Positions 1 to 64,000 of a stretch of DNA of 64,000 bases are shown here, in pieces. This DNA comes from Ostreococcus lucimarinus (lineage: Eukaryota): assembly GCA_000092065.1 (NCBI GenBank), contig CP000595.1. One strand, given 5' to 3'. The first letter of the stretch is position 1. The number at the start of each line of letters is the position of its first letter. Made by a program: the position numbers and the translations under genes. Below the pieces are notes generated by a model. That model did not search any database. It had not been told where the DNA came from and worked only from the letters and a program-made list of their open reading frames with translations.

Positions 1-1649
1 GTGAGCGATCGAATGACGAAAACCATGTACGGCGGAAGATTGAACCGATAGGCCGTGGAAATCTTCGTCAAATCCAACACGAGCTCGGTGAAGTTGGCTC
101 GCACTTTCGGGTTACCCTCTTCGCCGTCCATGCACACTTCAAACGCGCGCCGGAACTCGTCGTCGGAGATGACTTTCCACGACCCCGGACCGCCTTGCGT
201 GTAATCCGCCTGGTTGCCGTTTTCATCTATCCACATCTGCGGTTCTTGAGGTAACATATCCATTATTCTCAAGTTATCGATCAACTCCCCCCACTGACTG
301 TTCAAAATGTTCAAAATACAATTCGCCATGGCCTCTTGCTGGTCGTCGTCGACGCGGCAAATGAGGCCAAAGTCGAGCAACGCGAGCTTACCGTCGTCGG
401 TGAACAACATGTTCCCTTCGTGCGGGTCAGCGTGCACGAGTCCGGTGCGAAACAACTGCGCGGAAGAACACTCCACTCCCATCTGCACCATGAGCTTTTG
501 CTCTTCCAAGCTGAGCGACTTCATCGGTCGACCTTGAATCCACTGTTGCGTGAGCACCTTCTTCGTCGTCATGTTCGCGTGGTGCCTCGGGACGAAGAGG
601 TAGTCCAAAAATCGCAAAGACTTTCTAAACTCATCCGCGTTGCGCGCCTCGATTGTGTAATCGAGCTCCTGAAAGATCCCGGCGCCTACTTGGTCGACAA
701 TCTTGTCCAAATCCTCCGAGCCGTTGAGCCCGGATTCCTCCACCCAACCGAACCCGAGGCGAATGATGTGCAAATCCAACGCGATCCTCCTCGCCATCCC
801 CGGTCGCTGCACCTTCACCGCCACCTTACTACCATCATGCAACCGTCCAGCGTACACTTGCCCGATGCTCGCCGCCGCGATGGGCTCCGGGCTCAATTCC
901 TTGTACAAACTATACGCCGGTCCCGGCTTGCTCGCGTCTCGCTCGCAAACCGCGCCGTCCCAACTCAACTCTCTCTTAATGATCGCGTGCGCCTCTTCCG
1001 TAGAAAACGGCCCGACTTGATCTTGCAACACCATTAAATTATCCGCCGCCTCCTCACCGATTATATCCGGTCTCGTGCTCAGCGTCTGCGCCATCTTTAT
1101 AAACACCGGTCCCAACCGCGCGATGCCGTCCCGCAGCTTCTTCCCTCGCGTTCGCCGCTCCAAAGGAATCCCCATCCGTTCCTCGTACTGCCACGTCGCG
1201 TACACCCTTCCGATCACCGACAACACCTCCGCCATGCGTCCCGCGAGTTCGGTCGGGCTCTTCGAAAAGTACGCTCCGATATCCAGCATCTTTCGCGTGA
1301 ACGAGTAGTCGCCGCGAAAGTCGAGCACGACGCGCTCCAGCTCGTCTCGCCCCTTCGCGCTCGTCGCCTCCACCGCCGCTCGCGCCTCGCGCTCGAGCGG
1401 TAACAGGGCATCGTTCGCGGCGTCTTCCGACTCCGCGCGCGGGTCCGCGATCGTCCGCGCGCGCGTTTTATCGCCGCGTTTCGTCGCGAACGACGGGCTC
1501 GAGGTTATCCTCTTCGGCGCGCGCGTTCGAGGCGCGCGCGCGCTGACGCGGACGTCTCGAGGGCGCGACGCGGGCGCGCGGGCGCGCGCGTGACGCGCGC
1601 CGGGCTGGGGCGGCGCGCGCGCGCGCGCCGGAGGGACGTGCGCGCGCAT
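1..1649 (-). CDS. ABC1/ADCK (UbiB-family) atypical protein kinase; the C-terminus runs off the left edge of the window
   Basis: This gene is absent from the ORF track because it has no stop codon in the window. My reverse-strand translation is open from the ATG (cat at 1647-1649) down to position 1. It reads ...LGPVFIKMAQTLSTRPDIIGEE...AAASIGQVYAGRLHDGSKVAVKVQRPG...QLFRTGLVHADPHEGNMLFTDDGKLALLDFGLI..., which are the ABC1 kinase signature blocks. The Arg/Ala/Ser/Pro-rich N-terminus looks like an organelle transit peptide. Confidence 0.85.
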   Translation of the reverse strand, partial: MRAHVPPARARAPPQPGARHARARAPASRPRDVRVSARAPRTRAPKRITSSPSFATKRGDKTRARTIADPRAESEDAANDALLPLEREARAAVEATSAKGRDELERVVLDFRGDYSFTRKMLDIGAYFSKSPTELAGRMAEVLSVIGRVYATWQYEERMGIPLERRTRGKKLRDGIARLGPVFIKMAQTLSTRPDIIGEEAADNLMVLQDQVGPFSTEEAHAIIKRELSWDGAVCERDASKPGPAYSLYKELSPEPIAAASIGQVYAGRLHDGSKVAVKVQRPGMARRIALDLHIIRLGFGWVEESGLNGSEDLDKIVDQVGAGIFQELDYTIEARNADEFRKSLRFLDYLFVPRHHANMTTKKVLTQQWIQGRPMKSLSLEEQKLMVQMGVECSSAQLFRTGLVHADPHEGNMLFTDDGKLALLDFGLICRVDDDQQEAMANCILNILNSQWGELIDNLRIMDMLPQEPQMWIDENGNQADYTQGGPGSWKVISDDEFRRAFEVCMDGEEGNPKVRANFTELVLDLTKISTAYRFNLPPYMVFVIRSL

Positions 1650-1764
1650 CCGTCGCGGTCTGACGAAATGTGCAACGTCACGCGCGGTGCGAGGACGAAT
1701 TGGAGGCGAAATCGACGCGAGCGCCGACGGCGGGCGCGATCGATGCGATGCGACGATACAACGG

Positions 1765-3108
1765 CTAAGGATCGATCTTAAGTTTTTTTGGGGTGTCGAA
1801 GACGGCGTCTGATTCGGCGTCGACGCCGGCGGCGGCTTCGCGGGCGGTTTTGGAAGACGGCTTCGACGCGTTTGGTTTCGATTTCGGCGTCGAGCGAGGG
1901 GTGGCGACGCGCTTTGGCGTGCGGAGCTCTGCGGGCAGGGCGTCTCTGACGTGCTTGAGCTCGGCGATGAAGAGAGCGTTGTGGGCCCAGCCGCAGTAAG
2001 GGCCGAAAATTTCCTTCATCTTGACCTCGATCGAGCGCATGACGCGAGGGGTGACGGATTTGGCGTCGCGTAATTCTGGCATGTAGTGCTCGACGGCGAA
2101 TTGCCACACGTGCGTGTCCACTGGGATCGCCTCGTGCTTGTTCAGGGAGAACAAGCACACGCAAGCGGATACTTTGGGACCGATCCCCGGGAGCGTCATC
2201 AGCGCGGCGTGGGCGTCGACGTACGGCGTTTCGTCGCGAAGCGCGCGCAAGAATTCGTCTGGAGAAGAGCCGACGGCGTCGCCCGCCTCCCCCAAAGCCG
2301 CCGCGGAGCCGACGATGAATTTGGCGCGATAACCAAAACCCAACGCTCGTAATTCCTCCTCCGTCGCGCCGTCAAGAATCTGCGCAACGCTCGGAAACGC
2401 ATAAAATTTCTCCGCCTCGGCCGCCGCCGCGGTCTCTTCGCCGCCGTTCTCGTCTCCATCATCATCATCCTCTTCTAAATCCCGCGTCGTCACCGGCAAC
2501 GCGTCTCCGTAGTGTACACACATCTTATTCACCATCCCGTGTATCCTCGAGATGTGATTATTGCTCGAACAAATAAAACTAAACAAGCACTCGCTCGGAT
2601 CCTGCCTTAACATCCGAGCGCCGTCCACGTGCGCCGCGAGCGCTCGAAACCTCCCATCCTTCGCCGCAAACTCCTCGTACAGCCTCTCCAGCGACACGTC
2701 CGCGTTAAAATATTCCCTCATCACCCTTCGATCGTCCGTCGCGCTCTCCCATCGCGGTCGACAGTACACTTTATATTCCACCTCGCCTCGCTCGCCGTCG
2801 TCGACTTCCCGCACTCGCACCACGCGTCGTCCGACGACGCCGACGTACTCTCGTCCGTCCTCGCGACCTCGCGCGCGCCAACGGAAGCTCTGTCCCGTGG
2901 GCAGCGTGTGCTTCAGCCGAAGTTCGCGCGTCGCGAGTCCGAGCGGCGTCCAGGTCGCGTCGAGGCACTTCGCCACGTCGCCGCCGCCGTCGCCGTCGCG
3001 CGCGTCCATCGTCGTCGCGCGCTCGGTCGCGCGCGACGCCGCGCGGCGACGCGCGCTCGGTCGCGCGCGCGCGATCGACCGGGCGAGCGCGAGCGGCCGC
3101 GCGCGCAT
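1765..3108 (-). CDS. OGG1: 8-oxoguanine DNA glycosylase / AP lyase (OGG1, HhH-GPD family)
   Basis: This is ORF 1765..3240 in the track. It contains LRLKHTLPTGQSFRWR (the OGG_N block) and the HhH-GPD block LPGIGPKVSACVCLFSLNKHEAIPVDTHVWQFA. The track start at 3240 is GTG. The first ATG is at 3108 and gives an Arg-rich presequence. A second ATG at 3009 (MDARDG...) is also possible. Confidence 0.85.
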   Translation of the reverse strand: MRARPLALARSIARARPSARRRAASRATERATTMDARDGDGGGDVAKCLDATWTPLGLATRELRLKHTLPTGQSFRWRARGREDGREYVGVVGRRVVRVREVDDGERGEVEYKVYCRPRWESATDDRRVMREYFNADVSLERLYEEFAAKDGRFRALAAHVDGARMLRQDPSECLFSFICSSNNHISRIHGMVNKMCVHYGDALPVTTRDLEEDDDDGDENGGEETAAAAEAEKFYAFPSVAQILDGATEEELRALGFGYRAKFIVGSAAALGEAGDAVGSSPDEFLRALRDETPYVDAHAALMTLPGIGPKVSACVCLFSLNKHEAIPVDTHVWQFAVEHYMPELRDAKSVTPRVMRSIEVKMKEIFGPYCGWAHNALFIAELKHVRDALPAELRTPKRVATPRSTPKSKPNASKPSSKTAREAAAGVDAESDAVFDTPKKLKIDP

Positions 3109-3551
3109 GCGCGTCGGCGTGTGCGACGCACCGCGGTCGCGCGATGAATCGGCAACGGAATCAGCCCGTCGCGACGATCGCGCGCGCGCGTCGTCGTCGT
3201 CGCGCCGACGCGATTCGGAACCGACCGAGACCGCGAACACAAATTTTCGCGAGCCCGACCGCGCGCGCGCGCGCCGACGCGACGCGAGGGCGGTGTTAAC
3301 GCGCGCGCTTTCGCGAGCCTCGCGAAAAGATGGGAAAAACGCACGAAACGGCGCGCTCGAGACGACACACGGCGACGCGCGGTGCGCGACGACGACGAGA
3401 GACGATGCCGGTGGCGCAAATAAAGGTGCGCGCGCGTCGTCGAGCGCGCGTCGTCGAGTGCGCGCGCGTCGTCGTCGACTCGGTGGATTGAACGCGCGTC
3501 GTCTCTGTGCGCCTCGAGACTGACGATTCGTTTCTCGCGAAAATATCGCAG

Positions 3552-3872
3552 ATGATTCACGCCGGACCGTGGGGCAAGAGCGGGTCGATCATTCACGTGA
3601 ACGTGGAACACGACGATTTTAAGTCGGACATCAAGCGCAGGGTGTCGAACGCGACGGGGATTCCGGTGCCGGAGTTGAAATTAATCATGGCTTCTCCCAC
3701 GCAGATCGCGGCGGGGAGCAAGAGATGTCCGGGGTTGGCGTACGGAAACTGCGGCGTCGTCGATAAGGTTGGCTTAGCCGTGGTGCAGGCAGAAAGCGGG
3801 GAGAACCCGTTCGTCCCGAAGTTGTCGCCGAACCGCGTGGACAATAAAGGGAACTGGACGAGCGTTGATTGA
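3552..3872 (+). CDS. Small hypothetical protein (106 aa), possibly with a ubiquitin-like beta-grasp N-terminal half
   Basis: This lies within ORF 3507..3872, whose track start is GTG; the first ATG is at 3552. The amino-acid composition is ordinary rather than GC-artefact-like, and the ORF fills the gap between two minus-strand genes. The segment IHVNVEHDDFKSDIKRRVSNATGIPVPELKLI weakly resembles a ubiquitin-fold pattern. Confidence 0.35.
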   Translation: MIHAGPWGKSGSIIHVNVEHDDFKSDIKRRVSNATGIPVPELKLIMASPTQIAAGSKRCPGLAYGNCGVVDKVGLAVVQAESGENPFVPKLSPNRVDNKGNWTSVD

Positions 3873-3934
3873 ACCGAGGCGTCTTATTCGAAAGTAGATT
3901 ACATCTCGTCCGTTTGCGTTCGTTCGTTCATCGT

Positions 3935-5284
3935 CTATTCGTGATCGTACTGGTAATCTTCAAAGTCATTGTACATCAGCTTCCCATCCACGTCGCAATG
4001 CACGGCGTCGAAGCAAAGCTTGCAGAAAAAGCTCGGGCTCTCCGCCGCGAGTTTGTCGCCGTACGTGACGTGAGAGCTATCGAACACGCCGCACACGGAG
4101 CATCCTCGTCTATACACGCGCCCTTCGCGAATGACTAAAGGAAACATTTCGTTCCGCGTTTCGTCGTCCGAATGCGGCATGCGCACGTCTCGAACGCGCC
4201 ATTTGTGCTCGCATTTGCCTTGATGCGTCATCACGTACGGGCGCCCAATCGTCAGCGGCACTTGGCTGAACTTCACCCCTTCCATGTCTCGCGCGGTGAA
4301 CCCCTTGCCCTCGTTGTTCATCTTAACCGGCGCTCCCGGCGCCATGAGCGCGTTTTTCTTTTGAAATTCTATGAGATGCTCGGAGTAATCAGTCGCGCCC
4401 GGCGTCCGCATGTCGTTGTAAAACACGCCTTCGATGAAGAGAAATCCATTCTTCGACGGCGGATGCCCCTCGCGCGCGGCTTGGACGTCTCTGAGGCAGT
4501 ATATCATATCCTTGAACGCCGCCAACGGCGTGGACCCGCGCACGATGACGTCCATCAGCAAGTATCCCTGTTTGACCGGGTGATACAGTTCGATCCAAAT
4601 CATCGCCTCCTCCCCCGTCGGCGTCGCCGCGGCGTCGTGGCGAACACCGCCAACCTCGCAATCAAACAGCTCGCGCGCCTTCCACATCACCTGCGTCACG
4701 TCCACTTCTTTTCGCAACAGCGCCCGTTTGTAATCTCTCGCCTCCAATTGCTTATGTTCCAACTCAACCTCCCGCATCGACGCCAACGGTGCCATGGCCG
4801 TCTGCTCGCTCAGATGCTTCGTCATCAACCGCGCTTTCTCCGCCTTCTGCGCCTCCTCCTGAAACGTCAACTGATGATTCTTCGCCCCCGTCCCTCGATG
4901 ATTCCGCGCGCGGCCCGCGTCCTCCTCCACCGACGGCACGCTCGGCATCAACGACTCGATCGCCCGCTCCAGCGTCACCGCGCGATGCGTTTCCATCTCG
5001 ATATCATCCTCCTCGATCGCCGTTCGACGCTTCCGTCCCTTTCCCGCCTTTTTCGTCCTCGCGCTCGCCTCGCGCGCCGCGCTCGACGCCTCCGCCGCGT
5101 CCCGCAACCGTTTCACCGCCCGATGCGCCTCCTCGCAGAACCGTTTCGCGTCCTTCGTCCGCTCGGCCGCTCGCCCGATCGTCAGTCTTCGCTCGCGTCG
5201 CCTCTCCGCGTCGCTCTCGCGCCCTCGCGCGTCCGCGAGCCGCGTCGAAAGATTCGAATTCGCCGTTCGGTCGTCGCACCTCAA
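3935..5284 (-). CDS. SNAPC3: snRNA-activating protein complex subunit 3 homologue (SNAP50 / SRD2-like)
   Basis: The C-terminal block reads CEHKWRVRDVRMPHSDDE...RRGCSVCGVFDSSHVTYGDKLAAESPSFFCKLCFDAVHCDVDGKLMY. This matches the SNAP50 C-terminal zinc-binding domain pattern (C-E-H...C-x-x-C...F-F-C-x-x-C-F...H). The 5' end is uncertain. The track start at 5284 is TTG, and the first in-frame ATG is at 4996. See the finding on the 5' end of this gene. Confidence 0.7.
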   Translation of the reverse strand: MRCDDRTANSNLSTRLADARGRESDAERRRERRLTIGRAAERTKDAKRFCEEAHRAVKRLRDAAEASSAAREASARTKKAGKGRKRRTAIEEDDIEMETHRAVTLERAIESLMPSVPSVEEDAGRARNHRGTGAKNHQLTFQEEAQKAEKARLMTKHLSEQTAMAPLASMREVELEHKQLEARDYKRALLRKEVDVTQVMWKARELFDCEVGGVRHDAAATPTGEEAMIWIELYHPVKQGYLLMDVIVRGSTPLAAFKDMIYCLRDVQAAREGHPPSKNGFLFIEGVFYNDMRTPGATDYSEHLIEFQKKNALMAPGAPVKMNNEGKGFTARDMEGVKFSQVPLTIGRPYVMTHQGKCEHKWRVRDVRMPHSDDETRNEMFPLVIREGRVYRRGCSVCGVFDSSHVTYGDKLAAESPSFFCKLCFDAVHCDVDGKLMYNDFEDYQYDHE

Positions 5285-5532
5285 TCTCCTCTCCCGGCTT
5301 CGCGTGCGGCGCCTCGGGCGGGCAGTGCCGCGCCAGCCGCGCGCGCGACTCCGCGTGGTGTCGCAGCGCGTCGCTCGGGGTGACGATGGTCGTGTCCGCG
5401 ATCGCGCGCGACATCGAGCGCGTCGAGGCGTGACGATCGATGGTCGACGCGGCGCCGATCGTCACCTCGCGACGCGAACTCCCGTCGACGACGCGCGAGC
5501 GACGCGCGACGCGACGCGCGACGACGGCGCGG

Positions 5533-6315
5533 ATGGACGCGAGCGTCGTGCGCCTGGACGCGGCGATCCGCGCGTGGGTGCTGCTGCCGATCACGCTCGC
5601 GATGTTCCTCGTCGGCGCGCTGCGACACCACGCGATGCGACTGACGCGCGACGGCGGCGCGGCGGACGTCGTCGCGCTTCGCGAGGCGAACGTCGCGCGA
5701 CGCGCGGAGCGGTGCCGGCAGTTCGCGGGATACCTGCGACCGGGGGCGTTCGCGGCGAGGCGGACGTTTTACTGCGCGGCGGACGGCGGCGCGCTGCGAA
5801 AGAAGAGCGAAAAAGCGTCGCCGCACGCGGCGATGCTGAGCGATCCGACGGTGATGACGAAAATGATGACGAAGAATGCGATGATGATGGCGCCGAACAT
5901 GCTGACGGCGGCGTGGGTGAATTTTTTCTTCGCGGGATTCGTGGTGGGGCGGACGCCGTTTCCGCTGACGCAGCGGTTTCGGGGGATGCTGCAGCGAGGG
6001 GTGGCGCTGCAGAGCCTGGACGTGACGTACGTGTCGAGCTTGTCGTGGTATTTCTTGAATTTTTTTGGGTTGGGGGGGGTGTTTCAGTTGGTTTTGGGGG
6101 ATAACGAGTTGGACGACGCGGCGGCGATGCAAAACGCGTTCGCGAGCGGGCTCAACGCGGACAAGGCGTTCGCGCACGCGTTGGAGGGGTTGGAGGCGTT
6201 GAAACACGAGTACATGATGCACATCGCCGACGCGCGCGCGACGGCGATGCTGCGCGCGCTGAACGAGGGTAAGAGTCCGCGCGAGGCGAGACTGGCGGCG
6301 GCGGCGGCGCGATGA
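5533..6315 (+). CDS. EMC3: ER membrane protein complex subunit 3 (EMC3 / TMEM111 / Pob family)
   Basis: The residues IRAWVLLPITLAMFLVGALRHH...DPTVMTKMMTKN...NMLTAAWVNFFFAGFVVGRTPFPLTQRFRGMLQRGV...LDVTYVSSLSWYFLNFFGL are collinear with the conserved EMC3 blocks. The ATG at 5533 gives the N-terminal length seen in animal EMC3. An upstream in-frame ATG at 5440 is the alternative start. Confidence 0.8.
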   Translation: MDASVVRLDAAIRAWVLLPITLAMFLVGALRHHAMRLTRDGGAADVVALREANVARRAERCRQFAGYLRPGAFAARRTFYCAADGGALRKKSEKASPHAAMLSDPTVMTKMMTKNAMMMAPNMLTAAWVNFFFAGFVVGRTPFPLTQRFRGMLQRGVALQSLDVTYVSSLSWYFLNFFGLGGVFQLVLGDNELDDAAAMQNAFASGLNADKAFAHALEGLEALKHEYMMHIADARATAMLRALNEGKSPREARLAAAAAR

Positions 6316-6555
6316 AAATCCCAAAGGCTACACTCGCGTCTCCGACGCGCGCGCGCGGCGCGATCGCGAGTAATCGATGTAACTTAGTTTAACTCCATCC
6401 ATCGCGCGTCCGTCGATCGTTCGTTTGGAATCTGTCGCGTCGCGCTCCGCGTCCGCGCCTCGCGCCGTCGCTCGCGCCGCAGTCATCGACGCGCGGCGTC
6501 CGCGCGCGCGCGACGGTCGTCCGCCGTCGTCCGGCGACGCACCGTCGCGGCGTCG

Positions 6556-9270
6556 ATGTCCGACAACCCCGACGGCGCGTCCGACGACGAGAGCGCGCGC
6601 TGTCCGCACTTTTCTTACGCCAGAGCCAATCCATCGCTCGCGCAACAATCCGCGTCGACGAGCGCGAAAGACGCGTCCGTGACGCTCGTCGTCGCGCGAA
6701 ACGATCGCTGCGTCATCGCGTACGACGATGGGTGCGTGCTCGTCGCGAGCGCGCGAGACGCGCGACGGGTGATCTGGAGGACGCGAACGCGGCGCGCGGC
6801 GTCGGCGTTGGCGACGGACGGCGCGAGCGCGCACGTGCTCGTCGCCGACGCTCGAGGCGAGATCGCGGTGCACGAGCTGCCGATAGACGATGGAATGGAC
6901 GCGAGCGAACGCGCGGGCGGGGCGCGCGGGCTGGGGGACGGGTGCGAGGTGATGCGGACGACGCACGCGCGCGGCGTGACATGCGCGGCGCTCGAGCGCG
7001 ACTACGGCGCGCGCGGACGCGGAAGAGGCGGCGTGGCGTACGGAGACGATCGCGGTGGGGTGTACGTGCGCGTGAGCACGCTCTTGGGACATAAAACGTT
7101 GACGCTGAGCGCGGCCGGAGGGAGCGATCGCGGGGCGGCGCGCGCGATGGAATGGAGCTCGCGCGGCGTCTTGGCGTGGGCGTGCGACGAAGGCGTGAAG
7201 CTGTACGACGTGGGACGGGATGAAAAGGTGGCGCTCGTCGAGCGACCGCGAGGAAGTCCGGCGGCGGGGATGTACGCGCCGCACTTGACGTGGAACGAGA
7301 CGTCGGACATGGGGAAGACGTTGCTCGTGGGATGGGCGGATTGCGTCAAGGTTGTTAGGATTCAGAAGCAGGACGCGCCGGATTCGAGCGTCGCGGCGAA
7401 ACTTTTGCGAGATAAGCCGACTCGCGGCGCAACGCGCGAAATTACTCGGGCGGATTCGTTTGCGAATGGGGGCTCGAGCGAGGGAGATAACGCGTCGGCG
7501 AGCGAGGCGTCGTCGGCGAGAGTTTACGTCGCGCGCGTGACGTCGATGTTTCAGACGGAGTATTACGTCGCGGGCATTCAACCGTTCGGGGATTTATTGG
7601 CGATTTTAGGTTGGTCCACGGATGGCGATCGCAAAACCGGGGCGCATCCGGAGTTGCACCTCGTCACGCACGCGAATGTCACGCAAAATATCGACGTCAT
7701 CGCGACGCGAGACGATCCGACAACGCTCGGATGCAACGCGTACGGGTTGGCGTGCGCGCAACCTATGCTCGATAACGGGAGCTTTGATCGATGTAAACAC
7801 GTCGGCGATCATAGATGGTGGAAGATCGGACTCGAGCCACGATTTTACGTGTACTCTCCGAAAGATCTCATCGTGGCCAAGGCGACGGGCGCGAGAGAGT
7901 CCATCGATTGGTTGTCGAAACAGGAAGACTACGTCAAGCTGCTCGACGTGTGCGAGTTGGCGTCGCGATACGGCCACATCGATGGGAGTGTGCGGGATAT
8001 TGGACATAGTGTTTTGCAGCGCACGTTTGACGAGCGAGATTACGCGCAAACGGCAGCTTTGTGCTCGAAATTGTTGCGCAAAGACGCCGCCGCGTGGGAA
8101 ACGTGGATTGAAAAGTTCATGCTGGCTCGCAAGCTCGCGGAGTTACAGCCGTATATTCCCACGGATGACCCGACGCTGAGCGTGCACACGTACGAAGTGG
8201 TGTTGAACGCGTTTCTAGCGGAAGCAGAGCATCATTCGCGCTTTCTCGCCTCCGTCAAGGCGTGGCCGGCGCGTTTGTATTCGCCTCAGTTTCTCATACC
8301 CGTCGTTAAGAGCAAGCTCGCGTCGTTGAACACCAACGCGGGAAGCCCGTCGGTGGCGTCATCGGTGTCATCGGTGGTACTGAAAGAAGCGCTCGCGGAG
8401 CTGTATCTCAACGATGGTCAACGCGAACGGGCGTTGAACTTGTACCTGGACATCGGTCGGCCGTCTGTGTTGAGCTTCATCGCTCGTCACGACTTGCTCT
8501 CTTTCGTCGCTCGCAACAAGCTTTCTCTCTTGGCGCAACTCGATATTGACGCGGCGATGTCGCTTTTCGTGCAGAAGCGAGAAAGCTTGCCGCCGCGAGT
8601 CGTGATTCCCGAGCTTTTGGGTCAAGGCGGCTTCGGCGCTCGAGAGTTGACGCACGCGTACATGTCGGCTCTCTTCGACGAAGACCCGACGTGCTTCGAA
8701 GAGTTCCACGACAAACTGTACGAGTTACACCTGGAGTTCAACCCAAAGGCACTGATGAACTTTTTGAAGAAGAGCGCGTCGTATGACGTCGCGCGCGCGT
8801 GCGCCTTACTCACGGGCAACAAAGCGCTCATCTTCGAGCGCGTGTTTCTGCTCTCCAAACTTGGTTCGCACGAAGAAGCCGTGCGCGTGCTCGTGACGGA
8901 CGCCAAGGACCTATCGGGCGCCATAAAGCTTGCGAGTGAGCTGGACAACCCCGTCGAGCTCTGGAACGTCATCATCAAAGTCTCAACCGACTCGAAGGAT
9001 TTCATGGCGACGCTTCTCGCGCACGCCAAAAATCTCGCCGGCGACCCCAACGCCATCGCCCTCATCCACGCCCTGCGCGAAGGCGTCTCCATCGACAACC
9101 TCAAATCTCGCCTCGTCGATCTCATGGACGAAAACATCGCCCTCACGCGTTCGCTGCGAACGTCGTACGCATCTGAATCCAAGCGCGCTCGGGAATCGTA
9201 CGAGCGCAAAACCAAAGTCGAAACGCGCGCGCTCCGCCGCCATCAAATCCACGTCAGCCGCAAGCGATGA
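6556..9270 (+). CDS. VPS41: Vacuolar protein sorting 41 (HOPS complex subunit)
   Basis: The ORF begins with a true ATG at 6556. The blocks MEWSSRGVLAWACDEGVKLYD, LLVGWADCVKVVRIQ and VTSMFQTEYYVAGIQPFGDLLAILGW are collinear with the VPS41 beta-propeller-to-solenoid junction. A long alpha-solenoid (clathrin-heavy-chain-repeat-like) C-terminal half follows. Confidence 0.85.
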   Translation: MSDNPDGASDDESARCPHFSYARANPSLAQQSASTSAKDASVTLVVARNDRCVIAYDDGCVLVASARDARRVIWRTRTRRAASALATDGASAHVLVADARGEIAVHELPIDDGMDASERAGGARGLGDGCEVMRTTHARGVTCAALERDYGARGRGRGGVAYGDDRGGVYVRVSTLLGHKTLTLSAAGGSDRGAARAMEWSSRGVLAWACDEGVKLYDVGRDEKVALVERPRGSPAAGMYAPHLTWNETSDMGKTLLVGWADCVKVVRIQKQDAPDSSVAAKLLRDKPTRGATREITRADSFANGGSSEGDNASASEASSARVYVARVTSMFQTEYYVAGIQPFGDLLAILGWSTDGDRKTGAHPELHLVTHANVTQNIDVIATRDDPTTLGCNAYGLACAQPMLDNGSFDRCKHVGDHRWWKIGLEPRFYVYSPKDLIVAKATGARESIDWLSKQEDYVKLLDVCELASRYGHIDGSVRDIGHSVLQRTFDERDYAQTAALCSKLLRKDAAAWETWIEKFMLARKLAELQPYIPTDDPTLSVHTYEVVLNAFLAEAEHHSRFLASVKAWPARLYSPQFLIPVVKSKLASLNTNAGSPSVASSVSSVVLKEALAELYLNDGQRERALNLYLDIGRPSVLSFIARHDLLSFVARNKLSLLAQLDIDAAMSLFVQKRESLPPRVVIPELLGQGGFGARELTHAYMSALFDEDPTCFEEFHDKLYELHLEFNPKALMNFLKKSASYDVARACALLTGNKALIFERVFLLSKLGSHEEAVRVLVTDAKDLSGAIKLASELDNPVELWNVIIKVSTDSKDFMATLLAHAKNLAGDPNAIALIHALREGVSIDNLKSRLVDLMDENIALTRSLRTSYASESKRARESYERKTKVETRALRRHQIHVSRKR

Positions 9271-9590
9271 GCGCGCGCGTCGAGTCAAATCCATCGTTCG
9301 TGTCTTTCAATAGCCGTAGCCATAGTTTCTAGCCGTAGCGTGTAGATCGAATTCCGAATTCGAGAACGCGTCTCGCCGCGCGTCTCTCGGTCGCCTCTCG
9401 ACCTCCAGTCACGTCGCTTTCACCACTCGCCCGCGCGTCGCGCGCGCGTCACGCTCGCGCCGACCCGCGCGCGCGACGCACCGTCGAACTCCGCGCCCCT
9501 GGCCGCGTTCTCACGCGCGCGCACCCTCACCGCGCGCGAAAATCCGCCGTTCGTTCGAGTCCAATTCGCGCGGTCGAATCGAGTTTCAAA

Positions 9591-10664
9591 ATGGTTGATA
9601 ACGGCGCGATAAAAACCATCGGCGACGTCGAGACGGTCGTCCTGAGCGCGCTGGAACTCATGGAAGATAAAGTCACGCGATCGTAGCGCGCGCTGGAGAA
9701 AAAACTGGAGGAATTAGAGCGGGAATGCGCGAGGAGACACGAGGAGTTGAAGCAGTTGTTGACGGGGAAGCGCGCGAACGACGCGACGGCGACGAAGAGC
9801 GCGAAGAGAACGTCGAGAGACGACGACGCGGTGGCGACGATAATATCGATGGATTTATCGCGACCGACGCCGGCGACGGCGGAGAAGCAGGCGACGCGTG
9901 AGGGGGTACGTGAGATGAACGCGCGCGCGCCGCAAAAGAAACTAAAGGCGAGCCCGTTGGCGACGGCGTCGATGAACGCGAGCCTGCAAAAGTCGGTGAA
10001 GAAGAAACCGTCCGCGGCGTCGCCGGAAAAATCGAAGCGGAGTAAGAATAGCGCGGATCTCTGCGCGCACATCACGGATTTGACCGCGGACGAACGGTTG
10101 CTCGTGGAGACGGGCAAGGGGCGGCGAGGCGAGCCCATGCCCACGCCTCTCGGCTGGGCGTATTGGACGGCGACGAGCCACGAGACGCTGCGCACGATCG
10201 GCAACAAAATTGGCCTCGAACCGTTGACGTTATACAGCATGAATCGTTGGCACCATAAGCTCAAGAATTACGACATCGATCAAGAGTTCACCGCGAACTC
10301 CAAGCTCAGTCTCCCGGTGCCGCCGTTTGAGGACTGGGAGACGGAGTACATCGCGGCCGACCGCACAAAGATTTTCACGCGCCTGCTCGACCGCATCGAC
10401 GAAGTCTGGCCCGAGGTTTTGAGAAACGCCGAACCTCTGCGTTCGCTGAAGAGGGAGCAGTTGAAAACGTACCCCGACTCGGGCACGTTGTATCGCCAGT
10501 TGCGCGAGACGTTGGACAACGCCGAAGCCGCCGCGAAAAAATTCAACGACGGCGACGAGACTCTCCGGGACGTCCAGCAGTGTCGAAAGCAGCTCGTAAC
10601 GCGTTGGCATCGCGACGGGTTCTTGCTCCCGGACGAGATCGCGTTCAAAGCCGACGACCAGTAG
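9591..10664 (+). CDS. Hypothetical protein with a coiled-coil N-terminal part and a LysM-like segment; the reading frame is interrupted by an in-frame TAG at 9684-9686
   Basis: The ATG at 9591 opens 31 codons (MVDNGAIKTIGDVETVVLSALELMEDKVTRS) that end at a TAG. The same frame then stays open to 10664. The first ATG after the TAG is at 9849. The segment YWTATSHETLRTIGNKIGLEPLTLYSMNRW...ANSKLSLPVP resembles a LysM pattern. The overlapping minus-strand ORF 9527..10264 looks like an artefact. Confidence 0.5.
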
Positions 10665-10743
10665 CCGGATGTAAACGCAACGAGCGAACGCGACGACGGT
10701 CGTCGCGCGACGCGACCCCCAACCGTCCCGCACACTCGGACGC

Positions 10744-12312
10744 ATGCTCGCCGCCGCCCTCCGCGCGTCGTCCCGCCGCGCGCGCGTCCCGTCAACGTCG
10801 ACGTCGACGTCGCTCGCGCGCGCGCTCTCGTCCGCGTCCGAGGCGTCGGACGCGAGAAAACCAAAGACGAATGCAGAAATCGCCGTGCTCGCCGTCGGTT
10901 TCGCCGGTCTCGCGCTCGGCGCGTACACCGCGGACGACGCCCTGCGCGCGCGCGGCGGCGAAGCGCGCGCGCGAGATCCCGCCGCGGACGCGTGCGCGCG
11001 GGACGACGCGAACGCGCGCGGGAGACGGTTGCGGCGGTGGGCGGAGACGCACGGCGCGACGTTCGCGAGGAGCGACGTTCGGGACGGCGGCGCGCGCGAG
11101 GGCGCGGGCGCGTTCCACAGGGAAAACGATGGCGAGAGCATCGCGCCGAGAGGATTGCGATTGCGAAAGCGCGAGAGGGCGCTGATGACGATACCGGACG
11201 CGGCGGTGGTGAACTGGAACACGGCGGCGGCGCACCCGACGCTCGGATCGACGTTCGAGTCGCTGTTGCGGCGAGGCGTCGTCGACGAAAGGTTGGCGGT
11301 GATGTGTTTCTTCATGATTGAGCGGAGACGCGGGGAGGAGAGCGCGTGGAAAGAGTACATAGACTCGTTGCCGCGCGCGTACGACGCGCCGCTGAGCTTT
11401 AGCGATGAAGAGTTGGAGAGGGAGTTGTCGGGGACGACGGTGTACGCGCCGGTGAAGGCGCAAAAGGCACACGTGAAGAAGATGTTTGAAGAGTGCGTGC
11501 GTCCGGCGATGCGAGAGTTGACGCAGGCGGATAACGCCGCGGGATCGTCGTTGCACATGCTGCCGGACGTGAGCGAGAAGGAGTTTGCGTGGGCGTTTCA
11601 GACGTTTTGGTCTCGCGCGCTGGCGATTCCGGTCGGCGCCGGCGGTTCTGTGACCGTCGATAGCGTGGTGCCGGGCGTGGACATGGTCAATCATGCGCCG
11701 CGCGCGCGTGCGAACGCGAGATGGGAACACGTGGAAGATTCATCGCGTCCGGATGGTGGTTACGTCGCGCTCGTGTCGGCGCCGCCGAATCGCACTATGA
11801 AAGATGGCGAAGAAATTTTCATCAATTACGGCGACAAGTCCAACGAGGAGCTGTTGTTCACCTACGGCTTCGCGTTGAAAGATAACGCCGTTGAAGAACG
11901 AATGGTATTCTTTCCGCCCTGGGCGGGCGACGCAGAGCATTCGGAAGACGTCACGCGCCGGATCGAACTCCTTCGTGCGAAGGGACTGCCGCAGCACGTC
12001 GTCTTGCCCACGACACCACCGAAGCGGGGCTTCAGAGACATGGATGCTACGGTCCAAGAAACGTTACGAATTTGGTGCGCAGACGTTAAAGATTTAGACT
12101 CTCGTCGCCGCGTCGACGACGCGACGCGACGAAAGATTCACAACGTCTTACGCGCGTCCATCGGCGCGCAATCGCACGCACTACGCGATGTCGAACGCGA
12201 GGTTGATCACTCCATCGCGAGCGCGAGAGAGATCGCGTGCGATGTCTACCGACGAGACATTCGCCGTTTGTACGACAATTACATCGAAGCCGCCGCGCGC
12301 TGGGAGTCGTGA
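10744..12312 (+). CDS. SET-domain protein-lysine methyltransferase of the Rubisco LSMT / SETD3-like family
   Basis: The ORF begins with a true ATG. The SET C-terminal block reads GEEIFINYGDKSNEELLFTYGFALKDN, and a helical region like the Rubisco-LSMT substrate-binding domain follows. The N-terminus has a presequence-like stretch and one hydrophobic helix (AEIAVLAVGFAGLALGAYTA). Confidence 0.75.
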   Translation: MLAAALRASSRRARVPSTSTSTSLARALSSASEASDARKPKTNAEIAVLAVGFAGLALGAYTADDALRARGGEARARDPAADACARDDANARGRRLRRWAETHGATFARSDVRDGGAREGAGAFHRENDGESIAPRGLRLRKRERALMTIPDAAVVNWNTAAAHPTLGSTFESLLRRGVVDERLAVMCFFMIERRRGEESAWKEYIDSLPRAYDAPLSFSDEELERELSGTTVYAPVKAQKAHVKKMFEECVRPAMRELTQADNAAGSSLHMLPDVSEKEFAWAFQTFWSRALAIPVGAGGSVTVDSVVPGVDMVNHAPRARANARWEHVEDSSRPDGGYVALVSAPPNRTMKDGEEIFINYGDKSNEELLFTYGFALKDNAVEERMVFFPPWAGDAEHSEDVTRRIELLRAKGLPQHVVLPTTPPKRGFRDMDATVQETLRIWCADVKDLDSRRRVDDATRRKIHNVLRASIGAQSHALRDVEREVDHSIASAREIACDVYRRDIRRLYDNYIEAAARWES

Positions 12313-12502
12313 ACGTCAGCTAGCAACTTGTATTATATACATCGTCGAGCAATCGACGAGCGAGACTAAATTTGATCGTAAATTTTATCGCGGTGGTATT
12401 AAAATAACTCTACACTGGCGGATTACCCCTTTAAATACGTTATGATCCACGCACTAAATATACGATATAGTGCTAAAGTACCCTAGAATATGATAAATTA
12501 TA

Positions 12503-12512
12503 AAACCCTAGG
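12503..12512 (+). promoter_or_regulatory. Telo-box-like motif AAACCCTAGG in the AT-rich island upstream of ALS
   Basis: I read the motif directly from the sequence, about 125 bp upstream of the ALS ATG at 12637. It lies inside the only AT-rich stretch between the SET gene and ALS (12313-12520). AAACCCTA is the plant telo-box core. Its function here is inferred. Confidence 0.3.
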
Positions 12513-12636
12513 AACAAAAACAGCCTGGCGAAAGCCCTGGCTGGCGACGCGACCGACGTCACTCGCGCGCGCACGCGTGCGGCGCGCGCCTCACTCGCAC
12601 GCGCATCGCACGCGACGCGACGCTCAGACGCCCACG

Positions 12637-14670
12637 ATGCGACGCACCGCCGTCGCGAGCGCGCCCGCGCGCGCCCCCGCGTCGCGCGCGGCGCCGCGGA
12701 CACACGCCGCCAATCGCAGCGCCGCGTCGACGAAATTCGCGCGCGCGCGCCGCGCGCCGCGCGCGGTTCGCCAGCCCGACGCGTCGGAGTACGTCGATCC
12801 GTCGCAGTTCACCGAACTCGAGCTGTCCACGGCGCAGATGACGGCGTACGCGAGCAAACGACCGAGAGGGCAGTTCGCGTCGAGGTTCGCGGACGACGAG
12901 CCGCGCAAGGGGTCGGACATCCTGGTCGAGGCGCTCGAGCGCGAGGGCGTGGACTGCGTGTTCGCGTACCCGGGAGGGGCGTCGATGGAGATTCATCAAA
13001 GCCTGACGAAGAGCGCGACGGGGATACGGAACGTGCTGTGCCGACACGAACAAGGGGAGGTTTTCGCGGCGGAGGGATACGCGAAGGCGACGGGTAAGGT
13101 GGGCGTGTGCATCGCGACCAGCGGACCGGGGGCGACGAATTTGGTCACGGGGTTGGCAGATGCGCTGTTGGACTCGGTGCCGATGGTGGCGATCACGGGA
13201 CAGGTGCCGCGACCGATGATCGGGACGGACGCGTTTCAAGAGACGCCCATCGTGGAGATCACGAGACAGATCACGAAGCACAACTATTTGGTGATGAACG
13301 TCGAGGAAATTCCGCGAATCGTGCGCGAAGCGTTCTTTTTGGCCGCTTCAGGACGTCCGGGCCCGGTTTTGATCGATATTCCAAAGGATGTGCAGCAGCA
13401 GTTGGCGGTTCCGTATTGGGAGCCCAAGGTTTCGCTCAACGGTTACTTGAGCCGTCTGCCCGCGCCGCCGACGTCGCCGCAGCTCCAACAAGTTTTGGAT
13501 TTGATTAAGGACTCAAAGCGTCCGGTGGTGTACGCCGGCGGTGGATGCTTGGACGCCGACTTAGAGCTGGTTGAATTCTGCCGCGCGACGGGGATTCCCG
13601 TGACGAACACGCTCATGGGTCTCGGTACGTTCCCGCAGAGCGACGATTTGAGCCTGAGCATGCTTGGCATGCACGGTGCGGTGTATGCCAACTATGCGAT
13701 CGACAGCGCTGATTTGTTGCTCGCTTTTGGCGTGCGATTCGACGATCGTGTGACCGGTAAGTTGGCGGAATTCGCCAAGCGCGCCGCCATTGTGCACATC
13801 GACATTGATCCGGCGGAGCTCGGTAAGAACAAGAAGCCGTTCTGCTCCATCTTTAGCAACATCAAGCCCGCGTTGAAGACTTTGAACAAGTTGATCGCGC
13901 TCGAGAAGGATATGCCCGATTTCTCGGAGTGGCGCGCGGCTATTGACGTGCAGCGCAAAAAGTTCCCGTTTCCGATTCCCGAGCAAGTCGGCGACGTCAT
14001 CGCTCCGCAGGCGGCGATCGAGCTGTTGTGCAAGATGACCGAAGGTAAGGCGATCATCTCCACTGGTGTCGGTCAGCACCAAATGTGGGCGGCTCAGCAC
14101 TACAAGTTTGACGAGCCTCGCAACTGGCTCACGTCTGGTGGTTTGGGTTCGATGGGCTTCGGCTTGCCCGCCGCCATCGGCGCCGCCGCGGCGCGTCCTG
14201 GCGATCTGGTCGTCGACATCGACGGCGATGGCTCGTTCGTCATGAATATTCAAGAACTCGCGACCTTGCACGCGGAAAACTTGCCGGTGAAGTGCTTCAT
14301 CTTGAACAACCAGTACCTCGGCATGGTCGTGCAGTGGGAGGATCGATTTTACAAGGCGAATCGCGGTCACACGTACCTCGGCTCCCCGAATGACGATTTC
14401 CAAGTCTCCAAGGAAGAGGCGCACATTTTCCCCGATTTTGTCACCATCTCACAGGGCTTCCGCGTCCCCGCCGAACGCGTGATGCGCATGAGCGATCTCG
14501 AAGGCGCGATCAAGCGCATGATTGAAGCCGACGGTCCGTACTTGCTCGACGTCATGGTGCCGCACGTCGAGCACGTGTTGCCCATGGTCCCCGGCGGCGG
14601 TACGTTCGCCGACACCATCACCACGGGTGACGGGAGAAGCCCGGAAGAGAAGGACATGAAAACCTTGTAA
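12637..14670 (+). CDS. ALS: Acetolactate synthase (acetohydroxyacid synthase) catalytic subunit, plastid-targeted type
   Basis: The ORF shows full-length ThDP-enzyme collinearity. Diagnostic blocks include [96 protein letters not shown] and [20 protein letters not shown]...[19 protein letters not shown]. The ATG at 12637 gives an Ala/Arg/Ser-rich transit peptide. The track start at 12490 lies in the AT-rich promoter. Confidence 0.95.
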
Positions 14671-14804
14671 GATGTTTATGTTACGACGTATTAGCAACGG
14701 GCGCAAATATTTTAATGGATGGCTAAATTCTCAACAACAAAATTCTGAACAACGCGCGAAAACTTAACCAAAGAAGACAACTAAAGATTCATCAAACACA
14801 AACA

Positions 14805-16073
14805 TCAAGGAGCGGTTTCTTCTCCTCGCTCGATCACCTCCTCGTCGACCACCTTCCGCTTCGCCGCCTCGGCCGCCGCGTACCGACCCGTCATCCACGA
14901 CAGGACGCCGTTCCAGGCGATGCCGATGGCGTTCATCCACGGAATGGTCAAATGCTTCGGTACTACGGCAAAGTTGATCGCCTGCGCGGGCACCCACACC
15001 AACCAAAGCGCAGTCATCGTTTCCGGCCCAGTTTGTTTCCACTTGGCGAATATTTCGCTCGGAAGATCTAACAGACGCGTCCCGCCTTCGCTCACGACGC
15101 GAATGCCGAGAAACGTGGGCAGGTAGAGAAACGGCTGCACGAAGGCTTGGTCGATGGCGACGACGGCGCCCGTGGAGAGCGCCAAGCCGTATTTTGGCCG
15201 CCAAACATCATTCAACGGTTTCAACCAATGATTATACAAACGATATTGAAACGCCCCCACGTACGTTACGCCGAGGACGAAGAAGGACGCCACGCGATTC
15301 CAATCCAACTCAAAGAAACTCTTCTCCTCCAGCACCATCTGGACGAAAATATCCGAGCTCACGCACTTGGTGACGGACGAAAACATCGCCGTCGAGAACG
15401 GATGCCGCACCACCGTGCGCACGTACGCGGCAACGACGCGCGCCCAGTAATACTCGCGCACCTTTTCGTGCGTCAACGCCGCGAATCGACTCGCCCCCGC
15501 GTGTCGCAGCGACCCAAACGGATCGATGACGTCCCTCGCCTTCGCCTTCGCTCTCGCCTCCGCCGCATCGATCGCGCCTTGCCTCAACCACACCGGCTGA
15601 AACGGCCTCGCCAGCGTCTTCCCGAGCTGCGTCTTAAACTCCGGATGCGTCAACACGTCCAACCACGACCCTCCGGCGTGTCGCAGCGCCGCGCTCGGCG
15701 TCACCGGCGCCTCTCGCCGCCACCGCTTCAGCGTCGCCCACGCCCGTCGCGCCGCCCGTCCCGGCGCCCGAGGAAACCGCGTTCCTATCTTCGCGCCCGC
15801 CACGAACGCGCTCGCGATCTCGTCTCGCGCCTCGCGCTGTTTAAACACCTCGTACCACGTCGCGCCCGCGTGTCGAAGCGCGTCCACCCTCGACACCCCG
15901 CGCGGCGCCTCCTCCCGCGCCGTCCCGCCCTCTCGCGCGCGCGCCTGTCGTCGACACGCGCCGAGGGGTTTTTGCCGCGCGTACGACCGCGCGTGTCGCG
16001 CCACGGCGCCCGTCGCGCTCCCGCGGCGTCGCATTTCTCGTCGAATCGCGCGTCCCGTCGCGGCGACCCACAT
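14805..16073 (-). CDS. Mpv17/PMP22-family membrane protein with a long N-terminal extension carrying three LRHAG repeats
   Basis: The C-terminal 180 aa match the Mpv17/PMP22 pattern: FVLGVTYVGAFQYRLYNHWL...VVAIDQAFVQPFLYLPTFLG...LWLVWVPAQAINFAVVPKHLTIPWMNAIGIAWNGVLSWM. The track start at 16115 is GTG, and the first ATG is at 16073. Confidence 0.75.
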   Translation of the reverse strand: MWVAATGRAIRREMRRRGSATGAVARHARSYARQKPLGACRRQARAREGGTAREEAPRGVSRVDALRHAGATWYEVFKQREARDEIASAFVAGAKIGTRFPRAPGRAARRAWATLKRWRREAPVTPSAALRHAGGSWLDVLTHPEFKTQLGKTLARPFQPVWLRQGAIDAAEARAKAKARDVIDPFGSLRHAGASRFAALTHEKVREYYWARVVAAYVRTVVRHPFSTAMFSSVTKCVSSDIFVQMVLEEKSFFELDWNRVASFFVLGVTYVGAFQYRLYNHWLKPLNDVWRPKYGLALSTGAVVAIDQAFVQPFLYLPTFLGIRVVSEGGTRLLDLPSEIFAKWKQTGPETMTALWLVWVPAQAINFAVVPKHLTIPWMNAIGIAWNGVLSWMTGRYAAAEAAKRKVVDEEVIERGEETAP

Positions 16074-16241
16074 CGCCGCGCGTCGCGTCTCGGTCGCGCG
16101 CGCGTCGACGCTCACCGCGCGCGCGCGTCTCGCATCGTCGTCGCGCCTCGGTCGCGTCGGGATGTGCGCGCAACGATTCGTGGGTGTTACAGTGTAGTCG
16201 TACTTTGGAGGAGCGAGAAAATTCGAAAGACGCGCGCGGAC

Positions 16242-18338
16242 TCAAGCGGCGACGCACGTGCGACCGGTGAACCAATTCCTCTCCGTTTTGACCGCGCCGC
16301 TTATTTCGGACGCCACCGCGCCGCCTTCCGCCCAGCCGCCGGTTTTAGAGACTTGGAGCGCTTTGAAGCGTCCCATGTTCGCGCCTTCGACGCCGAAAGC
16401 CGCGGGGAGATTACCGGTGAAATCGGCGGCGCGAGTGGGCTCGCCGTGCGTTTTCAAGGAGTGACCGATCCATAACGATGTGTCGCCGGTTCGCCTGACG
16501 CGAAGGGTGAAGGTGACGTTGCGCCAAGCGTATCGTCCGTACGGCGATCCAGCGCTACCGAGCCACGAGTTGGCGTTCATCCACTGCCCGTTCGCGCTTC
16601 TGTAGCCAACTTGTGTTCTGAACCCCGCATTAGCGACGAGATCCGCCGCTTCGGGGCTACTGCTGTCTTCCACGACGATGGAAATATACACCGTTTTACC
16701 GTAGGCCGTGCAACAGCTACCGGCGCCATCCCCATTCACACGGTCGAAGGTGCAGTATCTGCCCGCCGAATATCTGTCGAGTTGACATCTATCGTCCATA
16801 GTGGCGCCTATCCAAGCCTCGTTCCAATCATTGGCGTCGTCCAATGCAGGGTGAAAGACATCCTCCGCGGCGGCGGTGCCGGTGACTCCATACCCGTGTC
16901 CAAAATAGATCATGGGGTAGCCATTTTCAAATACTGGTTGCGAGTACCTCGACAGCGCGTCCTCTGACGTGTCGAACTCATCAAAGTCACTCGGCTGCAC
17001 GTTCACCAGACGTTTCGAGCCCCCAGACCGAAATCCACTCGGGCACGCGGCGAGACACTCGCCATTGTGAAGGAATTTCCTGTTGGTACACTCAGTACAC
17101 TGACCGTTCAGACACTTGTTGCAGTTAGTTGGGCACTGCGTGCACCGTCGCGTCGTTGGAGTCGACCCACTACCGCCGTAACCCGGCGGACACGCGAGAG
17201 AACACGTGCCACCCAGATACCAAGAGCCTTCAGGGCACCAAAACTCGGGAATCGGGCACGAAGCAGCGCACCCACCGAAGACGTACGAAATGTCTTTCGC
17301 GTTGCGTTCGAGCGTCACGATTCTGTTCCAGAACGCGCCGAACTGTTGGGTATCGTGACATTTTCTTTCAAAAAGTGGAGCGCCGTTACCGCCGATTTCG
17401 TACAGCGCCTTTCCATTTTCACTCTTCACAACGAATCCAAACTCATAGTTGAGACCCCTCGTAGTGACTTCGAAGATGCCATCTGAAGTCGGGCAGACGA
17501 GTCCCAGCTTCGTAGAAACACATTTCAAGAAATTCACGGCGCCGTTGATCATCTCTTCACCTTCGTGAAGTTCAAAGAATCCGTGGTTCGGATCGTTATC
17601 GTGCATATTGTGGTGAACGACGTACGCGTGCGTCAGCGTCTCGTCGGGGCCAAAAATTTCGGGCCACTTGTTCCTGATTTTGGCGTCGATGCAGCTCGTG
17701 TGCAGCGTGAACCTCCGCTCCTCGCGTCTCTCGCGTCTGCTCGGCAATCTCGCGACCGAATAGTCCCACTTCCCGAGGCGACCGACCCCGGGCGAACGGT
17801 ACGCGCTCCGATTCACTGGATTCAACGCGGCGGTTTCCTCGCTCCGCGCGACGCGGCGCGGCGCGAGACGGTACGTCCCCAGAGACGTCGGCCCCGGCTC
17901 GACGACGTTTTCTCGCCCCAACGCCGCCGAGCTCGCGGACGCCGGATCTGCTTCCAACGCATCCGGGCAGTGATGTTGTATCGCCTCCACCACGCGCGTG
18001 TCCCCCGGCCCGCACGCCGGTTCCGTGAACACGCACTGCTGTTCCTCCGTCGTCTGAATCGCCGCGCAATCCATCGGCTCCGCCTCGAGCGCGCTCACGA
18101 GCGTCGGCGTGGCGTTCCGACACGCCTCCAGGCACGCCACGGGAACGTCCGTGAACGCCCCGAGCGCGGCGCGCCCCGTCGCGCCGTCGCCGCCGACCAG
18201 CGCGAGCGCCGCGACGCCGAACGCGACGCCAACACCCATCGCGAGCCACAGCTTCGACTTCGCGCCGCCGCGCGCGCGCGCGCCGTCGCCGTCGAGCAAC
18301 CGCGCGCGCTCGGCGTCGCGCATCGCGCCTCGATCCAT
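16242..18338 (-). CDS. Hypothetical type II (N-terminal signal-anchor) membrane protein with a furin-like / growth-factor-receptor-type Cys-rich repeat
   Basis: The ORF begins with a true ATG at 18338. It has a single N-terminal TM helix (LWLAMGVGVAFGVAALALVGG). The Cys-rich block reads CPEGSWYLGGTCSLACPPGYGG...CTQCPTNCNKCLNGQCTECTNRKFLHNGECLAACPSGF. The amino-acid composition is ordinary throughout. Confidence 0.6.
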   Translation of the reverse strand: MDRGAMRDAERARLLDGDGARARGGAKSKLWLAMGVGVAFGVAALALVGGDGATGRAALGAFTDVPVACLEACRNATPTLVSALEAEPMDCAAIQTTEEQQCVFTEPACGPGDTRVVEAIQHHCPDALEADPASASSAALGRENVVEPGPTSLGTYRLAPRRVARSEETAALNPVNRSAYRSPGVGRLGKWDYSVARLPSRRERREERRFTLHTSCIDAKIRNKWPEIFGPDETLTHAYVVHHNMHDNDPNHGFFELHEGEEMINGAVNFLKCVSTKLGLVCPTSDGIFEVTTRGLNYEFGFVVKSENGKALYEIGGNGAPLFERKCHDTQQFGAFWNRIVTLERNAKDISYVFGGCAASCPIPEFWCPEGSWYLGGTCSLACPPGYGGSGSTPTTRRCTQCPTNCNKCLNGQCTECTNRKFLHNGECLAACPSGFRSGGSKRLVNVQPSDFDEFDTSEDALSRYSQPVFENGYPMIYFGHGYGVTGTAAAEDVFHPALDDANDWNEAWIGATMDDRCQLDRYSAGRYCTFDRVNGDGAGSCCTAYGKTVYISIVVEDSSSPEAADLVANAGFRTQVGYRSANGQWMNANSWLGSAGSPYGRYAWRNVTFTLRVRRTGDTSLWIGHSLKTHGEPTRAADFTGNLPAAFGVEGANMGRFKALQVSKTGGWAEGGAVASEISGAVKTERNWFTGRTCVAA

Positions 18339-18402
18339 CGCGCGCGCGCTCGAACGCGCCGCGCGCGTCGCAGTCGCGTCGCCGCGCGCGCGAAGGATGG
18401 CA

Positions 18403-18533
18403 CGATCGATCGACGCGCGTCGACCCTCGCGCCGTCGATCGATCGACGCGCGTCGACCCTCGCGCCGTCGATCGATCGCGCGCGTCGACCCTCGCGCCGT
18501 CGATCGACCGATCGATCGATCGACCGATCGACG
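18403..18533. repeat. Tandem repeat of three 33/33/32-nt units (cgatcgatcgacgcgcgtcgaccctcgcgccgt) followed by a degenerate (cgatcgac/cgatcgat) tail
   Basis: I counted the units directly: 18403-18435, 18436-18468 and 18469-18500 (one base shorter), then the tail to 18533. The array lies in the 277-bp divergent promoter between the ATG at 18338 (minus strand) and the ATG at 18616 (plus strand). Confidence 0.9.
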
Positions 18534-18538
18534 AAAAA

Positions 18539-18548
18539 GCGCGGGAAA
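18539..18548 (-). promoter_or_regulatory. E2F-like site TTTCCCGCGC (matches TTTSSCGC) about 70 bp upstream of the RBR start codon
   Basis: The plus strand reads aaaaaGCGCGGGAAAag. The match to the E2F consensus is exact. CG-rich background makes chance matches common, so confidence is low. Confidence 0.3.
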
Positions 18549-18615
18549 AGGCGATTGCGAATCGACGCGACATTCGCGCGCTCCGGGACGCGGCGCGCGC
18601 GCGTCGACGACGGTG

Positions 18616-53700: not shown

Positions 53701-56700
53701 CGAACAAGGGTGACTTGACGTTCAACACCGCCACCGGACAGTTTGATTATGCCCCGTATCCAAACATGATCGGCGACGACAGATTCGTGTACTTTACGTG
53801 GGATGGATACACCGGTCCAAACGAACGCCCGTTGCAGTCGAAATACGCCACTGTAGAGATTCGCATCGGCAACGGCGAGACGAATCCCGTGGCGCAAGAT
53901 ATTAACGTCGATGTGTGGGAGAACTCTGCTGAGTATTTCACGTTCAGCGCCACCGATGCAGATTCCACCAACACGGAGATGACGAACGATATTCTTCGAT
54001 ATCAAATCTTTGAAGAACCGGAGCTGAATGTTGCGGGTATTCAGCTTGACACTCAGCAAATGAGTGGAGGGAAGCGATATTCCGAAAATGCAACGTTCCA
54101 GTACACGGCGTTCTCGAGTTCTGATCTCGTCAGGCGCGTGTCAGAGCGTATGGCGAACTACGGCACCAACTTCGATTTCAACACTCTTGCGCGAGAAAAT
54201 CATCCGGGATTCAACGTGACGTCCTTCAAATATGTCGCTATCGATTTATCTGGTCGCGTTTCCAACGTCGCAAACGCCTGGGTCTGGGTTCGACTCACCT
54301 CAGAGACGAATTCTCGACCGAGTGCCAACGCGATGACGTTCACCACGCCTGAATCTGTCGGCGTGGCGAGCAATTTCGACACGGCGGATTCCGAATCCCC
54401 GTTGCAACTGAGACACACGCTCCCATCGCTCGCGTTACAGCCGACGCTCGGCGTCGCTGCGCAAGTCGGTATCGCTGCCTCACCCTACGGCAAGGCGTTC
54501 ACATATGAACCGTTTCCATTCTATTACGGCGTTGATGTGTTCGAATACCTCGTCACCGATCCACACGGGTCTACTTCTGATCTCACCACTATCACCGTCA
54601 CGGTCTCGCAAGTCGATCAGCCGCCACAAGGCGCATGCGGAGTGAACTCTACTCTTAAGTCCTCAGCCGATCCGACGTACGATCTCAAAGGACGAACGGC
54701 GGAACTGAGCGTGCTCATGGGTTATCAAATTATCCGCGCCAAGACGATGCGATATTTGATCAATCCCGAGCGAAGAGACTTGGAGTTTTACAATTACTTG
54801 CCCTTTATCAATGATTTGTCCAAGTTTGACAGCGTCATCGATCATCAAAATATATTTTTGTCATGTGGGTCGACTTCAGCTTTGACAACGGCTGCTATTT
54901 ATCACGACCAAGTGACCGCGGTGGCGCTCTTGGCGTACGATGTCGACCAAGCTGTGAACGACACAATACGGTACGTACTAAGTGAACTGCCGACTATAGC
55001 GTCGTCAGATGCAGCACGAGGTACAGCTGGGTACGCTGGTACTCTTTATCGATACGTCGCCCCGAATGGCACATATTACAACTCCACCGGGACGACAGTG
55101 TACTCTTACACATCAGATTCCGTCACCGGACTCACGCCGCTCGCCGCTGGTGATACCATCGGTGACGCCGCGAATGGGGCTGTAATGCTGCTTTTCAAGC
55201 CTCGAGAATACATCCACGGACCAATCACGTTCAAATGGCATGCGGTAGATACAACGACGTCGGCGCGAGGCGACGACGTCGCGATGACAATCAGTGCCAT
55301 GTGCAGAGGAGGTGAAAGCGTCAACGCTGACCATGGAGAAACGTGCGATTTGTGCCCAGTTGGTTCATTCAACTCGGCGAACATAGCCGATCAACAAAGC
55401 TGCGTGCAGTGCCCGGCGGGGAGTTACACCTCCGCCACGGGCTCGACTATTTGCGTGCCATGTCCCGCGGATACGTACGCGAGCACCGCCGGATCGCAAG
55501 TCTGTACACCATGCCCAGCGAACACGCGTTCACCATCAGGAAGCGACGACGTTTCAGATTGCCTGTGCGATATCGGTTTTGTCGTTTCGAACAGCCCGCA
55601 GTGCCATCCTTGCGCGCTCGATCGCGTCAAATGTACCGAACTCGGTCAGTACACACCTCTTCCGTACGATGGATTTTGGCAAGATAGCACAAATGGAAAA
55701 CGAAACCTCACCTGTATCCCGGGCTTGGCTTGTCAAGAGAAGTTTGATAAGGACGAAGTACGCACTGGTGCATGTGCGCAACCTCGGTTCTACGCCAATA
55801 ATGTGACAAATTCTCCCGCGTACGTCGGAGATGGTTGCTCAAAGTGTGCGAAAGATCACTATCGTTACGCGTCCTTCTGCGAAGCGTGTGACCCAGTGCA
55901 AGAAGTAAGAATCTTCTTCGTGATACTGGCGTACTGCGTTGCGCTTTACGCCATGTTCGAACTCGCAACACACCCAGCTATTCCTTCTTTGACGATTTTG
56001 CTGTCATTCACGCAAATCACTGCTCAAATGCAGTACTTTGAAATTCCGTGGCCGAAAGCGCTCGCGCGTTGGATGCAAGTCGCGTCGCTCGCCGTGGCAG
56101 ACTTACAAATCCTTGGTTTAGATTGCGTTTCGACCTGGGACTACTTCACGCGATTCGCGACGACCATGTTCGCACCTTTTGTTTGGGTGTTCGTCCTCGG
56201 CATCGCCATCATTTTACGCTGCTGGAGAGAGATTGCGAATCAAGCTTATGCGAACGTGCAGCGACGGCGACTGATTGAGCGTCGAAGACTGCTCCACGAA
56301 TTTGACGTCGACGCCAAAAAATGGACTGATCTCGCCATCGCTCGCGATGGGTTACCGTTTGATCGCCCCGATTTGAAGGGCAAAGGAGACGACTACAACG
56401 CACTTGAGCTGCATCTGTACGGCAATACTAAAAACGAAGGGTTGCGAAAAAGAGTCTTCAAAGAGGGCGTCGAAGAGTTACGCAAGGCGGATTTGCGGGC
56501 GAAAAGCTCGCAAGAACAGTCCAAGACTGAGCGAAAGCTGAGGCAAACCAAGGATGAAATAGAAGAGCTCGAAAAGCAAAAGGCTGTGAGCGCCAGAATC
56601 ATCCGGGATAACGTCAACCGCGCCATTCCTTCGCTCGTCATCGTCATGTGGTGGGGTTACATGCTCTTGAGCCGCACCGCGATCGAGTACTTTGAATGCA

Positions 56701-58742
56701 AAGATAACACTGAGTCGGTGTTATTGGTGGCGGATCCACAGATAAGATGCAATTTTGATAAGCACTTGCAGTGGAAGCCTGTTGCGTTGATTGGTTTCAT
56801 TCTCTATCCGGTTGGTTTGTTCCTTGCCGCATTTGGCTGGCTTTACGTCCATCGATCAAGCTCAAAGACGCGACCGCGCGTGCACGTCTTGGCCACGAGA
56901 GCGTCTCAGATTGAGAAGGCTCGCGCCGATCAGGTTGAACAATTCAATGCACGTTACGGTATGATGTACAACTGCCTTCGTCCACAATTTTATCTATGGA
57001 TATGTGTTGACCTAGGCAAAAAGTTTTCCATCGTTGGCGTCAAGGTTTTGTTCCCGAACGACATTTTGTTGCAATCATTCGTCTCGATGGTTGTCTTCGT
57101 AACTTTCGGGATCATGAGCACGAGGAATCCTTACGTGAGTGTGAACTTGAACGTAGCGGAAATGCTTGCGACATTCATGAACTCAATCACGCTCATCGCA
57201 GGGTTCTACTTCCAGCTTGGTATCATGGATGACGTGTCTACGCAGATCGCCACGTACGTTATCATCAGTGGTTTGGCTGGCACGACGATTGTCTTGACCG
57301 TCATCGTCGTCGTCGAGTTTTTCCCATGGATGAAGCGCTTGTTTTTCTTGCTCAAGTACAACACGCAAACCGATATTTACAAACCAGATAAAATCGGCAC
57401 GCACGAAAGTGGACCGCAAGGAACTTCGTGCTACATTTTTGCTTCAGATTCAGCGTTCAGATACTGGTGCTGGCGCACAGTTCGTCATCCAGTTTTTGAC
57501 CGTCTCATCACAGCCACCGTGATGATGAGCGTCGGTTGTCTCATTTCGGAGTCTGTCTTATACGACGAAACTTTCACGTCATCTGCGTACGTGCGCATCG
57601 TGTGGTTCAATTCGTTCATGAACGGTATCTTTGTTTTGGAAGCTGCCGTGAAAATCATTGCCATGGGTTTCATCCTTGGCGATGGCGCGTACCTGCGCGA
57701 TACTTTCAACTGCATCGACTTTTTAGTCATCATGTTGCAGTTCATTCTCTTCGCAGTGAACATCACGACGAATGTCACCGGTGCGAGAAGTGCGAGATTT
57801 GTCAAATTCGCGCGCGTGGCGAAGGTCAGAGTCATTCGCGTCTTCCGAAGATTCCTGCAGTTTAACGCCGTCCGCGGCGAGAAATTCCGTCTGATGCTAC
57901 TTGAGGCGAAGGCGGAGGACACGCCCGCGCTCAGCGAGAGCATCGAGCGACTTCGCGTGGTTTTTGAACCACGCAGTGCCGAGACGATGGAATACAACTT
58001 GCGGGTGCTACAGCCCGATGTTTTGCGCGTCGCCCAAGGACTGATTGACGAGCTTTACCAAGAAAAGTTTGATCCTGAATTGGTCGCCGTGTACGAATCT
58101 CAAACCGACGCCGTGCATCAGATGGTGCAGAAGCAATATCACGACATCGTGTACGAATGGCTCGCTTTCGTGGCAGAACCTGGGCAAAAGCGCGCATTTT
58201 TGGCCACGCTGAAGAACATCCGAGACGTCGCCCTGGATCTCGGTCCTGAGGGCATCGCCAAAGAAATGCTTCGTCAAAAGTACGACATCGCCGCCATTCT
58301 CAACACGGCGTTGTACAAGGTTCCAGCCGATGTCAAGACGGACACGCGAGCGTATAAACGAAAGATTGCGAAAGACGCCAAGTCATTCACCAGCACAAAG
58401 GCAACCATCAGCAAACAATTCAACGCCTTCCAGGCTTCCATGCAAAGTGACGACCGCGTCGAAGATGCACTCAACCAGTTGCCGCTGCACTCGGTGGAGG
58501 AAGACAGCGCTCTCGCCAAACGGCGCGCCGAGAACGCGAGCGTGCGCATTCGTAACCGCTCGCTCAATGCGAGTGCAAAAGAGAAAATCATCCAAGATGA
58601 TCTTCAACAGAAAACCTCAGGCGCGGGCGAGCTCCTCGCAGCGGCGTCTAGCGTCGTCGCTGAAGACGACGTCGCTCCCGCCGCGCCGGCACCGGTGAAA
58701 TCGTCCGGATTGTTGGCGCGTTTCCGAAAGAAAAAGACGTGA
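35778..58742 (+). CDS. Giant mosaic membrane protein B (7,654 aa from the ATG at 35778; 7,684 aa from 35688). Order of parts: signal-anchor, PSI x2, EGF-like array, kringle, very long beta-sandwich/Ig-like ectodomain with SMB, ShKT-like and LNR-like inserts, cadherin-like 'VNDPP' modules, ephrin-receptor-like Cys repeats, about 10-TM module, S1-S4 voltage-sensor domain, helical cytosolic tail
   Basis: A single uninterrupted 23-kb ORF with ordinary amino-acid composition throughout. Domain evidence is given in the sub-features and findings. The hydrophobic N-terminus MIAIALFAALGGATPGRA follows both candidate ATGs. Confidence 0.9.
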   Translation: MATATAPTPTRSARTPSAWTRTAMIAIALFAALGGATPGRAAFTADVCYGASWEPTATATKASIGKTVKPVTAVPKEHPLFVDAFAKACLDVGNAAGNTSAATTVRLPKRTNAGNETYWSNAAGACATSPTVSAGQLFYNRAEMGSTLSYADSNTGLEKDKTVRIVFVNDDGKGAHVVVLAGARAATGSSSPEVGLMMEGGSLKNSANVVIEEPRGLTNVVTSGSGCDPSVSSASDCYELDTDLGLGKFRWGSGSDQRGIVIGHVADVNSEFAMKFTLLERIDSVEIGSFDDATFAMSWETIPTASALRGFKIRSATCTNHCALHATCASCATDDACGYCSATKTCTKIDGSCSSGFDVIGECLDTCGAALTCGECADQSGCGWCHTTGRCTAAQLDGSAPQDGNCSAFSVGSSAQCATCPGAVTSTMLPAYVDVDRVSAFCNGRGTCDNITRTCTCSSGYGGDGCEKMCPGGASNPCSRNGLCDSASGSCFCNPGYVGSRCNAATIVGTCECGSAHTYLKSDGTQQRVCSGRLDSSGSCVCLEGWSGVNCTVACAGTLTVGTEVCGGHGTCNVGTGQCDCEPCYSRDATSGLCVQDTCSTCDSSNGVCSCVSGSMQCACRGAFDGYACDQCKCGDHGRCNALSGECECDAGYAGELCERLIEPQPTCANGGTWNAALKRCECAGGYTGTLCDAACTTNPCNDLCSGHGTVNVDGTSCTCFTGFSGSTCNTCATGYGPYPKCGATLANGECTDNIVAYTGTTNVTISGKQCQSWSSQSPFAHTYASSSGSTSNECRNPSSDAHPWCYVDHTAITGSYTRGEPRWEFCSVPTCKSAYVNPQKICGVFGGETVVTFDKDSTSGALNAVSQQALTTTNDAVDKTNCGAMNLTNNDITLHANAAAHGDFVARFAEDSGTGYARRIITHIGLKASVSPAHDSVEVHADGTVKVNSVTKTNDLPYSDGSTGVLCVSDWMPVSSGLASTELLQITISETTVANITKFTACTGCAAQLIVVISVPNSVTSTGICATAGSATSVNFDENAEGSAPWGVGAALNAACGTDTHDPGSVSTVQAKWCDQCQYLGEVYDSCVAQMANEGFNFARAAVIEGCRMAFVAIYGYDRTIPSYLTATASTGATLADTVYPYRSYTPSDVQFKSLSDNRLAFDVLDVTETLPEYIVGTTRTDGSRTRMTGLPREFTGETDTTQVFPFPRIEDSCRTASDIGSTSGYRVYTMNYASATDEALEITMCGSATGTNVGVYTKDFVDIPSADWTHNTTSANGNITFTFTPWIDGLATYEARFEYSLASTKKNVTFDVTRTSANVNIGSFEFYPPTASDSYGSVGFEFSVPSAEAAATVSFTMSPTGTGDSTAANSAFISLTAVFIHAKNYAQASLNYPPFGGFKQVSCANFQAASCGSLKFTATQKTYYIVVSGQKFVSGAYSMQIKKLSADLTTVYTVSSNAATSLVRPLTGLDGAADGTLTPYKVAKYGDNIRVVVRASHAIDRPRITLGNYAVPSSKIVSAGAGAEYSATVTVSASMATSGHITVKVEQASTLTSASYGFKTSTHPLGSDIALVVLDNTAPTVSHAWVVNPSYMLAPSSAPSSCTNLTTSTGKDVNVTAAKYAKAGDYIAVIFTPSENVATIGGTIGGQAATKWVRATAPRDVTLAIDAYKITMSAAYVDAAYALVNDITLSDGVLPFSITFTDAVGNVGTTINSAINSLTGVTASSPLADRLSAARLLYDKSPPRPDSWSLRYASSSEMTGNQGSKPVYYHGFDNVASSAKEYRIGDTLVLTGTWTEYVSRPYGAYMRSSASSGVHVPQSAITITEQGGKLTGKLECMAKEFRPRAQEAVSTAQGFGGTSYVTSTYHKSWKVEANTIDPCDIVGKGALAWSARADCQAEHYAGNSLWIPLWSAWCRHGWGTLGYAVLGGVDPAGNSATALRQVSKSPNNADATVVIASSAVAGDAIIRTPIPIAGKIVPSWMNSVPRGDWTADPKVIEVYIEPQNVRWNEYRRVVKVGDMLQIQFYTDQPVKGVRALIGDDKALPPATHSEVASAMNVERPCSSDPDMQTWLGARGLLALAAEEYNDGSQFSNDDDWFDWLVQTSYNYRQPVPNVPNYPNAAVTCTGFWVQRGLRPNGKRYSVRRLCPNRYYLRRSSFAAQAPLTCSDPNDRIYKATDAYNYWVINFRYVTSHQVVNGDGALQIKWQLTTMDDRVLPTGGGWQTSAAFFTSADTSADVNHLKPTSTDAVGAAFDPAISCGRNADTAFNQAGSAVWAVQDTLAPSCASFVTDGSCASTTVARVANSSGTTFPTVTNPATNVAEHVAVVGDYITLIITFDEHIAAGVYVTLNDGVLTARATKVDKYSATFTFEVTQTLAALNTFLEYKVYNLKDIQEANTATATFTTNVFNAEKIRLQSASELTAFSLTNGACSTTSNNVNNQYAKNGNTVNVSVTLPLPPSSANTVLTIHESKLAGVYVTPPTPTCVGTPNACTITMARTVDSLSADFVDGSVVSWSLVVIGTTKCAHHASSLCITRFKLTSCRPTFASEVVLDFTPPSLTSVRLSEPVTSASLVNGTGQVKVDVVSSEQLYTLTYTLDTRGPLCTYDFGMVSAQSMTLTTDGTLTGTHTKTITATYNSASLHCVLEVICITFVGEDMAGHKLTNPTTCRSFSPTDSEDYPGWFMLHNVGTGPSSVSLARPLGLHCMDSSVDTQACANSASVTSTTLEYGNYLALDVSSGYPIGITDISVDGHSVYAATGFGSSTFQNDNAWTIDCSDLVRDDLCVRFATSATCQAYLCPTCQYAGMCDFSCGYCDSRRAFSKTHKLTLKTTDFGLPATDFTNEVVTVSYRTNPAIAPAATMNSTDTLTYTAPTTSSCAGRCGGTAPSGCECNPTCKSRGTCCADAGHCCTVGLPSTGALNVDGGCLRPNAVTLSVTKESWGVDTKGVRKSNVNRYSTIYIKLTGNKPIDVRRVLIGGVLVPDSDVAIEYNSQTSARQSLNEALVAYGNGNDAQFTSKSAAFAGSLATLPSAAYSWDGNEFSIAFPDIPSTLVATIRVNGANLVPQPDGALTYEVVYRERSGAPYFTDNTELTLTGTGPTWLNPPSISSVSYVLLNSSSTCDLSTPGTPVTAAGNGLTKIEIGHQLRTVVTFSSPVVVRKWTVEGAETNCYGTCHLHGLCKLDPHILPPDEHDEAEYITTWTSCRTFDAKEMTTLENLECGVREFIRAVDRSGNLVMGERWNNLYCFTLPPAIPSQGLIKVRGLTSCYRSTTTKKFGPGCIATIHIEADGEIMEPTVKWWNTATNAYANFPSACVMTATDPTSPSSLVWTLTCAGTAAATFPPSNSYTLQLEVSDVRATDESTFTGTARDTDDGYLGSDKDPIIVDNLAPTPTATVPLSCALVIGSQSTITVTYAVEPSWRPTVSAFGAQVGGVIAQTGALSGFHTVWIAPITVPSDWLGGSPMPFVITNGEDEYGNIDTTSHGNYLSNDNVLTGDVNCSVNVDAPRVTSATCASPSPRVVKPGGSVTVDFSTNVAVTIPSGCVKISGVTVTPTDLGGSKKSWRATATIPSDPPACDGEVALSICAEITDTGNNTGVEVVTQFFGPESEACLIDGTAPVLQLIDFTSDNTYDSKLATVGDTVRLYFEASEMITAPTITLFATATPSATAVETSGPSRRRFPSTVLNAGGTQYATIWTAEYVVDGTTPVGALTWDATGFMDRATNDGTKSACADWNPPSCSIVHAAQTTAQRALEPSINFVGDVVQTFNNFLTTSPSGNVSTLFSCYANSSSTSLSALNLAILKTDLSRHDIVAGGIFQHHLMTAQDLWWQRGGACGTANGLMCRSTCGRCNDAAVVVHRTTTTLTVANVTAGGTAIPGDQCPGGVGTCMCNPTLGDQSEARYIVSTSARDLVSKPTIRFNDTSGTVYTVPEANIVAVSPVMWPTLPTVDCLSESTVRDGVCDPSATLNNRDGCWDGGDCCQDTCRQVFSDGAYCQAQDCRDHSISPVTGRPTSGFWSSYNAKALVARELSVEWKVTFPVDDTLPLIDGVLTGTACCMQDKSGLDVLHANKGTFVAGAPCLDAVLTRDTSCLLRAALTADNGEFVVKENQPVSLTLEFEGNPRGMNCTIGGESVTMTQTRAASSGVTALWSTTRTSVNAVDTAIATRIAASEEQKRRHELLPEVFELNLWANCSRGVTIPFECSISDCGGNLFEITDAVDPTSDVCFDYVRPDATSIGQTSSNTCSNAYAKVGDTLILNVTMDADVSNPTAYTLAGEACTLRTFGTNAFTCDVVVSSTTIEGPANFTFDGIKSSVPAYLDAVNTSYTELKTLSPDGVVTLGGDRVIIDRTAPTFDSLAMYSLEVANKTCQKRCTVRVAIDAAEELSSCTATIGGITANITGTGSERVAEAYIDENSGIAAGEITFSVICLDLACNSVTTSTLVGDTDAVIYSLDRDIPLEVLFYSDRPGHLEIGNENDCLMMEMRFLLAVELKAIVMGNITNNALSLWNITTTGGALVVPGTTHTYYLITHCITDAWGTEDWPVVPWSFTYDDGLQDVVWNTTFTSDVNFPRVVRLDLEDPVATYVYAFTTGANDPSAGLGDALYLDIIASEAVVAPTVTFGGVTLNATDVSQVGTSSEWRAGPYIVKNSTDDPNILKDINDCFLFSVTLKDLVDHTSILYSQQVNATGSLNCVTQRVDIDQDAPTIVWLQTEYVTATTVDFTFAVDELSNVSYVVLPRGAVEPTPLEVQAGTGAAGTGAVASGVKEYLGSSTPSPGAGAGGKGQDVLNITGLLAGTNYDVWFVPFDRFGNSQTEAQSRWIRTVGLDMLINSLATQEGGYTDVIQVKLTQVPTADVSVTISERSGIGNVVLVDQALSLTDYVSSVTLVFTPITWNVAQEVGVKAVDDIYVEDQHTEELKFDVRSLDVRYDALVDPNRTVVIADNDECGVIVYDPNNRPLERTLSCSANAVIALLNYSVAEDTTVYADIYLQAAVRGDDVRVTLTSSDLTQISSPASVTLTFNETNYNLAQRVPIIPVYSCVAALDRYVPIAVSVESATTCGDLVVPEIPVYVTDLQKVGLAFTKAQITGPPGSNYEFDMYLTSQPTSDVQVSLATLPDAFGADLYGSASFNCGAQGPVWTFSADECSVPVTCIVTLVGDDTKCGDVTLQVGAKVTSLDSMYNGISSSPPNMTILETANAAGWYIRNADNTEFIVTPPDAPNGTLPLEPWKVNEQIETGIYTITPTTALCKTVTLRPYIPDTDYARYATISPRQVTLEAGFFGPTKFKVIFPRNYNVPVTNDIVQIWHDVVYGTDDPDYLALSPNLGGSALPVEIVEYDVAGLLLGNGAENTVLIDEPCSTDVTTQVSSLGFTLSSAPSATVVVSLSEMNYNATQLAILKANKHLVLGTTSLSFTPNNWNIPQPVMVSAISYDNLTEARTAYVCGDMTSDDDVYQALNQTCYPVHICDCSGSCGLISFDDHANCTFAADQLNNTEITFPPSMKQLSSCWNISATCGGIQVASLSAAGHDPVMTNFTTLPDSEAYSVSLDKVQRLFYTTQWSVIDKLELPLSLIDGGMQGLTDASGTYCLGISSSSFVVNNTANGGLFVEKAAPMSAFANSFEILPAAANTFDSDVYILEVRVLAGASPLTDSYSLNCTDGGNFSAPGGCIIGPSLRGYFNNATQVMTFTNTAYLPEADLANAAGRKLLGKYPYPSQRRRLLQAPAAPAPASTSQFVWAVNNITFSDISLDPTGATRMMNTRVVDQFGAIVEGPILNIDTEGVNDPPIIDIDLPLIYTEKESLTLNAPLQAYDVDNYNWTQCVVNITDIANNFMAGDTFSYNKTAIVEYYQYWNTSLPAGFVDIDATFTDSQRTVTFAGLAPPAAYLRAMRNLVLLNAGPAMTADDRYIMFCCQDPEALNNKGCGLQRVVFQPVNDPPLAENKIVYLADPRVGGLTGETVPGSDPDGDTFTFNISCLPNKGDLTFNTATGQFDYAPYPNMIGDDRFVYFTWDGYTGPNERPLQSKYATVEIRIGNGETNPVAQDINVDVWENSAEYFTFSATDADSTNTEMTNDILRYQIFEEPELNVAGIQLDTQQMSGGKRYSENATFQYTAFSSSDLVRRVSERMANYGTNFDFNTLARENHPGFNVTSFKYVAIDLSGRVSNVANAWVWVRLTSETNSRPSANAMTFTTPESVGVASNFDTADSESPLQLRHTLPSLALQPTLGVAAQVGIAASPYGKAFTYEPFPFYYGVDVFEYLVTDPHGSTSDLTTITVTVSQVDQPPQGACGVNSTLKSSADPTYDLKGRTAELSVLMGYQIIRAKTMRYLINPERRDLEFYNYLPFINDLSKFDSVIDHQNIFLSCGSTSALTTAAIYHDQVTAVALLAYDVDQAVNDTIRYVLSELPTIASSDAARGTAGYAGTLYRYVAPNGTYYNSTGTTVYSYTSDSVTGLTPLAAGDTIGDAANGAVMLLFKPREYIHGPITFKWHAVDTTTSARGDDVAMTISAMCRGGESVNADHGETCDLCPVGSFNSANIADQQSCVQCPAGSYTSATGSTICVPCPADTYASTAGSQVCTPCPANTRSPSGSDDVSDCLCDIGFVVSNSPQCHPCALDRVKCTELGQYTPLPYDGFWQDSTNGKRNLTCIPGLACQEKFDKDEVRTGACAQPRFYANNVTNSPAYVGDGCSKCAKDHYRYASFCEACDPVQEVRIFFVILAYCVALYAMFELATHPAIPSLTILLSFTQITAQMQYFEIPWPKALARWMQVASLAVADLQILGLDCVSTWDYFTRFATTMFAPFVWVFVLGIAIILRCWREIANQAYANVQRRRLIERRRLLHEFDVDAKKWTDLAIARDGLPFDRPDLKGKGDDYNALELHLYGNTKNEGLRKRVFKEGVEELRKADLRAKSSQEQSKTERKLRQTKDEIEELEKQKAVSARIIRDNVNRAIPSLVIVMWWGYMLLSRTAIEYFECKDNTESVLLVADPQIRCNFDKHLQWKPVALIGFILYPVGLFLAAFGWLYVHRSSSKTRPRVHVLATRASQIEKARADQVEQFNARYGMMYNCLRPQFYLWICVDLGKKFSIVGVKVLFPNDILLQSFVSMVVFVTFGIMSTRNPYVSVNLNVAEMLATFMNSITLIAGFYFQLGIMDDVSTQIATYVIISGLAGTTIVLTVIVVVEFFPWMKRLFFLLKYNTQTDIYKPDKIGTHESGPQGTSCYIFASDSAFRYWCWRTVRHPVFDRLITATVMMSVGCLISESVLYDETFTSSAYVRIVWFNSFMNGIFVLEAAVKIIAMGFILGDGAYLRDTFNCIDFLVIMLQFILFAVNITTNVTGARSARFVKFARVAKVRVIRVFRRFLQFNAVRGEKFRLMLLEAKAEDTPALSESIERLRVVFEPRSAETMEYNLRVLQPDVLRVAQGLIDELYQEKFDPELVAVYESQTDAVHQMVQKQYHDIVYEWLAFVAEPGQKRAFLATLKNIRDVALDLGPEGIAKEMLRQKYDIAAILNTALYKVPADVKTDTRAYKRKIAKDAKSFTSTKATISKQFNAFQASMQSDDRVEDALNQLPLHSVEEDSALAKRRAENASVRIRNRSLNASAKEKIIQDDLQQKTSGAGELLAAASSVVAEDDVAPAAPAPVKSSGLLARFRKKKT
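38037..38273 (+). other. Kringle domain
   Basis: The sequence is CTDNIVAYTGTTNVTISGKQCQSWSSQSPFAHTYASSSGSTSNECRNPSSDAHPWCYVDHTAITGSYTRGEPRWEFCSVPTC. It has six Cys in kringle spacing plus the hallmark strings Y-x-G, CQxW, NxCRNP, PWCY and WExCxxPxC. Confidence 0.8.
44406..44507 (+). other. Somatomedin-B (SMB) domain
   Basis: The sequence is SCAGRCGGTAPSGCECNPTCKSRGTCCADAGHCC. Its eight Cys have the spacing C-x3-C-x7-C-x-C-x3-C-x5-CC-x5-C, which is the SMB pattern. Confidence 0.75.
47625..47729 (+). other. LNR-like (Notch/LIN-12 repeat-like) module
   Basis: The sequence is CLSESTVRDGVCDPSATLNNRDGCWDGGDCCQDTC. It contains DGxCD and the CxWDGGDC signature typical of LNR modules. The Cys count is not fully canonical. 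Confidence 0.5.
57456..57860 (+). other. Voltage-sensor domain (S1-S4 of the voltage-gated cation channel superfamily) with no pore domain after it
   Basis: S1 is FRYWCWRTVRHPVFDRLITATVMMSVGCLISESV. S2 is VWFNSFMNGIFVLEAAVKIIAMGF. S3 is YLRDTFNCIDFLVIMLQFILF. S4 is RSARFVKFARVAKVRVIRVFRRF, with R/K at every third residue. The downstream 290 codons are hydrophilic. Confidence 0.75.
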
Positions 58743-58902
58743 TCGTCATCAAACAAAGTTCAATTATTAATTTACCCCACTAGCGGCGCTTGGGATCACG
58801 ACATTAGCGCCTTGATCCTTGTTATAACGCACCACAGTTATACCGCGCCGACGCGCCGCACACGCCGCCTCGCTCGACGCACCCGATGGCGTGAATCCCG
58901 GA

Positions 58903-61900
58903 ATGTCGCCCCCCACGCTCGACGCCGCGCTTCGTCGCAACGCACGCGAGCGCCCGAGCGCCATCGCGTGCGTCCTCGTCCCGAACGCGCGCGAGAAGAA
59001 CCGAAAGTGCTTCTTCACTTGGGACGAGTTACACGGCGTCGTCGACGCCCTCGCGCGCGTCTTGCGCGCCGACCGCCATCCGCGCGTTCTGAGCTTTTGT
59101 CGCGACGGCGTCGAGGCGTTCGTGGCGCTGCACGCGTGCGCGCGGGCGCGGAAGAGTTTGGTGAACGTGGACGCGGCGACGCCGGCGAGCAGGATTCGGG
59201 ACGTCGCGCGGGACGCGAACGCGACGACGTGTCTGTGCGCGAACGACGGCGATGAAGACTCGGTAAAATCGGTGTTAGGAGAAGACGGTGTCGCGGTGCG
59301 CGTGTGGGAGGTGATTAATGCGGGCGCGGAGGCGATCGAGGCGGAAGAGGACGAGACGCGAGAGGACGACGAAATTTGGATTGCGTACACGAGCGGGACG
59401 ACGGGAAAATGCAAGGGCGCCGCGGCGACGCATCGACGCGCGATGGCGTACGCACGGGCGAAGTGTGAGGTGGAAGAGATCGACGCGTGCTCGCGGGTGT
59501 GCTTGGCGTCGAACGCGACGTTCGATTTGTGGCACGGCGACGCGTGCGCGGCGGCGGCGGCGGGCGCCGCCGTCGTCGTCGCGTCTCGCGCGACTTTTCA
59601 ACACGATTTCGCGAGAGTGTTGCGAGAGGGCGAAGTCACGCACGTGTGTTGCACGCCGACGATGTTCTCGCTGGCGCGACTTCCGCGTGGGATCGTGGAC
59701 GCACCGAAGTTGCGATGCGTATCGCTGGCGGGGGAGCGCATGCGCGAGAGCACAATCGCACTATGGGCCGACGACGTGGCGTTGTACAACGTGTACGGTG
59801 CCACGGAAACGACTGTGGTGCAAACGTACGCAAGAATGCGCAATGCAGAAGACGAAAGCACGAATCGGGCGGGGAAAGCGTACGAAGGATTTGCCAGCGT
59901 GTTCGTCGTGGATGAAATGCGCGAAGGCGAATTGGCGGTGCAATCCTTCGCGCAGAGACGCGGCGTCGAAGGCGAAGTTGCCATCGGCGGTATTTGCGTC
60001 GCAGACGGGTATTTGAACGACCCCGAACGCACGGCACGTGCGTTCGTTCACTCACCATTCGGTACCGTCTATCTCACGGGCGATCGCGGGTACATCGATG
60101 ACGCAGGCGATTTGTATTTGCGCGGTAGACTCGATCGCCAAGTCAAGATTCGCGGTCATCGCGTCGAGTTGGATGAAATCGAAGCCGCGCTTCGTTCGTG
60201 CCCCGCACTATGCGACGACGCCGTCGTGTTCTACGATGCCAATGAGGGAGTGCTGACTTCCCACGCACGAGCAGCTTCGCCGACGTTCGACGCGTCGAGC
60301 GATGCAGATTTATACGCGTTCGCGCTCGAACGCGTCGTCGAGCTACGATTGCCGCGACACATGGTGCCTCGTCGACACGTCTTCATCGAGCACGCGCGAT
60401 GGCCTTTGACTTCGAGTGGAAAAACGAATCGTCAGATACTGCTTCAATGGTTTGCGAGCGGCGAGACGAAGGCGTTTCGACCTAAGCGTGAGAAACCGCA
60501 AGCGGGATTGGAAACAGTCGTCGCGAACGCTTGGGCTGTCGCGCTGGGGCACGGCGACGCGAGCGATATCGGCGCCCTCGACGCGTTCGATGCGCTCGGT
60601 GGAACCTCACTCAACGTTCTCGCAGTTTCAAAAGCGCTGGCGAGCGACGACGGAATCGTGCGCTCGCGCGATACCGCGCGTGGCGAAATTGTGCGCGAAG
60701 CGCGAATTGGTTTACGCGACGGCGAAGCTGCGGCGCTGCTCAACGACGGCGAAGAACCCGCGGCGTGCGCGTTCGACGTCATCGACGGCCCGTTCGCACC
60801 GTGCGAAATATTCGCGAGACCCGTGCTTCGCGATTACGTTGATTATTTGCGAGCGCAAGGTATAGACGCCGACGTGAACGCTCCCGCGTCCACCGCCGTC
60901 GAGCCACAGCGAGATACATCTGCGAATCGTCGCATGCTCGCGGCGTGCGGTCGCGGCGTCGCCCCCGTCGTTCGCGCTTTGCTCGCGACCGGCGTCGAAG
61001 CATCGGGCGAGCACCTTCGAGCCGCCGCCGCGAGCCTCGCCGACGAAGCCGTGGACGTAGTGCAAACTTTACTCGCCGCCGGTGCGGATGCAAGTTCATC
61101 ATCCGCCACAGCCGGTACGCTCGCGACGCACGTCGCCGCCGCTCGCGGGAACTCTGAAATGTTAGAAATGTTGCTCGCCGCCGGCGCTCCAGCGGGAGCG
61201 AAGGACGCGGATAAGCAAACGATTTGTCACTTAGCAGTGCGGAGCGGGGATGTGAGTACCGTGCGCGTCGCGGCAAACGCGTGTAAACACTTGAAGACAC
61301 GCAAAGGTGGCTTGGAGTCGTGGGATCGTTGGAAGCGCACGCCCGCAGCGTGGGCGCTCGTCGCGGGATCGAGTGAAATTTTAGCCGAGTTGCGAGATGC
61401 CGGGGCGAATTTAACATCGCTTGAAACTGACGTCTCCAACGCCTGGGTGCACGGTTCGCTGAGCGCAAAGAGCGAGGTGCAGTTGGCGCATCGCCCGGTT
61501 CGCAAGCGAGGTGCCGCGGCGGAGGTGTTGAGCGCGCTCGCGGCTAGATTGGACGCCGCAAACGTCGAGAGCGAACGTATTGAAGCGGCGACGGCGATTC
61601 GCGAGCTCGTGTGCGCAAACGCAGAGAATCGAGAAAAGGCGCGAACGATCGGTTTGGTGCCAAAACTGTGCGAACTCGCGCGCGATCGTCACTGCGTTGA
61701 AGCCATCGGCGCGTTGAGAAATTTAGCCACCAACACGAGCGCGGCAGGGGCGGCTGGCGACGCCGGAGCTATGGAAATCCTCGGTGATGTCATTCGCGCT
61801 CGTGCTAAATTAAAAGACAGCGAGCTGAGTGCTGACGATAGGCGAGTAGTGTACGCTGCGGCGAGCGCGATGCGCGCGTTGGCGGTGAAGCACGACGCGA

Positions 61901-61977
61901 ATGCCGCGCGATTGCGCGCGTCGAGAGACGTCGCGGACGTCGTCAGTCGATTGTGCGAAGGCATGCGATTAGAGTAG
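58903..61977 (+). CDS. NRPS-like adenylation (A) and thiolation (T/PCP) didomain enzyme fused to ankyrin and armadillo-like repeats
   Basis: The track start at 58891 is GTG, and the first ATG is at 58903. The A-domain core motifs are IAYTSGTTGKCKG (A3), NVYGATETTV (A5), YLTGDRGY (A7), GRLDRQVKIRGHRVELDEIE (A8) and LTSSGKTNRQ (A10). The T-domain motif is FDALGGTSLNVLAVSKAL. The ankyrin repeats include TLATHVAAARGNSEMLEMLLAAGAPAGAKD. The C-terminus reads as ARM/HEAT-like helical repeats. I recognised no C, TE or R domain. Confidence 0.85.
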   Translation: MSPPTLDAALRRNARERPSAIACVLVPNAREKNRKCFFTWDELHGVVDALARVLRADRHPRVLSFCRDGVEAFVALHACARARKSLVNVDAATPASRIRDVARDANATTCLCANDGDEDSVKSVLGEDGVAVRVWEVINAGAEAIEAEEDETREDDEIWIAYTSGTTGKCKGAAATHRRAMAYARAKCEVEEIDACSRVCLASNATFDLWHGDACAAAAAGAAVVVASRATFQHDFARVLREGEVTHVCCTPTMFSLARLPRGIVDAPKLRCVSLAGERMRESTIALWADDVALYNVYGATETTVVQTYARMRNAEDESTNRAGKAYEGFASVFVVDEMREGELAVQSFAQRRGVEGEVAIGGICVADGYLNDPERTARAFVHSPFGTVYLTGDRGYIDDAGDLYLRGRLDRQVKIRGHRVELDEIEAALRSCPALCDDAVVFYDANEGVLTSHARAASPTFDASSDADLYAFALERVVELRLPRHMVPRRHVFIEHARWPLTSSGKTNRQILLQWFASGETKAFRPKREKPQAGLETVVANAWAVALGHGDASDIGALDAFDALGGTSLNVLAVSKALASDDGIVRSRDTARGEIVREARIGLRDGEAAALLNDGEEPAACAFDVIDGPFAPCEIFARPVLRDYVDYLRAQGIDADVNAPASTAVEPQRDTSANRRMLAACGRGVAPVVRALLATGVEASGEHLRAAAASLADEAVDVVQTLLAAGADASSSSATAGTLATHVAAARGNSEMLEMLLAAGAPAGAKDADKQTICHLAVRSGDVSTVRVAANACKHLKTRKGGLESWDRWKRTPAAWALVAGSSEILAELRDAGANLTSLETDVSNAWVHGSLSAKSEVQLAHRPVRKRGAAAEVLSALAARLDAANVESERIEAATAIRELVCANAENREKARTIGLVPKLCELARDRHCVEAIGALRNLATNTSAAGAAGDAGAMEILGDVIRARAKLKDSELSADDRRVVYAAASAMRALAVKHDANAARLRASRDVADVVSRLCEGMRLE

Positions 61978-62014
61978 ATATATGTAGCGAAACTATAGCG
62001 TCTATTGAAACAAT

Positions 62015-64000
62015 TTAGCAAATTTGCGCACGCGTTTGAAGCAAGACGATGCGATCGCCCACGACGGCGCCTTCGATGTCTTGCGGCGAGCCTCGATAGC
62101 TCTCCACCGACTTGGCGATGTCGGAGATTCGTCTAATCATCGCTTCGCGCGCGAGGGAGTTCCACACGATAGACGACGCGGTGTAGTCCACCACGCGTTC
62201 TTCCGTAGGCTCGGCGGTGATGCTGTCGTAGAGACCAGCGCCGGCGAAATTTTCCAAGTCTTCACCGTTCGAGTCGCTTCTCGCGATGACGGTACCGCCG
62301 GATGGCGCAAAGTGCCCGCAGAGCTTACTCGGAAGCGAACGAAGCGTGACCTCACCCGTTGTCTTGCTCACCGTAAATCCGAGCGCACTACCAGCGTCGT
62401 TACCGACCAAAGTTTCCCCGAGACCGACGCAAATCTCACCAAAGATTTCATCCGCGTCGCCGGTGACAGGGTTGGCGGTGTGCACCACGAAGGCGAATTC
62501 GGCGTCCACGAGTTCCATGAGAAGCACGGCGACGTTGAGATCCTTGTCGTCGATGCCGCAGGATTTACGCGACAACCACGCACGCTCTGTCCATTTTGAC
62601 GCCCATACACCGCAAACGGCGTCCCAGAGTCGCGGGAGGTCGACGGATGGTGAAAGCTTCGCCGCCGCTTCGTCGAGCGCGGATTCCAAACCTTGCGGGC
62701 ACACGAGACGGGTGGCGATGATTTCTCGCGCATCCGCGAGCGCCGCACGGCGGTCTTCGGCGGTAGTCGCTGTCTCAATGGCGGCAACGGCTGCTTCGAG
62801 CGCAGTACGAGTGTCGACGTCTTCCTCGAGGGCGCGTTCAAAGGTGCCAAATGGAAGCGCGTACGATCCTGGCACGTCGACGTTCGCAATGTTCATTGCG
62901 GCGAGTTCCTTGGCCATTTCCGAAAGACTGTTGCTCTTGCCGCCGACAATATCGCTGCTGTACGCGTCAGGAGTAATCAGCCACGCGTCAGAGGGCTTGT
63001 AAGGGGCGATAGACACCTTGGTCGTCGCCTTGGCGCTCGCCGTCGTCGTCGCGTCGGAGACGTTGGCTTTATCAATCTGCACATCTTCACCCGCGATAGA
63101 GAATCGCACGTTTTCACCCGCCATCTCTAGGACTTTGTTCCAAAGTACGTCATCTGCGACGCTCGCGAGAAGCACGTTCGTGTTTCTCGCTCGAATGGCG
63201 ATGTGACTGAGCAGATCGACCGGCGCCTTGGTGACGACGGCCTTGACGCCCGCGGGAATGTCTTCCAACCCACCGAGCGTTTCGGTGAAGCAAACCATGG
63301 GAGTGGACGAAAAATCTTCGCCTTGAATCTCACTGAGCGTTTGAACTTTCGCCATCCCGGCGTACGTCTCGAGGCTGGCGTCGCCGACGCTGACAATTTG
63401 CCAAGGCGAGCGACCCGCGGCGGCTCGAACCGCCGGACGAAGCGTCGAAATCAATTGCGAGACGACAAACAGGCTGTGTGAGCGCACGTTTTCTTCCCCA
63501 AAGTTGATCAAGTACTTGGGATCAGCCTTGGTGGACTTAGACGCGATGATATCTGCAGCGTTTTGCGTAGCGCGGCACAAAAAGTCCATATCGCTCTCCA
63601 TGGCGAGAGCGCAGAAATCGAGCGCGGCGTCCATGGTCTTCGACCAGTCCGCGCCCCAGCGTTCGCCGTGACCGTCACCCATGGCGACTTGGAGAAATTT
63701 TAAGCCCTCGCCGATGCGCGTGGACTCGTTCGTCAGCGCGACGTTCGTCAAAGAAAGCTCGAGAAGCGAAAGCAAATCATCCGAGGACATTGCGCCGTAA
63801 TCGACGGCTTCCACCTTGGTTCTGAAAAACTTTTCCAACGTCGCGTCGAGCATGACGACGTCTCGGTTCGGGCTGTCGTGTTGCCAAACTCCGAGAAGCT
63901 TCTTACGAACTTCGATAATTTTCCCCGGCACCCACCACGCGTCGCGGTTTTGCAGCAAATCGTCCACCTCCCACGCCAAGTCGCCGGGCAAACCGTTTCT
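62015..64000 (-). CDS. GWD: Alpha-glucan (or phosphoglucan), water dikinase, C-terminal part; the N-terminus lies beyond the right edge of the window
   Basis: The phosphohistidine swivel motif is AVVTKAPVDLLSHIAIRARNTNVLLASV. The nucleotide-binding (PPDK_N-like) blocks include VGGKSNSLSEMAKEL...VDVPGSYALPFGTFE and NGEDLENFAGAGLYDS...PQDIEGAVVGDRIVLLQTRAQ. The frame is still open at position 64000. Confidence 0.85.
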   Translation of the reverse strand, partial: RNGLPGDLAWEVDDLLQNRDAWWVPGKIIEVRKKLLGVWQHDSPNRDVVMLDATLEKFFRTKVEAVDYGAMSSDDLLSLLELSLTNVALTNESTRIGEGLKFLQVAMGDGHGERWGADWSKTMDAALDFCALAMESDMDFLCRATQNAADIIASKSTKADPKYLINFGEENVRSHSLFVVSQLISTLRPAVRAAAGRSPWQIVSVGDASLETYAGMAKVQTLSEIQGEDFSSTPMVCFTETLGGLEDIPAGVKAVVTKAPVDLLSHIAIRARNTNVLLASVADDVLWNKVLEMAGENVRFSIAGEDVQIDKANVSDATTTASAKATTKVSIAPYKPSDAWLITPDAYSSDIVGGKSNSLSEMAKELAAMNIANVDVPGSYALPFGTFERALEEDVDTRTALEAAVAAIETATTAEDRRAALADAREIIATRLVCPQGLESALDEAAAKLSPSVDLPRLWDAVCGVWASKWTERAWLSRKSCGIDDKDLNVAVLLMELVDAEFAFVVHTANPVTGDADEIFGEICVGLGETLVGNDAGSALGFTVSKTTGEVTLRSLPSKLCGHFAPSGGTVIARSDSNGEDLENFAGAGLYDSITAEPTEERVVDYTASSIVWNSLAREAMIRRISDIAKSVESYRGSPQDIEGAVVGDRIVLLQTRAQIC

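What the first reader, a model, noticed from the sequence alone, without database searches (positions are those of the whole stretch)
1..64000. Strong local compositional structure: CGCG-saturated gene 5' ends and spacers against markedly less GC-rich interiors of long genes
Seen qualitatively, without computation: promoters and first-codon regions are dominated by (CG)n and GCGCGC runs. Examples are 1500-1640, 3000-3500, 5300-5560, 16080-16240, 18340-18620, 25580-25800 and 35560-35800. In contrast, the interiors of RBR (about 19200-21500), giant gene A (about 27400-34500) and giant gene B (about 38000-58500) look far more balanced. The only AT-rich islands are short and sit in promoters or 3' ends (12313-12520, 14670-14800, 35490-35575, 58743-58800, 61978-62014). 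Inference: this may reflect GC-biased gene conversion or CpG-island-like promoters. The alternating CG runs are also potential Z-DNA formers. The same GC level generates the many long spurious antisense ORFs in the track.
Basis: seen in the sequence. Interest (0 to 1): 0.25.

Follow-up and report, generated by a model that had tools for sequence, protein, structure and literature searches.

The report
CpG-rich, G-skewed gene starts in Ostreococcus
In this stretch of the tiny green alga Ostreococcus lucimarinus, almost every gene begins inside a roughly 1-kb zone packed with CG dinucleotides and with extra G on the coding strand, resembling animal CpG-island promoters; this is a real, genome-typical background feature, not a special element.

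Summary
The window is Ostreococcus lucimarinus CCE9901 nuclear DNA: 18-19 mostly intronless genes, GC 58.9%, CpG o/e 1.60.

**What is there**
- The zone -100..+300 around start codons has GC 0.71 against 0.59 in gene interiors (15 of 17 genes; 0 of 5000 rotations reach it). CpG/bp is 0.24 against 0.14.
- A gene-blind HMM finds 16 CpG-dense segments of 0.1-1.7 kb. Thirteen span a start codon, and 16 of 17 starts are covered.

- The synonymous-site signal is not a general GC rise. At 4-fold sites that cannot form CpG, GC is unchanged (0.66 against 0.65). NCG codons rise from about 0.55 to about 0.88.
- The sense strand becomes G-rich at +200..+800: GC skew is +0.20 (16 of 17 genes) and G-runs outnumber C-runs 5:1. 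The skew flips sign across divergent promoters.
- Three other Ostreococcus-like lineages share the skew (26 of 26 genes).

**Reading**
- This strand asymmetry argues against plain GC-biased gene conversion. It fits a transcription-start-linked, CpG-island-like domain laid over the known CG-enriched, DNMT5-methylated Mamiellales genome.
- Giant-gene interiors look balanced because they are the only DNA lying more than 1 kb from a start.
- The feature is ordinary for this lineage and of modest interest.

The parts
1301..1900 (.). CpG-dense segment over the ABC1-kinase gene start (ATG 1649, minus strand); it also reaches the OGG1 3' end
   Evidence: HMM on CpG counts, GC 0.70, CpG/bp 0.232. ABC1 Pfam hit. 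Longest (CG)n run, 16 nt, at 1613-1628.
2751..3500 (.). CpG-dense segment over the OGG1 start (3108, minus). It probably acts as a shared divergent promoter with a 106-aa ORF at 3552-3872 (plus).
   Evidence: The interval 3000-3500 has CpG o/e 2.10 and 25% of bases in alternating runs. A CG-unit length polymorphism occurs at 3259.
4901..5850 (.). CpG-dense segment over the divergent SNAPC3 (minus) and EMC3 (plus) starts
   Evidence: Plus-strand GC skew goes from -0.37 at 4600 to +0.38 at 6000.
6101..7600 (+). CpG-dense segment over the VPS41 start (6556)
   Evidence: Sense-strand skew at +200..+800 is 0.28. G-cluster motif at 6915-6942.
9151..10100 (+). CpG-dense segment over the g305 start (9849)
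10551..11300 (+). CpG-dense segment over the g522 start (10744)
12551..12950 (+). CpG-dense segment over the ALS start (12637, the Met49 of the ORF, giving the 677-aa length seen in related contigs)
15401..16350 (-). CpG-dense segment over the Mpv17 start (16073)
   Evidence: A 21-bp indel polymorphism containing (CG)5 occurs at 16094.
17751..19050 (.). CpG-dense segment over the divergent starts of the furin-repeat gene (minus, 18338) and RBR (plus, 18397). It contains 40-bp and 33-bp tandem arrays.
   Evidence: Plus-strand skew goes from -0.19 to +0.30.
22251..23050 (+). CpG-dense segment over the g330 start (22367), with a 15-bp x 4.5 tandem array
24501..26200 (-). CpG-dense segment over the g721 start (25576); it extends into the giantA 3' end
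34901..36250 (.). CpG-dense segment over the divergent giantA (minus) and giantB (plus) starts. It includes an AT-rich TATA/telobox patch at 35472-35579 and a 30-bp tandem array at 35646-35726.
   Evidence: Plus-strand skew goes from -0.31 at 34800 to +0.41 at 36200.
58851..59800 (+). CpG-dense segment over the start of the AMP-binding/ankyrin gene (58903)
59951..61150 (+). CpG-dense segment inside the AMP-binding/ankyrin gene, not at a start (exception)
   Evidence: CpG/bp 0.180, the weakest of the segments.
26584..27327 (-). 99-bp x 7.5 near-perfect tandem array inside the giantA coding sequence. It accounts for the only CpG-dense segment that lies far from a start.
   Evidence: TRF 99% matches. 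33-aa CPNC...CPRC unit. NCG fraction 0.89 in codons 2750-3000.
27400..34500 (-). giantA interior: low-CpG, lower-GC coding DNA lying more than 1 kb from any start
   Evidence: GC 0.53, CpG o/e 1.35. NCG fraction about 0.4. Pfam hits Big_9, Cadherin_4 and Ephrin_rec_like.
38000..58500 (+). giantB interior: low-CpG, lower-GC coding DNA, with the NCG fraction drifting from about 0.5 down to 0.34-0.40 along the gene
   Evidence: GC 0.55, CpG o/e 1.46. Per-bin table. Pfam hits.
12320..12539 (.). AT-rich island: g522 3' end plus ALS promoter
   Evidence: GC 0.38. AAACCCTA at 12503.
14649..14831 (.). AT-rich island in the convergent 3'|3' spacer between ALS and Mpv17
   Evidence: GC 0.38
23354..23434 (.). 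AT-rich island in the convergent 3'|3' spacer between g330 and g721
61949..62051 (.). AT-rich island in the convergent 3'|3' spacer between the AMP-binding gene and the glucan-water-dikinase gene
36000..36600 (+). Example of a sense-strand G-rich block with G-clusters, downstream of the giantB start
   Evidence: Skew 0.24-0.41. G-cluster motifs with a 40%-G extension at 36053 and 36320.

Best explanation
The window is a gene-dense stretch of an Ostreococcus lucimarinus CCE9901 chromosome. Nearly every gene start lies in a promoter-proximal compositional domain of roughly 0.4-1.7 kb, which has two parts.

(i) A strand-symmetric core runs from about -120 to +200 of the start codon. It has GC 0.7-0.8 and is saturated with CpG and short (CG)n runs. 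It covers the promoter, the 5' UTR and a poorly conserved N-terminal stretch.

(ii) A transcribed block runs from about +200 to +800. Here the sense strand is G-rich (GC skew about +0.2, G-runs about 5:1 over C-runs) and NCG codons are close to fixed.

This domain sits on top of a genome-wide CpG excess: o/e is 1.35-1.6 even in gene interiors. That excess is the published hallmark of picoalgae that methylate nucleosome linkers with DNMT5.

Inferred: the domain is maintained by a process tied to transcription initiation and early elongation. It is a CpG-island-type promoter architecture with GC skew, acting through selection or biased repair linked to 5' chromatin, methylation state or R-loops. 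Context-blind GC-biased gene conversion is not the main cause.

The giant genes look 'balanced' because their interiors are the only DNA in this compact genome that lies more than 1 kb from any start.
For: **Organism.** ALS and EMC3 are 100% identical to CCE9901 proteins.

**5' enrichment.** GC 0.709 against 0.59 and CpG/bp 0.238 against about 0.14; 0 of 5000 rotations reach this. Gene-blind CpG-dense segments cover 16 of 17 starts.

**Synonymous sites.** After a C, the 4-fold site is G in 0.90 of cases near the 5' end against 0.60 in interiors, in 12 of 12 genes (p = 0.0005). At non-CpG-context sites GC is 0.66 against 0.65 (p = 0.97), but G is 0.52 against 0.30 and C is 0.14 against 0.34. 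C before G is unchanged.

**Strand asymmetry.** Sense GC skew at +200..+800 is +0.20 (16 of 17 genes, 0 of 5000 rotations) against +0.07 further downstream. The sign flips across all three divergent promoters examined. G-runs of 3 or more occur at 20.0 per kb against 4.3 per kb for C-runs; in interiors the figures are 8.3 and 7.4. R-loop-type G-cluster motifs number 12 sense against 2 antisense within 1 kb of starts.

**Conservation.** Three diverged syntenic lineages (VPS41 59-70% identical) show the same skew in 26 of 26 genes and the same NCG-only gradient, with G-runs of 3 or more outnumbering C-runs 15-19.5 against 3.6-5.5 per kb.

**Coding constraint.** The shift also occurs in constrained coding sequence. 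Residues 81-200 are 68% conserved against 71% for the rest.

**CpG behaviour.** CpG excess persists in interiors and in AT-rich spacers (o/e 1.35-2.5). There is no excess of CpG transitions among population SNPs.

**Literature.** Linker methylation by DNMT5 in Mamiellales is reported via PMC5082852 and PMC5728721. CG enrichment in Ostreococcus is reported via PMC11884799, citing Huff and Zilberman 2014. GC-skewed unmethylated CpG-island promoters that form R-loops are described in PMC3787257.
Against: - No methylation, nucleosome, TSS, expression or R-loop data could be examined, so the mechanistic step is inference from composition alone.
- Start codons are inferred as the first ATG, and several true starts probably lie further downstream. 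Part of the 'first 50 codons' may therefore be untranslated.
- Only 17 genes in the window, 3 more just outside it, and 26 in related lineages were analysed.
- A more distant relative (L015, GC 0.68) lacks the pattern, so it is not universal in the order.
- GG and CC dinucleotides are depleted overall (o/e 0.54 in the zones), which differs from mammalian R-loop-forming islands.
- Tandem repeats and indels concentrate in the zones. That could instead point to recombination.
Confidence: 0.55

Rival explanations
1. GC-biased gene conversion from recombination hotspots at promoters. Repair of heteroduplex DNA favours G/C alleles near gene starts, raising GC there. Giant-gene interiors, far from any hotspot, drift towards the AT-biased mutational equilibrium.
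For: The mutational equilibrium GC in Ostreococcus is far below the observed GC (36.8% against 59% in O. tauri), and gene conversion is invoked for that gap (PMC5455958). The strand-symmetric GC-rich core around the start carries no skew. Four of five tandem arrays and 9 of 11 indel blocks lie in the 5' zones. The homogenised 99-bp array in giantA is CpG- and GC3-rich. GC declines slowly with distance along giantB.
Against: At 4-fold sites that cannot form CpG, GC does not differ between the 5' end and interiors (0.66 against 0.65, p = 0.97). The same holds in three other lineages. The synonymous shift is strand-asymmetric, with G up and C down. The giantB 3' end, next to the neighbouring promoter, shows no GC rise. 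The SNP test had too little power, with 47 clean SNPs.
Confidence: 0.2
2. Differential decay of methylated CpG. Gene bodies are methylated and lose CpG to TpG/CpA, while unmethylated 5' ends keep theirs, as with vertebrate CpG islands.
For: TpG/CpA o/e is 1.00 in interiors but 0.64 in the zones. A after C and T before G at 4-fold sites are more common in interiors. Mamiellales do methylate CpG (PMC5082852; 22% of CpGs in O. lucimarinus standard regions per 10.1101/2025.04.21.649811).
Against: CpG is over-represented everywhere: o/e is 1.35-1.6 in interiors and about 2 in the zones. Escape from decay cannot give values above 1. CpG transitions are not over-represented among SNPs (5 at 5195 CpG bases against 26 at 10795 other bases). 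Minor alleles that make a CpG (13) outnumber those that destroy one (8). This model does not explain the G-over-C skew at non-CpG sites. PMC11884799 cites Huff and Zilberman 2014 for CG enrichment in this genus and suggests that CG methylation there need not raise cytosine mutability.
Confidence: 0.1
3. Protein-level cause. N-terminal targeting peptides and low-complexity Ala/Arg-rich extensions are encoded by GCG/CGC codons, which read as CGCG runs.
For: Ala plus Arg make up 36% of the first 50 codons against 14-18% in interiors. CGCGCG reads as Ala-Arg or Arg-Ala in either frame that holds whole codons, on both strands. N-terminal presequences are visible in ALS, ABC1 and OGG1.
Against: Synonymous sites shift most: G3 is 0.45-0.52 against 0.29-0.33, and GCG accounts for 81% against 48% of Ala codons. 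Non-coding divergent spacers are the most CpG-dense DNA in the window (GC 0.84-0.88, CpG/bp 0.36-0.375). The first 80 residues are poorly conserved (43% identity). Annotated models trim them, so part of this 'protein' is probably untranslated.
Confidence: 0.1
4. Selection at the mRNA or translation level for G-ending codons in the first 250 or so codons, as a 5' codon 'ramp' or an RNA-structure requirement.
For: G3 enrichment is confined to the sense strand and to the first 250 or so codons.
Against: The untranscribed or untranslated core is also CpG-saturated. GC of 0.72-0.79 around the start codon runs against the usual trend of weak mRNA structure at initiation sites (stated from general knowledge, not tested here). 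No expression data were available.
Confidence: 0.08

Closest known systems
[quoted passage not shown] 2013, PMC3787257)
   Same: CpG-dense segments of about 1 kb sit on gene starts. Sense-strand G exceeds C just downstream, and the skew flips sign at bidirectional promoters. G-clusters lie on the non-template strand.
   Different: Here the background is itself CpG-rich (o/e about 1.5), so the islands represent an excess rather than an escape from depletion. GG and CC dinucleotides are depleted overall. Methylation state and R-loops are unknown for these loci. Methylation in this lineage is DNMT5-dependent and linker-specific.
CG-enriched, DNMT5 linker-methylated genome architecture of Mamiellales and other picoalgae (Huff and Zilberman 2014, Cell 156:1286, as cited in PMC5728721, PMC5082852 and PMC11884799)
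   Same: Same species. CpG is over-represented throughout, including in interiors and AT-rich spacers. There is no sign of CpG hypermutability in SNPs.
   Different: That work, as far as I could read it second-hand, concerns the genome-wide CG excess and its periodic methylation. The extra 5' enrichment and the strand skew are a regional layer on top of that. I found no nucleosome-scale periodicity of CpG in the sequence itself.
5'-to-3' GC3 gradients along plant genes, steepest in grasses, with recombination gradients and gene conversion among the proposed causes (PMC4684703, PMC4316631)
   Same: GC3 falls from 0.80-0.83 in the first 200 codons to 0.62-0.71 further in.
   Different: Here the gradient is confined to G-ending, mainly NCG, codons. 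Non-CpG 4-fold GC is flat. The genes have no introns that could structure the gradient.
Z-DNA-forming d(CG)n tracts
   Same: There are alternating C/G runs: 91 of 8 nt or more and 14 of 12 nt or more, concentrated at the 5' ends.
   Different: The runs are short, at most 16 nt. The conformation cannot be tested here.

Membership tests
CpG island (sequence definition: at least 200 bp, GC at least 0.5, CpG o/e at least 0.6) | Length, GC and CpG o/e thresholds | tested here: met
   All 16 segments pass except the 100-bp one at 12101-12200, but so does the whole window (GC 0.59, o/e 1.60). The classical thresholds therefore do not discriminate here. The segments were defined relative to local background with a two-state HMM (10.5 against 5.75 CpG per 50 bp).
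CpG island promoter | Coincidence with transcription starts | tested here: met
   Thirteen of 16 segments span an inferred start codon, and 16 of 17 starts are covered while the segments occupy 23% of the window. True TSSs are not known.
CpG island promoter | Unmethylated state against a methylated background | not testable with these tools
   Bisulfite data for this strain exist (SRR847306, named in 10.1101/2025.04.21.649811) but cannot be mapped here.
GC-skewed (R-loop-class) CpG-island promoter | Positive sense-strand GC skew just downstream of the start, with a sign flip at bidirectional promoters | tested here: met
   +0.20 at +200..+800, in 16 of 17 genes; 0 of 5000 rotations reach it. 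Flips at three divergent pairs. Conserved in 26 of 26 genes of three related lineages.
GC-skewed (R-loop-class) CpG-island promoter | R-loop formation in vivo | not testable with these tools
   Only sequence proxies are available. G-runs of 3 or more occur at 20.0 against 4.3 per kb. My own simplified G-cluster and 40%-G scan gives 12 sense against 2 antisense matches within 1 kb of starts.
GC-biased gene conversion tract | W-to-S enrichment at neutral sites regardless of context and strand | tested here: not met
   GC at non-CpG-context 4-fold sites is 0.66 (5' end) against 0.65 (rest), p = 0.97. G rises while C falls.
GC-biased gene conversion tract | W-to-S alleles segregating at higher frequency; association with recombination rate | tested here: inconclusive
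   There are 47 clean SNPs among 10 metagenome contigs and no outgroup. No recombination map is available.
Plant-type 5'-3' GC3 gradient | GC3 declines with distance from the start codon | tested here: met
   GC3 is 0.80-0.83 in the first 200 codons, 0.69-0.71 at codons 300-1000 and 0.62-0.66 beyond.
DNMT5 linker-methylation genome architecture | CpG over-representation genome-wide | tested here: met
   CpG o/e is 1.60 for the window, 1.35-1.6 in interiors and 1.55-2.5 in AT-rich spacers.
DNMT5 linker-methylation genome architecture | Clustered methylation at nucleosome spacing | not testable with these tools
   The sequence alone shows no CpG periodicity at 100-300 bp. This does not address methylation.
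Z-DNA-forming sequence | Alternating purine-pyrimidine d(CG)n tract long enough to flip under supercoiling | tested here: inconclusive
   Fourteen runs of 12 nt or more, longest 16 nt. The threshold in vivo is unknown and the conformation is not testable.

The most novel reading that the evidence does not exclude
Ostreococcus has evolved its own version of the CpG-island promoter. In this reading, a CpG-saturated core plus a G-skewed, R-loop-prone first kilobase at almost every gene sets the local methylation state and the phase of the tightly packed, linker-methylated nucleosome array. The domain would be kept by selection, or by a transcription-coupled repair bias, against an AT-biased mutation pressure. 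That would make it a functional element rather than a by-product of composition.
Probability: 0.2. Interest if true: 0.55.

Novelty: new member of a known kind. Interest (0 to 1): 0.28.

Why it matters
For anyone annotating this genome, the pattern has three practical consequences:
- It explains the many long false ORFs.
- It marks gene starts almost one-to-one.
- It warns that N-terminal Ala/Arg-rich 'peptides' may be untranslated CG-rich DNA.

For genome evolution, it shows that the steep 5' compositional gradient in a picoalga is specific to G-ending, mostly NCG, codons and is strand-asymmetric. That separates it from the gene-conversion explanation among those proposed for plant GC gradients. 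It links the gradient instead to the unusual CG-enriching, linker-methylating chromatin system of this lineage.

Public bisulfite, MNase and RNA data for this very strain could settle the question quickly.

Tried and rejected
**Nucleosome-scale periodicity of CpG.**
- Periodograms of the giant-gene interiors gave no peak above the block-shuffle 95% bound.
- Chunk-averaged autocorrelation over the window gave a maximum z of 2.6 against a null 95% bound of 2.7.
- Both results are negative.

**Population test for W-to-S or CpG-gain bias.**
- I used 10 marine-metagenome contigs that are 99.6-99.9% identical to window 1-16315.
- After removing N-gaps and a misaligned cluster at 16202-16230, only 47 SNPs remained. 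There is no outgroup, so the test is too weak.
- SNP density is about 3.8 per kb in the zones against 2.4 per kb elsewhere, which is not clearly different.

**Polarised substitutions between species.** The nearest other lineages have only 59-70% protein identity in VPS41. Synonymous sites are saturated at that distance, so I did not attempt this.

**An internal promoter in giantA at 26601-27300.** Rejected. The segment is a 99-bp tandem array in frame.

**Simple strand-symmetric dinucleotide preferences as the source of the G3 rise.** Rejected. G also rises before a following G, which makes a disfavoured GG, while C before G does not rise.

**Rfam and tRNA scans of the window.** Nothing found.

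**Huff and Zilberman 2014.** The paper could not be read. Its content is cited only through papers that quote it. I therefore cannot say whether it already describes the 5' enrichment.

Full report
**What the window is**

The ORF map and Pfam hits give a compact, essentially intronless eukaryotic gene array. It includes an ABC1 kinase, OGG1, SNAPC3, EMC3, VPS41, acetolactate synthase, an Mpv17-family gene and a furin-repeat protein. It also includes a retinoblastoma-related protein, an AMP-binding/ankyrin protein and a glucan-water dikinase. Two divergent giant genes of 3246 and 7684 codons complete it.

The window's ALS and EMC3 proteins are 100% identical to the Ostreococcus lucimarinus CCE9901 RefSeq proteins, which lie on a 468-kb record. 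Overall GC is 58.9% and CpG o/e is 1.60. CC/GG (0.63-0.67) and TA (0.57) are depleted.

**Checking the observation**

  - The seven 'CGCG' intervals have GC 0.66-0.83 and CpG/bp 0.23-0.31, with 14-43% of bases in alternating C/G runs of 6 or more.
  - The three interiors have GC 0.53-0.57 and CpG/bp 0.09-0.13, with 0.2-1.1% of bases in such runs.
- The enrichment is systematic across 17 genes with first-ATG starts.
  - The -100..+300 zone has GC 0.709 against about 0.59 in the rest of each gene (15 of 17 genes).
  - CpG/bp there is 0.238 against about 0.14.
  - None of 5000 rotations of the gene map reaches either value.
  - The meta-profile falls to a plateau by about +600 to +800.
- Without any gene model, a two-state HMM on CpG counts finds 16 dense segments of 0.1-1.7 kb, covering 23% of the window. 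Thirteen span a start codon and 16 of 17 starts are covered.
- Alternating C/G runs of 8 or more number 91, against 37 under a global and 69 under a local first-order Markov model. Seventy per cent lie within -200..+500 of a start, and the longest is 16 nt.
- Spacers holding a 5' end mostly have GC 0.62-0.88, with three lower exceptions (0.38, 0.54 and 0.55). The two convergent 3'|3' spacers measured have GC 0.35-0.39.
- The first 100 bases after stop codons average GC 0.51.
- Three further genes just outside the window, read from a 99.9%-identical contig, behave the same way.
- Two caveats apply.
  - The named AT-rich islands are real but not unique. At a 60-bp, GC < 0.40 threshold there are 42 patches, and most sit inside the giant genes.
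  - First-ATG starts are approximate. Annotated models trim the CG-rich N-termini. A TATAAATA at 35500-35507 suggests that giantA really starts at Met64.
- The link to spurious ORFs holds. Twenty-seven of 33 non-gene ORFs of 200 aa or more lie largely in the dense segments, where stop triplets are 2.4-fold rarer.

**What the signal is made of**

Both the protein and the synonymous layers contribute.

- Ala plus Arg make up 36% of the first 50 codons against 14-18% deeper in. GC at 4-fold sites is 0.83-0.88 in the first 200 codons against 0.64-0.75 beyond codon 300.
- Splitting 4-fold sites by context is decisive.
  - After a C, G is used in 0.86-0.89 of cases near the 5' end against 0.53-0.59 in interiors (12 of 12 genes, p = 0.0005).
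  - Where no CpG can be formed, GC is unchanged (0.66 against 0.65, p = 0.97).
  - At those same sites G rises (0.52 against 0.30, 11 of 12 genes) and C falls (0.14 against 0.34).
  - C before a following G, which would also create a CpG, does not rise (0.65 against 0.65).
- The synonymous shift is therefore towards G on the sense strand, strongest after C. It is not a general GC shift.
- At the DNA level this appears as a sense-strand GC skew.
  - Skew is +0.17 to +0.23 at +200..+800 (16 of 17 genes positive; 0 of 5000 rotations reach the mean of +0.20).
  - Further downstream it is +0.07, and it is about zero in the -120..+200 core.
- On the plus strand the skew flips sign across all three divergent promoters examined. 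For example, it goes from -0.31 at 34800 to +0.41 at 36200.
- Sense-strand runs of G of 3 or more occur at 20.0 per kb against 4.3 per kb for C in this block. In interiors the figures are 8.3 and 7.4.
- A simplified R-loop-forming-sequence scan of my own gives 12 sense against 2 antisense matches within 1 kb of starts.
- Between zones and interiors, CpG o/e is 1.80 against 1.51, GpC 1.21 against 1.10, CC/GG 0.54 against 0.68 and CA/TG 0.64 against 1.00.

**The giant genes**

Their interiors are ordinary coding DNA: Big_9/cadherin-like, ephrin-receptor-like and EGF domains, plus an ion-transport domain near the giantB C-terminus.

At equal distance from the start (codons 250-1000) they do not differ from normal genes. 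NCG is 0.56-0.57 against 0.44-0.67, and GC3 is 0.65-0.70 against 0.64-0.77. They look 'balanced' because they contain the only DNA lying more than 1 kb from a start.

NCG drifts further down along giantB, from about 0.5 to 0.34-0.40.

The one dense segment deep inside giantA (26601-27300) is a 99-bp x 7.5, 99%-identical tandem array. It encodes a 33-aa CPNC...CPRC unit.

**Comparative evidence**

Syntenic contigs carry VPS41 homologues of 70%, 65% and 59% identity.

- CpG is raised at the 5' end in 5 of 6, 9 of 10 and 9 of 10 genes respectively.
- Pooled NCG is 0.74-0.78 against 0.50-0.65.
- Non-CpG GC4 is flat.
- Sense skew is +0.19 to +0.25 in 26 of 26 genes.
- The G-run to C-run asymmetry is 15-19.5 against 3.6-5.5 per kb.

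A distant relative (30% identity, GC 0.68, CpG o/e 1.32) shows none of this.

Protein identity over the first 80 residues is 43%, against 68% for residues 81-200 and 71% beyond. The CGCG core is therefore weakly constrained, or not translated at all. The G3/NCG block lies in normally constrained coding sequence. Because synonymous sites between these lineages are saturated, the shared pattern implies a persistent regional force.

**Population evidence**

Ten marine-metagenome contigs are 99.6-99.9% identical to window 1-16315.

- Nine of 11 indel blocks fall in 5' zones, which make up 39% of the bases. They include a CG-unit change at 3259 and a 21-bp indel containing (CG)5 at 16094.
- Four of the five tandem arrays in the window are also in 5' zones.
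- Only 47 clean SNPs remain.
  - CpG transitions are not over-represented: 5 at 5195 CpG bases against 26 at 10795 other bases.
  - Minor alleles that make a CpG (13) outnumber those that destroy one (8).
- This is weak evidence, but it runs against CpG hypermutability.

**Interpretation**

Three points come from the literature.

- O. tauri has a GC-to-AT mutation bias, with an equilibrium GC of 37% against an observed 59%. Selection or gene conversion is invoked to explain the gap (PMC5455958).
- Mamiellales methylate CpG in nucleosome linkers with DNMT5 (PMC5082852 and PMC5728721).
- Ostreococcus is CG-enriched rather than depleted, and one study suggests that CG methylation there need not raise cytosine mutability (PMC11884799, citing Huff and Zilberman 2014).

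The genome-wide CpG excess seen here is therefore known. The extra 5' layer resembles GC-skewed CpG-island promoters (PMC3787257). It also resembles the 5'-3' GC3 gradients of plants (PMC4684703), but it differs from those in being G- and CpG-specific.

A strand-blind W-to-S bias cannot give flat non-CpG GC4 together with a G-over-C skew that flips at divergent promoters. Gene conversion alone is therefore not supported, although it may contribute to the symmetric core. Escape from methyl-CpG decay cannot give o/e values near 2.

I conclude that this is a transcription-start-linked, CpG-island-like domain. The anatomy is shown; the mechanism is inferred. Candidate mechanisms are chromatin or methylation state, R-loops, transcription-coupled repair bias, or selection.

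**Limits**

- No methylation, nucleosome, TSS, expression or recombination data could be used.
- Gene starts are inferred.
- The sample is 20 genes in this species and 26 in relatives.
- Huff and Zilberman 2014 could not be read directly, so I cannot say whether the 5' enrichment is already described there.

**Verdict**

'CpG-island-like promoters' is a fair label, and 'gBGC' is not the best cause. The feature is a background property of the genome rather than a discrete element, so interest is modest.

Noticed in passing
window 26584-27327 (minus-strand gene): A 99-bp x 7.5 tandem array with 99% matches lies in frame within the 3246-codon gene. It encodes repeats of a 33-aa unit, [33 protein letters not shown] (paired CxxC motifs, zinc-ribbon-like). 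It is unusually CpG- and GC3-rich (GC3 0.86) compared with its surroundings (about 0.6). Its near-perfect identity implies recent expansion or homogenisation.
   Followed up: partly
window 12503-12510 (+) and 35538-35545 (-); TATAAATA at 35500-35507: The plant telobox-like octamer AAACCCTA occurs only twice in 64 kb. Both copies lie inside the two AT-rich promoter patches, one upstream of ALS and one between the two giant genes. The expected count is 0.33, and 6 of 100 shuffles reach 2. A canonical TATA sequence sits about 30 bp from the second copy.
   Followed up: partly
window 25891-35631 (-) and 35688-58742 (+): Two intronless giant genes of 3246 and 7684 codons are transcribed divergently. 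The stretch between their likely true starts is at most about 400 bp. Both carry bacterial-Ig/cadherin-like and ephrin-receptor-like cysteine-rich domains. The larger ends with an ion-transport domain, so it looks like a huge surface receptor/channel-type protein.
   Followed up: partly
window 3552-3872 (+): A 106-aa ORF has a weak ubiquitin-family match (E = 0.006, below the Pfam cut-off). It is called at the same syntenic position in every related contig. It lies head-to-head with OGG1, which makes the 3000-3500 CGCG zone a divergent promoter.
   Followed up: partly
window 18275-18391, 18403-18511, 22390-22457, 35646-35726: Short tandem arrays (40, 33, 15 and 30 bp units) sit in the CG-rich 5' zones. 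The 33-bp array encodes SIDARRPSRRR repeats at the RBR N-terminus, and the 15-bp array encodes NPTTT repeats. Indel polymorphisms among metagenome contigs are concentrated in the same zones.
   Followed up: partly
window 21811-22461 and 22367-23359 (+): Two same-strand ORFs overlap by 95 bp. The upstream one (signal-peptide-like N-terminus, no Pfam hit) is the only gene start without a CpG-dense segment. The dense segment sits at the start of the downstream ORF. The gene models here are uncertain.
   Followed up: no
window 3935-5284 (-): The SNAPC3 start is ambiguous. The first ATG is codon 97 of the open frame, and relatives are called at 353-509 aa. The open frame upstream may be untranslated CG-rich DNA, or there may be a small 5' intron.
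   Followed up: no
L002-L011 (marine metagenome contigs, including Tara Oceans): Contigs 99.6-99.9% identical to the first 16 kb of the window recur in many ocean metagenomes. This O. lucimarinus genotype is therefore widespread, and population data for it are available in public assemblies.
   Followed up: partly
L015 (18-kb metagenome contig, VPS41 30% identical): This is a partly syntenic locus (ABC1, OGG1, VPS41, ALS) from a more GC-rich relative (GC 0.68, CpG o/e 1.32). It lacks both the 5' NCG gradient and the sense-strand GC skew, so the architecture is not shared by all relatives.
   Followed up: partly

Follow-up and report, generated by a model that had tools for sequence, protein, structure and literature searches.

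A divergent CRMP-type nine-helix membrane core in two giant proteins of Ostreococcus lucimarinus, joined in one of them to a pore-less voltage sensor

The window analysed here is a 64,000-nucleotide stretch of Ostreococcus lucimarinus DNA (GenBank assembly GCA_000092065.1, contig CP000595.1). It contains two giant genes, A and B, which are transcribed divergently, each as a single open reading frame (ORF). Both proteins carry a module of nine transmembrane (TM) helices preceded by Cys repeats. The features of the locus are as follows.

25891-35631, minus strand: protein A, single ORF of 3246 aa
30142-31311, minus strand: nine-helix module of A, aa 1441-1830 (family profile, hhalign)
31312-31365, minus strand: last Cys repeat of A, directly before TM1
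35632-35687, no strand: upstream region common to A and B, 56 bp between the first ATGs of the divergent ORFs
35688-58742, plus strand: protein B, single ORF of 7684 aa
55836-55889, plus strand: last Cys repeat of B, CSKCAKDHYRYASFCEAC, directly before TM1
55890-57359, plus strand: nine-helix module of B, aa 6735-7224 (AlphaFold2 model, family profile, hhalign)
56214-56615, plus strand: cytoplasmic helical-hairpin ("coiled-coil") insert of B, between TM3 and TM4
57486-57854, plus strand: voltage-sensor domain S1-S4 of B, aa 7267-7389, without an S5-P-S6 pore
57855-58739, plus strand: cytoplasmic tail of B behind S4, about 295 aa, helical, no Pfam family

The giant ectodomain of B contains teneurin-like EGF and Big_9/Cadherin-like domains as well as Ephrin_rec_like Cys repeats, and is followed by the nine-helix module, the voltage-sensor domain and the cytoplasmic tail. 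The ectodomain of A is built of EGF-like and Big_9/Cadherin-like domains and Ephrin_rec_like repeats. It leads into the module and a cytoplasmic tail of about 1400 aa that contains Cys4 repeats as well as a CCHC knuckle; A has no voltage sensor. The true starts of both proteins likely lie just before the signal peptides, which would give the genes a shared upstream region of a few hundred base pairs. The head-to-head pair is conserved in a related genome (ENA contig 12703), where the A-type module is situated at about 347 kb on the minus strand and the plus strand carries the B-type module at 373-375 kb. The RB gene adjoins A on this contig.

The Cys repeats abut TM1 in both A and B, a trait of the CRMP family. 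Translations and hydropathy agree with the earlier note on this DNA in that the last Cys repeat of each giant ORF runs straight into the multi-helix module. The note had described this repeat as ephrin-receptor-like. Its position is correct, but the junction motif is not called Ephrin_rec_like by Pfam. Matches to Ephrin_rec_like are found in A (E 2e-9) and in B (E 5.5e-9), the nearest lying about 105 residues (A) and about 130 residues (B) upstream of the motif. No Pfam family, DUF7630 included, is called on the last Cys repeat of B, and that of A has a weak match to DUF7630 (E 0.037) below the threshold. DUF7630 is the domain preceding TM1 in TgCRMPA, which it matches at E 9e-18. The conserved GLDC-type loop motif that had been reported for both proteins is found as GLDCVSTWDYFTR in B and as a 13-residue counterpart in A.

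The module of B was modeled by AlphaFold2 with a 49-sequence alignment. The block-mean pLDDT is mostly about 85-95 over the nine-helix core and drops in the insert and in the loop between TM5 and TM6; the prediction for B from a single sequence was unusable (pLDDT 41). In model residues, TM1 spans 2-25 and TM2 31-49, and these are followed by helices on the extracellular side that carry the GLDC loop (56-80). TM3 starts at residue 85 and TM4 extends up to residue 266. A beta hairpin (270-279), TM5 (290-320), a cytoplasmic helix (340-361), TM6 (370-387), TM7 (392-410), TM8 (418-443), TM9 (448-477) and an amphipathic helix (479-489) complete the chain. Both hydropathy and the model give nine helices, instead of the approximately ten that had been counted previously. 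The coiled-coil loop of about 130 residues noted earlier in B is present, and has the form of a long helical hairpin in the model (residues 85-152 and 183-266). A lacks this helical insert between TM3 and TM4, and among family members the insert differs in length. The invariant columns common to A and B are Q, C, Y-P-x-G, Q and P, and the invariant in-membrane glutamines of B are Q6776 and Q7129.

The modules of A and B are about 19% identical, and BLASTP aligns them, with the Cys repeat included, at E 2e-4. The Smith-Waterman alignment has z = 4.4, its score being reached by 1-3 of 500 shuffles, and an alignment that rewards collinearity has z = 6.4, its score being reached by none of 300. 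A family profile built from non-Ostreococcus relatives only was compared with the 334 six-frame ORFs of the window and matched exactly A and B. The match to B (E 2e-73) covers aa 6741-7214, nucleotides 55908-57329, and the match to A (E 8e-35) covers aa 1461-1812, nucleotides 30196-31251 on the minus strand. Upon scoring the excised modules with the HMMER filters off, the same profile gave 249 bits for B and 121 bits for A over the full profile length. Each module was also shuffled 300 times within 20-residue blocks (299 of 300 returned a score); these controls reached at most 30.5 bits (B) and 8.3 bits (A), and the reversed modules scored below 0. With hhalign, the B-type module aligns to the family at E 1.2e-47 and the A-type module at E 1.6e-32 over 335 columns. 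The two modules are thus homologous, as the earlier note had proposed, the significance in the profile and collinearity controls being above that of shuffled TM sequences. That A and B resemble each other merely as any hydrophobic helices do, without common origin, could be read from the identity of about 19%, the BLASTP value and the direct A-type to B-type hhalign match (P 0.005), but is refuted by the independent profile, by the shuffled and reversed controls and by the shared invariant columns. Because this direct profile match is weak and neither A nor B matches the Pfam family PF06011 discussed below, the family assignment of A and B rests on intermediate sequences.

The search of other protists with a hidden Markov model, which had been suggested previously, finds the family well beyond Ostreococcus: an exhaustive search of 1.8 billion proteins with a profile of A and B retrieved 140 representatives at E ≤ 1e-3. 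Among the 137 newly retrieved representatives, 18 are at least 2000 aa long. In the retrieved members the module lies toward the C-terminus and is preceded by Cys-rich sequence. The 200 residues preceding it have at least 6% Cys in 38 of the 45 retrieved proteins whose upstream sequence is long enough, and Ephrin_rec_like is found upstream of it in six of nine relatives scanned, showing that the placement of a conserved membrane core directly after Cys-rich repeats, first noticed in A and B, recurs in relatives. In word-indexed homologue searches, all matches were fragments that were nearly identical or 64-76% identical. The homologue search with the family alignment was dominated by close relatives, its new result being a PF06011 match in the protein P0151.

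The module is no new family; it belongs to the CRMP type, giant Cys-repeat proteins that occur across the eukaryotes and are widespread in protists. The family profile matches the TM core of TgCRMPA with 122 bits (E 1.7e-39) and that of TgCRMPB with 55 bits, using the sequences from S2 Table of PMC9815656, and hhalign relates the family to the TgCRMP cores with 99.1% probability. TgCRMPA matches 58 retrieved proteins in a phmmer search, the best at 1.2e-18. Compared directly with the TgCRMPs in a two-sequence search, A and B give weak matches (domain E 3e-5 to 1e-4). A correspondence of the A-type to CRMPA and of the B-type to CRMPB was considered and rejected, as no differential similarity to TgCRMPA and TgCRMPB is seen. 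In CRMPs, two EGF-like domains and nine TM helices make up a conserved core (PMC9815656). Taken together, it is very likely that the module represents a diverged version of the nine-helix membrane core found in CRMP-type receptors and that its N-terminus is outside and its C-terminus inside. The earlier description of the core as specific to this receptor class and of unknown function is not supported in that form, since the core is the same as in alveolate CRMPs and is also linked to PF06011.

PF06011 ("TRP") includes S. pombe Pkd2, Trp1322 and Trp663, S. cerevisiae Flc1-3 and A. nidulans TrpR. It is matched by 12 of 20 aligned family members, roughly over profile positions 130-420 of 426. 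The gathering score of 28.5 bits is exceeded by three of the nine full-length relatives scanned, namely P0041 (47 bits), P0042 (44 bits) and P0036 (29.7 bits), and the profile of A and B retrieves these three from the 1.8 billion proteins at E 4e-7, 6e-7 and 1e-7, respectively. P0151, a fragment of a B orthologue with 67% identity, matches PF06011 at 24 bits (E 2e-5). Neither PF06011 nor any other relevant family was matched in Pfam by the modules of A and B at E ≤ 10. TgCRMPA and TgCRMPB have no PF06011 match either, and Pfam finds no TRP_N or ML domain in A or B. Judged from sequence, by way of the intermediates, the CRMP-type core and the fungal Flc/Pkd2 "TRP-like" domain are distant relatives. 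By the refuting condition given in the earlier note, this mapping to a named Pfam family weakens the claim of novelty, but it is indirect, A and B themselves being unmatched. A literature search found no paper on a link between CRMPs and PF06011.

The family profile found no chain among the PDB sequences. A Foldseek search of the PDB with the B model gave no match better than E 0.6, the best TRP-channel match having an E of 0.66 and a TM-score of 0.12. The module does not show the canonical six-TM TRP/polycystin fold with its S5-S6 pore, and because no solved structure with the same fold was found, no pore can be assigned in the core.

The voltage-sensor domain of B begins 42 residues past helix 9. 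The earlier reading of the sequence did not include it. The domain matches Ion_trans (PF00520) at 49.6 bits (gathering score 25) over profile positions 1-112, matches Cav2.3 at E 3.5e-29 and resembles Cav and Nav sensors rather than VSP. It retains the F-x-x-E motif of S2, the Asp of S3 and five R/K residues at three-residue spacing in S4, these charges being the R/K residues in RSARFVKFARVAK. An S5-P-loop-S6 pore was not found in B: the Ion_trans match ends at position 112 of 241, and hydropathy detects no hydrophobic segment past S3/S4, the tail being soluble. Since the number of helices in the core is odd, S1 enters from the cytoplasm, in the canonical orientation. The pLDDT in the sensor is about 50, so the model shows no contact between sensor and core. 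Two assignments of the sensor were rejected. An Hv1-like proton channel would not fit the sequence, which has neither the mid-S1 Asp nor RxWRxxR in S4, and a VSP-like enzyme would not fit the Pfam result, which has no enzyme domain behind S4.

The sensor is conserved in the B orthologues P0001-P0011, which are 64-69% identical. It is also present in P0022, a protein 27% identical to B from an organism with 66% G+C, which is collinear with B (E 2e-153) and aligns with the first ~90 residues of its tail. The conservation of the fusion across distant homologues argues for a role of the core in electrical or ionic signaling. A has no sensor, so control by voltage is not a property of the core itself. 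The literature search found no report of a voltage sensor in CRMP- or PF06011-type proteins, nor an earlier report of a nine-helix core fused to a Cav-like pore-less sensor.

The best explanation of the locus, to which we assign a probability of about 0.55 as a whole, is that the CRMP-type nine-helix core is the core of a contact- or force-sensing receptor. In the mechanism that we infer, the ectodomain would bind a surface or transmit force, and the core would turn this input into a membrane signal. The signal would most likely be a flux of cations (Ca2+), as has been reported for fission-yeast Pkd2, which upon reconstitution passes Ca2+ under membrane stretch (PMC9727806). PF06011 proteins also affect Ca2+ homeostasis (PMC8618638). 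The cores of A and B may bring the two proteins together in the same manner as in CRMPA and CRMPB, which are predicted to form a TM heterodimer (PMC9815656); the one hint of this at the locus is the conserved head-to-head gene pair. Membrane potential would modulate the core of B, or the tail behind S4, and B would then be a receptor whose gating responds to contact and voltage together.

By analogy, the core is probably ion-conducting, possibly as an A/B heterodimer, channel activity in the family being extrapolated from a single reconstitution study of a distant fungal member (PMC9727806). Ion conduction with voltage modulation in B is put forward tentatively, at somewhat below even odds. 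That B and its homologues form a new class of electrically coupled adhesion receptors, in which a Cav-type sensor separated from any canonical pore would gate or tune a CRMP/Flc-Pkd2-type core, possibly in an A/B heterodimer, is a more doubtful proposal.

The core might instead be non-conducting and serve as a signaling and assembly platform, which dimerises, traffics the ectodomain and relays contact through the tails in a GPCR-like or adhesion manner. CRMPs are needed for contact-triggered exocytosis (PMC9670195) and have been proposed to sense host contact, with features resembling those of GPCRs, and to act as escorters (PMC9670195, PMC9815656). The long tails of both proteins, with the Cys4 repeats and CCHC knuckle in A and the residues behind S4 in B, would suit such a role, and Foldseek and the structure search identified no pore-like feature in the core. 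However, the module has nine helices rather than seven and no GPCR family was matched in Pfam. To our knowledge, chlorophyte algae have no canonical heterotrimeric G proteins, which likewise counts against a platform. Furthermore, the fusion with a pore-less sensor makes more sense for a core involved in electrical signaling, and fungal Pkd2 passes Ca2+ in vitro (PMC9727806). A non-conducting platform is possible, although on balance unlikely. It is less probable still that the sensor of B acts in a VSP-like manner, the movement of S4 controlling the tail and the core being merely a neighboring anchor: Pfam recognises no enzyme or domain in the tail, the sensor is of the Cav and Nav kind, and the fusion of sensor and core is kept in P0022. 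The core is very unlikely to be a solute carrier, for instance for flavin as was first proposed for yeast Flc, although PF06011 members of some fungi have been placed in the FLC family, to which FAD transport is ascribed (PMC8618638).

Channel, carrier and GPCR-like roles have thus far been proposed for this type of core. If the sensor does gate or tune the core in B and its homologues, then the CRMP core itself would be ion-conducting, and contact signaling in parasites and ciliates would be ionic and not GPCR-like. A new type of effector would then stand beside the proton pore, the phosphatase and the canonical pore in voltage-sensor biology. The core occurs in this free-living green alga as well as in six or more further protist lineages, which means that the receptor of Cys repeats and nine helices arose early in eukaryotes and is no speciality of parasites. 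The C-terminal ~950 residues of B make up a compact construct that holds both core and sensor.

A and B share with the CRMPs (TgCRMPA/B, PfCRMP1-4, TtCRMP1/2) a large modular ectodomain followed by Cys repeats, nine TM helices and a cytoplasmic tail. There are two paralogues per genome in both cases, the CRMPs being predicted to pair and A and B forming a conserved head-to-head gene pair. However, CRMPs are proteins of Apicomplexa and ciliates, whereas A and B belong to a free-living green alga that has neither rhoptries nor mucocysts, and their ectodomains are Big_9/Cadherin-like and lack Kringle. B is, in addition, far larger and has the voltage-sensor domain, which is unreported for CRMPs in PMC9815656 and PMC9670195.

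The PF06011 proteins have a homologous multi-helix core, with the N-terminus outside and the C-terminus inside (PMC9727806), and some of them have a cytoplasmic helical region, as does B. The fungal members differ in having a small lipid-binding ML-like (TRP_N) ectodomain in place of the giant Cys-repeat ectodomains of A and B (PMC8618638), and they are not described with a voltage sensor (PMC9727806, PMC8618638). Polycystin-1 had been cited in the earlier note for its architecture and not as a homolog, and its architecture is indeed analogous: it too combines a giant ectodomain with a multi-helix membrane region, and a fungal relative bears the historical name "Pkd2", but neither sequence nor fold matches the six-TM TRP/polycystin channels. 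Like the pore-less sensors Hv1, Ci-VSP/TPTE and TMEM266, B has an S1-S4 unit in which the charge-transfer residues are intact, and it lacks the S5-S6 pore. It differs from Ci-VSP in having no phosphatase behind the sensor, and from all of these proteins in that its sensor is situated C-terminal to nine TM helices in an adhesion-type protein of 7684 aa.

The giant proteins A and B are encoded by two uninterrupted open reading frames that lie head to head, with 56 bp between their first ATGs. Each has a membrane core of nine transmembrane (TM) helices, here called the module, after its last Cys repeat. The module of B is followed by a voltage sensor.

Features of the two genes
25891-35631, minus strand: open reading frame A, 3246 aa, uninterrupted
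35688-58742, plus strand: open reading frame B, 7684 aa, uninterrupted
31251-30196, minus strand: module of A, profile match (E = 8e-35, almost the entire profile)
55908-57329, plus strand: module of B, profile match (E = 2e-73, almost the entire profile)
57486-57854, plus strand: voltage-sensor domain S1-S4 of B (aa 7267-7389), Pfam Ion_trans

Translation confirms the earlier note's observation that the Cys repeats run straight into the membrane in both proteins: hydrophobic helices begin immediately after CSKCAKDHYRYASFCEAC in B (nt 55836-55889) and after the last Cys repeat of A (nt 31365-31312, minus strand). The loop motif GL(D/E)Cxxx(W/Y)D(Y/F)xxR, also recognized there, is common to A and B. 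A charged helical insert of 130 residues is present in B only, not in A.

The AlphaFold2 model of B, computed from a 49-sequence alignment, has a confident core, with block-mean pLDDT mostly about 85-95 over residues 1-490 and lower confidence in the insert and the helix 5-6 loop (overall pLDDT 74.5, pTM 0.66). It contains nine TM helices rather than the about ten counted previously. The GLDC loop lies on short extracellular helices between helices 2 and 3. Extended helices 3 and 4 form a long cytoplasmic helical hairpin, which is the 130-residue "coiled-coil loop" of the earlier note. The helix 4-5 loop is a beta hairpin with two cysteines, the RYGMMY motif is situated on a cytoplasmic helix, and an amphipathic helix follows helix 9. 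The N-terminus is placed outside because of the N-terminal signal-peptide-like segments and the Cys-rich ectodomain; the K/R-rich loops are on the cytoplasmic side.

The modules of A and B are 19% identical (BLASTP E = 2e-4, with a second, collinear segment at 1e-3). Compared with shuffled controls that preserve the hydrophobic blocks, the real local alignment scores higher (z = 4.4; reached by 1-3 of 500 shuffles), and more so when collinearity is rewarded (z = 6.4; 0 of 300). Word-indexed searches with the modules found close relatives only. A profile of A-type and B-type modules, run exhaustively with HMMER against 1.84 billion representatives, retrieved 140 proteins at E <= 1e-3. Among the 137 that earlier searches had not found, 18 have 2000 aa or more and five have 4000 aa or more; the module lies in the C-terminal region of these long proteins. 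The 200 residues upstream of the module contain at least 6% Cys in 38 of the 45 family proteins having enough upstream sequence. Green algae are among the named sources (Nephroselmis, Caulerpa, Myrmecia and Cymbomonas), and so are Paulinella, Anaeramoeba, Mantamonas and Gefionella. Existing names cover the Cys repeats only, e.g. "ephrin type A/B receptor-like domain-containing protein".

Columns shared in an alignment of 33 family modules
Helix 2: Gln, then WP
Loop: the loop Cys
Helix 4-5 loop: F-x-C ... P-x-x-x-C
Helix 5: Y-P-x-G
Cytoplasmic side: (R)FGFLYxxY...W(E)...RKL
Helix 7: Gln
After helix 7: P-Y

Profile-profile comparison relates both types to this family (B-type, E = 1.2e-47 over 367 columns; A-type, 1.6e-32 over 335 columns), while the direct comparison of A-type with B-type is weak (P = 0.005). 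A profile restricted to non-Ostreococcus members matches exactly two of the 334 six-frame open reading frames of the window, A and B, at nearly the coordinates of the earlier note. On the excised modules, with the HMMER filters off, it scores 249 bits for B and 121 bits for A; block-shuffled modules reach at most 30.5 and 8.3 bits, respectively, and reversed sequences fall below zero. Chance similarity is refuted by this search and these controls. The family members were chosen with a profile that included A and B, their selection E-values being computed for 1.8 billion sequences. The homology of the two modules is nevertheless taken as shown, because the scores obtained afterwards exceed by far what such selection could produce.

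No Pfam family matches the modules of A and B, even at E <= 10. However, the gathering score of PF06011 "TRP" is exceeded by three family members, P0041 (47 bits), P0042 (44 bits) and P0036 (29.7 bits), and 12 of 20 aligned members match it at E <= 0.01. An orthologue fragment 67% identical to B also matches (24 bits). This Pfam entry represents the TRP-like proteins of fungi: Pkd2, Trp1322 and Trp663 in S. pombe, the Flc proteins in yeast and TrpR in A. nidulans (PMC8618638). The family profile also matches the TM cores of the Toxoplasma cysteine repeat modular proteins (CRMPs) TgCRMPA (122 bits, E = 1.7e-39) and TgCRMPB (55 bits, E = 4.7e-19), taken from S2 Table of PMC9815656. The hhalign probability is 99.1%, and phmmer with TgCRMPA alone matches 58 of the retrieved proteins (best E = 1.2e-18). 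The TgCRMP cores have no direct PF06011 match in Pfam, yet their homology to protist proteins with such a match is strong. Our literature searches found no statement linking CRMPs with PF06011. The last Cys domain of TgCRMPA is Pfam DUF7630 (E = 9e-18); that of A gives a sub-threshold match (E = 0.037) and that of B none. Judged by these matches, the module is thus a divergent, new member of a known family that is poorly understood in mechanism. The earlier interpretation is thus partly supported: the conserved membrane core stands, but the case for its novelty is weakened and its restriction to this receptor class is not supported.

The voltage sensor of B, overlooked in the earlier note, starts 42 residues past helix 9. 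The Ion_trans match (E = 4e-13) covers profile positions 1-112 of 241 only, i.e. S1-S4, and among solved structures the closest are the sensors of repeats I and III in Cav2.3 and Cav2.2 (E = 3.5e-29). The sensor is intact: S2 has F-x-x-E, the S2-S3 linker and the Asp of S3 are conserved (ALGFILGDGAYLRDTFNCIDF), and S4 carries five R/K residues spaced three residues apart. Hydropathy reveals no further hydrophobic segment in the remaining 295 or so residues, which are soluble. As the number of core helices is odd, S1 enters the membrane from the cytoplasmic side, which is the canonical orientation. A has no voltage sensor.

The same fusion occurs in orthologue fragments 64-69% identical to B, and in P0022, a 6608-aa homologue from a contig of 66% G+C. 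Over aa 5735-7484 of B, P0022 aligns collinearly (27% identity, E = 2e-153), and its Cys repeat, nine helices, VPWAKR and S1-S4 succeed one another as they do in B. The fusion is therefore not an accident of this genome. In the B-type orthologue P0005 of the related genome described below (ENA contig 12703, L001 10001-12208) the gene call becomes arginine- and proline-rich nonsense shortly past helix 9. This suggests that the polished MAG contains a frameshift or an assembly error, which would explain why the call lacks the sensor; the independent orthologue fragments P0007 and P0008 carry it.

In a related genome (70-76% protein identity) a 497-kb contig carries an A-type module near 347 kb (minus strand), with an RB gene next to it, and a B-type module at 373-375 kb (plus strand), so the head-to-head pairing is conserved. 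Together with the CRMPA/CRMPB heterodimer predicted in PMC9815656, this suggests that A and B may be co-expressed and pair. Nearby open reading frames encode Vps41, acetolactate synthase, a retinoblastoma protein, SNAPc3, OGG1 and alpha-glucan water dikinase. At 90% identity, the acetolactate synthase and the protein next to it cluster with proteins of O. lucimarinus CCE9901 and O. mediterraneus, in keeping with a eukaryotic window from the picoalga Ostreococcus. The G+C of the giant genes (25891-58742) is 0.563 and 0.556, below the flanks (0.62 and 0.61), with a minimum of about 0.49-0.50 in the TM modules and voltage sensor. A separate 698-aa open reading frame (16242-18338, minus strand) has a Furin-like_2 Cys-rich repeat, without a match to the family profile. 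Directly downstream of B (58891-61977, plus strand), an AMP-binding (adenylate-forming) enzyme domain is combined with ankyrin repeats, which is uncommon.

The cytoplasmic tail of A contains a 99-bp tandem repeat (26584-27327, minus strand; 7.5 copies, 99% identical). Its 33-residue units, CxxC...CxxC, are zinc-ribbon-like in appearance; they are followed by copies that have diverged further, and upstream there is a CCHC knuckle. The near-identity of the copies suggests recent expansion or homogenisation. At aa 441-606 of A (33814-34311, minus strand) two strongly hydrophobic segments surround a ubiquitin-like stretch ending ...HVHLKLRG, and a proline-rich run follows, odd for a presumed ectodomain. 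The Pfam scan reported nothing here. This region may reflect an intron that escaped recognition or a faulty gene model, or else be a genuine additional hairpin in the membrane.

Reconstituted Pkd2 passes Ca2+ upon membrane stretch (PMC9727806), PF06011 proteins affect Ca2+ homeostasis (PMC8618638), and contact-triggered exocytosis requires CRMPs (PMC9670195). The giant ectodomains of A and B may attach to a surface or carry load, an input that the nine-helix core would convert into a cation flux or other membrane signal. Alternatively, the core might be a non-conducting platform for signalling and assembly. In B, membrane potential would tune the output of the core or the tail behind S4; a VSP-like switch, from sensor to tail, is the rival reading of the sensor. 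Lastly, the core might be a solute carrier. In joining a pore-less voltage sensor to the core, the fusion represents a new variant within the family and makes the function of the family directly testable. The reported topology of Pkd2 matches that of the A and B core (PMC9727806), and Cys repeats running into nine helices, as in A and B, are the defining core of the alveolate CRMPs (PMC9670195, PMC9815656).

Follow-up and report, generated by a model that had tools for sequence, protein, structure and literature searches.

Organization of the locus

The analysed window (64,000 nucleotides of Ostreococcus lucimarinus, a very small marine alga; contig CP000595.1) contains an uninterrupted ORF, free of internal stops, that encodes a giant surface protein. 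The orthologous ORFs of L001 and L002 are likewise continuous across the corresponding regions. An ectodomain is followed by a nine-TM module, a voltage-sensor domain (VSD), a cytoplasmic helical domain (CTD) and a tail. The single reading frame confirms that the VSD is joined to a giant adhesion/receptor-type ectodomain and a multi-TM module, as the initial annotation had proposed. Its placement at the C-terminus was not upheld, since 290 residues (aa 7395-7684) lie beyond S4, about 135 of which form a conserved folded domain. The arrangement was found again in relatives at 65%, 45% and ~29% identity.

Table 1. Features of the giant protein and its neighbour.
Feature	Position	Strand	Evidence or remark
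Giant surface protein, all parts within	35688..58742	+	7,684 codons plus stop
Hydrophobic signal peptide or anchor (aa 54-73)	35847..35906	+	hydropathy, sequence; putative function
Cys-rich EGF/teneurin-like repeats, ectodomain (aa 508-830)	37209..38177	+	EGF_Teneurin E 1.1e-7; EGF_TEN; EGF_2
Cadherin-like/Big_9 Ig domain, ectodomain (aa 5957-6043)	53556..53816	+	Big_9 E 2.1e-7; Cadherin_4 1.6e-5
Ephrin-receptor-like/TNFR-like Cys-rich stalk (aa 6536-6615)	55293..55532	+	Ephrin_rec_like E 1.9e-11
Nine-TM module (aa 6741-7215)	55908..57332	+	hydropathy; model helices
Cytosolic linker with pre-S1 motif (aa 7216-7267; SCYIFASDSAFR...V-R-H-P-V-F-D)	57333..57488	+	channel VSD comparison
S1 (aa 7268-7291)	57489..57560	+	hydropathy, model
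S2 (aa 7299-7329)	57582..57674	+	charge-transfer-centre F7315, E7318, K7322; model
S3 (aa 7337-7363)	57696..57776	+	R7337, N7341, D7344; model
S4 (aa 7367-7394)	57786..57869	+	single 28-residue helix in model
CTD (aa 7395-7530, ~135 residues)	57870..58277	+	model, relatives' sequences
Hydrophilic C-terminal tail (aa 7531-7684)	58278..58739	+	56% identical in orthologue
Head-to-head paralogue, 3,246 aa	25891..35631	-	internal control for VSD insertion

An Arg10 run precedes the first hydrophobic segment. The stalk adjoins the membrane on its outer side, is Cys-rich as far as aa 6735 and has conserved Cys columns (alignment A2).

The nine-TM module

About ten additional TM helices had been expected before the VSD; the module exists, but hydropathy and model helices gave nine. 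TM1-3 are separated from TM4-9 by a charged cytosolic loop of ~140 aa, and the N-terminus probably lies outside and the C-terminus inside. The module family also occurs in green-algal proteins lacking a VSD, and PF06011 matches of relatives tie it to this Pfam family via intermediates; the giant protein's own sequence gave no direct PF06011 match. PF06011 covers the "TRP-like" Flc/Pkd2 proteins of fungi, which are putative Ca2+ channels activated by stretch. The intermediates relate the module to these Flc/Pkd2 proteins of putative Ca2+ permeability.

A channel-type VSD without a pore

The four-helix VSD (aa 7268-7394) matched Ion_trans (PF00520; E 4.6e-13, 49.4 bits, cut-off 25) only at profile positions 1-112 of 241. 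A phmmer search of the PDB returned Cav/Nav VSDs, the best being Cav2.3 (E 8.8e-34; ~49 bits each for repeats I and III). Nearly all 2,303 library matches at E<=1e-3 were four-repeat channels aligned to the VSD stretch only. Homology to channels is far beyond chance, and the VSD is a real, conserved domain of calcium-channel type.

The segments S2 FVLEAAVKIIAMGF, S3 FNCIDFLVIM and S4 RSARFVKFARVAKVRVIRVFRRF were found at the residues given previously. All hallmark residues are kept, namely F7315, E7318 and K7322 in S2, N7341 and D7344 in S3, and the S4 gating charges R7367, R7370, K7373, R7376 and K7379 with i+3 spacing. Conservation of the S4 charges and S2/S3 counter-charges extends to orthologues and to relatives down to ~29% identity. 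No other part of the 7,684-aa protein has the five-basic i+3 pattern, which also arises in 24 of 2,000 composition-preserving shuffles. A basic extension (R7381, R7384, R7387, R7388) follows these five charges, and two N-x-T sequons, NIT and NVT, lie in the loop between S3 and S4. The pre-S1 motif, of a kind typical of four-domain channel repeats, is present and channel-like as noted earlier, but is better written R7258-x6-V-x-H-x-x-F-D, in agreement with the consensus of 46 channel VSDs, across which R7258 and F7270 are invariant.

Hydropathy revealed no hydrophobic segment beyond S4, the AF2 model contains only soluble helices downstream of it, and S5-P-S6 is absent after the VSD in every family member. 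The downstream gene encodes an AMP-binding/ankyrin protein and not a separate channel. The domain is a genuine VSD without S5-P-S6, and none of the observations named beforehand as contradicting it (missing profile or structure matches, unconserved S4 charges, a pore in the same transcript, a separate channel gene) was made.

Insertion of the VSD

In the model the CTD consists of a short helix and a six-helix bundle (pLDDT 80-94); no relative was found in Pfam or PDB. Because VSD-less relatives carry the CTD immediately after TM9, the VSD has been inserted where the nine-TM module and the CTD would otherwise adjoin. The paralogue has an ectodomain of the same kind and a related multi-TM module, without a VSD or a detectable CTD. 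The tail ends in a conserved basic motif.

Possible role of the VSD

Most likely the VSD would act as a regulatory voltage sensor coupled to the CTD and the nine-TM module; the long S4 would provide this coupling. Among the functions proposed initially, gating of the upstream module appears best supported, because the Flc/Pkd2 relatives of the module are putatively Ca2+-permeable and because the VSD sits exactly between it and its own cytosolic domain. Conduction of protons or omega currents by the VSD itself is disfavoured, since S1 lacks an acidic residue at its middle, while S4 has its full set of five charges and S2 retains an intact Phe plug. Placed between the nine-TM module and the CTD, a voltage sensor would be wired in a new way to something besides a channel pore.

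Extra TM helices before a pore-less VSD are not unprecedented, because SLC9C1 has them; the earlier survey of such proteins omitted it and was incomplete in this respect. In SLC9C1 the pore-less VSD and the cytosolic domain come after a 13-TM transporter domain (PMC13095418). This protein is the closest architectural precedent for the nine-TM-VSD-CTD order in Ostreococcus.

Sequence and homology of the voltage-sensor domain

The giant ORF consists of 7,684 codons without interruption (ORF call). Translation of 57306–58760 reproduced exactly the residue strings quoted in the initial annotation, which had proposed a pore-less voltage-sensor domain (VSD) on a giant adhesion-type protein. In this translation the segment preceding S1 reads ...SCYIFASDSAFRYWCWRTVRHPVFDRLI, S2 reads FVLEAAVKIIAMGF, S3 reads FNCIDFLVIM and S4 reads RSARFVKFARVAKVRVIRVFRRF. 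Five basic residues of S4 (R7367, R7370, K7373, R7376 and K7379) stand in i+3 register, as claimed from the sequence at the outset, and this register is kept in the family. Further basic residues follow at positions 7381, 7384, 7387 and 7388. A five-residue basic run of this kind occurs once in the entire protein and was present in 24 of 2,000 composition-preserving shuffles.

A Pfam search, which had been proposed as a check of the VSD, returned Ion_trans (PF00520) with an E-value of 4.6e-13 and 49.4 bits at a cut-off of 25. The match was confined to profile positions 1–112 of 241, which represent the S1–S4 half. Sequence searches of the PDB with the VSD retrieved exclusively Cav and Nav alpha subunits. 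Cav2.3 was the best match (E 8.8e-34), its repeats I and III scoring ~49 bits each, and chains of Hv1, VSP, TMEM266 or SLC9C1 were not among the matches even at E<=10. A HMMER search against 1.84 billion representatives yielded 2,303 matches at E<=1e-3; nearly all of the best 150 of them were four-repeat channels of 1,400–2,500 residues that aligned at the VSD stretch only. Channel repeats I and III reached the highest mean score. Judged by sequence, homology of the VSD with channels is beyond chance, and the domain groups with the four-domain Cav/Nav channels and not with Hv1, VSP or TMEM266. The family members clustered together in a neighbor-joining tree of VSDs with a bootstrap value of 24%, so that a single origin of their VSDs is based on the shared architecture and not on the tree.

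Features of the window and of the giant protein
Feature	Nucleotides	Residues of the giant protein	Strand	Remark
Uncharacterised protein	10744-12312			In a cluster of at least 90% identity with the O. lucimarinus CCE9901 pair XP_001421625/XP_001421626
Acetolactate synthase	12490-14670			In a cluster of at least 90% identity with the adjacent CCE9901 proteins XP_001421625/XP_001421626
Paralogue, 3,246 aa	25891-35631		-	Head-to-head with the giant gene; 56 bp between the first ATG codons
Giant ORF	35688-58742	1-7684	+	
Run of ten Arg	35730-35759	15-24		Ahead of the hydrophobic segment
Hydrophobic signal or anchor		54-73		
Nine-TM module (TM1-9)		6741-7215		
VSD (S1-S4)		7268-7394		
Cytosolic helical domain (CTD)		7395-7530		
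Pumilio-like stretch of the CTD	58089-58205	7468-7506		Motif YEWLAF...KRAF
AMP-binding and ankyrin-repeat protein	58891-61977		+	Next gene after the giant ORF
Alpha-glucan water dikinase	after 61977		-	Follows the AMP-binding/ankyrin gene

Structure model and residue conservation

The input for structure prediction was an alignment of residues 7225–7530 in which six family members were joined by 46 VSD segments of channels and by two CTD segments taken from relatives that lack the VSD. The resulting AlphaFold2 model had a mean pLDDT of 80, with values of 85–96 in S1–S3, 80–94 in the following helical domain and 60–68 in S4 and the junction, the lowest-confidence part. S4 was modelled as a single 28-residue helix (aa 7367–7394) and is predicted to continue as one long basic helix into the CTD. 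A structure search with Foldseek, likewise suggested in the initial annotation, matched the VSD model to voltage-gated channels or SLC9C1 in all cases, Cav1.2, Nav1.7, NALCN and TPC1 being named among them. The model has the four-helix fold of a VSD.

The charge-transfer centre formed by F7315, E7318 and D7344 was invariant in six of six family members and in all 46 channel VSDs. Together with K7322, N7341 and the S4 charges, these residues were invariant or conservatively replaced throughout the same set. Comparison of the window protein with the orthologue at DNA locus L002 revealed identities of 73% in TM4–9, 72% in the CTD and 56% in the C-terminal tail. The lowest identity among the structured regions, 54.5%, was that of the VSD. 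Within it, F7315, E7318, K7322, R7337, N7341, D7344 and eight of the nine S4 basic residues were identical or conservatively replaced. Distant members carry the S4 basic residues at positions 1, 4, 7, 10, 13, 15, 18 and 21 and share the same VSD residues. The periodicity of S4 and the acidic residues of S2 and S3, on whose conservation the proposal had been staked, are kept in the alignments of orthologues and relatives down to ~29% identity.

These comparisons bear on the possibility that the VSD does not respond to voltage and is kept for structure, assembly or lipid interaction, or persists as a slowly decaying relic of domain shuffling. The low overall identity of the VSD between orthologues would fit such a role, and so would an in-frame stop upstream of the VSD in the metagenomic orthologue at L002; TMEM266 provides an example of a pore-less VSD protein without obvious output (PMC13095418). 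However, the stop is missing from other copies of this orthologue, and the gating charges, the Phe, Glu and Lys of S2 and the Asn and Asp of S3 are all retained to ~29% identity while the remaining positions vary freely. Such selective retention over large distances is the pattern expected under selection on the charge-transfer machinery and disfavours a voltage-insensitive relic. We therefore regard a voltage-insensitive VSD as improbable.

Absence of a pore domain after S4

Hydropathy analysis downstream of S4 gave no 19-residue window above threshold, and the AlphaFold2 model contained only soluble helices in this part. The Ion_trans match ended at position 108–118 in the window protein and six further family members, and no match to S5-P-S6 (profile positions 113–241) was found in any of them. 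Among plus-strand ORFs of at least 150 aa, the giant ORF is the only one to overlap the stretch behind S4. On the basis of this ORF scan and the unrelated AMP-binding/ankyrin neighbour, a pore concealed in a different frame or in the following gene was rejected. The truncated Ion_trans match and the lack of a hydrophobic segment past S4 bear out the VSD without S5-P-S6 that had been postulated initially. Lacking the pore domain, the protein is not a six-TM voltage-gated cation channel unit.

Because there is no pore domain, a current through this part of the protein would need a path through the VSD itself, either as an Hv1-like proton current or as a constitutive omega current. Both had been considered in the initial annotation, and Hv1 provides the precedent (PMC13095418). 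Against this, S1 of the window protein (LITATVMMSVGCLIS) contains neither Asp nor Glu, and a mid-S1 acidic residue is absent in every family member. Moreover, all five S4 charges and the Phe of the hydrophobic plug are present and intact, S4 lacks Trp and the three-Arg Hv1 signature R-x-W-R-x-x-R, and the PDB sequence search at E<=10 found no chain of Hv1, VSP or TMEM266. Conduction by the VSD is thus very unlikely from the sequence data, and assignment as an Hv1-like proton channel was rejected on the missing S1 acid, the missing S4 signature and the lack of an Hv1 match.

Orthologues and distant relatives carrying the VSD

The entire arrangement was found in one frame in orthologues of ~65% identity, namely P0005–7, P0208, P0226 and P0234 from the protein collection and the DNA loci L001, a 496-kb contig with long-read frameshifts, and L002, a scaffold. 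More distant VSD-bearing relatives were P0069 (45% identity), P0102/P0209 and P0107 (~25–30%) and P0010 (29%). In P0010 (6,608 aa) a single aligned stretch comprises TM4–9 and the VSD, followed by a hydrophilic tail, and one ORF of P0209 spans TM8/9, VSD and CTD. The contig of P0069 also encodes chlorophyll a/b-binding and ferredoxin genes. The protein fragment P0240, which clusters with the orthologue and originates from the 'merc' source (ERR1712159), covers S3, S4, CTD and tail. This catalogue was presumably built from Tara Oceans metatranscriptomes, and the fragment suggests transcription of the orthologue's S3-to-tail region. A search for homologous proteins with the single sequence and two family alignments returned nothing beyond close orthologues, and the exact 7,684-aa sequence had no entry in the protein collection searched.

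An artefact would have to be an assembly chimera, an accidental readthrough of a conventional channel gene, or a pore concealed by a frameshift or intron. It is true that the gene model is an ORF call and that the single transcript-derived fragment found, P0240, does not include the TM9/VSD junction. However, the TM9-linker-VSD-CTD junctions are in frame across several independent assemblies and distant lineages, the 290 residues past S4 are conserved in frame, no second plus-strand ORF of 150 aa or longer overlaps them, and the next gene is unrelated. An artefact is hardly credible on these data. Transcription of the region as a separate conventional channel gene, named at the outset as an outcome that would overturn the proposal, does not agree with junctions in one frame and an AMP-binding/ankyrin protein as neighbour.

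In L002, the in-frame stop lies at ~1811–1813 (frame 2, codon 604) in the TM5–TM6 loop, where the sequence reads LYAH*STSK in place of LYAHRSTSK found elsewhere. Other copies of this orthologue have Arg at this place. The stop may stem from a sequencing error or a polymorphism, or may mark a pseudogene.

A nine-TM module and its putative distant link to Flc/Pkd2 proteins

Hydropathy and model helices gave a count of nine TM helices N-terminal to the VSD, with a charged cytosolic loop of ~140 aa between TM1–3 and TM4–9. Predicted outer loops hold conserved Cys pairs and N-glycosylation sequons, and predicted inner loops are basic. The module would accordingly have its N-terminus outside and thereby place the N-terminus of S1 in the cytosol, where a VSD requires it. 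A structure model covering the whole membrane region was of low quality, with a pLDDT of 56.8.

The Pfam family PF06011 represents the fungal Flc/Pkd2/TrpR group, whose nature as channels is only partly established. The module family (alignment A2) contains P0010, P0062 ([Myrmecia] bisecta KAK9818094, 5,241 aa), P0152 (Cymbomonas tetramitiformis KAK3279970), P0084, P0076, P0016 and, more distantly, the head-to-head 3,246-aa gene of the window. The P0062 module matched the PF06011 profile 'TRP' with an E-value of 6.7e-11 and 42.1 bits (cut-off 28.5). Matches were also obtained for P0084 (1.8e-5), P0152 (5e-3) and P0159 (2e-5), a fragment of a 67% orthologue with a PF06011 annotation in a precomputed table. 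The relatives' matches cover the last four helices of the profile. The module of the window protein itself gave no match at E<=1 and full-length orthologues gave none at E<=0.1, which makes the link to PF06011 a transitive one; the window module matched that of P0062 with an E-value of 2.6e-18 (HMMER). Via these intermediates, the nine-TM module appears to belong to a green-algal family with a distant relationship to the 'TRP-like' Flc/Pkd2 proteins of fungi. It shares with PF06011 proteins nine TM helices and, according to the predicted topology, an extracellular N-terminus and a cytosolic C-terminus. Pfam detected no ML-like (TRP_N) domain anywhere in the 7,684 residues, and a Cys-rich ephrin-receptor-like stalk occupies its place. 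PDB sequence and profile searches with the module returned nothing credible. S. pombe Pkd2 is predicted to span the membrane with nine helices between a domain outside the cell and a tail in the cytosol (10.1101/2022.08.11.503631). Reconstituted Pkd2 permeates Ca2+ upon membrane stretch (PMC9727806), and searches for putative fungal Ca2+ channels make use of PF06011 (PMC8618638).

The P0016 cluster (37 members from Tara and JGI data) represents an abundant marine relative with gene calls of ~920–1,030 aa. Its members combine a Big_9 and ephrin-receptor-like ectodomain with TM1–3 and the same cytosolic-loop motifs, and the calls stop soon after. Truncation of the gene calls or a shorter family of paralogues may account for this.

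Insertion of the VSD between TM9 and the CTD

The CTD is conserved and helical and displays the motifs ...EAKxxD...F(E/D)...YL...LY... and ...YEWLAF.A..G.K.AF.... P0152 and P0084, two proteins without VSD, pass in alignment A3 from TM9 straight into the CTD with gaps at the VSD columns. The Myrmecia protein P0062 omits these columns as well, and its alignment resumes at the CTD. A CTD profile constructed from VSD-bearing members only found P0152 (E 1.6e-6, collinear) and P0084 (9.8e-5) among 161 sequences. Since relatives without VSD join TM9 to the CTD, the VSD and the channel-type pre-S1 segment before it are an insertion between a pre-existing nine-TM module and the module's own CTD.

The position of the CTD also allows for a VSP-like output, in which the VSD senses voltage, the target is the CTD and tail acting as scaffold, lipid binder or recruiter, and the nine-TM module is a mere anchor. 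In the AlphaFold2 model S4 passes directly into the CTD, both CTD and tail are conserved between orthologues, and the basic stretch past K7379 is similar in character to the basic lipid-binding linker of Ci-VSP. On the other hand, a catalytic or known binding domain was not detected after S4 by Pfam, NCBIfam and PDB searches. Furthermore, the same CTD follows TM9 in relatives without VSD and is therefore primarily a partner of the nine-TM module. Taken together, an output confined to CTD and tail seems rather unlikely.

No Pfam, NCBIfam or PDB relative of the CTD was found, and CTD plus tail gave no credible match in PDB sequence and profile searches and none in NCBIfam. The stretch of the CTD listed in the table weakly resembles Pumilio repeats (5ykh, E 3e-4). 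No single stretch passed alone, and this was dismissed as probably a chance likeness between helical repeats.

Ectodomain and genomic surroundings

The ectodomain of ~6,700 aa contains EGF/teneurin-like, Big_9/cadherin-like and ephrin-receptor-like Cys-rich domains (Pfam) as well as 69 N-x-S/T sequons. The giant gene may actually start at Met31 or Met54. The adjacent paralogue shares its ectodomain types with the giant protein and has a related multi-TM module, but it lacks the VSD, and its cytosolic tail of 1,400 aa is a different one. The G+C content of both giant genes (28000–34000 and 38000–58000) is 0.50–0.57 compared to 0.60–0.68 in the flanking housekeeping genes, with a minimum of 0.502 at 56–58 kb, where the TM module and the VSD are encoded. 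The low values could be due to giant-gene codon usage or a different origin. At L001 and L002, the giant gene has the dikinase gene as its immediate downstream neighbour. The AMP-binding/ankyrin ORF that separates the two in the window reflects a lineage-specific gene insertion or loss.

Proposed mechanism and implications

The protein would be a giant cell-surface receptor of the adhesion type whose membrane part is a Flc/Pkd2-related nine-TM module. In one subfamily, a VSD copied together with its pre-S1 segment from a type I/III repeat of a four-domain Cav/Nav-like channel, the pore being left behind, would have been placed between TM9 and the CTD. Given the full set of gating charges and counter-charges, the VSD is expected to move with the membrane potential. 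Movement of S4 would shift the CTD and possibly also its contact with inner-leaflet lipids. The shift might then modulate the nine-TM module, perhaps a Ca2+-permeable mechanosensitive pathway, giving rise to a voltage-dependent surface receptor or channel-like protein. Coupling of an inserted Cav/Nav-type VSD through S4 and CTD to the nine-TM module may be the best explanation of the data as a whole, and from sequence comparison and structure model we consider its chances evenly balanced. The initial annotation had suggested that the VSD gates the upstream TM module. The order nine-TM module, VSD, CTD and the kinship to PF06011 agree with this part, while the path from S4 via the CTD to the module is a prediction from linear order and a single AlphaFold2 model.

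The sensor lies C-terminal to a putative permeation module, and the domain order would thus be the reverse of that in every known voltage-gated channel. This order, the giant ectodomain and the existence of natural sensor-less paralogues, including the adjacent gene, are unusual features. We found no description of a nine-TM/VSD/CTD arrangement with a giant ectodomain in the literature searched. To our knowledge, an S1–S4 sensor is used beyond canonical pore opening in a handful of protein types only (Hv1, VSP/TPTE, TMEM266 and SLC9C1). Such proteins reshaped the understanding of voltage sensing and yielded tools such as genetically encoded voltage indicators. Tentatively, the family could represent voltage-regulated giant surface receptors and, as such, a fifth class among the pore-less voltage-sensor proteins, with a Cav-derived VSD between a Flc/Pkd2-like nine-TM module, putatively Ca2+-permeable and mechanosensitive, and the CTD. 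If this is true, contact or mechanical sensing at the cell surface would be gated by, or report to, the membrane potential. Ostreococcus is the smallest free-living eukaryote, a non-motile, wall-less picoalga of global ecological importance, and the architecture suggests that membrane potential is relevant for surface sensing in this organism. As a natural transplant of a Cav-type sensor into an unrelated receptor, with sensor-less paralogues as built-in controls, the family would make the coupling of S4 motion to arbitrary effectors a testable general question. It would also provide a new electrophysiological handle on the poorly understood Flc/Pkd2 (PF06011) family.

Comparison with known systems

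Fungal Flc/Pkd2/TrpR proteins resemble the window protein in their nine TM helices, which are flanked by an N-terminal domain outside the cell and a tail in the cytosol. They have neither a VSD nor a giant ectodomain, whereas the window protein lacks their ML-like/TRP_N domain. Polycystin-1 (PKD1) embodies the same concept, in which a channel-related multi-TM module carries a giant ectodomain of the adhesion type. No homology of the membrane part to polycystin-1 was detected by any test run, and membership was rejected as Pfam revealed no GAIN/GPS, REJ, PLAT or PKD_channel domain over the whole protein.

Repeats I and III of Cav, Nav and NALCN are the closest relatives of the VSD in sequence, including pre-S1, and have an identical charge-transfer centre and five S4 charges. 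In contrast to these channels, the window protein contains one VSD instead of four, lacks S5-P-S6 and carries the sensor embedded in an unrelated protein. Hv1 and TMEM266 share the pore-less S1–S4 unit and an S4 that extends into a cytosolic helix. They are small proteins with nothing upstream, unlike the giant window protein, whose VSD lacks the S1 Asp selectivity residue, has five S4 charges instead of three and displays no detectable sequence similarity to theirs. In the VSPs (Ci-VSP, TPTE), too, S4 connects to a cytosolic domain. The window protein is set apart from them by the nine additional TM helices and the giant ectodomain upstream and by the lack of a sequence match. Membership in the VSP/TPTE group was rejected since residues 7395–7684 gave no match to a PTEN-like phosphatase or C2 domain in Pfam, NCBIfam and PDB.

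SLC9C1, which was missing from the pore-less VSD families listed in the initial annotation, combines a 13-TM transporter, a VSD at its periphery and a cytosolic domain, and a long S4 provides the coupling between them (PMC13095418). The window protein differs from it by the absence of Na_H_Exchanger and cNMP_binding (CNBD) Pfam matches and of any sequence match to SLC9C1, by its ectodomain and by its occurrence in green algae as opposed to metazoan sperm. Since no NHE transport domain was found by Pfam upstream of the VSD and no CNBD downstream, membership was rejected. Nevertheless, SLC9C1 is the closest architectural precedent, as both proteins have the order TM module, VSD and cytosolic domain, and the logic of the proposed mechanism is parallel.

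Follow-up and report, generated by a model that had tools for sequence, protein, structure and literature searches.

The gene at 58903-61977 of the window (the whole 64-kb stretch of Ostreococcus lucimarinus DNA that was analysed) encodes a stand-alone NRPS-like adenylation-carrier (A-T) didomain fused to ankyrin (Ank) and armadillo (ARM) repeats. Its sequence most likely describes an amino-acid-activating, carrier-loading enzyme with the Ank/ARM tail in the usual place of a release domain. The intron-free open reading frame spans 58891-61977 on the plus strand with its first ATG at 58903, and the product from this ATG was 100% identical to XP_001421631.1 / ABO99924.1 of O. lucimarinus CCE9901, annotated merely as 'predicted protein'. 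The JGI records carry the automatic name 'acyl-CoA synthetase/AMP-acid ligase II', and our literature search found no description of the protein, its accessions or the A-T-ankyrin/armadillo architecture. An earlier sequence-only reading of this DNA had taken the adenylation, carrier and repeat parts as one gene, and this held: single transcript-derived sequences spanned the fusion, namely UniRef A0A7S0XJ70 (Ostreococcus, covering residues 232-1004) and a Polykrikos TRINITY transcript, and the reading frame was unbroken in more than 40 orthologue clusters. Coordinates of all features are given in Table 1.

Table 1. Features of the gene and its product, with the basis for each assignment.
Feature	Residues	Positions	Strand	Basis
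Complete gene, one exon		58903..61977	+	1024 codons + stop; 100% identity to XP_001421631.1 over 1024 aa
A domain, large N-terminal subdomain	10-410	58930..60132	+	Pfam AMP-binding, TIGR01733, motifs, AF2
Motifs A1; A2; A3 YTSGTTGKCKG; A4 TFDL (D208)	38-43; 79-90; 162-172; 206-209			
Motifs A5 NVYGATE; A6; A7 YLTGD	296-302; 357-370; 390-394			
A domain, small C-terminal subdomain	411-520	60133..60462	+	Pfam, PDB matches, motif search
Motifs A8 GRLDRQVKIRGHRVELDEIE, spanning the hinge; A9 LPRHMVP; A10 SSGKTNR (K507)	408-427; 483-489; 504-510			
Carrier (T/PCP): helix 1, GGTS motif, helix 2	530-580	60490..60642	+	Family profile, Ser569, homologues' Pfam
Family-specific insertion, helix 2-helix 3	581-634	60643..60804	+	Conservation; AF2 pLDDT <50
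Carrier helices 3-4, EIFARPVLRDYVDYL	635-655	60805..60867	+	AF2 helices 635-638, 642-651; conservation
Five ankyrin repeats	671-847	60913..61443	+	Pfam Ank_2, AF2 pLDDT ~90, DARPin matches
Ank-ARM connector, HGxLSxxSxVQxxxRPxRK[RK]	848-870	61444..61512	+	35% invariant columns; alignments
~3.5 armadillo-type three-helix repeats	871-1020	61513..61962	+	AF2; Foldseek; Pfam Arm in homologues

All ten adenylation motifs were located by pattern search, including the five (A3, A5, A7, A8 and A10) already recognised in the sequence-only reading. Pfam AMP-binding (PF00501) matched residues 10-371 with 168 bits against a gathering score of 29.9 (E 3.6e-49), and the top NCBIfam family was TIGR01733 (amino-acid adenylation domain; E 3.9e-77), with a score of 259.8 bits that lies below the curated cut-off of 317.4. 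DltA models were also among the best NCBIfam matches (E 1e-46), and the fatty-acyl ligase models reached ~1e-39. The best PDB matches were NRPS A-T units, with LgrA first (E 4.6e-62 over residues 38-579), and the large subdomain was modelled by AF2 at pLDDT values mostly of 80-95. Outside the family the matches listed were all bacterial NRPS, whose A domains shared 28-37% identity with the algal one. NRPS adenylation models and structures outscored acyl-CoA ligases by far, which favours the earlier reading of an NRPS-like module over an ordinary acyl-CoA synthetase. Key A-domain residues were unchanged in 37 orthologues, with D208 (GrsA D235) and K507 (GrsA K517) invariant in distant homologues as well; by sequence correspondence, these would be the contacts for the substrate's alpha-amino and carboxylate groups.

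The substrate pocket code read DLGCSAVVVK in Ostreococcus and DISCTAAVLK in Micromonas, with no charged residue in either, and pocket residues varied between clades. The mapping of GrsA positions was checked on bacterial matches, which yielded DFWNIGMVHK and DAWTIAAVCK, both of which we take to be standard codes; DASTVAAVCK is presumably a tyrosine code. No exact match to the Ostreococcus code was found among the codes compared. Among 436 similar bacterial A domains, 14 had codes that we classed as aromatic-type, but three of these ranked within the first ten by score, and the two domains highest in identity were of this type. The pocket residues suggest that the substrate is probably an alpha-amino acid with a neutral, bulky side chain, possibly an aromatic one, although this guess is built on a pocket code without a verified match and on a modest enrichment. 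Assignment of a substrate by pocket code was dropped, since the code was unmatched and a weak aromatic-type lead was all that emerged.

The predicted attachment site for phosphopantetheine, previously placed at the serine of the GGTS motif, is Ser569 (codon 60607-60609) within FDALGGTSL at residues 562-570; this GGxS serine at the start of helix 2 was invariant in the 37 orthologues and in wider alignments. Pfam PP-binding (PF00550) scored 13.3 bits in the window protein against a gathering score of 20.8, and exceeded the cut-off in homologues (P0215, 27.7; P0223, 29.7; P0236, 34.0; P0457, 27.4). When the family profile was compared with the PDB, the carrier region matched PCP/ACP chains only (LgrA, 6e-13; TycC3-PCP, 1.2e-8). 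The AF2 model placed carrier helices at 536-548, 569-580, 635-638 and 642-651, with residues between the second and third helices at pLDDT <50, and we take residues 635-655 to fit the canonical PCP segment 'LFexPTxxxLAxxL'. The insertion between these helices, ~50 aa long, consists of a variable part (581-602) followed by a block (603-634; consensus GLxDGEAAALL..DEPAAC..GPFAPC) whose conservation exceeded that of every other part, with a mean majority frequency of 0.81 and 41% of positions invariant. Five of its residues (G607, A609, C622, G629, P633) were invariant in 15 sequences including those of dinoflagellates, the codon of Cys622 being 60766-60768. This insertion with its invariant cysteine is newly recognised and was absent from the sequence-only reading. 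The order given there, carrier and then repeats, was retained; the repeats do not adjoin the GGTS serine, as residues 581-670 intervene and comprise the remainder of the carrier, with its insertion, and a variable linker.

No condensation (C), thioesterase (TE) or reductase (R) family was found by Pfam in the window protein even at E<=1, in line with the sequence-only reading, and the condensation domain PF00668 (HHxxxD) was neither detected at this threshold nor precomputed in any family member. What follows the carrier instead, described earlier as about 350 residues of ankyrin and armadillo-like repeats, was confirmed as residues 671-1024 (AlphaFold mean pLDDT 86), with five Ank and ~3.5 three-helix repeats. 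Pfam Ank_2 matched residues 743-838 with 47.9 bits against a gathering score of 27.3, an ankyrin loop motif (GGLExWDRWxRT) was invariant at 802-813, and DARPin folds matched with a TM-score of ~0.8 as normalised by target length. Residues 871-1017 formed a right-handed superhelix of three-helix repeats in the AF2 model (pLDDT ~90). Pfam Arm had no match in the window protein itself, and passed its cut-off of 20.6 in homologues (P0346, 27.6; P0457, 29.8; P0461, 34.2; likewise P0215 and P0236) and was precomputed in several Micromonas-type orthologues. Conserved ARM residues were R900, C904, N909, R910, R939 and N940, with Arg939 and Asn940 invariant, and we take N940 to be the helix-3 Asn of ARM repeats. 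A Foldseek search of the PDB with residues 671-1024 returned engineered DARPin-Armadillo fusions at the top (6SA7, 6SA6, 8QZN), in which an ankyrin stack is followed by an armadillo stack, and designed armadillo proteins also matched. The fusions are artificial binders and the likeness is in fold composition only; the whole-model TM-score of ~0.35 indicates that the relative orientation differs. All regions of the protein, insertion included, were strongly constrained, and the repeats were as conserved as the enzyme part.

Proteins of this architecture occurred throughout the Mamiellophyceae as well as in unplaced marine contigs and dinoflagellates, e.g. Symbiodiniaceae. The dinoflagellate homologues are likewise newly recognised and were not part of the sequence-only reading. 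Distant members came from an exhaustive HMMER search with residues 525-1024 and from a second search that took the Polykrikos homologue as its query, while a family-alignment profile run against a 5.8-billion-protein set was dominated by multi-module bacterial NRPSs and gained no further members. For one contig (L006), tblastn matched residues 302-963 only and upstream A-domain exons were not found. Metagenomic homologues included P0215, P0218, P0223 and P0038, the last on a contig with a GC content of 46-49%; its source may be Bathycoccus. An algal survey reported no C-domain NRPS in Ostreococcus, Micromonas or Bathycoccus (PMC4661987), and it passed over the present protein because NRPSs were defined there by their C domains. 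In a dinoflagellate survey, ankyrin was mentioned solely alongside FabD-like acyltransferases.

The position of the gene next to a giant gene (gene B), which had been noted earlier as possibly meaningful, was not upheld as such. Neighbours of the orthologues differed in every lineage examined (two Micromonas-type contigs and three other lineages), so the adjacency carries no functional signal. Gene B encodes EGF, cadherin-like and ephrin-receptor-like repeats with an ion-transport segment, and a functional link to it was rejected because it is an EGF/cadherin-like giant membrane protein and the neighbours are not conserved. No biosynthetic cluster was found within the 64-kb window, where the neighbours were Vps41, an ALS-like enzyme, OGG1, SNAPC3, RB and a GWD-like gene, and synteny revealed no partner gene in the lineages examined.

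AASDH/ACSF4-U26, an A-T enzyme of vertebrates, activates beta-alanine and ends in PQQ-like beta-propeller repeats, and Ebony is the insect beta-alanyl-biogenic amine synthase, in which A-T is joined to an atypical condensation domain. Both had been offered as analogies in the sequence-only reading and remain useful as a working model, but the algal protein is not a member of either group because the C-terminal domains that define those enzymes are absent. Like AASDH/ACSF4-U26, the algal protein comes from a eukaryote, comprises a single NRPS-like A-T module, lacks C, TE and R domains and bears C-terminal repeats of interaction type; unlike in that enzyme, the C-terminus is an all-helical Ank and ARM solenoid rather than a beta-propeller, the carrier holds a ~50-aa insertion with an invariant Cys, and D208 occupies the alpha-amino-acid position. 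The two are likened by architecture, one family being vertebrate and the other from marine algae and dinoflagellates. Ebony is similar as a stand-alone A-T enzyme with its thioester resolved by a non-canonical C-terminal domain. As summarised in PMC10531068 (after Izore et al. 2019), that domain is a small catalytic fold that selects the amine, whereas the algal Ank/ARM region has no recognisable catalytic site and the fold search gave repeat proteins only. Bacterial free-standing A-T or A + T loading systems such as DltA/DltC, SyrB1, CmaA and NovH share NRPS-type A chemistry with an amino acid tethered for hand-off in trans, but these belong to operon-encoded pathways with identified partners and have neither Ank/ARM repeats nor the carrier insertion. 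Fungal Lys2 and the carboxylic acid reductases (A-T-R) have the A-T core in common and possess a thioester reductase that the algal protein lacks.

We consider it somewhat probable that the protein is a cytosolic stand-alone NRPS-like loading enzyme that works in three steps, ending with hand-off in trans to a partner held by the repeats. Given its intact motifs, the A domain would activate an alpha-amino acid with ATP, giving the aminoacyl-AMP. The small subdomain would then rotate and the aminoacyl group would become a thioester on the phosphopantetheine arm of Ser569, a step that would require an Sfp-type PPTase; PMC4103896 lists enzymes of this type for both O. tauri and Micromonas. In the last step, the weakest of the three, the tethered amino acid would move in trans onto an acceptor or to a partner enzyme, as suggested by the lack of a condensation, thioesterase or reductase domain in the protein. 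The C-terminal ankyrin/armadillo solenoid would hold this partner, and the conserved insertion with Cys622 may take part in the hand-off as a docking element or a transient thiol relay.

Other readings were weighed against this scheme. Bacterial free-standing A-T didomains usually serve small-molecule pathways, and PKS/NRPS genes abound in dinoflagellates, which also host the family; both points would fit an enzyme of such a pathway, in which the tethered amino acid is tailored (hydroxylated or halogenated), condensed with an amine in the manner of Ebony, or used as a starter unit for these algae's giant type I PKSs, with the repeats localising or docking the protein. We regard this as rather unlikely, as linkage to PKS or tailoring genes was absent in five lineages, Ank and ARM are chiefly protein- or peptide-binding folds, and the P0038 homologue may derive from an alga without type I PKS. 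The algal PKSs are also drawn with an N-terminal ligase loading domain of their own (PMC4661987). A different acceptor is envisaged if the protein is an aminoacyl transferase directed at proteins, as had been raised in the sequence-only reading, with the ARM groove binding an extended peptide of the target, which would receive the thioester-bound amino acid, possibly via Cys622. The missing release domain, the invariant ARM helix-3 Asn (N940), the peptide-binding designed armadillo proteins among the top fold matches and the invariant Cys622, near the carrier serine in sequence although within an insertion modelled at pLDDT <50, are all consistent with such an activity. The conserved ARM Asn/Arg surface and the lack of C-domain NRPSs reported for these genomes would fit it indirectly as well. 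In importin-alpha and beta-catenin-type repeats, the helix-3 Asn touches peptide backbones. For ACSF4-U26, post-translational modification has been put forward as a possible function (PMC10531068). The support is, however, wholly by analogy, and neither a target nor transfer-catalytic residues were identified in the sequence. We know of no tRNA-independent, thiotemplate aminoacylation of proteins in eukaryotes, and such a transferase seems to us quite improbable. Its boldest form, a thiotemplate, tRNA-independent system for protein or peptide aminoacylation in marine phytoplankton, with an E1/E2-like relay through Cys622 and a target segment presented by the ARM repeats, would be a longer shot again.

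The absence of a release domain, together with repeats as conserved as the enzyme part and a TIGR01733 score under its cut-off, could also be accommodated by a catalytically reduced scaffold or amino-acid sensor, in which adenylation or loading would act as a ligand-dependent switch for Ank/ARM interactions. This is very doubtful, since every catalytic motif, the A3 P-loop, A7 Asp, A10 Lys and carrier Ser among them, is invariant over very distant lineages, which argues for real turnover chemistry. The JGI automatic names would suit an ordinary acyl-CoA synthetase, and a gene model that joins two genes in error was considered alongside. Both are highly improbable given the NRPS-type scores, the presence of D208 and of a carrier domain, the unbroken frame in the orthologue clusters and the transcript-derived sequences that run from A to ARM.

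To our knowledge eukaryotic stand-alone A-T enzymes are few, of which Ebony and Lys2 are understood and AASDH is not, and the A-T-Ank/ARM protein adds another. If the preferred loading scheme is correct, the combination of loading chemistry, no release domain, a solenoid of peptide-binding type and an unusually conserved Cys-containing insertion points to a thioester hand-off outside known NRPS logic. A protein acceptor would imply a new type of post-translational modification, and a metabolite acceptor would imply a hidden amino-acid-derived product of major marine phytoplankton. Ostreococcus and Micromonas, both ecologically dominant picoalgae, have conserved the family, as have dinoflagellates, coral symbionts among them, and O. 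tauri can be manipulated genetically. The algal survey (PMC4661987) indicates that the algal host genomes otherwise lack the condensation machinery of classical NRPSs.

One further element lies between the two repeat types. The basic connector motif was kept in the Mamiellophyceae core group, and under the boldest, improbable reading given above its RPxRKR segment might serve as an intramolecular pseudo-ligand of the armadillo groove.

The window comes from the nuclear genome of the picoalga Ostreococcus lucimarinus CCE9901. Among its plus-strand ORFs, one of 1028 codons occupies 58891-61977 and has its first ATG at 58903. The product read from this ATG was 100% identical over its full 1024 amino acids to XP_001421631.1 (ABO99924.1; UniRef A4S8J0), deposited as 'predicted protein', and the gene noted in the sequence-only reading (58903-61977) is therefore exactly the deposited gene model. 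Within the adenylation (A) domain a pattern scan found all ten core motifs A1-A10, adding five to the A3, A5, A7, A8 and A10 named from the sequence alone. The top NCBIfam model was TIGR01733 'amino acid adenylation domain' (E 3.9e-77), followed by DltA and named NRPS models. The strongest PDB-sequence matches were NRPS A-PCP units, with LgrA (E 4.6e-62) aligned to residues 38-579, and further matches included TycA, SrfA-C, ApnA, DltA and GrsA. Because the TIGR01733 score (259.8 bits) fell below the curated cut-off (317.4), the A domain is a divergent member of this type and not a textbook one.

The carrier (T) domain that had been placed after the A domain, with Ser569 in its FDALGGTSL motif, is upheld by family-level evidence. 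Pfam PP-binding reached 13.3 bits in the O. lucimarinus protein alone, below the 20.8 cut-off, and was above cut-off in more distant homologues. A carrier-region profile of 15 family members searched against the PDB matched only PCP/ACP chains, including LgrA (6e-13), PvdL and the TycC3 PCP (1DNY, 1.2e-8). Approximately 50 extra residues separate carrier helix 2 from the canonical C-terminal segment, an insertion overlooked in the sequence-only reading. Its second part was the most conserved stretch of the protein, with a mean majority frequency of 0.81 and 41% of columns invariant, compared with 0.59 and 15% for the A-domain core. G607, A609, C622, G629 and P633 were invariant across 15 aligned sequences, drawn from green algae and from each of the two dinoflagellate paralogue groups. 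AlphaFold pLDDT was below 50 across the insertion. In carrier proteins the loop joining helix 2 to helix 3 adjoins the phosphopantetheine site and touches partner domains. The strongly conserved insertion at this place, with its invariant Cys, is the clearest hallmark of the family and the best clue to an unusual thioester hand-off. In three ARM-less homologues from Symbiodinium spp. and Polarella glacialis (P0466, P0469, P0472) the insertion is kept as AGDAxLFLPP..GDAECHFGLC.GGPFAPC.

Features of the A-T-Ank-ARM protein (residues) and neighbouring genes (window positions)
Feature	Position	Strand	Basis or remark
Pfam AMP-binding	10-371		E 3.6e-49
Carrier helix 1	536-548		model and alignments
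FDALGGTSL motif	562-570		carrier domain
Carrier helix 2	569-580		model and alignments
Insertion, first part	581-602		variable
Insertion, conserved block GLxDGEAAALL..DEPAAC..GPFAPC	603-634		alignment
Canonical C-terminal carrier segment EIFARPVLRDYVDYL	635-651		matches PCP 'LFexPTxxxLAxxL' motif
Five ankyrin helix pairs	671-847		AlphaFold; short connector after
About 3.5 three-helix repeats (ARM)	871-1017		AlphaFold
OGG1	1765-3240	-
SNAPC3	3935-5284	-
Vps41	6556-9270	+
Acetolactate-synthase (ALS)-like TPP enzyme	12490-14670	+
Retinoblastoma family (RB_A/RB_B)	18109-21624	+
Gene A, 3246 aa	25891-35631	-	repeat types as in gene B
Gene B, 7684 aa	35688-58742	+	single ORF
Alpha-glucan water dikinase-like (GWD-like) gene	62015-63991, past window end	-	PPDK_N, GWD1 phosphohistidine-like domains

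Even at E<=1 the 1024-aa protein gave no match to condensation, thioesterase or reductase families, in line with the earlier reading, which recognised none. The ankyrin (Ank) and armadillo (ARM)-like repeats described there were also recovered, with Ank_2 significant at 47.9 bits. Pfam Arm was undetected in the O. lucimarinus protein and above cut-off in several homologues. An AlphaFold model of residues 671-1024 (mean pLDDT 86) resolved both repeat types, and the top Foldseek matches in the PDB were engineered DARPin-Armadillo fusions (6SA7, E 6e-8), followed by DARPins and designed armadillo proteins. The A-T-Ank-ARM protein is thus confirmed, with the T and ARM assignments resting on family-level and structural evidence. 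An atypical invariant loop motif, GGLExWDRWxRT (802-813), lies inside the ankyrin stack, and the connector HGxLSxxSxVQxxxRPxRK[RK] (850-868) is kept in the Mamiellophyceae core group. Invariant basic or amide-rich residues of the ARM part are R900, N909, R910, R939, N940, R981 and K996, among which N940 is the helix-3 Asn of ARM repeats. In importin-alpha-type repeats the helix-3 Asn hydrogen bonds to the backbone of extended peptides. No His/Glu pairs suggestive of a metal site were seen in the repeat region. This points, without proving it, to binding rather than catalysis as the role of the repeats.

Specificity positions were assigned to GrsA numbering by motif register, which we consider valid since the same register applied to bacterial hits yielded DFWNIGMVHK, DAWTIAAVCK and DLFNNALTYK, all presumably standard specificity codes. 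The resulting pocket code was DLGCSAVVVK in Ostreococcus and DISCTAAVLK in the Micromonas type. D208 (GrsA D235) and K507 (GrsA K517), the positions at which an amino-acid substrate is bound by its alpha-amino and carboxylate groups, were invariant across all clades. Every Mamiellophyceae sequence has Cys at position 278 and Val at position 330. The pocket residues of distant clades differ. Small or hydrophobic side chains line the pocket and none of its residues is charged, which would suit a neutral, rather large substrate side chain. Aromatic-type codes (xxx[TS][IVL]A[AG][IV][CWA]K) made up 3% of 436 bacterial A-domain alignments, but three of the top ten by score and the top two by identity (36.8% and 35.5%). 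The nearest code to the Micromonas type was DASTVAAVCK (6 of 10 positions), which we take to be a Tyr code. An aromatic or bulky neutral alpha-amino acid as substrate is a weak lead only.

Among 5.8 billion clustered proteins, a search recovered 39 clusters at 38-60% identity, the majority alike in length and architecture and a few incomplete or broken; beyond the family the score fell steeply, from 558 bits to 262 for bacterial NRPS modules. Named members include those of O. tauri (CEG00424/XP_022840369, annotated 'Ankyrin repeat') and Micromonas commoda (XP_002501322), and a UniRef entry derived from an Ostreococcus transcript. The last 500 residues, used as query in an exhaustive HMMER search, added distant members of the same layout, two of which carried EukProt dinoflagellate-transcriptome labels (Polykrikos kofoidii and Yihiella yeosuensis). 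Seeding with the Polykrikos protein found genome-encoded homologues in Symbiodinium natans ('NRPS7'), S. microadriaticum ('gloA'), Symbiodinium sp. CCMP2456 ('lgrB'), S. pilosum, Effrenium voratum and Durusdinium trenchii, the quoted names being automatic transfers. These genome-encoded copies exclude prey contamination as the source. PP-binding and Arm were both above Pfam cut-offs in the two full-length proteins scanned (S. natans and CCMP2456). Because the genome-encoded dinoflagellate homologues match the green-algal layout, the architecture is common to two very distant phytoplankton lineages, as well as to unplaced marine contigs (49-68% GC). A second dinoflagellate paralogue group, including S. 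microadriaticum, Symbiodinium spp. CCMP2592 and CCMP2456, and Polarella glacialis, keeps the A domain, modified T and Ank without ARM, and the modified carrier domain together with Ank thus appears to form the conserved core of the wider family. On one metagenome contig (L006, GC 0.51; homologue P0236, locus 7469-9748) the homologue as called starts only at the end of the A domain; with the Ostreococcus protein as query, tblastn recovered residues 302-963 and not the N-terminal 300, a part that may be intron-split or diverged past detection.

Literature searches by protein, accessions and A-T-ankyrin/armadillo architecture found no description, and to our knowledge the gene is deposited and automatically annotated yet uncharacterised. 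The A-T(insertion)-Ank-ARM architecture, the invariant Cys-bearing insertion and the distribution across Mamiellophyceae and dinoflagellates all appear undescribed. An algal PKS/NRPS survey, defining NRPSs by C domains, reports none in Ostreococcus, Micromonas or Bathycoccus (PMC4661987), and Sfp-type PPTases of O. tauri and Micromonas are listed elsewhere (PMC4103896). In a review of animal NRPSs, Ebony and ACSF4-U26 are described as single-module enzymes in which other domains replace C domains, and the latter is said to have a possible role in post-translational modification (PMC10531068). The analogy drawn earlier with AASDH/ACSF4 and Ebony holds as a functional resemblance, each being, like the Ostreococcus protein, a eukaryotic A-T enzyme with a non-NRPS C-terminus, but the Ostreococcus protein belongs to neither family, since it lacks the C-terminal domains that define them.

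The best-supported reading is that the Ostreococcus protein acts as a stand-alone NRPS-like loading enzyme. From its fully conserved catalytic motifs we are fairly confident that the A domain would adenylate an alpha-amino acid and self-load it onto Ser569-phosphopantetheine. With lower confidence, and from the architecture, we propose a hand-over in trans to whatever the Ank/ARM solenoid binds, because the protein has no release domain; the conserved carrier insertion may participate in this step. An ordinary acyl-CoA synthetase is disfavoured, with fatty-acyl-CoA ligase models approximately 40 orders of magnitude weaker than TIGR01733 (NCBIfam). A gene-fusion artefact, with the Ank/ARM part a separate gene in transcripts, is likewise disfavoured. 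The ORF was unbroken in every full-length family member, UniRef A0A7S0XJ70 (Ostreococcus, 809 aa; A0A7S-series entries derive from transcriptome assemblies) aligned without a break over residues 232-1004, which run from mid-A domain to the ARM repeats, and a Polykrikos TRINITY transcript has A, T, Ank and ARM within a single ORF, so that the objection of a separate gene does not apply.

The rivals to a loading enzyme acting in trans differ mainly in the acceptor, which could be a small-molecule pathway or PKS starter, or a protein target; in a further rival there is no transfer at all and the protein is a sensor or scaffold. A thiotemplate protein-aminoacylation relay would be highly interesting if true, and we consider it improbable.

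The gene starts 160 bp past the stop of gene B, a compact placement, and is convergent with the GWD-like gene, their stop codons being 37 bp apart. Adjacency to gene B, which according to the sequence-only reading may or may not be meaningful, is uninformative, because the neighbours of orthologues vary by lineage. Upstream in two Micromonas-type contigs are a D27-like gene and one with WD40 repeats (plus an F-box in one contig), and downstream are ribosomal S10 and a CCT subunit; neighbours in three other lineages were MRP-L53 and EF-hand genes, a GPCR-like gene, and EF-Tu and La. No biosynthetic gene cluster was found within the 64-kb window, where the neighbours are ordinary housekeeping genes and also include a Mpv17/PMP22-family protein. 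Gene B contains teneurin-type EGF, Big_9/cadherin-like and ephrin-receptor-like Cys-rich repeats and a C-terminal Ion_trans segment with an S4-like arginine-repeat helix, RSARFVKFARVAKVRVIRVFRR; it is not a PKS or NRPS. Its product resembles a very large extracellular repeat protein joined to a membrane module of channel type, and the GC of the gene (0.50-0.57) is below that of the flanking genes (~0.61). GC was ~0.52 over 28-34 kb, in the region of gene A, which shows weak paralogy to gene B (24-33% identity across several segments). Genes A and B are head-to-head with only 56 bp between their start codons, a layout suggestive of one bidirectional promoter region serving both.
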